From positions 1 through 40,940 of the forward strand of contig JBKHHG010000002.1 in the NCBI GenBank assembly GCA_046539225.1: 40,940 nucleotides of DNA, given 5' to 3'. The notes below the pieces were generated by a model, which saw only the letters and a program-made list of their open reading frames with translations, was not told the DNA's origin and ran no database searches. Numbering within the stretch: position 1 is the stretch's first letter; every line of letters starts with the position of its first letter. Positions 1-40,940 of this stretch are shown here, one piece after another. A program made the position numbers and the translations under genes. Origin of the DNA: Candidatus Nanohaloarchaea archaeon (GTDB lineage: Archaea > Nanohalarchaeota > Nanosalinia > Nanosalinales > Nanosalinaceae).

Positions 1-120
1 CTTGCGTATCTTGAAGACCTAAGGTCTTCTGTCATAGAAAACCTTTCTCAAGGTTTTCGTATGGATCGAGCGTAACCAATCGTTATGAGCGCAGCGCTCT
101 AACCCCTGAGCTACTTTCCC
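1..120 (-). tRNA. tRNA with CAT anticodon (probably Ile2, possibly elongator Met), intron-containing, truncated by the window edge; 5' exon 120..84, intron starts at 83
   Basis: Minus strand GGGAAAG-TA-GCTC-AGGGGTTA-GAGC-G-CTGCG-CT-CAT-A followed by non-tRNA sequence after position 37; T-arm and 3' acceptor strand lie outside the window. Confidence 0.85.
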
Positions 121-171
121 TTGTAGAAAGAGTTTCCGGGTCAATCTTTTTTATTCCCAACTCCTGTACCG

Positions 172-549
172 TTAGTTGACTGAGACTTTTCGGCTGTAGT
201 CGAGGCCTCCGACCCTGATAATCCCTTGCTCTCTTAATTCTTCAAAGGCCTCTGGCATAGGATCTGAGTCTGCTCTGTACATTTCATTGCAGCCGTAACA
301 GCCCACTACGTGCGGCTCGTCTTTTTCGTAGTCTTTAACGGTTTCATATACTGGCAGGACCGGCTCGCCGTCTAAAAGTTCCTGGCATTTGGCGTGGCCG
401 ACTGAAAGAACTTCGCACTGCTCGTTCAGGAAGTGGTTGATCGTTCTGACCTGTTCCTTTTCAGGCCTTTCTTTCACGTCATCGGTAATTCTTTCCAGTA
501 GCCTGACTTCTTCCCAGAACCGTTCTCCGTGTTCTTCATGCGGGTGCAT
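172..549 (-). CDS. Hypothetical acidic protein with Cys/His residues (C..H..C, CxxC), between two tRNAs
   Basis: ATG at 549 just 3' of tRNA-Val; the longer ORF-track start overlaps the tRNA; acidic composition typical of this genome. Confidence 0.7.
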   Translation of the reverse strand: MHPHEEHGERFWEEVRLLERITDDVKERPEKEQVRTINHFLNEQCEVLSVGHAKCQELLDGEPVLPVYETVKDYEKDEPHVVGCYGCNEMYRADSDPMPEAFEELREQGIIRVGGLDYSRKVSVN

Positions 550-554
550 GTGGA

Positions 555-707
555 TGGGTTCGCCCGGATTCGAACCGGGGATCTCCGCCAATTTGTGATT
601 GGCTTACCGATCTTCTGATCGGCGACCGCTAAAGGCGGTCATTGCGTATGGATCGAGCGTAACCAATCCTGTCAAGGCGGTGTCATAACCAACTAGACCA
701 CGAACCC
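555..707 (-). tRNA. tRNA-Val(GAC) with a 79-nt intron at 37/38
   Basis: GGGTTCG/CGAACCC acceptor stem, CCGCC-TT-GAC-A^T-GGCGG anticodon arm after splicing, CCCGG-TTCGAAT-CCGGG T-arm, discriminator A. Confidence 0.95.
591..669 (-). other. tRNA-Val intron with a relaxed bulge-helix-bulge splice motif
   Basis: Bulges CA^G and AT^T, central helix TTGA/ACAA (one mismatch), closing helix GATTGG/CCAATC, internal hairpins GACCGC/GCGGTC and CCGATC/GATCGG. Confidence 0.85.
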
Positions 708-781
708 TTTGAGGCCTATGTGTCTTGGTGTTCTGGTTAGGCTTAAATACCTCACCGAACAAGTACTGTTTGTTGGTTGAA

Positions 782-946
782 GTGGCTCCTGAATGTAGTG
801 AATGCGGCGAGGACTTGCACGTGAACTCTGTTGACAGGCCTAACGTTGACTGGGTTAAAGTCGTGTGCTCGAGCTGCGGTCACGTCGAGAATGTTTCGAT
901 GATCCGGCTGGATTCAGATGTCCGTGCCAGGAAAGACAACAATTAA
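782..946 (+). CDS. Small zinc-ribbon protein (CSECG...CSSCG)
   Basis: Two CxxCG knuckles; GTG start downstream of TTAAATA at ~743. Confidence 0.65.
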   Translation: MAPECSECGEDLHVNSVDRPNVDWVKVVCSSCGHVENVSMIRLDSDVRARKDNN

Positions 947-971
947 AATTTGTTCTTCAATACTCTTCTTT

Positions 972-1505
972 ATGGTCAACAAATGGCATGACTACGAGAC
1001 GGGGCCTGATGCTCCGGAAGTTATCAACGCTGTAATTGAAAATCCGACAGGCACGCAGAACAAGTACGAGTACGACAAGGACAAGGAATCAGTAGTTCTG
1101 GACAGAGTACTCTACGCTTCTATCAACTATCCTGGCGACTACGGGTTCATCCCACAGGCATACTACGAAGACGGCGACCCGATGGACATCCTCGTCCTGA
1201 CAACGCACTCAACGTTCCCAGGCTGCGTGATGGAGGTTCGACCGGTTGGAATCCTGTACATGGACGACGACGGGGAACAGGACGACAACATTATCGCAGT
1301 ACCGGAGGAAGACCCGCGCTGGAACAATGTTGAAGACCTGGACGATGTCAACGAGCACAGAAAGAAGGAGATCGCAGAGTTCTTCGCGACATACAAGAAC
1401 CTGGAGCCTAAGAAAGAAGTCGAGATCGAGGGCTGGGGCGGAAAAGAAGAAGCCCATGAAGCAATCGAGAAGTCCCAGAAGCTTTACGAAGAAAACTTTG
1501 AGTAA
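972..1505 (+). CDS. ppa: Inorganic pyrophosphatase (family I)
   Basis: Motifs NKYEYDK, LDRVLY, YPGDYGFIP, DGDPMD, FFATYK; start trimmed to MVNKWHD. Confidence 0.97.
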   Translation: MVNKWHDYETGPDAPEVINAVIENPTGTQNKYEYDKDKESVVLDRVLYASINYPGDYGFIPQAYYEDGDPMDILVLTTHSTFPGCVMEVRPVGILYMDDDGEQDDNIIAVPEEDPRWNNVEDLDDVNEHRKKEIAEFFATYKNLEPKKEVEIEGWGGKEEAHEAIEKSQKLYEENFE

Positions 1506-1542
1506 AGGCCTCAAACCTTTATTTTCTCTTTTATTGTGTTTT

Positions 1543-1824
1543 CTACCTGAATATTTTTAGTACTTCTTCCGTGTAGTTCTCCGCTGATTCGTCATAATAG
1601 AAGATGAATGCCTCTCCGTCTTTTACCGAGTGAACGGGATCGTTTCCTTCGACTTTTTTCAGGGTGTAGGTCTCTCCCTATTTCCAGCCTCTTGGGATCC
1701 GGGTTTTATTCTCTACAAGTTCGTTCATTTTTTCCTTGGCTTCTTCAAAGCTTGAAGAAGGTTTGAACCATTTTACGCTGCGGCTGTCGCTGTAGAAGCC
1801 GGTGATATCGCTGTACTCCGGCAT
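1543..1824 (-). pseudogene. 93-codon acidic ORF interrupted by one in-frame TAG (1680..1678)
   Basis: MPEYSDITGFY...PRGWK*GETYTLKK...EEVLKIFR*; both halves in one frame, starting 3 nt after the XPB stop. Confidence 0.7.
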
Positions 1825-1826
1825 TT

Positions 1827-3434
1827 TTACTCCTTCAACGTTACCGGTACGCCTTTTTCCTTCAATAGTTCGACTTGCTGCTTTACGAAGTCTTCTTCGT
1901 TGCTTCCTTTTGTGGCGACCATGTAGACCTGTGCGTCTCCTACAGGCCTCATGACCCTTCCTGCTCTTTGAGTCGCCTGTCTTCTTGAGCCTCCTTGGCC
2001 TGACATCACTATCCCTACTTCTGCGTTTGGAAGGTCGAGGCCTTCGTCTCCGATCCTTGAGACTATCATTGTGTCGAGTTCTCTGTCCCTGAACTCTTCG
2101 AAGTACTCCTCTCTTTCATCGAAACCGGTTTCTCCCGAGATGAACGGTATGTCGTATCCCTTGGAAAGGTCTTCTCCCTGGTCAAGCCAGTCGCAGAAGA
2201 TCAGGGTTTTCTTGCCTTCGTACTCTTCCAGCAGGTCTTCGAGAACCTGTTTCTTGGCCGGGTTTTTCGATGCGATGATCGCCTTCTTGATGCCTGAGGC
2301 CTCCTCGTACCTGTGCCTGTAGAAGTCGGATGCCCAGTCGACCATCCTGATCTCAACATCCGGCTTCACAACGTGACCCTCCGAAAAGAAACGGGCCCAG
2401 TCGCCGCCGATCTCTCTCCCGATTAACGCGAAGATCTCTCTTTCCTTCGTGTCTTCTCTCACAGGTGATGCGGAAAGGCCTATACGTCTCGTGGACTGGA
2501 GGGAGGCGGTCTTCCTGAAGAGATCTGATGGGATGTGGTGGACTTCGTCGAAGATGATGAGTCCCCAGTCCTTCCGGAAGAGGCTGGTTTTTTCTCCCGC
2601 GATGTGGTACGTCGCTATCGTCACATCGTTCATCTCTTTCTCGTCGCCGTGGTACTCCCCGATCTGATCCTCTGTTACTGTGGTCTTGTCAAGTATCTCA
2701 CGTTTCCACTGGTTCACCAGGTTCCTCTGCGGAACGAGTATCAACGTGGGTGCGTCGATCTCCGCCATCAGGCCTATGGCTGTAACGGTCTTTCCGGAAC
2801 CTGCAGGATTCGCCAGTACCGCAGCCTTTTCGGAGTAGGCCTTTCCGACGTATTCTTTCTGGTATTCGCGGAGCTCCATGTCTCTGAGGTCGGCGCCGAT
2901 TGACTCTTCTACCTCCCGGAACTTTGAGTTGTCTTCAACCGGGTAACCTTTTTTCAGCAAGGCCTCCTTGATTTCCGCCCTGCTCTTTGAACCCATCGCG
3001 ATTCTTGACTCGGTGTCAGATAGATCGACTGACAGGTTTTTCCTCACCTTTTCGATGCTGCGGGCCCACTCCATCCTCTCCTCGTCTTCAGAACTCAGGA
3101 CATGGTAATGTCCGCGGTGCTCAATTGAGAAGACCTGCTGCTTCTCGTAGGTTCGCTCCACCCATTCCAGGAAACGCGGATAGTTCCCGACTACACGGGT
3201 GTAGACCTCTCTCATCTCCTCATGGGAGAGATCCGAGTTCCAGATATCCATCTCACGAACCTGGAACTTGTAGTGTTCTCCGCTCGAGGTCTCCATATGC
3301 GCGATCGACGAGATCTCATTCAATGTCTCATCATCGGGATGCGAGAGAACTATCTCCCTCTGCGGCTCGAAGAATACTACATGGTTTTCAATCATTTCGA
3401 CAAGTTCATCTCTGTCTTTTTCCTGCAGGGACAT
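1827..3434 (-). CDS. xpb: XPB/Rad25/Ssl2-family SF2 helicase
   Basis: PAGSGKT Walker A, DEVHH, GLSASPVRED, QRAGRVMR, N-terminal XPB-like domain. Confidence 0.9.
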   Translation of the reverse strand: MSLQEKDRDELVEMIENHVVFFEPQREIVLSHPDDETLNEISSIAHMETSSGEHYKFQVREMDIWNSDLSHEEMREVYTRVVGNYPRFLEWVERTYEKQQVFSIEHRGHYHVLSSEDEERMEWARSIEKVRKNLSVDLSDTESRIAMGSKSRAEIKEALLKKGYPVEDNSKFREVEESIGADLRDMELREYQKEYVGKAYSEKAAVLANPAGSGKTVTAIGLMAEIDAPTLILVPQRNLVNQWKREILDKTTVTEDQIGEYHGDEKEMNDVTIATYHIAGEKTSLFRKDWGLIIFDEVHHIPSDLFRKTASLQSTRRIGLSASPVREDTKEREIFALIGREIGGDWARFFSEGHVVKPDVEIRMVDWASDFYRHRYEEASGIKKAIIASKNPAKKQVLEDLLEEYEGKKTLIFCDWLDQGEDLSKGYDIPFISGETGFDEREEYFEEFRDRELDTMIVSRIGDEGLDLPNAEVGIVMSGQGGSRRQATQRAGRVMRPVGDAQVYMVATKGSNEEDFVKQQVELLKEKGVPVTLKE

Positions 3435-3487
3435 GCCGTACAAAGTATAACCGAAGTTTTAAATGGTTCAACGCCCAGCGTCTACAG

Positions 3488-4078
3488 GTGAAAAAATCAG
3501 AGCTCAAGGCAAAACTATCCAGGATAGAGGGTTTCGAGTCGCCCAGGGTCGAACTCGAACAGTACGTCACGCCCCCGGAACTCGCCGCCGACATCGTCCA
3601 CAGCTGCTACATGCAGCAGAACATGACAGTAGCTGATCTGGGCACAGGGACGGGAATCCTCGCGGTTGGAGCCGCACTTTTAGGCCTGGACGTGACCGCG
3701 GTAGAACTGGATAAAAAAACCCTGGAAAAAGCCAGGGAAAACGCTGAAAGATTCGATGTCGATATAGAGTTTGTTGAGGAAGATGTATCCGGCTTCAGGC
3801 CTGGAAAAAGTTTTGACGCAGTATTGATGAATCCTCCTTTCAATGTTCAAAGCAGTGAAGGCCTAAAGTTCTGGAGAACCGCGCTTGAGATAGGAGACTC
3901 GGTTTACGGGGTTGCGGGCAAAGGCTTCAGGCCACGTTTAAAACGTTTGTGTAGCGAATATAATCATGAAATAGTGGCTTGCGAGGCCTACACTGTAGGA
4001 CTTCCAGCAAGCTACGAGTTTCACACCGAGGCCTCGAGGGAGACCCCGGTAGATGTCTACGTAACAAGGAGGAGATAA
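3488..4078 (+). CDS. METTL5-family N6-adenine RNA methyltransferase
   Basis: LEQYVTP, DLGTGTG, MNPPF motifs; usual position upstream of rpoL; GTG start. Confidence 0.9.
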   Translation: MKKSELKAKLSRIEGFESPRVELEQYVTPPELAADIVHSCYMQQNMTVADLGTGTGILAVGAALLGLDVTAVELDKKTLEKARENAERFDVDIEFVEEDVSGFRPGKSFDAVLMNPPFNVQSSEGLKFWRTALEIGDSVYGVAGKGFRPRLKRLCSEYNHEIVACEAYTVGLPASYEFHTEASRETPVDVYVTRRR

Positions 4079-4083
4079 AATTA

Positions 4084-4329
4084 ATGGACGATCTTGATGT
4101 AATGGAGAAAGAAGGAAGACTGCTTATCGATACAGAGCAAAACCACGCCCTGGGAAACCTTTTGAGGAAAGCGGTCTGGGAGAACGGCGGCGAAGCCGGC
4201 TACGATAAAGGCCATCCGCTCGGCGACGAATCCGTGCTGATTATTGATGATGATGCGCCTGAGGAGACTCTTCAGGACGCGGTTGAGACCGCCCGGGAAT
4301 GGATTGAAGGTATCGAGTCAGATCTATGA
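4084..4329 (+). CDS. rpoL: RNA polymerase subunit L (Rpo11)
   Basis: HALGNLLR and AGYDKGHPL motifs; GGAG upstream of ATG. Confidence 0.85.
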   Translation: MDDLDVMEKEGRLLIDTEQNHALGNLLRKAVWENGGEAGYDKGHPLGDESVLIIDDDAPEETLQDAVETAREWIEGIESDL

Positions 4330-4841
4330 AGTCAGGGGCCCGGATACTTGGAATAGATGACGGCCCTCGGGAACTGGAAAAGATTATCGGCGTAGTTTAC
4401 AGAGGCACAGAGTTTATCGAACAGGTAGAACTTCTTGATCAGAAAACTGATACAGGCGAGTCCACGGAGAAAATCCTCGAGCTTTACACCCAATTTAATC
4501 AGTATGTTGAGGCCTTGGTTCTCGATGGGGTAAGCTTCAACGGCTTTAACGTGGCGGATATCGAAAAGATCTCTGAAGAAACCGGGAGGCCTGTGATCGC
4601 CGTTACTTCTAACACGCCCGACAAGCAGAGGATGAAGAAAGGCCTGAAATCCGCGGATCTCGATACAGGTATTATTGAAAGATTACCGGAGATCCATGAA
4701 CTTGAGGACGTATACATTCAATTCGCTGGATGCGGGTTGGAGGATGCGGCGGAGATCATCGAGAAGTCGACGGTTCAAGGCAGTATTCCCGAAGCTGTTA
4801 GAACCGCTCACCTTATCGGGGAAGGCCTGAGTCAAACTTAA
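4326..4841 (+). CDS. DUF99 / endonuclease V-like protein
   Basis: RILGIDDG, LDGVSFNGFNVADI, IPEAVRTAHLI. Confidence 0.9.
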   Translation: MKSGARILGIDDGPRELEKIIGVVYRGTEFIEQVELLDQKTDTGESTEKILELYTQFNQYVEALVLDGVSFNGFNVADIEKISEETGRPVIAVTSNTPDKQRMKKGLKSADLDTGIIERLPEIHELEDVYIQFAGCGLEDAAEIIEKSTVQGSIPEAVRTAHLIGEGLSQT

Positions 4842-4867
4842 TTAAAGCTGGCCGCTCGATTAAAGTT

Positions 4868-5533
4868 ATGGACTGGGACTCTGTTTTCGGGAGAGAGGCC
4901 TACTTTGTGTTTCTCGCTCTGGTTCTGGCGTTTGGAATGCTTCAGACCGCCGGGACCGTCATGGGTACAGAGCAGCCGGTGGTCTCAGTTGTTTCATGTT
5001 CGATGTACCCGGAGTACGATAGAGGCGATATCCTGTTTGTCAACGGAGTAGAGTTTTCCAGTATTGAAGAGGGAGATGTTGTAGTGTTTAACGCGCCGAT
5101 GAAGTCCACGGTAAGTGTTGACGGCGCAGAGTACCGCCTCTCCGAACAGCCGACGGATACTTCTATCGGAGAGGGTAGAGTCCTAAAAGTTGAGGACAAC
5201 ACCGCGGTTTTAGAGTTTGATGGTGAAAGGTCCAGGGTGGAATCGGGAAGATCCTACAGCATAAAGGATTCAAGGGTTGAAGTCGAAAACGTTTCAGGCG
5301 TGAATATGCCGGTCGTTCACAGAGTCGCGGATAAACGGAACTCCAGCCTCGAGACCAAGGGCGACAACAATCCAAGGCAGCTTGATTTCGAGAAAGATAT
5401 CAGGCCTGAACACGTCTACGGAAAAGTGCTTTTCCGGCTGCCCAAGATCGGCGCCCTGAAACTCGTGGCAATGGATTTCGTTGGTTTGACGGGTCAGCCG
5501 CTCCGCATCGATTCCTACACCGGATGCAGATGA
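4868..5533 (+). CDS. sec11: Signal peptidase I (S26B/Sec11 type) with an internal insertion
   Basis: N-terminal TM, VVSCSMYP (catalytic Ser), RGD, VVHRV (His), TKGDNN. Confidence 0.9.
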   Translation: MDWDSVFGREAYFVFLALVLAFGMLQTAGTVMGTEQPVVSVVSCSMYPEYDRGDILFVNGVEFSSIEEGDVVVFNAPMKSTVSVDGAEYRLSEQPTDTSIGEGRVLKVEDNTAVLEFDGERSRVESGRSYSIKDSRVEVENVSGVNMPVVHRVADKRNSSLETKGDNNPRQLDFEKDIRPEHVYGKVLFRLPKIGALKLVAMDFVGLTGQPLRIDSYTGCR

Positions 5534-5540
5534 AAGGCCT

Positions 5541-5548
5541 TTTAAGTT
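5541..5548 (+). promoter_or_regulatory. TATA box of leaderless tfs transcript
   Basis: TTTAAGTT 23-30 nt upstream of ATG 5571; similar spacing at ~10557 (rpl44e), ~11302 (aIF2a), ~14402 (rps2), ~15553. Confidence 0.55.
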
Positions 5549-5570
5549 TTTGATCAGGTAGTTTGGAGGT

Positions 5571-5906
5571 ATGGAGTTCTGTAATGAATGTGGAGGAATG
5601 CTTGTATCCGAGAAGGAGAATGGAGAAACCAGGATGAAATGCCGAGGCTGCGGAGAATACCAGGACGTAGAAGCAGAGGAGATGAAGGTTACAGAGGAGA
5701 AGGAAGAAGACCCTATGGACCGGCTGAACGTCAACGAGGAAGGCGACGACGAAGCAACAAGGCCTACAACCGAAAAAGAATGCAAGAAATGCGGAGAGAA
5801 AACCGAGCAGGAGTGGTGGATGGAGCAGACCCGGGCCTCAGACGAGCCGCCCACACGTTTCTACAGATGCCGCCAGTGCGGAAACGTCTACAAGATTTAC
5901 GATTAA
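5571..5906 (+). CDS. tfs: Transcription factor S (TFS/RpoM)
   Basis: MEFCNECG, two Zn ribbons, QTRASDEPPTRFYRC. Confidence 0.95.
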   Translation: MEFCNECGGMLVSEKENGETRMKCRGCGEYQDVEAEEMKVTEEKEEDPMDRLNVNEEGDDEATRPTTEKECKKCGEKTEQEWWMEQTRASDEPPTRFYRCRQCGNVYKIYD

Positions 5907-5912
5907 ATTTTT

Positions 5913-6296
5913 TCACGGACCCCAGTCAATCTCCTTATACCGGCGGCCCATCATCTGTTTCATAGACTCTTCGACTGCCTCACCCGATCCAGGTGCGACA
6001 GGCGCCGCTGCAAAATAGGCCTCATCTACATCTTGAAAACCTTCTCTCCGGTCTTTCGGTTCCTCGGGCTCGTAACTTACCTGAACCACCGGAACCCCGC
6101 CAAACTCGTCTACCTCAAACCTTCCGGAGTCTCCAGGCCCCATCCTTAAAGCGTCATACATAAACTCCCCAAGGTTTCCGGTTCTTCGCAGGCCTGAATT
6201 CTCTATACCGGTTTCAGAGGCCTGAACGTATTCGAGCCATTCCACGGTTTCAGTTAGATCCATTGAGATACCAGGGGCAAAACCCATTCCATTCAT
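5913..6296 (-). CDS. Hypothetical acidic protein (start uncertain, 6296 or 6263)
   Basis: Acidic ORF filling the gap; the ORF-track extension overlaps the next gene. Confidence 0.65.
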   Translation of the reverse strand: MNGMGFAPGISMDLTETVEWLEYVQASETGIENSGLRRTGNLGEFMYDALRMGPGDSGRFEVDEFGGVPVVQVSYEPEEPKDRREGFQDVDEAYFAAAPVAPGSGEAVEESMKQMMGRRYKEIDWGP

Positions 6297-6319
6297 ACTG
6301 TAGAATTGTAACTGAAAAG

Positions 6320-6886
6320 TTAAATTGATTCTACCTCTATCTCTTCCTCGTCGATCTCTTCCGCCAGAGTGTTTATAGAAGTCCTGAGCTTGGAGAGCTC
6401 CTGCTCCATCTTTTTCCTGTGATCCTTGAACTCTGACTCGCCTACCTTTGAGTTGATATCCCATTCCTGCCTGTTCTCATCGAGGATAAACTCGTTTTCT
6501 ATCTCGTTGACCTTCTGCGTCAAGGCCTCCAGTTCTTCGAAAAGCTCGTCCTGACGCTGCTTCATCCTGGAAGTCCGGGAATCAATCCGGGAAAGCTTCT
6601 CCAGCTTCGATGAGTTTTCATCGACCTTTTCAAAGTAGTTTGACTGCATCGATGCAAACCTCTTGAAAAGCTTCCGCAGCTTGCCTATACGCGACCGGTT
6701 GTGCTCGATATGCTCCAGGAACTCCTCCTCTCGACGCAGGTTCTCAACTATCTGGTCAAGCTGCTGGTCATGGTGCTGGACCGCGTTATCGAGAGCGTTG
6801 AGATGAGAGTCCAGGCCTTCCACCGCGTCAGCCACGTCTCTAAGGTTTTTCGAGGCCTCTTCCCCCTTCTTCCCGAGTATATCCAT
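6320..6886 (-). CDS. Hypothetical coiled-coil protein
   Basis: Heptad-like E/K/L-rich sequence, 188 aa. Confidence 0.75.
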   Translation of the reverse strand: MDILGKKGEEASKNLRDVADAVEGLDSHLNALDNAVQHHDQQLDQIVENLRREEEFLEHIEHNRSRIGKLRKLFKRFASMQSNYFEKVDENSSKLEKLSRIDSRTSRMKQRQDELFEELEALTQKVNEIENEFILDENRQEWDINSKVGESEFKDHRKKMEQELSKLRTSINTLAEEIDEEEIEVESI

Positions 6887-6959
6887 TGAACAGGTTTTGT
6901 AGCTCTCGGTATTTGAAATACAGGGTTGAAATAAAACATTTCACCCGCAATAAATCATT

Positions 6960-7295
6960 ATGCCAGAACAGCAGGAGATGAGGAGAGCGCCGGCACGCCC
7001 CAAAAAAGTAGAGGAAATCAACCCTCAGAGCGATATCAGGGTCAGAGTCACGGGAACAGTCCTCAGCCTTGATGACGACTCGATTTCGCTTGATGATGGG
7101 ACTGGAAGCGTAGAGGTATTCCTTGAGGAAGACCAGATGGAAGATTTAGAAGAAGGCCTGAGAGTCAGGGTTCTCGGGAGAGTCCTGCCGACCCCCGACA
7201 GCTTCGAGCTGCAGGGAGAGGTAGTACAGGACTTCTCGGACGTTGATCCGGAGCTCTACGACAAAGTTAAAAAAGTTGTTAACACTAACGAGTAA
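6960..7295 (+). CDS. Single OB-fold protein, RPA small subunit-like
   Basis: RVRVTGTV, LDDGTG, VRVLGRV; next to PCNA. Confidence 0.8.
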   Translation: MPEQQEMRRAPARPKKVEEINPQSDIRVRVTGTVLSLDDDSISLDDGTGSVEVFLEEDQMEDLEEGLRVRVLGRVLPTPDSFELQGEVVQDFSDVDPELYDKVKKVVNTNE

Positions 7296-7309
7296 CATAG
7301 GAGATTCCA

Positions 7310-8056
7310 ATGTTTAAAGCAGAAATAGAAGAAGTCGGCCTACTGAAAGACTCGATGAAAACCATTTCAGACCTCATCAGCGAAGGCCTCTTCCAACTTG
7401 AGGAAGACGGTTTAAGACTTGTCGCGGCGGATCCCGCGCTTGTAGGCCTCGTACACTTCAAAATGGAGGAAGACCTCTTCGAAGAGTACGAACTCGACGA
7501 GGAGACAATGGTAGGCCTCAACATTGAAAACCTGTACTCTATTCTGCGGAGAGCAAACGCAAACGACACCATAACGTTCGAACTCGATGATTCACGTTTC
7601 CACATCAAAATGGAGAACTCAAGCACCAGGAACTTCTCCCTGCCGCGCCTGAACCTTTCCGAAGACGATATACCTGAGACAGACCAGCTCGAATTCGACT
7701 TTGAAGCAGAGCTCGAGGCCTCAGTCATTGAAGGAGCTGTAAAGGACGCTATGGTTGTCAGCGACGCTGTAACGGTTTCTGCTAACGATTCTGAGCTTAC
7801 CATAAAAGCGGAAGGCGACCAGAGCAACGCAGAGTTCACTATTACAGAGGGAAGTGAGGGAGTGATCTCTATGGACGGCGATCAGGTGAAATCAATGTTT
7901 TCGCTCGACTATCTTTCCAAAATGATCGGAGGCAAAAAACTGTCGGAGAACGCCACGATCAAGCTCGGAAACGACTTCCCGATGCGGATGGAGTTTGTAA
8001 GGCCTGAAGAACTGGATCTGAGCTTTGTACTGGCGCCTCGTATAGAGGAGGACTAA
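7310..8056 (+). CDS. pcn: DNA sliding clamp PCNA
   Basis: MFKA start, AADPALV, FSLDYL, LGNDFP, LAPRIE end. Confidence 0.97.
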   Translation: MFKAEIEEVGLLKDSMKTISDLISEGLFQLEEDGLRLVAADPALVGLVHFKMEEDLFEEYELDEETMVGLNIENLYSILRRANANDTITFELDDSRFHIKMENSSTRNFSLPRLNLSEDDIPETDQLEFDFEAELEASVIEGAVKDAMVVSDAVTVSANDSELTIKAEGDQSNAEFTITEGSEGVISMDGDQVKSMFSLDYLSKMIGGKKLSENATIKLGNDFPMRMEFVRPEELDLSFVLAPRIEED

Positions 8057-8058
8057 AA

Positions 8059-8295
8059 GTGGGAAAGTTCAGCGCAGTACTCGACAGGAGAGACATCGGA
8101 TCCGCGTTGGACCAAATCTTTTCAGAGATAGAGGATGGCATTTCCTCGGAAGACCTGACCGAACAGGTGAATACGCTCGTCGAACCCGACTATGAAAAAC
8201 GCGATGTAACCTCTGCGCTGAACGAGCTGAGAGACAGGGAGTACGTGACAGGCTACATCGAGGACGGCAAATTCTACTGGGAGCTACAGGACTAA
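8059..8295 (+). CDS. Small hypothetical protein, winged-helix-like
   Basis: Helix-helix-beta-hairpin pattern (DVTSALNELRDREYV...GKFYW); coupled to pcn. Confidence 0.6.
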   Translation: MGKFSAVLDRRDIGSALDQIFSEIEDGISSEDLTEQVNTLVEPDYEKRDVTSALNELRDREYVTGYIEDGKFYWELQD

Positions 8296-8328
8296 GAAAC
8301 TTAACTTTTCATCCATTCCTTTCTCTCT

Positions 8329-8417
8329 ATACGGAAGAGTACGCCATGCCTGCTACAGGCGCCCTGATCTTCAACGAAGACAGTGAAAATTTCATCTCCA
8401 GCTACCTGAAGGATTGA
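8329..8417 (+). pseudogene. Possible remnant of a Nudix hydrolase gene
   Basis: TEEYAMPATGALIFNEDSE resembles a Nudix first strand and runs straight into a short helical end; no Nudix box. Confidence 0.3.
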
Positions 8418-8469
8418 GGCCTTTTGAACTGCCGCAGACAATTTAGTATTTACCGGTTAATTACTCGGT

Positions 8470-9804
8470 GTGGGACACGACCTGAAGGACTGGGAGATCA
8501 GGCAGTACTACGAGCAGGAGGCCTTGAAGCAGAATTTTCTTGAGCTCAGCGAGTACAGGGAAGTCGTGCCCACGTATGAAAACGGCTACGGTAAACGGCC
8601 GGATGCGATAAACTTTCCCGGGGATTTTGACCAGTTCGTGGAGAACGGTGCGGTAGCTTTCCATGCATCTGTCGAGCGCTGGAAGAACCCTCTTCTGATC
8701 GACCAGGTCTCAGATCTTGACGACTTGAGAACAGGCTGGGACCTCGTGCTTGACATCGACTGCGACGAAAGCTTTGACCTGGCGAAGAAGACCGCGGAGC
8801 TTGTGGTGGAGGAGCTGCACCAGCACGGAATAGATAATATATCTGTGAAGTTTTCAGGAAACCGTGGGTTCCACATCGGTGTCAGGGGCGAGGCCTTTCC
8901 AGAGGAGATTGGTGAAGAAAAGTTCTCGGATCTCTATCCTAACCTGGCGAGAGGTATCGTCGACTACCTTAGATCAGAGCTGAAGGATCGGATGGCGAAG
9001 GCTGTAAGGGATCAAGGCCTTGAAAAAGAGATGCAGGTTGACGACGGTGTCGACCCATACCAGGTCTCGGATATTGAAAACGACTGGGGACAGCGCCACC
9101 TCTTCAGAATGCCTTACTCGCTTCACAACGGTTCAGGCCTTGTATCCCTTCCAATCAAACCTGGAGAGATCGCAGAGTTCGAGAAAGAAGATGCGGAGAT
9201 CGAAAACGTGGATTTTGAAACCGGTTTTCTTGAAGAATTCGAGGACGGAGAGGCTACAAATCTCGCGGTCCAGGCCCTGGACTTTATCGAGGAACGCAGG
9301 GAGGAAAAAAAGAAGGAACGGGTTGAGAAAGACTTTGAGAGGCCTGACGACGCTATCCCAGAGCAGTACTTTCCGCCGTCGATTAAAAACATTCTCTCAG
9401 GCCTGGAAGACGGGAGGAAGAGAGGCCTGTTCATCCTCATCAATTTTTACCGTTGCGTCGGCTATGAGTGGGATGAGATAGAGTCGAAGATCTGGGACTG
9501 GAACCAGAGGAACGACGAGCAGCTTAGAGAGGCCTACGTAAAGTCGCAGTTGCGCTGGCACCGGAACCGGGAAGAGGATGTGCCTCCTCCGAACTACGAC
9601 TCCAACGGCTACTACAAGGATATGCAGGTGTACGAGGGCGACAACCTGGAGGAAAAGGTTTCAAACCCTGTGAGTTATGCTTTCAGGAAGGCGAAGAAAC
9701 GCGAGCCTGACGAGGATAAGGAAGAGTTTGTCTGTGAGATCTGCGGCAAGGAGTACCAGATAGAGTCTTACTACAAGGAGCACGTGAAGCAGTGCTTTGA
9801 CTGA
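8470..9804 (+). CDS. Fused primase PriS-PriL (DPANN type) with C-terminal Zn finger
   Basis: WDLVLDID and FSGNRGFH (PriS), FRMPYSLH, PriL-CTD-like FPPSIKNILSGLEDGRKR, terminal CEICG...HVKQC; between pcn and GINS. Confidence 0.92.
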   Translation: MGHDLKDWEIRQYYEQEALKQNFLELSEYREVVPTYENGYGKRPDAINFPGDFDQFVENGAVAFHASVERWKNPLLIDQVSDLDDLRTGWDLVLDIDCDESFDLAKKTAELVVEELHQHGIDNISVKFSGNRGFHIGVRGEAFPEEIGEEKFSDLYPNLARGIVDYLRSELKDRMAKAVRDQGLEKEMQVDDGVDPYQVSDIENDWGQRHLFRMPYSLHNGSGLVSLPIKPGEIAEFEKEDAEIENVDFETGFLEEFEDGEATNLAVQALDFIEERREEKKKERVEKDFERPDDAIPEQYFPPSIKNILSGLEDGRKRGLFILINFYRCVGYEWDEIESKIWDWNQRNDEQLREAYVKSQLRWHRNREEDVPPPNYDSNGYYKDMQVYEGDNLEEKVSNPVSYAFRKAKKREPDEDKEEFVCEICGKEYQIESYYKEHVKQCFD

Positions 9805-9845
9805 AGCACAATGTAAAAAGTTTTCACCTCCGAACTTTAGATAGG

Positions 9846-10466
9846 ATGGAAGCACTCACCTTCAGCGACCTCAGAAGAATCCAGAAAAATGAGAGGAACA
9901 GCGAAGAACTTACAGAGATCGACGATGATTTCATAGTCAAGGCGAACGAATACCTTCAACGCAAAGAGGAAAACGCCGATAGAAGGGAGTACAACTCCTC
10001 GAAAAGAGTGTACAACAAGATAATAGCACTGCGGGAGGAAAAAGTCGTGGAAAACGCCCGTAGAGCACTGCGATCCGACATCAAGGCCTCAGAGCTCAGC
10101 CTTCTGCCCCGGGAAAAAGAACTCTTCAGAGAAACCCGGGAACTATTCGAAAAACACCGTGACCGGTTGAAAGAAGGCCTCGAATCCGAGACCCGGGACG
10201 TGGAGACAGAACAGGAGAGACACGAAGAGGCATCAGAAGAAGCCGAGGACAAAGATATAATTGAAGAGCCCGAAGAAATCGAAGAAGATGAGGCCTCAAA
10301 CGTAGAGGACGGCTACGCCAAGGTGGAGATCATTTCCAACGTGCCGGAGTTCATGGGCACCGACCTCGAAAGCTACGGGCCTTTCGATGAAGGCGACAAA
10401 CCCGTGATTCCTGACGACAACGCAGAGATCCTTGTAAATAGAGGAAACGCCGAGGAAATAAGCTGA
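9846..10466 (+). CDS. GINS subunit (Gins51/Gins15)
   Basis: Helical A domain, acidic linker, B domain PEFMGTDLESYGPF...NAEILVNRG; conserved context. Confidence 0.9.
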   Translation: MEALTFSDLRRIQKNERNSEELTEIDDDFIVKANEYLQRKEENADRREYNSSKRVYNKIIALREEKVVENARRALRSDIKASELSLLPREKELFRETRELFEKHRDRLKEGLESETRDVETEQERHEEASEEAEDKDIIEEPEEIEEDEASNVEDGYAKVEIISNVPEFMGTDLESYGPFDEGDKPVIPDDNAEILVNRGNAEEIS

Positions 10467-10586
10467 AACCTTGTTTCAAAAGCATAACCTTTCTCTTAGA
10501 AATATGCTTGGATTGACTTTCCCGATACAGAGGAGGCCTGTCAATCTAAATAGGCCTTTTTAAAGTTTGGACCCTGAGGTCTATCT

Positions 10587-10889
10587 ATGGTAAAGATTCC
10601 AAAGGAGCAGAGGCGTTACTGCCCTCACTGCGATGAACATACGGAGCAAACCCTGAAGGAAGCGACCAATAGATCCGCGAGTCCGTGGAGCAAGAAGCAC
10701 AGGAAGAGGCAGAGAAAGATCGACAAAGGTTACGGATCATTCCCCTTTGAAGATCCTTCACATCTGAGCAGGGGAGGCAGCAACCCGACATCCAGCAAGC
10801 ACGACCTCCAGTTCACATGCAAGGAATGCGGGAAAAGCTGGAAACCGAGAAACCAGCCGAGAGCTGCAAAGTTCGAGATCGAGCGATAG
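10587..10889 (+). CDS. rpl44e: 50S ribosomal protein L44e
   Basis: KIPK..RRYCPHCDEHT, CKECGK. Confidence 0.93.
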   Translation: MVKIPKEQRRYCPHCDEHTEQTLKEATNRSASPWSKKHRKRQRKIDKGYGSFPFEDPSHLSRGGSNPTSSKHDLQFTCKECGKSWKPRNQPRAAKFEIER

Positions 10890-10902
10890 AGGCGATACAA
10901 AA

Positions 10903-11076
10903 ATGGCAGAAGACTTTGTCAAGGTAGAATGTGGAGAATGCGGAAACAAGCAGAACATCTATTCCCGGGCCAGCACAGAGGTAGAGTGCTTGGTATGCAG
11001 GGAGACAATCGCAAGGCCTACCGGTGGAAAAGCCGAGATCAACGGCCAGATCCTCCAAGAACTCGAAGTAGAGTAA
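10903..11076 (+). CDS. rps27e: 30S ribosomal protein S27e
   Basis: Hand translation: MAEDFVKVECGECGNKQNIYSRASTEVECLVCRETIARPTGGKA. Confidence 0.95.
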   Translation: MAEDFVKVECGECGNKQNIYSRASTEVECLVCRETIARPTGGKAEINGQILQELEVE

Positions 11077-11079
11077 GCA

Positions 11080-11283
11080 ATGGCTCTCTTCGAGAGCGAA
11101 AGATTTCTGGATTCTTACATTGTTTCCCTTAAACTTTTGATCGCGGCCTTCTTCGGAGCACAGCTCTCAATCTAACTTAACGATCCTTTGACTATCCAGG
11201 TTATCAAGCTTTCTGTTACTTTATTAGTAGGTGTAGGCCTCCTCTATCTTGTAAACAGTTTGGAGGAAAAGTTCAGGCCTTGA
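11080..11283 (+). pseudogene. Small two-TM membrane protein gene broken by in-frame TAA (11173-11175)
   Basis: MALFESERFLDSYIVSLKLLIAAFFGAQLSI*LNDPLTIQVIKLSVTLLVGVGLLYLVNSLEEKFRP*. Confidence 0.65.
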
Positions 11284-11331
11284 GCAGCCCCGGATAATGA
11301 CTTTTTAAGAATCACTTTTTATCTTGTAACT

Positions 11332-12078
11332 ATGGAATGGTACAAGGACAGGCCTGATGAAGGAGATTTCGTGGTAGTTGAGATAACGGATGTTGACAAG
11401 AACTCGGCGTACGCCGACCTTGAAGAGTACGACGATATTCGAGGACTGATCCATATATCTGAAGCAAGCAGGAGCTGGGTCCAGGACCTTACAAAGGAGT
11501 TAAGCGAAGGGGAGAAGACTGTTGCCCAGGTTGTCGATACTGAAGATACTATAGGCCTGTCTTTGAAACGTGTAAACAATAATCAGAAGCGTGAAACGAT
11601 GGAGCGCTGGAGGAAGGAGCAGAAGGCCGAGGACTTTATTGGAGACCTTGAGGAAAAGATTGATGTCGACAGTATCTATGAGGACGTTGTTTTTCCGCTT
11701 CAGGAAGAGCTTGGCTCTTCTTTCCAGGGCTTTGAGATCTCGATTGCTGAGGAGGAACGACTGAAAAAGTTTTTAGACGACGAGGTTGTTGAGGCGATCC
11801 AGGAGGTCGCCCGTGAAAACATTGACCTGAAGCAGGAGAAGTTTGAAGGCAAGCTGGACGTAGAGTTTTACCAGGGTGACGGCCTTGAAAGGATTAAAGA
11901 GGCCTTCGAGGAGCCGGGTGAAGGCGTTGAAGTTAAATGTATTTCAGCACCTAACTACTCGATTGAGGCCTGGGGCAGGACTCAGGAACTGGCGAAGAAA
12001 CGTATGGATGACGCGGTTGAGAAAATCCGTTCAAAGGTTGAAGAGCTTGATGGAGAGTTCGAGTTCTCAAAGGCATAA
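11332..12078 (+). CDS. eif2a: Translation initiation factor aIF2 alpha
   Basis: S1 domain PDEGDFVV, GLIHISE, LSLKRV, ISAPNY. Confidence 0.95.
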   Translation: MEWYKDRPDEGDFVVVEITDVDKNSAYADLEEYDDIRGLIHISEASRSWVQDLTKELSEGEKTVAQVVDTEDTIGLSLKRVNNNQKRETMERWRKEQKAEDFIGDLEEKIDVDSIYEDVVFPLQEELGSSFQGFEISIAEEERLKKFLDDEVVEAIQEVARENIDLKQEKFEGKLDVEFYQGDGLERIKEAFEEPGEGVEVKCISAPNYSIEAWGRTQELAKKRMDDAVEKIRSKVEELDGEFEFSKA

Positions 12079-12083
12079 AAACA

Positions 12084-12233
12084 ATGATAAGAAAATGTAC
12101 TGAATGTGAGGCCTACACCCTCAGTGATAAGCACTGCGGGGGGGATACCGTGACTTCGAGGCCTCCAAAGTTTTCGTTTCCCGATAAGTACGGCAAGTAC
12201 CGTAGAAAGACCAAGAAAGGTGAACAAGAATGA
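12084..12233 (+). CDS. nop10: H/ACA RNP protein Nop10
   Basis: Hand translation: MIRKCTECEAYTL...PPKFSFPDKYGKYRR; canonical position after aIF2a. Confidence 0.93.
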   Translation: MIRKCTECEAYTLSDKHCGGDTVTSRPPKFSFPDKYGKYRRKTKKGEQE

Positions 12234-12991
12234 CTACCGAGATTACCGTCGATGAAGAACTCGACCTGGAAAATCCTCTACTGATTGAAGGCCTTGCAGG
12301 TATCGGCCATGTCGGAAGAAACTGTGTAAGCTACCTGTCCGAGAAGCTTGGCGCCGAACAGGTGGGAATCATAGACTCGCATCACTTCCCGCCCTATACT
12401 ATAGTTGAGGATGACAAGAGCTTGACACCGCTGCAGAACCAGATCTATCATCTGGAGCTTGAGGACCGCGACGTCGTCATGATAGAGGGTAATGCTCAGG
12501 CCTCTTCGGCAGAGGGACATTACGAGATCGCCCACAGGGTGCTTGACTTCGCTGACGAGATCGGGGTGGAGGAGATAATCACGATCGGCGGCTATGGGAA
12601 AGGCGATGTAGTTGAAGAACCCGAAGTCTTCGGGGCTGTCACCTCTCAGGATGTCAAGTCAGATTACACCAATTACGGTATCAGCTTTGACCACGATGTC
12701 GGCCAGATAGTCGGTATCTCAGGCCTTCTGCTTGGACTGGGAGAGCAACGCGGTAAAAAAGGTATAGCGCTTCTCGGTGAGACACCGGGGTTCCTGATGA
12801 GCGATCCCAAGTCGACGGAGGCCGTTCTCCAGGTTATGGAGCAGATTCTCGATGTAGATCTGGATTACTCAGATCTCGATGAAAAAGTTGAAGAGTCGCA
12901 AGAAGTGCTTAAAAAACTTCAGAACCTTAAAGGTTCACAGGAAGCCGACGATCAGCAACAGCAGGGCAGCGATCTCGGCTACATAGGGTGA
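12230..12991 (+). CDS. PAC2-family proteasome assembly chaperone-like protein
   Basis: [40 protein letters not shown] end. Confidence 0.92.
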
Positions 12992-12999
12992 CAAATAGA

Positions 13000-13158
13000 A
13001 TGGAATACACAAGATACGAGAGAGCAAGAGTTCTCGGTGCGAGAAGCCTTCAGATCGCTATGGGCGCCCCTACATTTGTAGAAGAAGACGGGGAAGATCC
13101 TATCGATATAGCTGAGAGAGAACTTGAGCAGGGACAGCTCCCGATCACGGTAAAATAA
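13000..13158 (+). CDS. rpoK: RNA polymerase subunit K (Rpo6)
   Basis: Hand translation: [24 protein letters not shown]...LPITVK. Confidence 0.95.
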
Positions 13159-13198
13159 CAACGTTTTCTTTTTTACTTGTACCCCCCAAATTTCATGT

Positions 13199-14320
13199 AT
13201 GAAAGTCGACACTATCTCGCTGAAGAAGATTCTTAACTCACGCGTAAACTATACTGTAGAAACAGAGGTAAACGGCGAAAAGGCCTCGGCGCCTTCAGGA
13301 GCCTCAACAGGCAAGTATGAGGCAAAATGTTTCGTCCCCGAGCATCTTGAAGAGATTGAACAGCTTCTGAAAAAACTGGAGGGCCAGGAGCTTTCTCAGA
13401 AAGAGTTTGACGAAAAACTGAAGGAGCTTGACGGAACAGATGATTTCTCCCGGATTGGCGCCTCGGGAATAGCCTCGAGCTTTGCCTTTAAACAGGCCTC
13501 GGGCTTTGATCTCTCGGAGAGCTTTCCGCTGCCTCTCAGCAATATTGTTGGGGGTGGAGAGCACGGAGGCAACACCTCGATCCAGGAGTTCCTGGTGCTT
13601 CCTGTAAACGCAGATACCTTTCCGGAGGCGATTGAGACCAACAGGAAGATCTACCATGAGATGAAGGAGAGGTATTCGAGAAAGGTTAAAGGGATGAACG
13701 ATGAAGGAGCGTTGATCACCTCGATGGACGATGAACAGACTTTGAAGGCCTTGAAAAAGGTGGCGGATGAACACGATGCGGCGCTGGGAGTTGACGTCGC
13801 AGCTTCAGAGTTCTTCGAGGATGGAAAGTACAGGGTTTCAAGCATGGGTTTGGAGCACGACGCCGAGGGCCAGCTCAAGTTTATCGAAGAACTGATCGAG
13901 GCCTTTGATCTGAAGTACGTGGAGGATCCTTTCGATGAAGAGGATTTCCGGATGCACGCCAAGCTTGCGAAAAAGTTTCCTGACTCGTTGATCTGCGGCG
14001 ACGACCTGTTCACAACCAGCAAGGAGAGACTGAAGAATGGTATTGAAAACGGTTCATGCAACTCGCTGATCGTGAAGCCGAACCAGATCGGTACAGTATC
14101 CGATGCGAGAGAGACGGTGAAGCTTGCGAAGGAAAACGGTTATACCCCGGTTGTTTCGCATCGTTCAGGCGAGACCTGTGACTCTACCATCTCCGATCTT
14201 TCGCTTGAATGGGAGGCCCCGATCATCAAAGCGGGAATCGCGGATATCAGGATCGCAAAACTGAACCAGTTACTGAGGCGCTGGGAGAAAGCTGATAACC
14301 CAGAGATAAACTCGAGATAA
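13199..14320 (+). CDS. eno: Enolase (short, divergent)
   Basis: APSGASTG, DVAASEF, YVEDPF, GDDLF, KPNQIG, SHRSGET. Confidence 0.95.
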   Translation: MKVDTISLKKILNSRVNYTVETEVNGEKASAPSGASTGKYEAKCFVPEHLEEIEQLLKKLEGQELSQKEFDEKLKELDGTDDFSRIGASGIASSFAFKQASGFDLSESFPLPLSNIVGGGEHGGNTSIQEFLVLPVNADTFPEAIETNRKIYHEMKERYSRKVKGMNDEGALITSMDDEQTLKALKKVADEHDAALGVDVAASEFFEDGKYRVSSMGLEHDAEGQLKFIEELIEAFDLKYVEDPFDEEDFRMHAKLAKKFPDSLICGDDLFTTSKERLKNGIENGSCNSLIVKPNQIGTVSDARETVKLAKENGYTPVVSHRSGETCDSTISDLSLEWEAPIIKAGIADIRIAKLNQLLRRWEKADNPEINSR

Positions 14321-14430
14321 GAAAGGGGGAAGGCCTTCACCGTATTTCTTCTTTTTCTCTACTGTATAGTTTTTGAGGTTTCTGAGCCAAAGTCGAGCGG
14401 TATTTAACTTTTGGTATTTAAATCGGGTGT

Positions 14431-15030
14431 ATGACCGAAGAAGAACTTTTGATAGACCGTGAAGAGTACCTGAAACGGGGAGTACATATCGGAACTAAAT
14501 CCCAGCATACAGACATGGATGACTACATATTCCATGTCAAGAAGAACCAGCTATCAGTGATCAACCTGACAAAGACAGATGAACAGATCAGGAATGCTGC
14601 GGAGTTCCTTGCGGACTTCGAGCCCGAGAATATTCTCGTGGTGGGACGGAAGGAAGAGGCCCAGGACGCGATAAATCTTTTCTCTGAAGGCCTCGGAACC
14701 GACAAGATCACCGGGAGGTTTATGCCCGGAACATTGACAAACCCTAACTCTGACAGCTTCACGGAGCCAGAGGTAGTGGTCGTTACAGATCCAGAGCTTG
14801 ATGCACAGGCTATCGAAGAGGCCTCCGACACCAATATCCCGGTCGTCTCGATCGCGGACTCGGAGAACAGCCTTGAAGACATCGACGTTGTAATCCCTGG
14901 AAACACAAAGGGGGAAAACAGTATCGCGACCATTCTCTATCTCGTGGGACAGGAGTACGCAGCTTTGAAAGGCCTTGAATTCGATTACGGGCTTGAGGAG
15001 TTTGCGGAAGTAGAAGAAGCAGAGGAATAA
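14431..15030 (+). CDS. rps2: 30S ribosomal protein S2
   Basis: GVHIGT, GRFMPGTLTNP, IPGN.KG. Confidence 0.96.
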   Translation: MTEEELLIDREEYLKRGVHIGTKSQHTDMDDYIFHVKKNQLSVINLTKTDEQIRNAAEFLADFEPENILVVGRKEEAQDAINLFSEGLGTDKITGRFMPGTLTNPNSDSFTEPEVVVVTDPELDAQAIEEASDTNIPVVSIADSENSLEDIDVVIPGNTKGENSIATILYLVGQEYAALKGLEFDYGLEEFAEVEEAEE

Positions 15031-15545
15031 TGAAAACTGCTATACTTGTAGGCACAGCAAGAGAGGGAAGGAAGACAGGCCTTGTAGCCGAGGCGGTCGA
15101 AGAAGAGTTCTCCAAGCATCATGAGACACAGGTTTTCGATCTAAAGGAGCGGGAAGTTCCGACGATGAGGAAACGTTTGAGCCACGACGAGAACCCTCCG
15201 GAAGACATCGAAAAGTTTTCCGAGATGATCGAGTGGTGTGACATATTGACTATTGTAACGCCGGAGTACAATCACAGCTTCCCGGGGGCGTTGAAAAACT
15301 GTCTTGACTATCTCTACGAAGAGTACAAGGGAAAGCCTTTCAGCTATGTAACGGTTTCAGCCGGTGGATTCGGCGGTGTCAGATCGCAGTCCCATCTCCA
15401 CGACGTTACACTGGCGCTCAACGGCAGGCCAGGCCCCAGCCTCCAGGTCTCAAATGTCAACGACCATTTCTCCCGTGAAAACGTCTCGGAACAGTACAGG
15501 GACAGGATCAGTTCTTTCAGGCAGAGCTGCGAGGATTTCATCTAA
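15030..15545 (+). CDS. NADPH-dependent FMN reductase (SsuE/ChrR family)
   Basis: GTAREGR, TPEYNHSFPGALKN, SAGGFGG. Confidence 0.92.
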   Translation: MKTAILVGTAREGRKTGLVAEAVEEEFSKHHETQVFDLKEREVPTMRKRLSHDENPPEDIEKFSEMIEWCDILTIVTPEYNHSFPGALKNCLDYLYEEYKGKPFSYVTVSAGGFGGVRSQSHLHDVTLALNGRPGPSLQVSNVNDHFSRENVSEQYRDRISSFRQSCEDFI

Positions 15546-15584
15546 CCGTTTCTTTTAAACCCGGCCGTCTCCATATTCTAAACT

Positions 15585-16097
15585 ATGTTTAACATCGGCG
15601 GAGACGACAAAGAGAAACTGAAGGAGAACATGGAAGAGATAAGAGAAATGGTAAACTCCAAAAAACAGGTAGAGGAAACGGAAGAACCAGAACCCTCTAT
15701 GCCGCCGGAACAGAAAGAGGAAAACACTGTTCCACAGGAAACCCCTGAAACCGGAGGCCTACAGAAGGAAAGGCCTCACCAGGAACAGGAGCAGGAAGAT
15801 GAACGCCCGACAGGCCTTTCATCAGGCAGGGATACAAAACAGCACCTGAAGTCCATCAGCTCCGAGATCAAGGATATTGACAGAGAGGAGGAAGAGACTC
15901 TTTTCCTTGAGGTGGATGAGTTCCAGGATGTTCAGGAAATGGTTGAGGAGATGAAGTATCTCTCACGCGAGATGAAGGACCTGATGGAGAGCCTTGAAGA
16001 CGGTGTCGAGGAGGACAGAAGAGTTGAGGGAGAAGCGGAAGAGGTTCTGAACGAGTTCTCCAAGAGAAGGGAGAATGTACAGTCCTCGCTCCAGTGA
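15585..16097 (+). CDS. Hypothetical acidic protein, disordered N-half and coiled-coil C-half
   Basis: TATA-like TTTTAAAC upstream; LFLEVDEF followed by heptads. Confidence 0.75.
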   Translation: MFNIGGDDKEKLKENMEEIREMVNSKKQVEETEEPEPSMPPEQKEENTVPQETPETGGLQKERPHQEQEQEDERPTGLSSGRDTKQHLKSISSEIKDIDREEEETLFLEVDEFQDVQEMVEEMKYLSREMKDLMESLEDGVEEDRRVEGEAEEVLNEFSKRRENVQSSLQ

Positions 16098-16190
16098 AGG
16101 CCTATCGCTCTCTATCCTATTATTTAAAAGTTCATACAGATTTCTTCTATATACCTTGATGAAAGGTCCACTAGAGAGGTTGAACCAAAA

Positions 16191-16565
16191 ATGAGCTACC
16201 AAAAATTCAGTCCAAACGATTCACTCGCAGAGAAAACCTACAACACAGTTGAGAAAGCAGCTGACACCGGCGAAATCGCAGTCGGTACAAACGAAGTTAC
16301 CAAGGCCGTTGAGAGAAACAACGCGGAGCTTGTTATAATTGCAGAAGACGTGTCGCCAGAGGAAATTGTCATGCATCTCCCAGGCCTTGCCGAGGAACGC
16401 GACACTCCGTACACCTTTGTACCGGAGAAGGAAGAGCTCGGGCTTGCAGCAGGTATCAACGTTCAGAGCGCAGCGATCGCGGTCACACAGACAGGAAACG
16501 CGGAAGACGATGTAGAAGACGTTGCAGAAAAAGCGGCTGAACTGCTTGAAAAAGAAGAGGAGTAG
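16191..16565 (+). CDS. rpl7ae: Ribosomal protein L7Ae
   Basis: GTNEVTKAVER, IAEDVSPEEIVMHLP, ELGLAAG. Confidence 0.96.
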   Translation: MSYQKFSPNDSLAEKTYNTVEKAADTGEIAVGTNEVTKAVERNNAELVIIAEDVSPEEIVMHLPGLAEERDTPYTFVPEKEELGLAAGINVQSAAIAVTQTGNAEDDVEDVAEKAAELLEKEEE

Positions 16566-16589
16566 AATCCTCGTTAAGGTGAAGAAAAA

Positions 16590-16766
16590 ATGGTAGCTGC
16601 AAAAGTTATCGAGGTTATAGGCGATCAGGGCCACAGATCCGTACGTAAGGTACGATGCAGAGTTATAGAGGGAGATGAAGAAGGAAAGATTCTCGTGAGA
16701 GACGCTCGAGGCCCTATCCGGGAAGACGATATCGTACACCTCAAAGAAACCCAGATGGAGGGATGA
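16590..16766 (+). CDS. rps28e: 30S ribosomal protein S28e
   Basis: Hand translation: MVAAKVIEVIG...VRCRVIEG...GPIREDDIVHLKET. Confidence 0.93.
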   Translation: MVAAKVIEVIGDQGHRSVRKVRCRVIEGDEEGKILVRDARGPIREDDIVHLKETQMEG

Positions 16767-16772
16767 TACCGA

Positions 16773-16916
16773 ATGAAATGTGATTACTGTGGAGAAGAGG
16801 TCAGGAAAGCTGAAGGCAAGCTTCTTGTGAAGACCTCAGGGAAGAAGCTCTTCTTCTGCTCCGGCAAATGCCAGAAGAACCATCAAAAAGACAGGAAACA
16901 CGAGTACCCGGAGTGA
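16773..16916 (+). CDS. rpl24e: 50S ribosomal protein L24e (short)
   Basis: Hand translation: MKCDYCGEEV...GKKLFFCSGKCQKN. Confidence 0.92.
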   Translation: MKCDYCGEEVRKAEGKLLVKTSGKKLFFCSGKCQKNHQKDRKHEYPE

Positions 16917-16935
16917 GGCCTGAAGTGATGCCTGT

Positions 16936-18681
16936 ATGCCTCGCCAGCCTATACTTTCAGTCCTGGGCCATGTAGACTCGGGAAAGACAACTTTACTTGA
17001 CAATATTAGAGAGTCAAAGATTGTTGAGGGCGAGGCAGGCGGTATCACGCAGATGATAGGTGCCACAGAGATTCCTCTCGGCACTGTTGAAGATGTATGC
17101 GGCGACCTCTTGACACAGCTCGACACCGATCTTACAATTCCAGGCCTGCTGTTTATCGATACACCTGGCCACGCAGCCTTCTCCTCGCTGAGGAAGAGGG
17201 GCGGAAGTATCTCGGACATCGCAATTCTTGTAATAGACGTAGAGGAAGGGGTCCAGCCGCAGACAGAGGAAGCCATCAAGATACTGAAAGAGAGCCAGAC
17301 ACCTTTCATAATAGCTCTCAACAAGATAGATCTTATACCTGGATGGAAAACCCAGGAAGAATGCTTCTCCCAGAACCTTGGAAACCAGGGAGAGAGACAG
17401 AGAAAAAAACTGGATGAAGAGATCTACGAGCTGATGGCGCATCTCAACGAGCACGGTTTTGTGGTCGAAAGGTATGACAAAGTCGACGACTTTACAGAGA
17501 AGATCGGGGTCGTGCCAATATCCGCGGAGACAGGGGAAGGCCTGCCAGAGCTTTTAATGGTTGTATCAGGCCTTGCACAGAACTTTCTCTCGGACCAGCT
17601 TGAAGTAGAGGAGGGCGATGGAAAAGCCACAGTCCTTGAAGTCAGCGAACAGAAAGGATTCGGGAAGACAATCGACGTCATCCATTACGACGGTATAATC
17701 AACAGCGACGACAAACTGGTTTACGGAACATCTAAAGGAGCAAAAGCCACAGAGATAAGATCGCTGCTGAAGCCCAGGCCTCTGAAGGAGATCCGTCTCG
17801 ACAGGCAGTACGACGAGATAGAGAGAGTTGAACCCGCCTCAGGCATAAAGATAGCGGGGAAAGACATGGAAGGCGTGGTCTCGGGATCGCCTGTCAGGAC
17901 CGGAAAAAACGTCGAAAAACTCAAGCAGGAGGTAGAAAAAGAGCTTGAAACCTCGGGTTACGAAACCCACAGCTCGGGTGTAATCGCCAAGGCAGACTCA
18001 CTCGGATCGCTCGAGGCCTTGATGCGTGAAGTAGAAGAATCAGACATCAAAGTAAAAAAAGTAGAGGTCGGAAAAGTCAAGAAAAGCGATGTAATAGAAG
18101 TAGACGAGGAAGAACCCGAAAACAGGGCAGTACTCTGCTTTAACTCCGCAACAACGCAGAAGGCGGACGAACTCGCCGAATCCAAAGGTGTTAAGATCTT
18201 TCAGAGCAACGTGATCTACGAAATACTTGAAGACTACAGCCGGTGGAGCCAGAACCTTCAGGAAGAGAAGAGAGCAGAATCACTTTCAAAAGTTGCAAGG
18301 CCTGCGGAGATCCGAACTTTACAGGACCACGTCTTCAGATCCTCAAATCCGGTTGTAGTCGGGGTAAAAGTCGTGAAAGGAGTGATCAACCAGGGCGCAG
18401 TGATGACAGAGGAGGGGCAAAAAGTAGGAAGGATAAAAAGCATACAGGAAGACGGAGAACCTGTTGAAAAGGCTGAGAAAGGGGACAGCGTGGCCCTGTC
18501 TATTTCAAACGCTACACTGGGACGCGACTTTGAGGCCGGAGACCATCTATACGTCGATGTCTCGGGCAACGACTACAGAAAGCTTCAGGAGCTCGACGAT
18601 CTTTTAAGCGAAGGCGAGAAACAGGCATTGAACCGTATAGTCGAGATCAAAGACGGTCAGGACCCGCACTGGAAGCTTTAA
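16936..18681 (+). CDS. infB: Translation initiation factor aIF5B (IF-2)
   Basis: RQPI..VLGHVDSGKT, EAGGITQ, DTPGH, NKID, KADSLGSLEAL. Confidence 0.97.
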   Translation: MPRQPILSVLGHVDSGKTTLLDNIRESKIVEGEAGGITQMIGATEIPLGTVEDVCGDLLTQLDTDLTIPGLLFIDTPGHAAFSSLRKRGGSISDIAILVIDVEEGVQPQTEEAIKILKESQTPFIIALNKIDLIPGWKTQEECFSQNLGNQGERQRKKLDEEIYELMAHLNEHGFVVERYDKVDDFTEKIGVVPISAETGEGLPELLMVVSGLAQNFLSDQLEVEEGDGKATVLEVSEQKGFGKTIDVIHYDGIINSDDKLVYGTSKGAKATEIRSLLKPRPLKEIRLDRQYDEIERVEPASGIKIAGKDMEGVVSGSPVRTGKNVEKLKQEVEKELETSGYETHSSGVIAKADSLGSLEALMREVEESDIKVKKVEVGKVKKSDVIEVDEEEPENRAVLCFNSATTQKADELAESKGVKIFQSNVIYEILEDYSRWSQNLQEEKRAESLSKVARPAEIRTLQDHVFRSSNPVVVGVKVVKGVINQGAVMTEEGQKVGRIKSIQEDGEPVEKAEKGDSVALSISNATLGRDFEAGDHLYVDVSGNDYRKLQELDDLLSEGEKQALNRIVEIKDGQDPHWKL

Positions 18682-19136
18682 ACTTCTGAACTGTTTTCAA
18701 GGCAGATCGGTTCTCCGTAAGCCGAGGCAAGGCCTTTATCTATATATGCAGGGACACTGGCTTTTGACGCGATCATTAAAGCGGTTGTAGGCCTTAACTC
18801 GATTCTACTGTTTTCTGTGACTGCTTCAGCCCTGTAAAGGCCTGAACGTTCATCTTTTATCTCTACTCTCTGCACATTGTTTTCCTGGACGAATATCTCG
18901 AGTTCTGCAGGTAAGACACGGTGATTGACAGCGTTTTGAAGGTCTGAAATCTGTTGCTCGGTGGTTTTCATGTCAAGCCTGAAGCAGTCGGTGAAGACTC
19001 TTACTTCTTGATCTTCGAGGCCTATGTCGTTGACCCTGTAGTGGCCCGACATATCGGCTGGAAGGCTGAAAAGGCCGTATCCTGCCAGTATCGAGGCCAT
19101 TAGCACTGTCAGTGTGAAATGGTTTCTTGGATGCAT
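18678..19136 (-). CDS. Membrane-anchored protein with a degenerate DUF151/bifunctional-nuclease-like domain
   Basis: N-terminal hydrophobic helix; GLYRA...IELRPTTALMIA...PAYI resembles the DUF151 pattern G.FYA...IDARPSDAIALA...PIYV. Confidence 0.6.
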   Translation of the reverse strand: MHPRNHFTLTVLMASILAGYGLFSLPADMSGHYRVNDIGLEDQEVRVFTDCFRLDMKTTEQQISDLQNAVNHRVLPAELEIFVQENNVQRVEIKDERSGLYRAEAVTENSRIELRPTTALMIASKASVPAYIDKGLASAYGEPICLENSSEV

Positions 19137-19173
19137 CGGGTAAAAGATAAAGATTAAACCGGGAATAAAAAGT

Positions 19174-20322
19174 ATGGGCTACGAAAAGCTGGCGAAAGGT
19201 ATGACCGCCAAAGAGGCGAGATCAAAGATCCAGGAGGTTATGCCCGCCAGGATCGATAAAAAACAGTTCCAGGCCTATACCGAAAGCGTCTTTATCGGAA
19301 GCCACAACTATCCAGAGATCAGTTCAGGAGTTCTATCGCCTTCTCATCCCGGCGACCCGACAATGCTTGACAACCCCGGGAAATGGTACGATCAAGGCCT
19401 CGATATTCAGAAGATTGCTTCTCTCCGGACCTCTCTCATCAATTCGCGTTCTCGAGAAGACTCAATGGAGAAGAAGGAGATCGCGATGGCCCGGAAACCC
19501 GTGAATGTCGAGATAGAGCTGGACAGGAAACCCTCTAACCAGGGTGTCGCGGGAAGAGTCAAACCGGTCTCAAGCTCAGCCGACATGAAGCAGATGGTAC
19601 TCGGGGAAAACCCTTCAGTCAACAGAAAGATAGAGAAGGCCTTCTACGACCAAGATTTGAAGGCAGAGACCGCGTTAAAGGAACTGGAAAACGATGTAGG
19701 AGTCTACAAACTTCAGGACTCCTTCTCGGCAGGCCTGTTAGGCAGAGAAGAGGAACGAGAAATAGTTCCTACCAGATGGAGCATCACCGCTGTAGACGAC
19801 CAGTTATCGAAGAACAAACTGGAAAAAGTAAAACAGCGCCAGGAACTCGGCGAAACCCGGTACTTCAGGAACTCCTACCTCGGAAACGACTTCCACATCT
19901 TCCTGATGCCTGGCAGATGGGAATACGAACTCCTCGAGCTGAAAAGGCCTAACTCCACGTGGAACGCCTCCAAAAGAACGTTTATAGCCGAGAACTACGA
20001 GCCTTTCACAGGCAGAACCAGCTACGCCGACGAATGCGCCGGAGCCTACTATGCAGCAAGGCTGGGAGCACTTGAATACCTTGAAAAGGTTCAGCGCCAG
20101 GCCAAAGTCCTGATTGTAAGGGATGTAACGCCTGAGTACTGGGCGCCGCTCGGAGTCTGGATCATAAGAGAGACGGTAAGGAACGCCTTCAACGAGTACA
20201 GGGTTTTAGAGGAAAAAAGTGTTAAAGAGTTTTTAGGCGAGGAGTTCAGGCTTCATTACTCCAGCATCCTCCAGAACAGCAGGATGCTGTCAGGGAAACA
20301 GAAAAGCCTTTCAGACTACTGA
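19174..20322 (+). CDS. nreA: Nre-family DNA repair protein with C-terminal PIP box
   Basis: SVFIGSHNYP, VPTRWSITAVD, AGAYYAARL, YWAPLGVW, terminal QKSLSDY. Confidence 0.92.
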   Translation: MGYEKLAKGMTAKEARSKIQEVMPARIDKKQFQAYTESVFIGSHNYPEISSGVLSPSHPGDPTMLDNPGKWYDQGLDIQKIASLRTSLINSRSREDSMEKKEIAMARKPVNVEIELDRKPSNQGVAGRVKPVSSSADMKQMVLGENPSVNRKIEKAFYDQDLKAETALKELENDVGVYKLQDSFSAGLLGREEEREIVPTRWSITAVDDQLSKNKLEKVKQRQELGETRYFRNSYLGNDFHIFLMPGRWEYELLELKRPNSTWNASKRTFIAENYEPFTGRTSYADECAGAYYAARLGALEYLEKVQRQAKVLIVRDVTPEYWAPLGVWIIRETVRNAFNEYRVLEEKSVKEFLGEEFRLHYSSILQNSRMLSGKQKSLSDY

Positions 20323-21248
20323 ACTATATCCCTGTAATTTTCTATAATATAGTTGTAAAGGTAGACCTGGACAGGAACCGCCACAGCAAGTGCAACCACC
20401 AGCGCACTCACAAGATAGATTAAAACTACCGGAACCAGAAGCAGCGGACTCACAAAAGCCATTAAAATCCCGATAAAGACGAAAGGGATAAGCAACATCA
20501 TAAGAGCCGAGAACAGCACAGTCATCGCGGCAATTCCAAGGCCTAAGGCGATCAAGGCCTTCATAAACCAGAATAACGCCACCTGGGCAAAGTCCTCTTT
20601 CAGTGCTTCGGTAGAGGCCTTCAGAGCCTTCAAAAGGCCTCTGTCTTTTTCCACCATGTCCGGTAGCGAAAGATTGAATACGACCCATCTAAGCCCTGCA
20701 ATTACTACAACTCCGGTAAGCGCCAGCAAGGCCAGAGCTATACCTGTTAAAACTCCTGTAACGTTAAATGAAAGGTTTAATGTTAGGCCTGTCCATACGG
20801 CCCCGCTTAAAATTATTAGAGCTGCGAAGAGTGTAGCCCATCGAAACACGAAGTACTGCAGGCCTTTATACAGGTATTCTGTGGCGTAGCCTATCTTCAC
20901 GTTTTTCTTAATCAACGATCTGTACATTACAAACCTGAAGACCGATGTTACATAGGTTAAAACCGTTATTAAAGTTAGAAGCGAAGCGGCTCCAAGCAGT
21001 ATAAATGCGTTTGAAACATCAAATGATTCGAGGCCTGGAGATGCCGAGAAGTCGCCTGTCATCTGGTTTCCGGAGTCTATGCTTCCTGAACCTGTGGGAA
21101 AGTTGAAGTATGAGGGGCCGCCGGCGACATAGCCTGTTAAAAGTATGATTAATGCAAGCTTTGCCCATTGCTTTGCGTTTAAAGGCAGAAGCAGGTCTCT
21201 TGTCCGCTGAAGTGCTTCCTCAATGTTTTCAAGGGCGTACCAACTCAT
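20316..21248 (-). CDS. Multi-pass membrane protein of a conserved haloarchaeal-like family
   Basis: About 6 hydrophobic segments; MSWYALENIEEA...W.KLAL N-terminus. Confidence 0.8.
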   Translation of the reverse strand: MSWYALENIEEALQRTRDLLLPLNAKQWAKLALIILLTGYVAGGPSYFNFPTGSGSIDSGNQMTGDFSASPGLESFDVSNAFILLGAASLLTLITVLTYVTSVFRFVMYRSLIKKNVKIGYATEYLYKGLQYFVFRWATLFAALIILSGAVWTGLTLNLSFNVTGVLTGIALALLALTGVVVIAGLRWVVFNLSLPDMVEKDRGLLKALKASTEALKEDFAQVALFWFMKALIALGLGIAAMTVLFSALMMLLIPFVFIGILMAFVSPLLLVPVVLIYLVSALVVALAVAVPVQVYLYNYIIENYRDIVQ

Positions 21249-21336
21249 AATTTTTTGTTGAGGCCTTATCTTTAAGATGTTTTCTCCAGCTTTTTCAGGT
21301 TTAAAAGTCTGCGTTCAACCTTGAATCTACATAGAA

Positions 21337-23148
21337 ATGGATATTTTTCCGTTCGAGGATAAGAGGCCTAAACAGGATGAACTGATTGAAGAGGTCGAGG
21401 CGGCGATCGATGAAGAGGCCTCGCTTGTGGCTCATGCGCCGACAGGCCTTGGCAAGACTGCCGCGACCGTGACTCCAGGCCTTGAACAGACTCTGGAAGA
21501 GGAAGGCAAGGTTTTCTTTCTGACGCCGCGCCACTCTCAGCATGAGATCGCCCTGGAGACTGTTAAGAAGATTAACGAGAGACATAATGAGAACGTTGTG
21601 TCCGTTGACTTGATCGGCAAGTCTCATCTCTGCGAGGCGGATTCGGTTACGAGAGAGGGTTCACGTTGTCCTAGGCATGACGAGACCTTCAACGAGAACG
21701 GGGAGCTTTCGAAGAAGGCCTGGAGGAAGATCAAGTCGTTGAAGAACCAGAATCTCCGGGCCGAGGAGCTGAAGCAGAGATGCAGCGATGTTTGCGCCTA
21801 CACGGTATCGCTCTACATGTGTCAGGAAGCGGATATTATCATTGGAGACTACTTCCACATCTTCCACCCTGGTATCAGAGATGTGATACTTGAAACGTCC
21901 CAGACCTCTCTCAATGACTCAATACTGATAGTTGATGAGGCCCATAACCTTCCTTCAAGGACGCGCAGCCTTTTCTCCCACACGGTTTCGCGTTCGCTGG
22001 TCCAGAACTGTATCACCGAGACCGAGAAGTTTGGTTTTTACAGAGAGGAGGAGCATCTGGAACAGCTGCAGAAAGAGATTGAGAGGCTGGCTCGTGACAG
22101 GCTCTCCCAGAAGAAGCATGAGGCCGAGGTAGAGAAATCGGACCTTGTGGAGCCTGTTGACAGCTTCCACAGCTATGAGGAGATGATCATAGATCTCGAG
22201 GCTGTCGCGGACGAGGTCACGAAAGAAGAGGAGAGAAGCTACTGCGGCAAACTTGCTGAATCACTGGAGGGCTGGAAAGGAGAAGACAGAGGCTTCTTCA
22301 GAAATATTGAGCGAAACCGTCAGGGATCTAACAGGCAGATAAGACTGAAGTACACCTGCCTTGATCCAAGCATTTCCACTTCAACGCCTTTAAACAACGC
22401 CAAGGCCTCAGTGCTGATGTCAGGTACGTTGAAGCCCCAGGAAATGTATGAGGATCTTTTAGGCCTTGAAAAAGCGGTGAAAGCAGGGTTTTCATCGCCT
22501 TTCCCCGAGGAGAACAAGCTGGAGCTGATAGTCAACACTGTTACAACCCGTTACAATGAGAGAGATGACTCAATGCTTCAGAAATACGCCTGGTACCTTC
22601 AGAAATCACTGGAGCAGCTTGAAGGCAGTGCAGGAGTATTCTTTCCATCTTACCAGCTGCTTAACCAGATAGGAGAACCTTTGAACGAAAGAACGGAACG
22701 CGAAGTCTTCATGGAGCGGCGGACAAACTCTAAAGACGAGAACCAGAGACTTCTCGAAAAGTTTAAAGACGGCGAAGACAGTGTTTTACTCGGAGTAGCG
22801 TCCGGAAGCTTTGGTGAAGGCGTGGACTATCCTGGAGAAGATATGAAAGCGGTTTTCATAGTTGGGCTGCCGCTGAAAAGGCCTGATCTCAAGACTGAAG
22901 CCTTGATAGACTATCTCGACGAAAAGTACGGTAAAGGCTGGCAGTACGGCTACACTTATCCGGGTGTGAACACTGCGGTCCAGGCAGCGGGAAGATGCAT
23001 TCGTTCAGACACGGATACAGGCGTTATCTGCTTTATGGATAAGAGATACGGCTGGAACAAGTACTCAAAGCTTCTGGATTCAAGGCCTGAAGAGACGCGG
23101 GCGCCATGGCAGGAGATAGAGGAGTTTCAGAAGGTGCATGACTTATGA
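21337..23148 (+). CDS. xpd: XPD/Rad3/DinG-family Fe-S helicase
   Basis: APTGLGKT, four Cys after motif Ia, DEAHN, MSGTL, EGVDY, QAAGRCIR. Confidence 0.93.
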   Translation: MDIFPFEDKRPKQDELIEEVEAAIDEEASLVAHAPTGLGKTAATVTPGLEQTLEEEGKVFFLTPRHSQHEIALETVKKINERHNENVVSVDLIGKSHLCEADSVTREGSRCPRHDETFNENGELSKKAWRKIKSLKNQNLRAEELKQRCSDVCAYTVSLYMCQEADIIIGDYFHIFHPGIRDVILETSQTSLNDSILIVDEAHNLPSRTRSLFSHTVSRSLVQNCITETEKFGFYREEEHLEQLQKEIERLARDRLSQKKHEAEVEKSDLVEPVDSFHSYEEMIIDLEAVADEVTKEEERSYCGKLAESLEGWKGEDRGFFRNIERNRQGSNRQIRLKYTCLDPSISTSTPLNNAKASVLMSGTLKPQEMYEDLLGLEKAVKAGFSSPFPEENKLELIVNTVTTRYNERDDSMLQKYAWYLQKSLEQLEGSAGVFFPSYQLLNQIGEPLNERTEREVFMERRTNSKDENQRLLEKFKDGEDSVLLGVASGSFGEGVDYPGEDMKAVFIVGLPLKRPDLKTEALIDYLDEKYGKGWQYGYTYPGVNTAVQAAGRCIRSDTDTGVICFMDKRYGWNKYSKLLDSRPEETRAPWQEIEEFQKVHDL

Positions 23149-23540
23149 AAACTGTTCTGGCGCAGGGAGTGTTCGATCTCCTGCATCCCGGACATCTACA
23201 CTACTTCAGAGAGTCGAAGAAAAAAGGCGGTGAGCTTGTTGTGGTGATCGCCCGTGACTCAAGGATCGAGAAAGATCTGCATTTTTCAGAGGATGAAAGG
23301 CTGGAGATGGTGGAGGCGCTTGAAGTCGTGGATAAGGCCTTGCTCGGTTCTGAGGGGTCGATCTACGACACAGTGGAGAAGATTGATCCTGACGTGATAA
23401 CCCTGGGTTACGATCAGCCGTTCGAAGAGGAAAAAGTTGAGGAAATGGCTGAGAACGCTACGGGAAGCAAAGTAGATGTGGTGAGGATTGGCGAGAGGCC
23501 TGACTACTCCTCCACGGATATACGGGAGAACACCGGTTAA
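23145..23540 (+). CDS. ribL: FAD synthase (cytidylyltransferase-like)
   Basis: QGVFDLLHPGH, VVIARD, PDVITLGYDQ, SSTDI. Confidence 0.88.
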   Translation: MKTVLAQGVFDLLHPGHLHYFRESKKKGGELVVVIARDSRIEKDLHFSEDERLEMVEALEVVDKALLGSEGSIYDTVEKIDPDVITLGYDQPFEEEKVEEMAENATGSKVDVVRIGERPDYSSTDIRENTG

Positions 23541-23546
23541 AACCTG

Positions 23547-24203
23547 TCACCTCTCAACCTTTAACACGAGGTGATCCTCCTCGTACGGCTCAAGCCGGGT
23601 CTCATCGACTATACTGTAACTTTCAGAGACCTTATCCTTCACATCCCCGAATATTTCTTCCTCAGGCCTTGAATCCGAGATCGAACGCGCCTTCACGCTT
23701 AAAAGGCCTGTTCCGCCGTTTTTCAGGTAGAAGTCGCAGTTTTTAAGGAATATAGAGGCCTGATCCTTCTGCGAGATATCCTGAAAGACGTAGTCGTACT
23801 TTTCAAGATAACTGGAGTATTCTCCGGGGTTGCGTGCGTTTCCAAGCACCGGTGCAATGTTTTTACGCCTCTCCGCCAGTTTTACAAGGTTTTTAATGAC
23901 TGTATCCGAGTATTCGACTCCTACAATTATTCCAGAGGTCAGAATATCCGAGAAATGTGAGACAGTTGTGCCTGAAGCGGCTCCAAGGTAGAGAACATTC
24001 ATATCCGGTTCAAGGCCTGTCTCCATGCCTTTCTGGATAGCGGCCCCGACTTTGCTACGTTTACCGATCCAGCGGCGGTACTCCACGCCTTCGAATTCTA
24101 CAAGGTTCTCTCCATAGACCGAGCGCCCGGGGTCAGCGTTCCTGGTGTAAATCAGGCCTTCCCGGGAGAAAACACCGGGCTGGATCTCCTCCATTTCACT
24201 CAC
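23547..24203 (-). CDS. flpA: Fibrillarin 2'-O-methyltransferase
   Basis: VYGE, RSK.GAAI, VLYLGAASGTTVSH, LEPYEEDH. Confidence 0.96.
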   Translation of the reverse strand: MSEMEEIQPGVFSREGLIYTRNADPGRSVYGENLVEFEGVEYRRWIGKRSKVGAAIQKGMETGLEPDMNVLYLGAASGTTVSHFSDILTSGIIVGVEYSDTVIKNLVKLAERRKNIAPVLGNARNPGEYSSYLEKYDYVFQDISQKDQASIFLKNCDFYLKNGGTGLLSVKARSISDSRPEEEIFGDVKDKVSESYSIVDETRLEPYEEDHLVLKVER

Positions 24204-24939
24204 CTTTGAGTTCCTCGAACTTTTTCCGGGCTTCTTCCCTCAGTCTTTCTCCTTCATCTTTCCCGCTGTAGTTGTCGAGTCTTGCAGCCATAACAGCTTT
24301 GTTCGCCATGAAACGCGCCATCTTACCCCTGTTGTCAGCGAGAGGCCTTACAAACTCGTGTTCAAACAGTATACCATGTTTTGGCGGAGTGCCCTCGCCT
24401 CTCAAATACCTGAACAAGGCCTTTTCAGCTCCCAGCATCTGGACCGTTGAGGCCGGCTTCTTCGCCATCTCCTCGAGGCCTCCGCTGAGCGCAATCATTT
24501 TGGCCGCAAGAAAAGTACCGAGAAGCTTCGAAAGGCTCGGCATCTCCTGTTTCGCCAACTCCGCTATATAATCATCGAGTCTCTTCCTCAGTTCAAGATC
24601 AGATCCAAGGTTTTCCACAACCGATTTTAGGATCTCTGCCTCTTCGTCCGCAAGTTCCGAGCCTGTCGAGCCTGAAGCCAGTTGTTCAAAAGAGTCGATG
24701 GAAGATCTCTCCACCTCCGAGTCCAGAATCTTCACCAGATCCTCTATACCATCTATTTCTTCAACCAGCTCGGGAAAGTGAAGCGAGTACCAGTCCCTGA
24801 ACCTTTCCTCCTTCTCATCGACAGAGGCCTCAACCTTTTCACGCATCTTCACAGCCTTTATCAGGTGCTTCTCCCTGTCAACTTCCTGAAGCTCTTCCCG
24901 TGTGGCCTCCAGGGCCTCTTCAACCACATCCTCTGTCAT
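24196..24939 (-). CDS. nop5: Nop5 (Nop56/58) C/D RNP protein, short N-terminus
   Basis: DWYSLHFPEL, PASTVQMLGAEKALF, PKHGILF, GKMAR. Confidence 0.95.
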   Translation of the reverse strand: MTEDVVEEALEATREELQEVDREKHLIKAVKMREKVEASVDEKEERFRDWYSLHFPELVEEIDGIEDLVKILDSEVERSSIDSFEQLASGSTGSELADEEAEILKSVVENLGSDLELRKRLDDYIAELAKQEMPSLSKLLGTFLAAKMIALSGGLEEMAKKPASTVQMLGAEKALFRYLRGEGTPPKHGILFEHEFVRPLADNRGKMARFMANKAVMAARLDNYSGKDEGERLREEARKKFEELKGE

Positions 24940-25310
24940 ACCTCAAGCCCCATCATCTTGATCTTCTTCCGGACTTTTTCCACGTCCCGGTCAAGGCCTT
25001 CAGCAATTTTCTCCGTGGAAGTAGTACCGTAGCTCTCAATTATGTAACGCTCCTCAGTCCTGGAGAACGGCACCCATTCCTCCTGCTGGAACTCTTTCTC
25101 GCCTTTCATAAACGCCTCCAGCTCCTCGTTGCTCATACTGTTCCTGTTGTTCTTCAGGTACTCGATCTCCTCACGGCTCCACTCGCCTTCAGACCTTTCA
25201 TCAGGCGACTCCATTGAGGCCTTCTCCATCCTCTCACGGTGAGTCAACTCATCATTCACAACCCTCTTGGCCTCTTCAACCAGTTCATCCTTCACATCCT
25301 CAGAATCCAT
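24936..25310 (-). CDS. Hypothetical protein with two SANT/Myb-like HTH repeats
   Basis: WSREEIEYLKNN..MSNEEL and FSRTEERYIIESY..TEKIAEGLDR; stop overlaps the nop5 start. Confidence 0.7.
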   Translation of the reverse strand: MDSEDVKDELVEEAKRVVNDELTHRERMEKASMESPDERSEGEWSREEIEYLKNNRNSMSNEELEAFMKGEKEFQQEEWVPFSRTEERYIIESYGTTSTEKIAEGLDRDVEKVRKKIKMMGLEV

Positions 25311-25401
25311 ACACAAAGATAGGCCTTGAAACTTCAAAAACCTCCCGGAAAAAATGCATTTAAGAAACTAACCAGACAACCACAAAACAGAGAGACATCG
25401 C

Positions 25402-25451
25402 GTATTTGCGGCGATTGAAAACTCTACGAGTTTTCAGCTTCGAGCAAATAC
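25402..25451 (+). repeat. Copy of the tRNA-Gly 5' leader/end plus hairpin
   Basis: GTATTTGCGGCGAT at 25402-25415 equals 25455-25468; TGAAAACTC/GAGTTTTCA hairpin; GCAAATAC complements GTATTTGC. Confidence 0.85.
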
Positions 25452-25460
25452 CGTGTATTT

Positions 25461-25532
25461 GCGGCGATGGTCCAGCGGCTAAGACTCTGGCCTTCCAAGC
25501 CAGCAACCCGGGTTCAAATCCCGGTCGCCGCA
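25461..25532 (+). tRNA. tRNA-Gly(TCC), intronless, CCA not encoded
   Basis: GCGGCGA/TCGCCGC acceptor, CTGGC-CT-TCC-AA-GCCAG, CCGGG-TTCAAAT-CCCGG. Confidence 0.97.
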
Positions 25533-25606
25533 AACAAGTTTTGCTCGGTTCCAGGGAGTTGAATCAGCAGAAAACTTGTTTTCAAGTTCAAATCCTGATA
25601 GCCGCA
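25532..25606 (+). repeat. Hairpin plus degenerate copy of the tRNA-Gly 3' end
   Basis: AAACAAGTTTT/AAAACTTGTTT inverted repeat (25532-25542/25571-25581), then GTTCAAATCCTGATAGCCGCA versus tRNA GTTCAAATCCCGGTCGCCGCA. Confidence 0.8.
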
Positions 25607-25664
25607 AAACTTCTGAAAGTTTTACCAGGATAATGTTTCCGGACAACAAGTAAACCCCATTGAA

Positions 25665-25678
25665 CCGAAGATTTAAAA
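25665..25678 (+). promoter_or_regulatory. BRE-TATA promoter (CCGAAG-A-TTTAAAA)
   Basis: Matches archaeal BRE/TATA consensus; predicted start near 25702. Confidence 0.65.
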
Positions 25679-25701
25679 AGGCCTGTGAACAATGTAGAGA
25701 T

Positions 25702-25875
25702 ATGACTCACGCAGCTCAGGCCTCGATCACAGCATCAGGGCACTCAGATAGAGCCAGCGTGAGGAATTTCTACAAGTATATATCCAATCTGTTTATCCTG
25801 TATAACTGATACAGGATAAGTAGGTTGGGACATCCTGGCCTGTTCCTCAACTCAGGGGAACCCGGGCAAGAGGGC
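25702..25875 (+). ncRNA. Candidate structured ncRNA with three hairpins (overlaps a 35-aa micro-ORF 25702-25809)
   Basis: CTCACGC/GCGTGAG stem; 21-bp stem 25783-25803/25809-25829 with four G-U pairs that form only on the + strand; third stem ~25833-25874. Confidence 0.5.
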
Positions 25876-26019
25876 TCAACCGAAAACCGCCGGACTTCTC
25901 ACCTCGACAAAGCTTTACACCCTTCCAAGGTGATAAAAAACAAGAAAACAGCTGTTACGCTGCCGGAAAAAGATTGGAAAGAATTAAAAATCCCTATTTT
26001 CTTTTCTATTTGATTTGAT

Positions 26020-26226
26020 TCACGTCTTTGCCGCTGAAGGCGAGAAAAACTTTACGCTGCCGTTCTCCAGAGGCCTCCACTCTCCCTGAACCTTTTCATC
26101 GATTCTCAGGCCTTTCTCAAAGTTGAAGGCCCTGGAGTTGACCGCATCGAGCAGAACCTCTTCAAGCTCCTCGGCTTTGAACAGTGTTTCTTCCTTCCCC
26201 GCCCTTTGTACTCTCATCCTGTACAT
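26020..26226 (-). CDS. Small hypothetical protein
   Basis: 68-aa ORF with ATG start and a TTAAATA-like box upstream. Confidence 0.6.
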   Translation of the reverse strand: MYRMRVQRAGKEETLFKAEELEEVLLDAVNSRAFNFEKGLRIDEKVQGEWRPLENGSVKFFSPSAAKT

Positions 26227-26293
26227 TGCATCAACTACTTACCCGGTGCAGGGTATTTAACTCGACCCTCGGCTTTCCAGAAGTCCGAAAAGT

Positions 26294-27505
26294 TCAGGTC
26301 TCGAAGACAACATCTCGATCGAAACTTGATTCAAATATAGACCTGACAGAGGCCTCAAGCCCATCGATATCGTCTTCAAGCCTCTCCTCTTCCTGCTTCA
26401 ACTCTTCTCTTCTCCTTTTTTCCTCTACAAGCTTTTCTTCGAGCTTTTCACGCTCCGATTCAAGCTCTTCAAGCCTTGAAGTCGCTTCATGGCCGTCAAC
26501 CCGAGCTTCAAGCTTTTCAACCTCCTGTTCAAGGCCTTCAATCTTCCCGGCTTTTTCCGAAAGGTTTTCCAGCTCTCCTGAGGCTTGCAAGAGCTTGCCT
26601 CTCTGAAGCTCCGAGATCTCGCCTTTCTCCTCGAGCTGTGGCAAAGCGGCCTCGACTTTCCCGGGTTTTTCAAGGATTTCATCGATCTTTTGATCTCTGA
26701 GAAGCTTTAAAGCTTCAATATTCTTCAGTGAAAGCTCTGAATGCTCCGCGCCGTATATAAGTTTCTTTAGGCCTCTCTCCATCTTCGACACGTTGATCTG
26801 AAGGCCTTCCCGTATGCTTTCTTTCTCCTGTTGAAGATTTTCTAACTCCTGCTGAAGCGATTTAAACTCTTCAAACTCTTCTCCGGTTTTAAATTCCTCG
26901 ATTTCATGTTTCTTGGCCTCTATATCCTTCTCTATACTCTCCAAATTAATTTTCTCGAGTTTGTCGTTGATTTCCTGAAGTCTGTCAAGTTTCTGGCTTC
27001 TTTCCTCAAGTTTTTTCTCGATTCTCTGTGCTTTATCGACTACAGAGTATTCTTCTTCGATAAAGTCTTCGAGATCCTGTGTTATTTCCTGCAGGTTTTT
27101 TATGTGGAGGCCTATCTGTTTTTCTTTTGATGTTATCTCAAGTACGGCGGCTTCTTTTCTCTTGATGTCCTGGAACTCTTTTAAGAACTTTCTTGTTTTT
27201 TCAAGGTTTTTCTCAGGGGTTTTACCCGGTGAAAAGTTCTGTATAACTTTTTTTCTGTCGTTGACTATGTTTTCCGCGATGTCATTTACTGCTTTCCTGC
27301 CTTTCTCATCTCTGAAATCTTCTATTTCTTCAAGGACTTCTTCAAGGCCTTTGATTTCTTCCCGGATTTTTTCCCGGTAGGCCTCGGCTTCTTTCTTTGC
27401 TGAACTGATTTCCTGCTGTTTCTCTTCCTGGAATTTCTGGTCTGCGTTTTCGAGGGATAGATGCAGGGGTTCGCTGTCCGGAAAGATTTTGTCTAAAATT
27501 CCCAT
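26294..27505 (-). CDS. Long coiled-coil protein, no ATPase motif
   Basis: 403 aa, E/K/L heptads, MGILDKIF amphipathic N-terminus. Confidence 0.8.
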   Translation of the reverse strand: MGILDKIFPDSEPLHLSLENADQKFQEEKQQEISSAKKEAEAYREKIREEIKGLEEVLEEIEDFRDEKGRKAVNDIAENIVNDRKKVIQNFSPGKTPEKNLEKTRKFLKEFQDIKRKEAAVLEITSKEKQIGLHIKNLQEITQDLEDFIEEEYSVVDKAQRIEKKLEERSQKLDRLQEINDKLEKINLESIEKDIEAKKHEIEEFKTGEEFEEFKSLQQELENLQQEKESIREGLQINVSKMERGLKKLIYGAEHSELSLKNIEALKLLRDQKIDEILEKPGKVEAALPQLEEKGEISELQRGKLLQASGELENLSEKAGKIEGLEQEVEKLEARVDGHEATSRLEELESEREKLEEKLVEEKRRREELKQEEERLEDDIDGLEASVRSIFESSFDRDVVFET

Positions 27506-27576
27506 AACTGTGTTTTGTTGCTGGATGTTTTTGAAGAGTGGTTAGTTCTTTAACTCTGCGTTTTTTATTGAGATGT

Positions 27577-28482
27577 ATGATTGAGTATATTCTTTCCGCT
27601 GCAGTGTTTGTTCTTGGAGGCGTTATTCTCTACCTTGTGAAGACCGTCAATGATCTTAAGACTACGGAGGTCGAAGTCGATGGTGAGAAGGTCAGGGGTG
27701 CGGTCAGCGAGTCCTGGCAGAAGCTGGAGCTCGGGGAGAAGATCAAGTCGCTGGAGAAAGAGGTTGAAAACGTGGGGAAGGAGGCGGATGAGATCGAGTC
27801 GCTTCACCGCAACCTTGAGACAATGCTTGAAAACCCCAAGGAAAGAGGAGAGTTCGGTGAGAGAAAGCTTGAGGATATTCTATCCGCGCACCTCCCCGAG
27901 TCGATGTACAGCTTCCAAGGACGGGTCGCTGGAAAGAGGCCTGACGCCTACATCGAATCCTCAACAGGAAAAGTCTGCATAGACTCAAAGTTTCCTTTAA
28001 GCAATTTCCGGAAGATGCAGGAGGCAGAAGACGATGAAGAAGAGGAGAAACACGCGAGAAAGTTTCGCAGAGACGTGGAGTCGCAGCTTGAAGAAGTAGC
28101 TTCAAAGTACGTCAGGCCTGACCAGGGCACGACGGAGTACGCAGTCGAGTTCGTCCCAAGCGAAAGAGTCTACTACTACCTTGTAAAGGACGAGTACAAC
28201 CTCCTGCACGAGTACACGAAAAAAGGCGTTCAGATCGCAAGCCCGTTAACCCTGAGCCAGAAACTCGAATTGATCAAGAGAGATGTCCACACCGCAAAAC
28301 TATCGAAAAAGGCGGAAGACATCGAGCAGCAGCTCCAAGAGATCTCCAGCTCTTTCTCGGATTTCGAGTCTAAATGGGAGACCTACAGGAAACACATCAA
28401 GAACGCAAAGTCAAAATCCGACGAACTCGAATCCTCATTCTACAACCTGAAACAGAGATTCCAGACTGTCAACGACCTGTAA
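27577..28482 (+). CDS. rmuC: RmuC-family membrane-anchored nuclease-fold protein
   Basis: N-terminal TM, coiled coil, RGEFGE..LE.IL, RPDA, IDSKFP, KYVRP, FVPSE. Confidence 0.92.
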   Translation: MIEYILSAAVFVLGGVILYLVKTVNDLKTTEVEVDGEKVRGAVSESWQKLELGEKIKSLEKEVENVGKEADEIESLHRNLETMLENPKERGEFGERKLEDILSAHLPESMYSFQGRVAGKRPDAYIESSTGKVCIDSKFPLSNFRKMQEAEDDEEEEKHARKFRRDVESQLEEVASKYVRPDQGTTEYAVEFVPSERVYYYLVKDEYNLLHEYTKKGVQIASPLTLSQKLELIKRDVHTAKLSKKAEDIEQQLQEISSSFSDFESKWETYRKHIKNAKSKSDELESSFYNLKQRFQTVNDL

Positions 28483-28518
28483 AAAACCGGTAAAAAGCTT
28501 GCCCTCTACATAATTTTC

Positions 28519-28845
28519 ATGGACGAATTTCAGGCCTTGGAACAGTACGAAAAAATCGATTTGAACGAAGTGTATAAGGATTTCCAGAAGATTATAGGTG
28601 ATGTGCTTGACGCCCGAAAGGAGAACAGGCCTTACACCGCAAGCCAGCTACCTGAAGGTTTTACAGTTCAGGATCTGGATAACTTCGACTTCGGATTCGA
28701 GGCCTCAAAAGAGTACACTGAATTAACCATGGATGTACGTTACGAGGAGCGTTCCGGCGGAATGTTCGGGGAGAAGGACTCCTCAACTGTAGAAGTTGAA
28801 GTAGACGATCACATCTTCACAGAGAACTGGAAGCACGGATTCTAA
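28519..28845 (+). CDS. Hypothetical acidic protein
   Basis: 108-aa ORF with typical codon use. Confidence 0.7.
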   Translation: MDEFQALEQYEKIDLNEVYKDFQKIIGDVLDARKENRPYTASQLPEGFTVQDLDNFDFGFEASKEYTELTMDVRYEERSGGMFGEKDSSTVEVEVDDHIFTENWKHGF

Positions 28846-28885
28846 CAGAGTTAGGATAAAAAGTTTCCACGACAAAAACCTGTAC

Positions 28886-31393
28886 GTGAGAAAGGCCTCT
28901 TCCATCGACAAACTCTACAGCAAAGTAAAAAATTACGATACTGTTGTAACGGCTGACGCCTCCCTCGCCGATGCTTTAAACCGTCGACTCGACAGGCCTG
29001 TACAGGGAAAGTTCGCAGCCACCCCAAAAAGGCTTGCCTCGGAAAACTACGAGACAAGAAGAGAGGTATTCATCAGAATCGTCAACGAGACCGGCCTTTC
29101 CTACAAACAGGCCTCCTACGGGCTTGACAAGACGCTTGAGGCCTGGAAACATACCGGGGAAATAGATGGCGTGCTTAAATACCGGGAAAACGATATTTTC
29201 CAGGAAACAGTAGATTTCCTTAAAAACTGCGATACTTCTTTCAACCAACTAAAGTCTTTCAGGCTTGAAGGCGACATAGCCGTTATAAACTTCTACAAAT
29301 TCAACGAACTCGACAAAAAAATCTTGCCCGAAAGCTTTGACCGTTTTGAAATGCTTGAAGACGAGGAAACAGGGTTTGAAGAGTTCAACATCTTTGAATC
29401 AGGCCTCGACATCGTGAAGTCGCTTATCCAAAATATTGAAAGAGTGGGAGCGGAAAACTCGGCGGTAGTCGTCGACCCGGAATCCAAGTACCAGAACCTT
29501 ATAGAGTCATACCTCAAAGCAGAAGAAATCGACTTCACACACCAGGAAAAAATATCTGAAAACGAGGAGCTCAGAGCCTTCCTCAACATTCTTGAAATCG
29601 GAGAATCAGATCGAAACCTTCGAGTAAGAGACGTAAAACCGGTGGCAGAAAAATTAGGCCTTGAAACAGGAAACGAAAACGCTTTCCTCGAAAAAACTGA
29701 AGGCCTCGAAGAGTTCAAAGAATTCATGAACGTTATAGAGTTCATGAAGGTTGAAGAGGCCTTAAAACAGTTTGAAAAGCTTTCAAACAACGAATACCCT
29801 GAAATCCGATCATTGATAAAAGAGCTTAACCTGGAAGAAGCTGAGAACTCGAGACAGAATATTAACAGGATAAAATACTTCCTGAAGGATTTCGACAGAA
29901 TGCTGAATGAGGAGACCAGCGGAGTGCTTCTTGCGGATCCCAAACAGGCAACGGTCGTCGACAGGCCTATAGTCTTCTACATAGGCATGAGTTCGGACTG
30001 GAATCAGGAGACGCCGAGAGATGAATGGGTTAAGAACCAGGAGTTTGAAGAAAAGAAGCTTAAAGACTTTCAAATACTTTTACAGAACGGAGACCAGCAG
30101 GTCTACATGGTAGAGGACAAAAAAATGGAGGAAGACGTTAAACCATCTTTCTTTTTCGATGAAATAATTGGAGAAAATGTTTCAAGCTTCAGAGAGCTGC
30201 CGCACAGCTTTAAATCATCAAAAAATAGTTTAAAACCCAAAAAATTTGATAAAAAAAATCTTGAAACCTCTGATATAGAGTTTTTAAGCCAGTCAGGCCT
30301 CAACAGCCTGGCACAGTCTCCAAGACTGTTCTACATGTCACAGCTTGTATCAGACAGCGACGAAGAGAATTTGAAAAAGGGAAGACTTTTCCATGACTTT
30401 GCAGAGCTTTACTTCAACAGGCCTGAGATAAAAAAGAGTATTGAAGAAGTTAGAGAGCTTTTCTTAGAGGAGATGGGGGAAGTAGTTGACGAGGCGTCTC
30501 TCAACCGGGTGAAGACGGAGATAGATCATGGATTAGAGAATATAATGGATTTTGTGGATGAGAAAAAGGTCTATTCTGGAAGAGGTTATACTAAACCGGA
30601 GGATAACGACAACTTTTTTGCAGAGGCCTTTGAAATTGATTTGGAAAGTGCTTCGACGGAGATGTACTTCAAAAACCGCAAGAAAAGGATTAAAGGTAAA
30701 GTGGATTTGCTGGAGGGGGAGAGACATGTTATTGATTTCAAATCTGGAAGGAAGAAGAGCAGGAAGGAAGTTGTGAAGAGTTCAAGAGTTGAGACTTTCG
30801 AGAATCAGCGTTTTCCCAATTTCCAGACTTTAATGTATCTCATGCATCATTCTGATCAGGTAGACGGCGAAATCAGGTTCACTTACCTCTATTTTTTGAG
30901 CGATCTCGGGGATTCGCTGGGCGGAAAAGACGCCGAGAACGCGACAACTGTAAATTATTATCCGGAAACGTTCCAGGAAAAGACCTTGACAACTGAGGCG
31001 TTTGAATACTTGATTAAAGATGTTAAAAAGTCGAATGATCGGAGGAAGACGCTGGAAAAGCTCGGTTACTCAAAATACAGAGATTTTATGAGAGAATACC
31101 AGGTTCCAAGGGTTTTTGATAAAGATGAGTTGCTAAGTTCCGAATTTGCCGAGGCCTTTGTAGATTTATGCATAGAATCCGTGGGCGACTACAAGTACGT
31201 TAAAAGCGGTGCAGAGTCGGCGCTGAGAAAGCTAATTGAGTACAGGAATACAAGGCTCTTTAGTGATGATGCGGAGAGGCTTGAGGAGTTTGTAGATGAG
31301 AAGATTGAAGAACTGGAAAGTTTTGAACATAAAGGCTATCCTGTAGATGCAAAGGCCTCTGAGCTCCCTATGGAGGATTTGATAGTTGAATGA
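28886..31393 (+). CDS. AddB/AdnA-like subunit: degenerate helicase scaffold plus PD-(D/E)XK nuclease
   Basis: No Walker A; LSQSGLN...SP, GRLFHDFAE, IKGKVDL...VIDFKSG, FQ..MYL; overlaps the next gene. Confidence 0.85.
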   Translation: MRKASSIDKLYSKVKNYDTVVTADASLADALNRRLDRPVQGKFAATPKRLASENYETRREVFIRIVNETGLSYKQASYGLDKTLEAWKHTGEIDGVLKYRENDIFQETVDFLKNCDTSFNQLKSFRLEGDIAVINFYKFNELDKKILPESFDRFEMLEDEETGFEEFNIFESGLDIVKSLIQNIERVGAENSAVVVDPESKYQNLIESYLKAEEIDFTHQEKISENEELRAFLNILEIGESDRNLRVRDVKPVAEKLGLETGNENAFLEKTEGLEEFKEFMNVIEFMKVEEALKQFEKLSNNEYPEIRSLIKELNLEEAENSRQNINRIKYFLKDFDRMLNEETSGVLLADPKQATVVDRPIVFYIGMSSDWNQETPRDEWVKNQEFEEKKLKDFQILLQNGDQQVYMVEDKKMEEDVKPSFFFDEIIGENVSSFRELPHSFKSSKNSLKPKKFDKKNLETSDIEFLSQSGLNSLAQSPRLFYMSQLVSDSDEENLKKGRLFHDFAELYFNRPEIKKSIEEVRELFLEEMGEVVDEASLNRVKTEIDHGLENIMDFVDEKKVYSGRGYTKPEDNDNFFAEAFEIDLESASTEMYFKNRKKRIKGKVDLLEGERHVIDFKSGRKKSRKEVVKSSRVETFENQRFPNFQTLMYLMHHSDQVDGEIRFTYLYFLSDLGDSLGGKDAENATTVNYYPETFQEKTLTTEAFEYLIKDVKKSNDRRKTLEKLGYSKYRDFMREYQVPRVFDKDELLSSEFAEAFVDLCIESVGDYKYVKSGAESALRKLIEYRNTRLFSDDAERLEEFVDEKIEELESFEHKGYPVDAKASELPMEDLIVE

Positions 31394-34077
31394 ACCCGAA
31401 TAAGGAACAGGAAAAATTGATTGAAGAAACTGAGGGATGTTATCTCGTGGACGCGGGAGCAGGCACCGGTAAAACCTTTACAGTAACTGAAAGGTACGTC
31501 GAGATTCTTGAAGAAGCAAGACCTGACGATATTTTTCTTTCTACATTCACCAGAAACGCTGCCGAGGAGATGAGCGAGAGGATAGCGGAGAAGTCGAGCT
31601 ACAGGACTTCAGAGATCTATAATGCTCCGATCTCGACTTTCCACAGTTACTGTCAGGGCGTGCTTGAAAGGCATGGATTCAACACTCCAGAAGAGCTGGG
31701 AATTGATGAAGAAATTGAAAGTATTGAAACCCTTGAAAGCAAGATAAGGGAGCTACAGTACTTTGAATCTTTTTACGGAGACTTTAAAAGCCGTAATCCT
31801 GAGTTTGAAGGTTTTTACAGTGTTGTAAATGATAGCGGTGAGCTTCTCGATCTTTTGAAGTCGCTTGCAAGCCGTGGAGTAATTCCCGAAGAAAATGGAT
31901 GGTTCCTGAACTCTGAGGAGTATCTTGACGGAGATTATGACACCTTTAGAGAGCTTTTTAAAGAAGTCAATAGGCCTCGAGATGGGAAAAACGGCAATAA
32001 AAAGCAGAGTGTTCTCCGTCAGAGGCTTTACAGTTACAGGTACAAGGACTTTCCGGAGGATGCGCCCAAGTACTCGGATATTGCCGGGGATTATGGCTGT
32101 AAACAGGTCAGGAAGGATTTTATGCGTAAGGCCTTTGAGGAGGATCGTGAAGAGTTGAAGGAGTTTGTAAGGAGGCTTTACTTTGAGTATATGGAGCACT
32201 GCTTGAGGAACAGCTATCTTAATTTTGGTTTTATAATGGCTCTGGCTTATGTGACGCTTTACAGCAGTGATGAGGCCAGAGAGTCGGAAAGGTTTGATTA
32301 TCTTATGATTGATGAGTTCCAGGATACGAATGAGATCCAGCTGAAGATTTCGTTGCTTCTGGCGGAGAGGCCTAATATCTGTGTTGTTGGGGATTGGAAG
32401 CAGTCTATTTACTCTTTTCAGTACGCTGATGTCGATAATATCAGGAAGTTTGAGGAGCGTATGAATCAGAACATTGAGGAGCTTAATTCTGACCGGAGGA
32501 GGGTAAGTTTTGATTCTGTAGAGGTTGACAGAGTTGATTTGAAGAGGAATTATAGGTCTACGCAGGAGATTCTGGATTCTGCGGAGCAGAGCTTTACGTT
32601 GCGGGGAAATGATTATGAAACCGTGGAGCAGCCAGATCTTGTGAGTCTTGAATCAGAGGCCTCGCATTCTCCTGGCGAGGTTGGCAAGCTTCTCTGCGAA
32701 AATGAGAATGAGAATCTGCTGCGTATGGTGCAGAAGGTAAAGATGGAGGGCAGTATCGGTGGCGAGGACCTGAGTTATTCGGATATCGCTGTTATTTCCA
32801 GGACCAGGAGTTTTGGACTGGATCTCCAGGATCTTGCTGATGTTTACGGTATTCCAGCGGCTTATGAAGGCGGTATTGAGCTTTTTAATACGTCTGAGGC
32901 GAAGATTTTGCTTGCGTGGCTGCGTGCGTTGCAGGATTCGCGTAAGGGCTGGGCCGTGATTCTGGAGAGGACAGGTTACAGTCTGAAGGAGGCGGAGAAG
33001 ATTCTGGAGGAAGATGAGATCCCTGAGAATCTTCTTGAGTTCCATAACGTTCTTGAGGAGATGGAAGGCCTTGAGAGCCAGATGCGGGCTGTGTTTGAAA
33101 GGTACGGGCTGGAGAACCCGGTGACCGAGAAGGTTATCGATGTTTTGACCGATGTCTACAGGTCGAGCTTTATGACTTCTGGCGAGCTTGTGCAGTTTAT
33201 CGAGGATAACATTGAGGAGAAAGAGATATACGAGGTCGATACGTCGCGCGAGAGGGACTGTGCCAAGATCCAGACGATTCACGGCGCCAAAGGCCTTGAG
33301 TACCCCGTGGTTTTTGTGGCGGACGTGAACCAAGGCCGTTTCCCGTCGACTAACGGCAACTACAGGCCTGTAACTTTTGATGATGTGACGGGTCTGCGGC
33401 AGAGAAAGGTTTTCAGGCCTGAAGAGGGCTACGTGTTTGATAACTGGCGTTCGGAGATTCTCTCGAAATGTACCGGCGGGAGGTACGACGAGGAGCGAAG
33501 GTTGATGTATGTTGCGATGACCAGGGCGGAAAAGTATCTTTACATTTCTGCTGAAGAGGAGCGGAAGAGCAAGTTTTTCGAGGATCTCGAGCTTGAAACT
33601 TCTTTCCTGTCGGAGAGGCCTGAGGAACAGGACTCCCAGGAAGAAAGGGGCGAGGTGCTGAAGGTTGTGCCGCCCAAGGCCTCGAGGAGAAGACTTGTAT
33701 CTACGACAGAGGAGATCGATCTGGAGGAGGAGAGAACAGGTAACACCGGTTACGGCAAAGATCTGCATAGATTCGTGAAGCAGTACCTTGAAGGCAAAGA
33801 ACCCGAGAACCTTGAACAGCGTAAAATTGCGGAGAAGATTGACTCGCTTACAGGAGAGAAACAGGCAGAGGTCGAGTTTGCATTACCCAGAGAGGAACGA
33901 GTTTACACAGGCAGAGCCGACCTTGTAGCAGTTTCAGATGAAAAGATAAAGGTTGTAGAGTTCAAGACTTCCGACAGCTTTGAAGAAGCCTACACCGAGC
34001 AGCTGAGAATCTACAGAGAGGCCTTCCAGGAGCTCTACCCCGGTAAAGAGGTTGATGCAGAGGTCTTCCTGGTTTAG
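31390..34077 (+). CDS. AddA/AdnB-like UvrD (SF1) helicase with C-terminal PD-(D/E)XK nuclease
   Basis: AGAGTGKT, TFTRNAA, STFHS, IDEFQDTN, VGDWKQSIY, NYRS, TIHGAKGLE, YVAMTRA, GRADL...VEFKT. Confidence 0.93.
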   Translation: MNPNKEQEKLIEETEGCYLVDAGAGTGKTFTVTERYVEILEEARPDDIFLSTFTRNAAEEMSERIAEKSSYRTSEIYNAPISTFHSYCQGVLERHGFNTPEELGIDEEIESIETLESKIRELQYFESFYGDFKSRNPEFEGFYSVVNDSGELLDLLKSLASRGVIPEENGWFLNSEEYLDGDYDTFRELFKEVNRPRDGKNGNKKQSVLRQRLYSYRYKDFPEDAPKYSDIAGDYGCKQVRKDFMRKAFEEDREELKEFVRRLYFEYMEHCLRNSYLNFGFIMALAYVTLYSSDEARESERFDYLMIDEFQDTNEIQLKISLLLAERPNICVVGDWKQSIYSFQYADVDNIRKFEERMNQNIEELNSDRRRVSFDSVEVDRVDLKRNYRSTQEILDSAEQSFTLRGNDYETVEQPDLVSLESEASHSPGEVGKLLCENENENLLRMVQKVKMEGSIGGEDLSYSDIAVISRTRSFGLDLQDLADVYGIPAAYEGGIELFNTSEAKILLAWLRALQDSRKGWAVILERTGYSLKEAEKILEEDEIPENLLEFHNVLEEMEGLESQMRAVFERYGLENPVTEKVIDVLTDVYRSSFMTSGELVQFIEDNIEEKEIYEVDTSRERDCAKIQTIHGAKGLEYPVVFVADVNQGRFPSTNGNYRPVTFDDVTGLRQRKVFRPEEGYVFDNWRSEILSKCTGGRYDEERRLMYVAMTRAEKYLYISAEEERKSKFFEDLELETSFLSERPEEQDSQEERGEVLKVVPPKASRRRLVSTTEEIDLEEERTGNTGYGKDLHRFVKQYLEGKEPENLEQRKIAEKIDSLTGEKQAEVEFALPREERVYTGRADLVAVSDEKIKVVEFKTSDSFEEAYTEQLRIYREAFQELYPGKEVDAEVFLV

Positions 34078-34131
34078 AAGCTGGTCCAGATTATTGTTAC
34101 TCTTTTAACCGTTCCAGTACCTACTGAATCC

Positions 34132-34407
34132 GTGAGCCATCAGATCGCGGAGGAGCGTATCAGAATCCTGTTTGAAGAAGCCGAGAAAAGGCCTGAGTAT
34201 ATGGAGAGGTACCTGAAGCTGGCTGAGAGGATCGGTATGAGGGCGGAGGCCTCGATTCCCTCTGAACTGAAGAAAAAGTACTGCTCCAGCTGTTACAGCC
34301 TTCTCACTCCCGGGGAGAACTGCCGGGTTAGAGTTATATCCGATGAAAAAATAGTAAGCTACAGATGCCTGGAATGCGGCGAAGAGAAACGCTACGGCTA
34401 CAGCTGA
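34132..34407 (+). CDS. rnp4: RNase P protein Rpp21 (component 4)
   Basis: IAEERIRILF, RY..LA.RI, CSSC..L.PG.N.RVR, CLECG..KRY. Confidence 0.92.
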   Translation: MSHQIAEERIRILFEEAEKRPEYMERYLKLAERIGMRAEASIPSELKKKYCSSCYSLLTPGENCRVRVISDEKIVSYRCLECGEEKRYGYS

Positions 34408-34419
34408 GGTGAGAAACAT

Positions 34420-35412
34420 ATCGACACAAAGAAACGAGTTGTATGGTTTGGAGTAGCAACCCTCTTTTTAGGAGGCCTGATTTTGTTTGCAGACGTCAAC
34501 GAGTTCGTAGATGCATTGTCCTCAGTCGATCTGACGCTTTTTCCTCTTGCACTGCTTTTAGGCCTTGCACCTCTTGCAGTCTTCGCCTTTACATGGTATA
34601 GAATTCTTAACAACATGTCTTCACAGCTTAAATACTTAAAAGTTCTCCAGCTGTACGCTATCGGCAAGTTCATGAATTCTGTAACGCCTCTCGGGAATCT
34701 TGGCGGCGAACCTTTCATGGCTTACGTTATAAAAAGAAATACAGATCTCTCATATGAGGAGTCTTTCGCAGCAGTGCTTTCATCCGATATAATCAATACT
34801 CTGCCGATTTTCACAATGGTTTTTGGAGGGGCCACGGTTTTAGCGTTTAAGGGAGGCCTTCTCGAGATTTTTAAAGAGGCTCTTTTCGTTGCGGCGTTTT
34901 CCGCCGGTTCTATAGGCCTTCTCTCCTATCTTCTCTGGTTCAGGCCGGGAACAGTCGAGGGCGTACTCAGGAAGGCCTCTACAGGTTTCACGGAACGTCT
35001 GCGTTTTGGAGGCAGGTATTCGCGGAGGCTGAATCAAAAGCTGAACGATATTGAGGAGGCCTTTGAGATCGTCGGCGACAACCCGAAACATATTCTGATG
35101 ACTGGGCTTGTTGCTCACCTGGTTCCCGCTGCGAATATTCTCTGTGCTTACGTGATTCTTTACTCTCTGGGCCTCAGGCTTGATCCGCTGCCATTGATCC
35201 TGGTGCTTCCGATGGCATCGCTCGCCAACTTTACCCCGACACCTGGAGGCAGCGGGACCTATGAAGGTGCTTTAGCGTTTATACTGACTATTTTCTATCC
35301 TGTAAGTCTTTCGACAGGCCTCGTCGCTGCGGTGGTTTTCAGGCTGGCCAATTACTGGCCGGGCATCATAATAGGATACCTCACGCTTCTGAAACTGGAG
35401 GCCGAAAAATGA
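34420..35412 (+). CDS. UPF0104 / lysylphosphatidylglycerol-synthase-TM flippase-like membrane protein, probable ATC start
   Basis: FMNSVTPLGNLGGEP, PTPGGSGTYE, FRLANYW; first TM lies upstream of the TTG in the ORF track; GAGGTGA SD 7 nt before ATC 34420. Confidence 0.85.
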   Translation: MDTKKRVVWFGVATLFLGGLILFADVNEFVDALSSVDLTLFPLALLLGLAPLAVFAFTWYRILNNMSSQLKYLKVLQLYAIGKFMNSVTPLGNLGGEPFMAYVIKRNTDLSYEESFAAVLSSDIINTLPIFTMVFGGATVLAFKGGLLEIFKEALFVAAFSAGSIGLLSYLLWFRPGTVEGVLRKASTGFTERLRFGGRYSRRLNQKLNDIEEAFEIVGDNPKHILMTGLVAHLVPAANILCAYVILYSLGLRLDPLPLILVLPMASLANFTPTPGGSGTYEGALAFILTIFYPVSLSTGLVAAVVFRLANYWPGIIIGYLTLLKLEAEK

Positions 35413-36311
35413 CATACATCTACCTTCTTGCGGGCGAAAACCTGGAGCTCGCGGAAGCCGAACTAAACGGGTTTCTCAGAAGCCAGGGCATAGAAGAAAA
35501 ACCGGAGAGAGATGGGAGACTGGGGTTCACGGATTCACATCCCGGAATGTTGAAGAGGCTGGCGTTGACGCACGAAGTAGCGGAGAAGATCGACGTTGAA
35601 AACTTCAGGCCTGAAGGAAGATACGCTGTCAGGGCGGAAAACCTTACAGGAGGCGAGATCGACAAAGAGGAGATAGAAGAAAGATTGGGCGAGAAACTTT
35701 CAACCTCAGGAAACAATGTAGACCTTGAAAACCCGGAAACCCTGGTAAAGGCCTTTGTAACCCCGGAAAGAACGTTCTATGGAGAAATGGTGCAGAACAT
35801 TGACAGAGGCCTTTTCAACGAGAGAAGCAACGAGAAAAGGCCTTTCTCCTCCCCGGTATCGCTCGATCCAGTGTTGGCGCGCGTGCTCGTCAACCTTTCG
35901 GAAGTTCCGGCCGGAGGAAAGGTTCTGGATCCTTTCTGCGGCACCGGAGGAATACTGATTGAGGCTGGGCTCTGCGGTATAGGCGTTAAAGGCCTCGATT
36001 TTCAGGAGGAGATGGTGGCGGGAACGGAAGAGAACCTGGAAAAGTACGGGATCTTGAACTATGATATACGGCAGGGCGATATTTTAGATGCTGAAGAAGA
36101 GTTTGAAAGCTTTGATGCGGTTATCTCGGATCTGCCTTACGGAAAGGCCTCCAAGAAAGAAGGTAGGCCGGTTGAAAAGTTTCTGGAGTTTATAGAAAAA
36201 CGGAAAGCAGTTTTCATGTATAACGAGGCCTCAGTAGGAGATTACGAGGCTGATTTCGAGGTCTTTGTCCACAGAAATCTTACTCGGTATATCTACGTTC
36301 TGGATCAATAA
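35409..36311 (+). CDS. trm11: tRNA (guanine-10) methyltransferase Trm11/TrmG10 (THUMP + MTase)
   Basis: VDLENP, RPFSSPVSLDP.LAR..VNL, LDPFCGTGGILIEA, DLPYG. Confidence 0.92.
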   Translation: MTYIYLLAGENLELAEAELNGFLRSQGIEEKPERDGRLGFTDSHPGMLKRLALTHEVAEKIDVENFRPEGRYAVRAENLTGGEIDKEEIEERLGEKLSTSGNNVDLENPETLVKAFVTPERTFYGEMVQNIDRGLFNERSNEKRPFSSPVSLDPVLARVLVNLSEVPAGGKVLDPFCGTGGILIEAGLCGIGVKGLDFQEEMVAGTEENLEKYGILNYDIRQGDILDAEEEFESFDAVISDLPYGKASKKEGRPVEKFLEFIEKRKAVFMYNEASVGDYEADFEVFVHRNLTRYIYVLDQ

Positions 36312-36727
36312 TACTTCTCCATTTTAGACGTTATATTTGCCTCACAATTTGGGTTCAAGGCCTCTCTAACGTCCTGGAGGGAAGTTCCCTCTTCTGTGAT
36401 GGTTTTCGCGGCTTCCACCAGTTTTTTCTGCCTGACGGCGTGTTCTTCTGTGTATTCTAAACGGGATACTGCAGGATGAGTATAGAGTTCTTCGGTTACA
36501 TCTCCTGAGGTAGGCCTCTGTAATTCTTCGCCGCCCTCCACCATGTTAAGGTTCATGGAGTAGTTTACCTGGTCTTCATAGGCGATTGCGAGAGGCAGTA
36601 TGCCTTCTTGAAGACGGGAGTGGACGAGGTATACCTCACTGTCCTGTAGGTCAACTCTACGGGCCTCCAGAGCATTATCATCAATCTGGTTCAGAAAGCG
36701 GCTGGCCGCGCCAACACTCTCAGACAT
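36305..36727 (-). CDS. Hypothetical protein
   Basis: 140-aa acidic ORF with TTTATGTA-like box upstream. Confidence 0.7.
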   Translation of the reverse strand: MSESVGAASRFLNQIDDNALEARRVDLQDSEVYLVHSRLQEGILPLAIAYEDQVNYSMNLNMVEGGEELQRPTSGDVTEELYTHPAVSRLEYTEEHAVRQKKLVEAAKTITEEGTSLQDVREALNPNCEANITSKMEKYY

Positions 36728-36808
36728 AATTGTTACTTTGACCTCACTACATAAATAGGTTTTGGTGGAGGCCTTACCGATAAAAGGTAATATCCTTTCA
36801 AGTAAAGT

Positions 36809-37717
36809 ATGAAAGTCTGGACGGTCGGAACCTCAAGCGCTGTACCCACGTCGGAAAGAGGCCTCGCATCGAATCTCATCGACTACAACGGGGAGAGAAT
36901 CCTGTTTGACTGCGGGGAAGGCACGCAGGAGACCTTGATGACTGAAAAAATGGGTTTAATGAAGATCAGCAGGATTTTCTTGTCGCACTGGCACGCCGAC
37001 CATTTCTCAGGCCTCCTCGGGCTAATACAGACTTTGGAGATGGAGGGCAGAGAAGAACCTCTGTATATCTATGGTCCTCCAAGAACCGAAGAGTTCACTG
37101 ACAGGATTCTTGACACCGGCTACTTCAACCGTTCATATGATATTTTCGTCGAGGACCTGGTTGAAGGCGATGAAATCGTCGGCGAAGGCTACAGGGTAAA
37201 ACCTTTCGAAGTTGATCACGGCATAAACGCGTTCGGATTCGTCTTCCAGGAAGACCCCGAGCAAAAAGCCAACAAGGAGAAAATGGAAGAGTTAGGCCTT
37301 TCAAACTCGCCGAAGATCGGCGACCTGAAAGATGGGGAAACTATTGAATGGAACGGGGAAACCATTAAACCCGGCCAGATAGTCGAAGAAGTCCCGGGAA
37401 GAAAAGTAGTTTATTCAGGAGATACCGAGAAGTCAGATAACCTGATTAGGCACGCTGAAAACGCTGATATTTTGATACACGAGGCCACCTGCCTCCACGA
37501 AATGATCGAGGATCGGCATGGTCACACCTCGGCGCTCCAGGCTGGAGAAACCGCAAAAGAGGCGGAAGTTGAGAAAATTGTTTTAACCCATTTCTCCCGG
37601 CGCTACCGGAACAATGAAGATGTCCTGCTACAGGAGGCCTCCCAGGAGTTTGAAAATGTCGAACTGGGAGAGGATGGGAAAGAGTTCGAGTTAAGGCCTC
37701 ACCGCCCGGAAAGCTAA
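36809..37717 (+). CDS. rnz: Ribonuclease Z
   Basis: GTSSAVP, FDCGEGTQ, SHWHADH, flexible arm, YSGDT, HEAT, LTHFSRRY. Confidence 0.96.
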   Translation: MKVWTVGTSSAVPTSERGLASNLIDYNGERILFDCGEGTQETLMTEKMGLMKISRIFLSHWHADHFSGLLGLIQTLEMEGREEPLYIYGPPRTEEFTDRILDTGYFNRSYDIFVEDLVEGDEIVGEGYRVKPFEVDHGINAFGFVFQEDPEQKANKEKMEELGLSNSPKIGDLKDGETIEWNGETIKPGQIVEEVPGRKVVYSGDTEKSDNLIRHAENADILIHEATCLHEMIEDRHGHTSALQAGETAKEAEVEKIVLTHFSRRYRNNEDVLLQEASQEFENVELGEDGKEFELRPHRPES

Positions 37718-38589
37718 GACTTGAGGTTCGAGTAGAAGTCCTCGATTCTTTCAACGAGGCCTTCACCACTTAATAGCTCGTCCACTTCATCAAGATCCAT
37801 TACCGACATGTCTATCGTATCCTGGTCATAGATCATGGCTTGCTCGTTGACAGGATCTATCAGGAGTCTTGCCCCGTCAAACTCTCCGGCCTCAAACACC
37901 TGGTTGATGCTGTCAAAGGTTTCACAGGCTTCCTCAAATGAGGCCTCTCTCACGGTTTCATAGGTTCCGACTGCTTCGTTAATACTTATTGCCTCTCCCA
38001 TGTGTTCAACCCTGTAGAACTCTGGAGGCTCGGAGGAATGCTCCGCTACAAATATTTCTCCGTCTTCTACAAACACTGTTCTGTCCATAAGGCCTAACTT
38101 GTCAGCCGTCTCCGAAGCTAACTCGATCATGAGGTCGGCCTCCTCACCGCTCACCGATTCCCCATCGTAGGCCTCGACTATCTCTGTGAGATGCGGTACG
38201 CTGACAGATACTCCTGTATCCGGGTTAGGTCCGAACATTATCTCTGTATCCGAGACATACGAATGTTCATACCTGTCCTCAAGCTCCGACAGGGTATCCA
38301 ACTTCTCCGGGATACTCTCAGCCAGAAGATACCGAGACAAATCACTGTATAAATCCTCCTCATCTATATCGACTTCCTCCGCCTCTGGCTTCCCTACAAG
38401 AAAATCAGTCAGGCCTTCTTCATCAACCATTTCGCTTTCAGAAGGCAGGAACACGTACCTGCCTTCTCCCACCGCCTGGAACGGATACTTCTCCACAAGA
38501 CGGTTCCAGGCCTCTCCGGAACCCTCCTTCAAGTATTCCGAAAGTTCGTCAACAAATCCCCAGTCATCAACGTATTCTCCAGCACCCAT
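37714..38589 (-). CDS. Very acidic hypothetical protein
   Basis: 291-aa D/E-rich ORF, no recognisable motif. Confidence 0.8.
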   Translation of the reverse strand: MGAGEYVDDWGFVDELSEYLKEGSGEAWNRLVEKYPFQAVGEGRYVFLPSESEMVDEEGLTDFLVGKPEAEEVDIDEEDLYSDLSRYLLAESIPEKLDTLSELEDRYEHSYVSDTEIMFGPNPDTGVSVSVPHLTEIVEAYDGESVSGEEADLMIELASETADKLGLMDRTVFVEDGEIFVAEHSSEPPEFYRVEHMGEAISINEAVGTYETVREASFEEACETFDSINQVFEAGEFDGARLLIDPVNEQAMIYDQDTIDMSVMDLDEVDELLSGEGLVERIEDFYSNLKS

Positions 38590-38616
38590 ACCTTAACTCT
38601 CAAAAAACAAAACTAT

Positions 38617-39141
38617 TTAATCCTCCAGATTCTTCGTCAACTTTCGATCCTTGCTGGGCTCGACCTCTAACTCTGCACCGGGGAAATCATTGTCAAGAGG
38701 CCTCTCCTGAAGCCGGTCCAGGAAAACCGCCAGAGCCGCTATCTCGCTGTGAGGCTGGTTCCCAACCGAGATATTGTAGTCGACGTGAGTGTACACCCAT
38801 CTCGGGACTTTTTCCGCGCCCACCACCACGAGAAGATCCTCGCCGTCGAACTCCTGCCTCAGGCCTTCAATCTTTTCCTCTACTTCTTCACCGTACATGG
38901 TAAGGTGGACTTTGAGGCCTTCAAACTGCTTTACCTCCCGCTTCCAGTCCTCGGTATACCTTACATTCATATCTCCGCCCCACCTTTCAATTATATCTCG
39001 CTGCGACTCCAACATCTTTGAATCTCTTTCACCTGAGAACACTACTTCACTGGCGCCCCACTGCCTTGCTGTAAGGCCTACATGCGTGGAGATCCTGTCA
39101 TCTCTTCCCGCTCGATGGCCAAGCCGGAGAACCTTTATCAT
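38617..39141 (-). CDS. trm56: tRNA (cytidine56-2'-O)-methyltransferase
   Basis: VLRLGHR..RD.R.STHVGLTAR, VHLTMYG, VVGAEKVP, NQPHSEIAALAVFLD. Confidence 0.96.
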   Translation of the reverse strand: MIKVLRLGHRAGRDDRISTHVGLTARQWGASEVVFSGERDSKMLESQRDIIERWGGDMNVRYTEDWKREVKQFEGLKVHLTMYGEEVEEKIEGLRQEFDGEDLLVVVGAEKVPRWVYTHVDYNISVGNQPHSEIAALAVFLDRLQERPLDNDFPGAELEVEPSKDRKLTKNLED

Positions 39142-39177
39142 ATTCTTCGATAACGTGGAGAAGATTATTAAGAATGA

Positions 39178-39257
39178 GAGCCCGAGACATTAATACCAAT
39201 GAAAGGTGGACACCCTACTCCACGACCACGTATCTCCAGCTCAGAGCTTTAACTCTG
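39178..39257. ncRNA. Possible structured element between divergent trm56 and thrS
   Basis: GAGC..GAGAC/TATCTC..GCTC outer stem, GTGGA/TCCAC inner stem, CAGAG/CTCTG hairpin; G-U pairs favour the minus strand. Confidence 0.25.
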
Positions 39258-39300
39258 GCGCCCAAAACCCTTTCTATCAAAACGTAAAAGTTGATTCTCA

Positions 39301-40940
39301 ATGATCCAAGTAGAACTACCAGACGGCTCAAGTTTAGATATAGAGGAAAACTCGACAGTAGAAGACGTCGCCTACAAAATAGGCACAGGCCTCGGCGACG
39401 ACACCGTCGCAGGAAAAATAAACAACGAACTCGTCGCCAAAGAAGAAAAAGTCAACGAAGGCGACAAAATAGAGATAATAACAGAAGACTCAGACGAATA
39501 CATCGACGTCCTCAGACACTCCGCCGCCCACGTCTTCGCACAGGCATTAAAACGCATCTACGGCGACGACGTAAAACTGACAATCGGGCCGTGGACCGAC
39601 GAAGGCTTCTACTACGACATCAAAGGAATAGAAATCGAAGAGGAAGACTTCGAGGAAATCGAAGAAGAAATGGAGAAGATCGTAGAAGAAGACCTGGAAA
39701 TAGAGCGGGAAACGCTTTCAAGAGAGGAAGCAGAGGAGTTCTTCGAAGACAACGAATACAAGAGGCAGATTCTGGATGAAGAGGCCTCTGAAGGAGACGA
39801 TGTGTCGTTCTACACACAGGGAGAGTTCAAGGACCTGTGTAAAGGACCTCACGTTTCCTCGACTGGAGAGGTCGGCGGCTTCAAGCTGCTGGAGATCGCT
39901 GGAGCGTACTGGAGAGGCGATGAAGAAAACGAGATGCTGACCCGTGTCTACGGAACCGCTTTCCCATCCGAGGACGAGCTTGAAGACTTTATGGAGAAGA
40001 AGCGGGAGGCGGAGAAACGCGATCACAGGAAGATCGGTCGGGAGATGGATCTTTTCTCGGTTCCGGAGCATGCTCCTGGGGCGCCACATTACCATAGAGC
40101 CGGGATGGTTATCAGGCGAGAGCTTGAAGAGTACATTAGAGAGAAGAATGAGGAGCTTGGTTACGAGGAGGTATGGACTCCTGAACTGAATAAGGCCGAT
40201 CTCTGGAAGAAGACCGGGCACTACGAAGCGTTTAAGGAGGACGGCGAGATGTTTGCCTGGGAGCAGAACGATGAGGAGTACGGCTTGAAGCCTATGAACT
40301 GCGCCAACCACTCGCATATCTTCGACTCCAACACAAGAAGCTACAAAGACCTTCCTATCAAACTTTCCGAGTTCGGAACTGTAAACAGGAATGAACAAAG
40401 CGGAGAGCTTTCAGGCCTTCTCAGAGTAAGAGTATTAACCCAGGACGATGGACACGCCTACATCAGAAAGGATCAAATTGAGGAAGAGATTAAGGCCCAC
40501 CTGGAGAAAATTATCGAGATGTACGACGAGTTCGGGTTTGATGTAAACTTCATCATGGAGACAAAGCCTCCGAAAGCTCAGGGACCCGACGAACTCTGGG
40601 ATGAAGCCGAAGAATCTCTCAGCAACGCAATGGACGAAGTAGTAGGCGACTACGAAGTCAAACCGGAAGAAGGCGCATTTTATGGCCCGAAAATCGGTGT
40701 AGAAGTGGAGGACGCGATCGGCAGAGAATGGCAGCTCGGGACAGTCCAGCTCGACTTCGTAATCCCGCGCAACTACGGATTGAAGTACCAGGGAGAAGAC
40801 AACGAAGAACACTACCCTGTCATGATCCACAGAGCAATTTTAGGATCAATCGAGCGTTTCATGGGCGTCATGATGGAACACTTCGCAGGAGACTTCCCAA
40901 CCTGGCTCGCACCAGAACAAGTCCGCATTTTACCTGTAAC
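39301..40940 (+). CDS. thrS: Threonyl-tRNA synthetase, bacterial-type architecture (TGS + N2 editing + catalytic), runs off the window
   Basis: Hand translation: MIQVELPDGS, LRHSAAHV, GFYYD, DLCKGPHV, AGAYWRGD, RDHRKIG, LKPMNC, GAFYGPKI, MIHRAILGSIERF. Confidence 0.97.
   Translation, partial: MIQVELPDGSSLDIEENSTVEDVAYKIGTGLGDDTVAGKINNELVAKEEKVNEGDKIEIITEDSDEYIDVLRHSAAHVFAQALKRIYGDDVKLTIGPWTDEGFYYDIKGIEIEEEDFEEIEEEMEKIVEEDLEIERETLSREEAEEFFEDNEYKRQILDEEASEGDDVSFYTQGEFKDLCKGPHVSSTGEVGGFKLLEIAGAYWRGDEENEMLTRVYGTAFPSEDELEDFMEKKREAEKRDHRKIGREMDLFSVPEHAPGAPHYHRAGMVIRRELEEYIREKNEELGYEEVWTPELNKADLWKKTGHYEAFKEDGEMFAWEQNDEEYGLKPMNCANHSHIFDSNTRSYKDLPIKLSEFGTVNRNEQSGELSGLLRVRVLTQDDGHAYIRKDQIEEEIKAHLEKIIEMYDEFGFDVNFIMETKPPKAQGPDELWDEAEESLSNAMDEVVGDYEVKPEEGAFYGPKIGVEVEDAIGREWQLGTVQLDFVIPRNYGLKYQGEDNEEHYPVMIHRAILGSIERFMGVMMEHFAGDFPTWLAPEQVRILPV

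Follow-up and report, generated by a model that had tools for sequence, protein, structure and literature searches.

SINEs and other target-primed retroposons of eukaryotes are short and non-coding, with one fixed and one variable end, and lie between direct repeats of variable length. Prokaryotic MITEs carry terminal inverted repeats and a target duplication of fixed length. REP/REPIN and IS200/IS605-derived elements are palindromic sequences with imperfect hairpins, which cluster at gene ends; to our knowledge, the IS200/IS605 and REP-type families do not duplicate their targets. The nearest described case to the one reported here is the sharing of tRNA introns in Thermoproteales. Transposed tRNA introns were described there by Fujishima et al. 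(2010), as related in the available parts of PMC4033280 and of preprint 10.64898/2026.10.13.758758. In archaeal elements of the SSV and pNOB8 types, attL and attR lie at tRNA genes (PMC3293823, accessible sections). Direct repeats near archaeal introns have been reported in general terms in the available part of PMC11782384. Intron-rich nanohaloarchaeal genomes are noted, without explanation in the sections consulted, in PMC10266531, three supplements of which, searched on one strand, lack the loop motif described below.

The DNA analysed here, called the window, is a stretch of 40,940 nucleotides forming the whole of contig C2 of a nanohaloarchaeal genome (G000; 607 kb, 82% complete). Two neighbouring tRNA genes at its beginning were said in an initial annotation to carry introns with an identical 24-nt module, and this was borne out by sequence comparison: the minus-strand 24-mers at 81..58 and 668..645 are the same, and a naive calculation puts the chance of a repeated 24-mer anywhere in the genome at 0.003. 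As in Thermoproteales, where, in the sources cited above, introns are removed through bulge-helix-bulge motifs, related sequences are found in different tRNAs and at different positions, with the same mode of removal predicted. In contrast to the introns described there, the shared unit consists of a 28-nt head followed by a variable tail, which also occurs outside introns, on either strand and between target duplications. Whole introns of high identity common to several tRNA types are seen among T-loop copies of other lineages, whereas the two introns of the window have only the head in common.

Two tRNA Introns with a Common Head

The tRNA-Val(GAC) gene occupies 555..707 on the minus strand (Rfam tRNA match 707..555, 53.5 bits), with its anticodon at 673..671. 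It is interrupted at position 37/38 by a 79-nt intron (591..669, minus strand), in which the head is followed by two hairpins, a 3' arm and the splice end, and the segment 590-669 folds at z = -4.4. The head (642..669) is built from a stem pairing 669..664 with 655..650, the loop GTTACGCT at 663..656 and the hexamer ACGCAA at 647..642. Two variable tail hairpins follow at 607..641, as judged from the fold, and related hairpins recur elsewhere in the genome, both within introns and in flanks. The 3' arm (597..606) is complementary to the 5' arm of the head, which thus has two pairing options: its own 3' partner within the head stem, or 606..597, where eight consecutive pairs form the 8-bp outer helix, that is, the intron-side helix of the splice motif. 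The bulge-helix-bulge read from the sequence at the junctions has a central helix of three pairs plus one A.A mismatch, which is common to several other Val(GAC) introns. With an insert at 37/38 bounded by such a motif, and with EndA encoded in the same genome (PF01974 match in a 176-aa frame), this insert has the sequence features of an archaeal bulge-helix-bulge tRNA intron. Contigs of another sequencing run skip exactly these 79 bases between 590 and 670 and represent the intronless form in other organisms. The head is found in Val(GAC) introns of four other genomes; several Val(GAC) introns with unrelated interiors end in the same imperfect 3' sequence, and since this is so, the Val intron itself may be old, the head having been added later. 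The head in its commonest form, as at 642-669 of the window (minus strand), contains two short stretches resembling a tRNA D-arm, a likeness that may be due to chance.

The second gene, tRNA(CAT), starts at 120 on the minus strand and runs off the end of the contig, leaving in the window its 5' exon (84..120, anticodon 87..85, delimited from the sequence and orthologues) and 83 intron bases; the 3' half of the gene and the rest of the intron are absent from the assembly. The gene appears to be the elongator tRNA-Met, since separate initiator Met and Ile(UAU) genes are present in the genome. Its head copy (58..82, minus strand) has a C.C mismatch as outermost stem pair and contains a two-hairpin insert (10..57) flanked by two ATACG copies, as read from the fold and from a paralogue on contig C27. 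A repeat of the head end, ATACGCAA, occupies 1..9 at the contig break. The block ATACGCAA is indeed present at both 9..2 and 649..642, as was first noticed. The former is, however, a second copy of the head end and not a 3' splice site, because the same arrangement follows tRNA-Arg(TCT) on C27, where 73 of 84 columns are alike. The initial annotation also placed the module at the 5' end of each intron; the Val copy does start its intron, whereas the Met copy begins two bases in.

Misassembly does not account for the repeat, since public contigs span both copies of the 24-mer. One of them (run X1, possibly the source of the window DNA) covers 1-1000 with no differences and extends about 1,090 bases beyond position 1; in a second run, belonging to the same study, 1-708 lie in one contig with one difference. 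The contig break at position 1 was probably caused by the near-identical C27 paralogue. Elsewhere in this region, a small ORF without Pfam match lies between both tRNA genes (172-542, minus strand), and 918-1505 (plus strand) is a likely inorganic pyrophosphatase gene, as read from the sequence.

The Met intron has a history of its own. In 48 of 50 distinct complete elongator Met introns from relatives of the same order (one of the 50 being a mis-called non-Met gene; orthologue loci L020, L062-L088, L265-L301 and L331), an element antisense to the tRNA's own anticodon loop is followed by one base, then by CTGA (14) or ATGA (34), then by a C'-like box. The Met intron of these relatives is thus likely a C/D self-guide, and the fifth-base rule of C/D guides, which gives the target nucleotide, predicts that it would direct Cm34 on tRNA-Met. 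No report of such a self-guide was found in the literature search. The available part of PMC4033218 describes sR-tMet, which guides Cm34 in Haloferax, and the guide in the archaeal pre-tRNA-Trp intron; the relatives' Met intron resembles both in its antisense element and its D'-like and C'-like boxes. This likely guide is distinct from the shared module, which lacks the boxes. In L077 and L331, the head is inserted in front of an intact Met guide, and the window Met intron is likely in the same state, with the element lying within an older guide intron. As a separate observation, guide-like complements to the anticodon arm of the same tRNA are preserved in the tRNA-Trp intron of G000 (C1:4445-4714), which carries extra hairpin modules near its 3' end.

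Structure and Spread of the Head

The family unit is a 28-nt head, made of a 6-bp hairpin with loop GTTACGCT, two bases and ACGCAA, usually followed by a variable hairpin tail. Scanning yielded 276 head matches, of which 266 had the common spacing, corresponding to 256 distinct sites. The loop, ACG-AA and, in part, pairs 1-4 were imposed by the search patterns, so that some of their conservation is by construction. Pairs 5 and 6 were left free, and each of them pairs in 250 of the 256 sites, against 200 and 169 in shuffles (maxima 209 and 184), related sites not being independent in this count; pair 7 is at chance (60/256). Copies found by orthology rather than by pattern can have wholly different stems while keeping the loop and ACGCAA. 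Within the stems of the 256 sites, G.T pairs outnumber A.C pairs by 161 to 7, which indicates that the head-bearing strand is the structured one.

No Rfam family, ribozyme models included, matches the module in window 1-1000 or in 20 loci. A likeness to known ribozyme classes found no support there, nor by eye against their motifs. A pseudoknot between loop and tail was also considered and found no support, its commonest form having an A.C mismatch and compensating changes co-occurring in three sites only. The module was initially thought not to look like a standard C/D guide, and this holds: neither C (RUGAUGA) nor D (CUGA) boxes are present in the Val intron or in the visible Met intron, and the longest rRNA complements, 8 nt in the organism's own 16S and 9 nt in a relative's 23S (the organism's own 23S being absent from the assembly), are those obtained with shuffles. 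Over the genome, no match longer than 11 nt was found apart from the module's own copies.

A genome-wide search gave 11 head copies in G000, all 11 at tRNA genes. Four lie in introns, those of Val(GAC), Met(CAT), Thr(GGT) and Arg(TCG), and seven beside tRNA ends: five downstream of the 3' end, at Ser(CGA) (two copies), Arg(TCT), Phe and Ser(TGA), and two immediately upstream of the 5' end, in antisense orientation, at Ser(TGA) and Ser(GGA). Across the order, the head pattern occurs in 38 of 70 genomes (17 of the 28 of high quality, the other 11 being without it), and the reversed control gave 0. A one-genome-per-species collection contains at least 118 stretches with the head, and metagenomes at least 125. 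The 80 titles listed from the former are all archaeal, with 31 Woesearchaeota, 21 Methanosarcinales (as labelled in the titles), 17 nanohaloarchaeal and 11 other records by hand count. Viral contigs gave no exact match to two patterns.

ARAGORN predicts introns in 15 of the 26 tRNAs of G000, and an intron-containing tRNA-Ile with UAU anticodon lies at C36:1706-1833. Other hairpin modules occupy the same places at tRNA genes as the head copies. One of them, a second hairpin module, is seen in this genome at C21:8275-8300, C37:2996-3020 and C27:1161-1185 and in the introns of Lys(CTT), Leu(TAA) and Thr(CGT); it is often fused back to back with the head and also stands alone at gene ends.

Signs of Insertion and of Recent Gain

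Insertion was looked for as host sequence just before the head recurring after the tail, in the 212 copies with enough flank. Direct repeats of 14-70 bp of host DNA flank 50 of them, against 0 and 3 in controls, and 162 show no repeat by the same test. The mode is 17 bp, and at tRNA 3' ends the repeats run from the T-loop to the discriminator. The inserts between repeats measure about 40-160 bp, except for one tandem case of 26. Terminal inverted repeats are absent from the 50 elements, whose longest end match is 0-4 nt, as in controls. In 22 of the 50, one to six extra bases precede the head; decay of an idle duplicate could mimic such bases. What is duplicated varies: the 3' or the 5' end of a tRNA, an antisense T-arm, or the start or end of a protein gene. 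In the cases read, the arrangement leaves one intact gene. Among duplicates of protein genes (18 of the 24 rows listed, six tRNA-end rows being dropped), about seven synonymous and seven to nine non-synonymous differences within the repeats were counted by hand, a mixture as expected if one copy stays functional.

Copies are seen in both orientations and outside introns as well, including at stop and start codons. By rough, rule-based site classes, and with a tRNA HMM that misses Leu and Ser genes and fragments, 154 of the 256 sites fall in or near tRNA genes, compared with 102 of 2,000 random sites, for which the regex part only was applied. Insertion recurs at the 3' end of the gene that precedes polC (DP2), where different modules are found in L052, L053, L092, L116 and at G000 C21:8300. 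Duplicated tRNA ends also surround short hairpin fillers without head, at 25460-25640 of the window and, in other contigs of the same genome, after Leu(TAA) on C4, after Tyr on C13 and after Arg(GCG) on C11. In G074 (L518-L547, titled Woesearchaeota), a 170-bp repeat with terminal inverted repeats carries several nested inserts; some of its copies contain a 130-bp head-bearing module and others lack it, duplication being slight or absent. A diversity-generating (DGR) variable region was considered for this multi-copy context and dropped, the sequence being non-coding and part of a repeat with inverted ends.

Val(GAC) is intronless and the Met intron headless in G001, G003 and G004, the three genomes of the same genus in which the locus is present, and the strict head pattern was not found in any of the four congeners. 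In G003 and G004, most orthologues of the intron-bearing tRNAs of G000 are compact (30 loci compared in each, of 32 and 39 tRNA hits). Long tRNA hits make up 44 of 119 in five element-rich genomes and 38 of 221 in seven without the strict pattern; these are hand counts in groups chosen by the analyst, with kin not independent and long introns missed, and G024 (12 of 30 hits long) breaks the trend. The headless orthologues and the empty Val site thus support the part of the initial proposal which spoke of recent mobility. The other part, an intron family, does not stand as such: because the module also occurs outside introns, on either strand and between direct repeats, it is not simply a mobile intron family.

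T-loop intron copies are absent from the 75 sites of the window's order, as against 37 of 181 elsewhere, which is in keeping with the single, short EndA of G000 (176 aa), its type being judged from its size. In the available part of PMC5829648, efficient cleavage of non-canonical introns is ascribed to two other EndA types alone. A 3' arm with at least seven pairs is present in 33 of 60 intron copies, compared with 38 of 169 others. The places in which copies have been retained agree with selection by the splicing enzyme.

Possible Routes of Mobility

The shared head repeat is, with high confidence, real, widespread and mobile in evolutionary terms. How it moves is less clear-cut. We put at about even odds the reading that the shared block is the head of a protein-free, non-autonomous mobile element whose copying into new sites starts from a free 3' end of DNA. 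Such copying would give a fixed head, occasional extra bases, a variable tail and duplication, no inverted repeats and both orientations. A nick or a stalled strand beside a stem-loop, above all in tRNA genes, would prime synthesis, which would begin with the head, in some cases preceded by a few additional bases, and end at a variable point within the tail. The new strand would then rejoin the target slightly upstream, so that the target is duplicated. The template might be RNA or single-stranded DNA; RNA fits poorly, because the structured strand would be the newly made one and not the template. Against the whole reading count the 162 of 212 copies without a repeat by the test used, the slight or absent duplication in G074, the imperfect 3' end common to unrelated Val(GAC) introns and the lack of a clear antisense intron copy. 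Selection would keep copies where the duplicate restores a tRNA or a gene end or, alternatively, where the insert sits in a loop and the 5' arm of the head pairs with a 3' arm into a bulge-helix-bulge removed by EndA. In the window, the 5' portion of the Val intron is formed by one copy, and another would have entered the older Met guide intron.

A route entirely through RNA is an unlikely competitor, in which bulge-helix-bulge mini-introns would be reverse-spliced into other tRNAs and fixed in DNA, the flanking copies being truncated by-products. It agrees with the intron copies, which, as far as seen, are all sense and carry the head at their 5' end (by eye, none is clearly antisense, as an RNA-level route would explain too), with the common head, 3' arm and splice end of T-loop copies in different tRNAs, with the excess of long 3' arms in introns, and with the Thermoproteales intron families common to several tRNAs (PMC4033280, available part). 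Reverse splicing, however, gives neither 14-70 bp duplications nor antisense copies, and both occur, as do copies at stop and start codons. Moreover, reverse transcriptase genes (PF00078) are rare, present in 7 of 70 genomes and not found in the incomplete G000, and do not track the element (4/38 genomes with it, 3/32 without). Slightly less probable is an element of IS200/IS605 or REP type that moves as single-stranded DNA, its head being nicked by an HUH nuclease and joined to a target end, with repair closing the other. The fixed end, the lack of inverted repeats, the G.T-containing hairpins on the head strand and the insertion into hairpin loops all speak for it, and the element is like REP/REPIN in its imperfect hairpins, missing inverted ends and clustering at gene ends. 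It differs from REP/IS605 by its target duplications (50/212 copies), its strong tRNA bias and the want of a Y1/RAYT partner: Y1 transposase was found in 4 of 70 genomes, neither in G000 nor in ORFs beside copies. No conserved target tetranucleotide lies upstream of the head. Shrunken integrase-driven islands, with the repeats as attL/attR and the head as a conserved arm beside attP, seem less probable again. Inserts bounded by direct repeats of one end of a tRNA, 3' or 5', do resemble the SSV and pNOB8 sites, the repeats from T-loop to discriminator (mode 17 bp) being like archaeal att sites in the available part of PMC3293823, and tyrosine recombinases are present in 43 of the 70 genomes of the order. 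The inserts measure, however, only about 40-160 bp, and the head abuts many tRNAs, D-loops, opposite-strand 5' ends and protein-gene ends, each with its own repeat; since the targets are so many and unrelated, one attP cannot match them all. No integrase was detected in G000 or in the element-rich G007, G011, G017 and G067, all incomplete, and the viral contigs without exact match also weigh against such islands.

It is improbable that the module is a structured RNA of use to the host (as guide, ribozyme, terminator or stabiliser) which spread and was retained for that use. The initial annotation had offered a conserved functional circular RNA as its second option, which the conserved, covarying hairpin favours to a limited extent. 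A host function would agree with the retention of the loop and ACGCAA despite whole-stem replacement in copies found by tRNA orthology, the G.T bias on the transcribed strand of introns, and the many copies that follow stop codons or tRNA 3' ends. Against such a function stand the 32 of 70 genomes (11 of 28 of high quality) in which the head was not found, the existence of antisense copies, and the negative Rfam, box and rRNA-complement searches. Very improbable as a full account is a single, local gene conversion event between the introns of the two adjacent tRNA genes, with no wider meaning. The heads are letter-identical, which local copying between the two neighbours may explain, and the partner bases of the Met copy fit the Val stem and not its own; nine more copies in the genome, among 256 sites overall, refute it as the whole explanation and dispose of the objection that the block might occur only in these two neighbours. 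Coming back to copying from a free 3' end, no candidate mobilising enzyme emerged among those sought. GIY-YIG was found in 13 of 70 genomes and Cas1 in 3 of 70, neither of them in G000; a casposon is not indicated, terminal inverted repeats being absent too. As far as compared, none of reverse transcriptase, Y1, GIY-YIG, Cas1 and tyrosine integrase tracks the element. The 132 neighbouring ORFs (longest within 350 bases downstream; 136 listed for 170 heads, four duplicates dropped) belong to housekeeping families or match nothing.

Comparison with Known Systems and Implications

The element works like a non-autonomous retroposon or mini-transposon, and lacks the tested features that would place it among MITEs, REP/IS605 elements, att-bounded islands, casposons or C/D guides. 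Its likeness to SINEs lies in the fixed head, the variable end and duplication, the extra junction bases and the absence of inverted repeats. It differs from them in showing neither poly(A) nor a tRNA-derived promoter, in having the structured strand as product strand and, in the PF00078 search of 70 genomes, in having no partner reverse transcriptase that tracks it. As with MITEs, the element is short, non-autonomous, hairpin-rich and multi-copy, and in G074 the module rides inside the 170-bp repeat with inverted ends; unlike MITEs, the element itself has no terminal inverted repeats, and its duplication varies over 14-70 bp.

The literature search found no description of this element, subscription journals being thinly covered. 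As a broader and more tentative proposal, it would represent a new kind of prokaryotic mobile DNA: 40-160 bp long, protein-free and SINE-like, target-primed by a core host enzyme, present in distant archaea and a source of tRNA introns. A direct role as intron source is suggested because the head supplies half of the outer helix of the splice motif. If no element-encoded enzyme exists, the finding points to a route by which DNA moves in reduced archaeal genomes that is missing from the transposon catalogues known to us. One and the same 28-nt head forms part of introns and also stands free between target duplications, while close relatives have empty sites at orthologous positions, and it offers a marker for population tracking as well as a substrate for biochemistry. 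The element may thus help to explain how archaeal tRNA introns arise and, if the proposal is true, the intron-rich state of this nanohaloarchaeal genome would record a recent burst.

Follow-up and report, generated by a model that had tools for sequence, protein, structure and literature searches.

AGGCCT is a highly iterated, frame-independent palindrome in nanohaloarchaeal DNA

The window, by which we mean the whole 40,940-nucleotide stretch of DNA that was analyzed, carries a dispersed array of 203 copies of the palindrome AGGCCT (203..40418, on neither strand in particular), with the first copy at 203..208 and the last at 40413..40418. Counts, gaps and flanks define this array, whose preferred context is TTNV-AGGCCT-BNAA. 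The density is 4.96 copies per kb with a mean gap of 199 bp, and each full 2-kb bin holds 6-15 copies; 9.5 copies are expected from a zero-order model (21.5x) and 32.6 from an order-2 Markov model (6.2x). The inorganic pyrophosphatase gene ppa (918..1505, + strand), located by ORF scan, is an exception to the array with no copy at all, and the tRNA-Gly(TCC) gene (25460..25533, + strand), identified by ARAGORN, has none either. Two adjoining + strand genes from the ORF scan encode an AddB-like subunit, predicted to combine a helicase-like fold with a PD-(D/E)XK nuclease (28886..31393, 14 copies; a candidate reader of the palindrome), and an AddA/UvrD-like helicase (31390..34077, 11 copies; likewise a candidate only).

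According to a simple purpose-written gene caller, the window copies are distributed over the three codon phases as 37/62/74, with 117 lying within + strand genes, 56 within - strand genes and 30 not entirely within called genes. These counts bear out the original prediction of about 200 copies at roughly one per 200 bp, some 20-fold over about 10 expected, in all three phases, on both strands and in intergenic DNA, as well as its remark that TGGCCA occurs only a handful of times (3 copies). Its statement that tRNAs are free of AGGCCT holds for tRNA-Gly, although ARAGORN gives one tRNA rather than several; similarly, ppa was rightly described as sparse, but no thrS, to which the same description was applied, is present among the 45 window ORFs scanned.

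Throughout the genome of the window (G000), AGGCCT occurs 2,850 times in 606,781 bases, where 141 copies are expected (20x zero-order, 5.9x order-2), and it is found on all 38 contigs at 1.7-5.8 per kb, or about one per 210 bp. The runner-up palindrome genome-wide, CCCGGG, reaches 3.4x over order-2. The order-4 Markov ratio for AGGCCT is only 1.11, which could be taken to favor an artefact of codon usage, dipeptides or composition; this ratio is low because the pentamers AGGCC and GGCCT mostly come from AGGCCT itself. Such an artefact is refuted by three observations that leave it practically no probability: copies by phase number 442/917/1160 against 86/177/176 in synonymous codon shuffles (about 5-7x, with enrichment in all three phases), intergenic observed/expected ratios are 31.9 in G000 and 38.1 in the closed genome G005 (32-38x) against 1.2 in G066, and the same-genus G066 shows only 9.6% occupancy of the positions that its proteins permit. 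AGGCCT is therefore confirmed as a genuine highly iterated palindrome in a nanohaloarchaeon, one that is independent of reading frame and set at the DNA level.

Contigs X1 and X2 from a public run span window positions 8001-28000 in extended segments that differ little from it. They possibly come from the source sample and therefore provide no independent support, and their strain differences (one AGGCCT loss and one gain among the 40 of 123 rows listed) are too few for use.

The palindrome fills 79% of the positions permitted by proteins, and tripeptides compatible with it are inflated 1.5-2.2-fold. Relative to background codons, the odds for AGGCCT at synonymous positions are 37 in G000, 35 in G005 and 1.5 in G066. 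Variants of the word are graded: the half-sites AGGCCC and GGGCCT have odds of 4.5-7.9, close to the square root of 36, followed by other single end changes (1.2-2.7), inner changes (0.5-1.9) and double end changes (0.3-0.9, except CGGCCA at 1.4-1.5), and GGCC with other flanks is not favored (GGGCCC 0.3-0.5, TGGCCA 0.5-0.6). The preference for TTNV on one side and BNAA on the other is symmetric, with z of 15-27 at +1 to +4 compared with at most 5.4 for controls, and is also seen in intergenic DNA. Occupancy depends little on the place within a gene; when plotted against the distance to the neighboring site in G000 it is flat (0.86-0.91) at 30-299 bp and falls to 0.53-0.79 under 30 bp, a deficit that AGGCCC and AGGCCR have in common and that other palindromes lack. 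A force of about 35-fold acts equally at synonymous positions and between genes, it beats weak amino-acid preferences but not rRNA, and sites act independently unless they lie within about 30 bp of each other. The graded half-sites, the flanks, the exclusion below 30 bp and the lack of saturation beyond it therefore point to a dimeric, non-methylating protein that acts site by site.

Of the 50 genomes of the family, 12 are rich in AGGCCT, and they fall in four separate groups. Three-way comparisons of orthologs place AGGCCT as the ancestral state with loss in at least one lineage; the force behind the enrichment predates the split of at least two genera, and the sites decay after a lineage has lost it. 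On the G066 branch 115 compatible peptides were lost and 33 gained, compared with a ratio of about 1:1 for five control words. In G003 15 of 107 positions are filled while the peptide excess is still 1.42; in its sister G002 the count is 18 of 22. Positions filled in both genera number 296 of 466, against 286 expected, which is near independence; conservation of positions is nonetheless significant (p 0.0025), and it is slight because the positions are already close to being fully occupied. Ortholog alignments leave 1,074 of the 1,228 G000 sites ungapped, and 154 touch a gap, in alignments where gaps affect 10.9% of codons overall, so that AGGCCT arises by substitution and not by insertion. 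No substitute palindrome of like strength was found in the poor genomes, which were represented by samples of 2-40 kb except for G066. From a viral scan, 80 of the loci listed were read, and none of the top ones among them encodes acidic proteins.

The purpose of HIP1 in cyanobacteria has been debated for three decades, the proposals being methyl-directed repair, chromosome structure and DNA uptake. HIP1 (GCGATCGC) and the alternate HIPs are treated by Elhai 2015 (PMC4390886), Xu et al. 2018 (PMC5861425) and Rodriguez-Cruz et al. 2026 (PMC13756078). The original prediction of a HIP1-like palindrome in a DPANN archaeon agrees with the frame-independent, DNA-level behavior found here: one palindrome stands far over other words in all frames and in intergenic DNA, its surroundings align normally, its end-position variants are enriched and its loss is patchy. 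The prediction knew of no nanohaloarchaeal description, and our literature search found none for archaea. AGGCCT differs from HIP1 in having an archaeal hexamer core, a density of 2.0-4.7 per kb compared with at most 2.73 per kb (PMC5861425), a 30-bp exclusion zone and TTNV/BNAA flanks; its order-2 value of 5.9x lies below the 16x threshold of Xu et al., which was set for octamers (PMC5861425). A close known counterpart is CAGGCCTG, which Xu et al. 2018 (PMC5861425) report as an alternate over-represented palindrome in Synechococcus sp. PCC 6312; it has the same AGGCCT core and occurs there at 0.37 per kb; AGGCCT is about 13 times denser here, and C..G is not its preferred extension (157 of 2,850).

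This alternate HIP, together with the enrichment of end-position one-off variants that Elhai also reports for HIP1 (PMC4390886), is in line with a mechanism of Elhai's type, in which a cognate enzyme methylates AGGCCT and methyl-directed mismatch repair ratchets sites up. We regard this mechanism as quite improbable here. We searched for PF00145, PF01555, PF02086 and a type IIG query in 50 genomes and for PF02384 and PF07669 in five. The cognate GGCC/AGGCCT methyltransferase that had been predicted did not emerge, since no tested DNA-methyltransferase family is common to the 12 rich genomes: one of them has PF00145, the C5 family that would provide the partner of Vsr in VSP (Dcm/Vsr) repair, above the cut-off, two have PF01555 (one marginally) and none has PF02086, and the single-contig G034 gives just weak matches in five methyltransferase families. 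The distribution of C5, N4/N6 and D12 methyltransferases does not follow the trait, nor does that of the type IIG enzyme of G005 (10 of 50 genomes); strong matches to PF02384 and PF07669 are confined to G022 and G010. Dnd phosphorothioation targets GGCC; DndC (TIGR03183) was found in none of five rich genomes, and no control genome was above the cut-off either. MutS was detected in none of five genomes, and GGCC alone is not favored. Moreover, G020 and G024, which encode a C5 methyltransferase and an NgoPII-family nuclease that we take to be specific for GGCC, are depleted in AGGCCT (73 and 97 copies, compared with 491 and 344 in controls), and the density of AGGCCT is about 5x the ceiling of one per kb given for the Elhai model (PMC4390886). 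A modifying family of an unrecognized kind may still be present, as the PADLOC scan covered 233 of 1,141 G005 proteins. In the published methylome of SVXNc, a strain that may or may not be rich in AGGCCT, GDGCHC is the sole motif. This independent archaeal case, with neither a common methyltransferase nor MutS, suggests that methylation is not required for such palindromes.

The weak PF02384 match in G000 is the UPF0020 gene of the window. Several other repair proteins were considered as causes and rejected: NucS is present in all five genomes tested, rich and poor alike, DinB occurs in three of five and is missing from the rich G004 and G010, and NreA (43 of 50) and HhH-GPD (49 of 50) do not follow the trait.

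The extended symmetric flank preference would also be expected if TTNV-AGGCCT-BNAA were bound by an abundant protein of the chromatin or nucleoid, dimeric and with a footprint of about 30 bp, and its sites were under additive selection, every further bound site adding a tiny fitness gain with scaled selection of about ln 36, or 3.6. The exclusion zone corresponds to the 30-bp increments of archaeal histone dimers (PMC6867714), AGGCCT falls where a 10-bp AT/GC wave is in its GC phase, the slight conservation of positions leans slightly toward selection, and Xu et al. argue for selection on HIP1 (PMC5861425). Controls show the wave to be mostly genome-wide (-0.013 far from sites and -0.009 in G066, compared with -0.020 and -0.023 at sites), and AGGCCT occupancy is independent of it. 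Histones are encoded in five of five genomes, where comparison of a single paralog gave no discriminating residue, and a candidate histone-adjacent wHTH protein is found in 41 of 50. We found no AGGCCT periodicity at 8-70 bp, and none at 5-150 kb in G005, the closed genome examined for it; for the 10-90 kb periodicity known from HIPs, our own Fourier test, which is not the method of Xu et al., gave p 0.15 there, which is a further difference from HIP1. The repeated loss of the habit suggests that the system is dispensable. On this evidence selection through chromatin binding is possible, but we think it rather unlikely.

Neisseria DUS and Pasteurellaceae USS are non-palindromic words of 9-10 bp that are tied to competence and preferentially taken up. 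AGGCCT resembles them in its thousands of copies, altered tripeptide usage and A/T-rich flanks, and by analogy the reshaped proteome and the flanks may recall uptake sequences, such that AGGCCT-bearing DNA would be preferentially taken up or passed between cells and recombined in, as proposed for HIP1. A pilus-type ATPase and a membrane protein are encoded in G000 and G005, and a correlation of HIP1 abundance with genes for pili and competence is described in PMC13756078. Unlike DUS and USS, AGGCCT is palindromic, DprA was not found in five closed genomes, and occupancy is unsaturated at the fragment scale of 30-300 bp; preferential uptake thus appears unlikely.

The AddAB pair of the window raises the question of a Chi site, a short over-represented word (PMC4614115). 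In this scheme AGGCCY read on either strand would halt resection by the archaeal AddAB, and the palindrome would therefore count double; that the odds for AGGCCC are near the square root of those for AGGCCT is compatible with this. The predicted fold of the AddB-like protein is closest to B. subtilis AddB (4cej_B, E 1e-11), and searches of PDB sequences with it gave nothing significant. Its gene is present in all 13 rich or intermediate genomes and, among the six genomes of genus g2, only in the two rich ones; however, 16 of 37 poor genomes carry it as well, so that the enzyme does not track the motif. G003 decayed although its AddA is full-length and parts of AddB lie at the ends of contigs, and 69 loci of AddB relatives outside nanohaloarchaea are without AGGCCT enrichment. 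The FAxTPRR helix follows the consensus of its family, and Q203 amounts to a single column where the null mean is 0.35. Chi sites are polar words, in most cases with a strand skew. AGGCCT is palindromic, and AGGCCC versus GGGCCT shows no cumulative skew along G005, where replichores are poorly set by GC skew. We therefore find a Chi role very doubtful.

The explanation that we consider most likely, and still hold only tentatively, is a local bias of repair or recombination by a bound protein. AGGCCT would form the core of a palindromic site of about 14 bp (TTNV-AGGCCT-BNAA), and the protein reading it would be dimeric, sequence-specific and distinct from known DNA methyltransferases. Where such a site is present in one of two DNA copies or strands and missing from the other, the bound protein may steer repair or recombination, over a patch of perhaps 30 bp, to the site-bearing version. 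Sites could then build up by molecular drive with no need for a benefit to the cell; an extra site inside an existing patch would gain little, hence the proposed origin of the exclusion zone, and loss of the dispensable protein would end the drive and let sites erode. Drive and weak selection yield equal equilibrium counts, and the present data therefore do not tell one from the other. By our calculation, selection or biased conversion of strength 3.6 would fix losses of sites at about 0.1x and gains at about 3.7x. We incline, by a little, to the broader view of a methylation-independent archaeal system in which a dimeric reader of TTNV-AGGCCT-BNAA drives or selects its own site near saturation, at one per about 210 bp, reshapes synonymous codons and amino acids under weak constraint throughout the proteome, and switches off repeatedly, even between sister species.

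No gene matched the trait in its presence in a contrast of G000 and G005 against one incomplete negative (G066, 82%), in place of a whole closed one; this contrast was blunted because G066 is without core genes. Natural on/off pairs exist among these 1-Mb genomes (G002 versus G003; G005 and G025 versus G066-G069), and therefore the responsible gene should be findable by gene-content comparison. Because AGGCCT also changes protein sequences (compatible tripeptides 1.5-2.2x), studies of codon use, selection and phylogeny in these DPANN archaea can be biased by it.

AGGCCT occurs 203 times in the window, between positions 203 and 40418, against 9.5 copies expected from base composition and 32.6 under an order-2 Markov model; the original prediction had put these figures at about 200 and about 10. 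In the assembly of which the window is contig C2 (G000; 606,781 bases, 82% complete) we counted 2,850 copies against 141 expected, present on all 38 contigs, while every other palindromic hexamer stays at or below 3.4-fold at order 2. The enrichment is real and striking. Genes of G000, called with a purpose-made caller, carry 442, 917 and 1,160 copies in the three codon phases versus 86, 177 and 176 after synonymous shuffling, which upholds the view that no single dipeptide drives it. As anticipated, TGGCCA is rare (three copies in the window) and the window's tRNA-Gly lacks AGGCCT. So does the inorganic pyrophosphatase gene ppa; sparseness had been claimed for thrS as well, which we did not find among the 45 window ORFs scanned. 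The second most enriched palindrome of G000 is CCCGGG (195 copies, 3.4-fold at order 2), which is not enriched in G005, an AGGCCT-dense ("rich") genome of genus g2. CTAG is nearly missing from G000 (133 copies, O/E 0.06) versus 1,457 copies in G005 and 3,541 in G066, an AGGCCT-poor member of g2; the G000 assembly, at 82% completeness, yielded no PF01555 methyltransferase.

AGGCCT is used at 2,425 of the 3,080 places that the protein permits in G000 (79%) and at 3,407 of 4,627 in G005 (74%), versus 283 of 2,955 (9.6%) in G066, within the same genus as G005. Relative to background codon use the odds are 37, 35 and 1.5 in these genomes, and the intergenic O/E is 31.9, 38.1 and 1.2, confirming the intergenic copies first noted; the similarity of the two measures indicates an equal force within and outside genes. 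The force also alters proteins: compatible peptides, whose amino acids can be encoded with AGGCCT, reach 1.5-2.2 times expectation in rich genomes and 0.93-1.19 times in G066. Their density in G000 drops from 16.6 to 7.2 per 1,000 codons with increasing protein conservation, and occupancy, the fraction of such places filled, is steady at 0.76-0.90 across conservation classes. The rRNAs of G005 hold three copies versus 17.5 predicted by genome density.

By rounded genome sizes, 12 of the 50 family genomes carry 2.0-4.7 copies per kb (G000, G001, G002, G004; G010, G026, G061; G022, G034, G065; G005, G025), G003 about 0.95, G063 about 0.7, and the other 36 at most about 0.6; no rich genome occurs among 24 from outside the family. 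In an RpoA' tree (one gene, 33 genomes, deep nodes weak) rich genomes fall into four groups, and G005 with G025 (89%) lies inside g2 (100%), surrounded by poor genomes. The gain and loss of sites in ortholog alignments, proposed as a check, proved informative: across 321 three-way orthologs, 115 losses and 33 gains of compatible peptides fall on the G066 branch (p 8e-12), against 43 losses and 45 gains on the G005 branch, and five control words show loss and gain at about 1:1. Residual G066 sites occupy 35 of the 168 positions that G000 and G005 both fill, versus 7 of 112 elsewhere (p 0.0006). The excess peptide loss and these leftover sites show that the common ancestor of g1 and g2 had the trait, which G066 then lost. 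G003, the decayed sister of rich G002, fills 15 of 107 compatible places with a peptide excess of 1.42, and looks like a recent loss. Filled positions coincide between genera 296 times of 466, versus 286 expected, and are near-independent, the excess being slight (p 0.0025). In poor genome G017 (loci L359, L192) the top hexamer is AGGTCC/GGACCT, 67 versus 35 in 20 kb. Three viral loci (L245, L270, L287; 36-43% GC), chosen via the search pattern, have 8-13 AGGCCT per 3 kb, and their proteins are not halophile-like.

A cognate GGCC/AGGCCT methyltransferase had been predicted to accompany the enrichment, and this was not borne out: none of PF00145, PF01555 and PF02086 is common to the 12 rich genomes. 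Above cut-off, G004 alone among them has PF00145, G022 has PF01555, as does G026 marginally, and none has PF02086; single-contig rich genome G034 gives weak methyltransferase matches only. Relatives of the type IIG enzyme of G005 occur in 10 of the 50 family genomes. The prediction is even reversed in G020 (L031:1456-3355) and G024 (L032:1456-3375), in which a C5 methyltransferase is paired with a nuclease of the NgoPII family, whose target we take to be GGCC, yet AGGCCT is depleted; G021 is likewise depleted (55 copies), without a PF00145 match. A methylation ratchet, in which methyl-directed mismatch repair would build up the sites, is decidedly improbable given that rich genomes share no methyltransferase family. 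Loci L090-L091 and L080-L081 of G005 encode a type I R-M system that lies in an AGGCCT-poor island and is probably recent; they also encode a type IIG enzyme, which shares 83% identity with a G013 enzyme. On contigs G013:C77, G063:C85 and G064:C32 an HhH-GPD gene adjoins a C5 methyltransferase gene, reminiscent of a T:G mismatch glycosylase.

The AGGCCT of nanohaloarchaea works like the highly iterated palindrome (HIP) of cyanobacteria, as described in Elhai 2015, Xu 2018 and Rodriguez-Cruz 2026, but no methyltransferase family shared by the rich genomes was found with it, and it is a variant of the HIP kind; the HIP1-like behaviour originally proposed is supported and its methyltransferase link is not. 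No archaeal description appeared in the literature searched, which included PMC4614115, PMC6867714 and PMC3691935, although a hexamer table in some supplement could hold one; AGGCC does not occur in the main text of Reva 2024 or of PMC10266531.

Besides RmuC and a small ORF, the window segment 27538-34077 encodes an AddAB-like pair (AddB-like, 28886..31393, and AddA/UvrD-like, 31390..34077, both on the forward strand). The predicted fold of the AddB-like protein resembles B. subtilis AddB, although neither a Pfam helicase nor any PDB sequence matches its family. AGGCCT as a Chi site of AddAB is very improbable: every one of the 13 rich or intermediate genomes has the pair, yet so do 16 of 37 poor genomes, and G003 retains it, as a full-length AddA and parts of AddB at contig ends. 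The closest AddB relatives are Nanohaloarchaea loci, 4 of 11 being 12.7-26.8-fold AGGCCT-rich; at 69 AddB-bearing loci of haloarchaea and others enrichment is at most 1.5-fold, barring one locus with two copies. The AddB family is common in haloarchaea, often plasmid-borne. Upstream (26294-27505), a 403-aa ORF has its sole, weak match among archaea-specific SMC-related proteins. NucS is found in five of five genomes, and DndC, MutS and DprA each in none of five; a role of AGGCCT as DNA uptake sequence seems a rather remote prospect. The gene-content contrast used a single, incomplete negative genome, so a missing match is not a missing gene. NreA, HhH-GPD, histones and wHTH were rejected as causal factors, being nearly universal.

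At places that do not permit the full AGGCCT, AGGCCC and GGGCCT are preferred 4.5-7.9-fold, the remaining end-position variants 1.2-2.7-fold and inner-position variants 0.5-1.9-fold; GGGCCC, TGGCCA and CGGCCG stand at 0.3-0.7-fold. Once amino-acid and codon effects are corrected for, the favoured flanking bases are C/T at +1, T at +2 and A at +3 and +4 (z 15-27 versus at most 5.4 for controls), also in intergenic DNA (consensus TTNV-AGGCCT-BNAA). Pairs less than 30 bp apart are depleted to 0.2-0.8, a depletion common to AGGCCC and AGGCCR and absent in other palindromes, whose counts are small; occupancy in G000 is 0.53-0.79 below 30 bp from a neighbour and level at 0.86-0.91 over 30-299 bp. 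Half-site grading, flank symmetry and the exclusion within 30 bp point to a dimeric protein that would act site by site. Biased local repair or recombination would generate the sites, a reading we tentatively favour because there is no saturation, positions are near-independent and loss is repeated. Weak selection for a chromatin-protein binding site predicts the same equilibrium, and we consider it possible though unlikely. We found no spacing period at 8-70 bp or, in G005, at 5-150 kb (p 0.15), and the 10-bp AT/GC wave around sites is, by controls, mostly genome-wide and without effect on occupancy. A 10-bp AT/GC periodicity is seen genome-wide at synonymous positions in coding DNA of G000, G005 and G066, with 3-4 histone genes per genome. 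Upstream of start codons, sites dip at -10 to -1 (12 in G000, 10 in G005) and peak at -20 to -11 (46 and 72).
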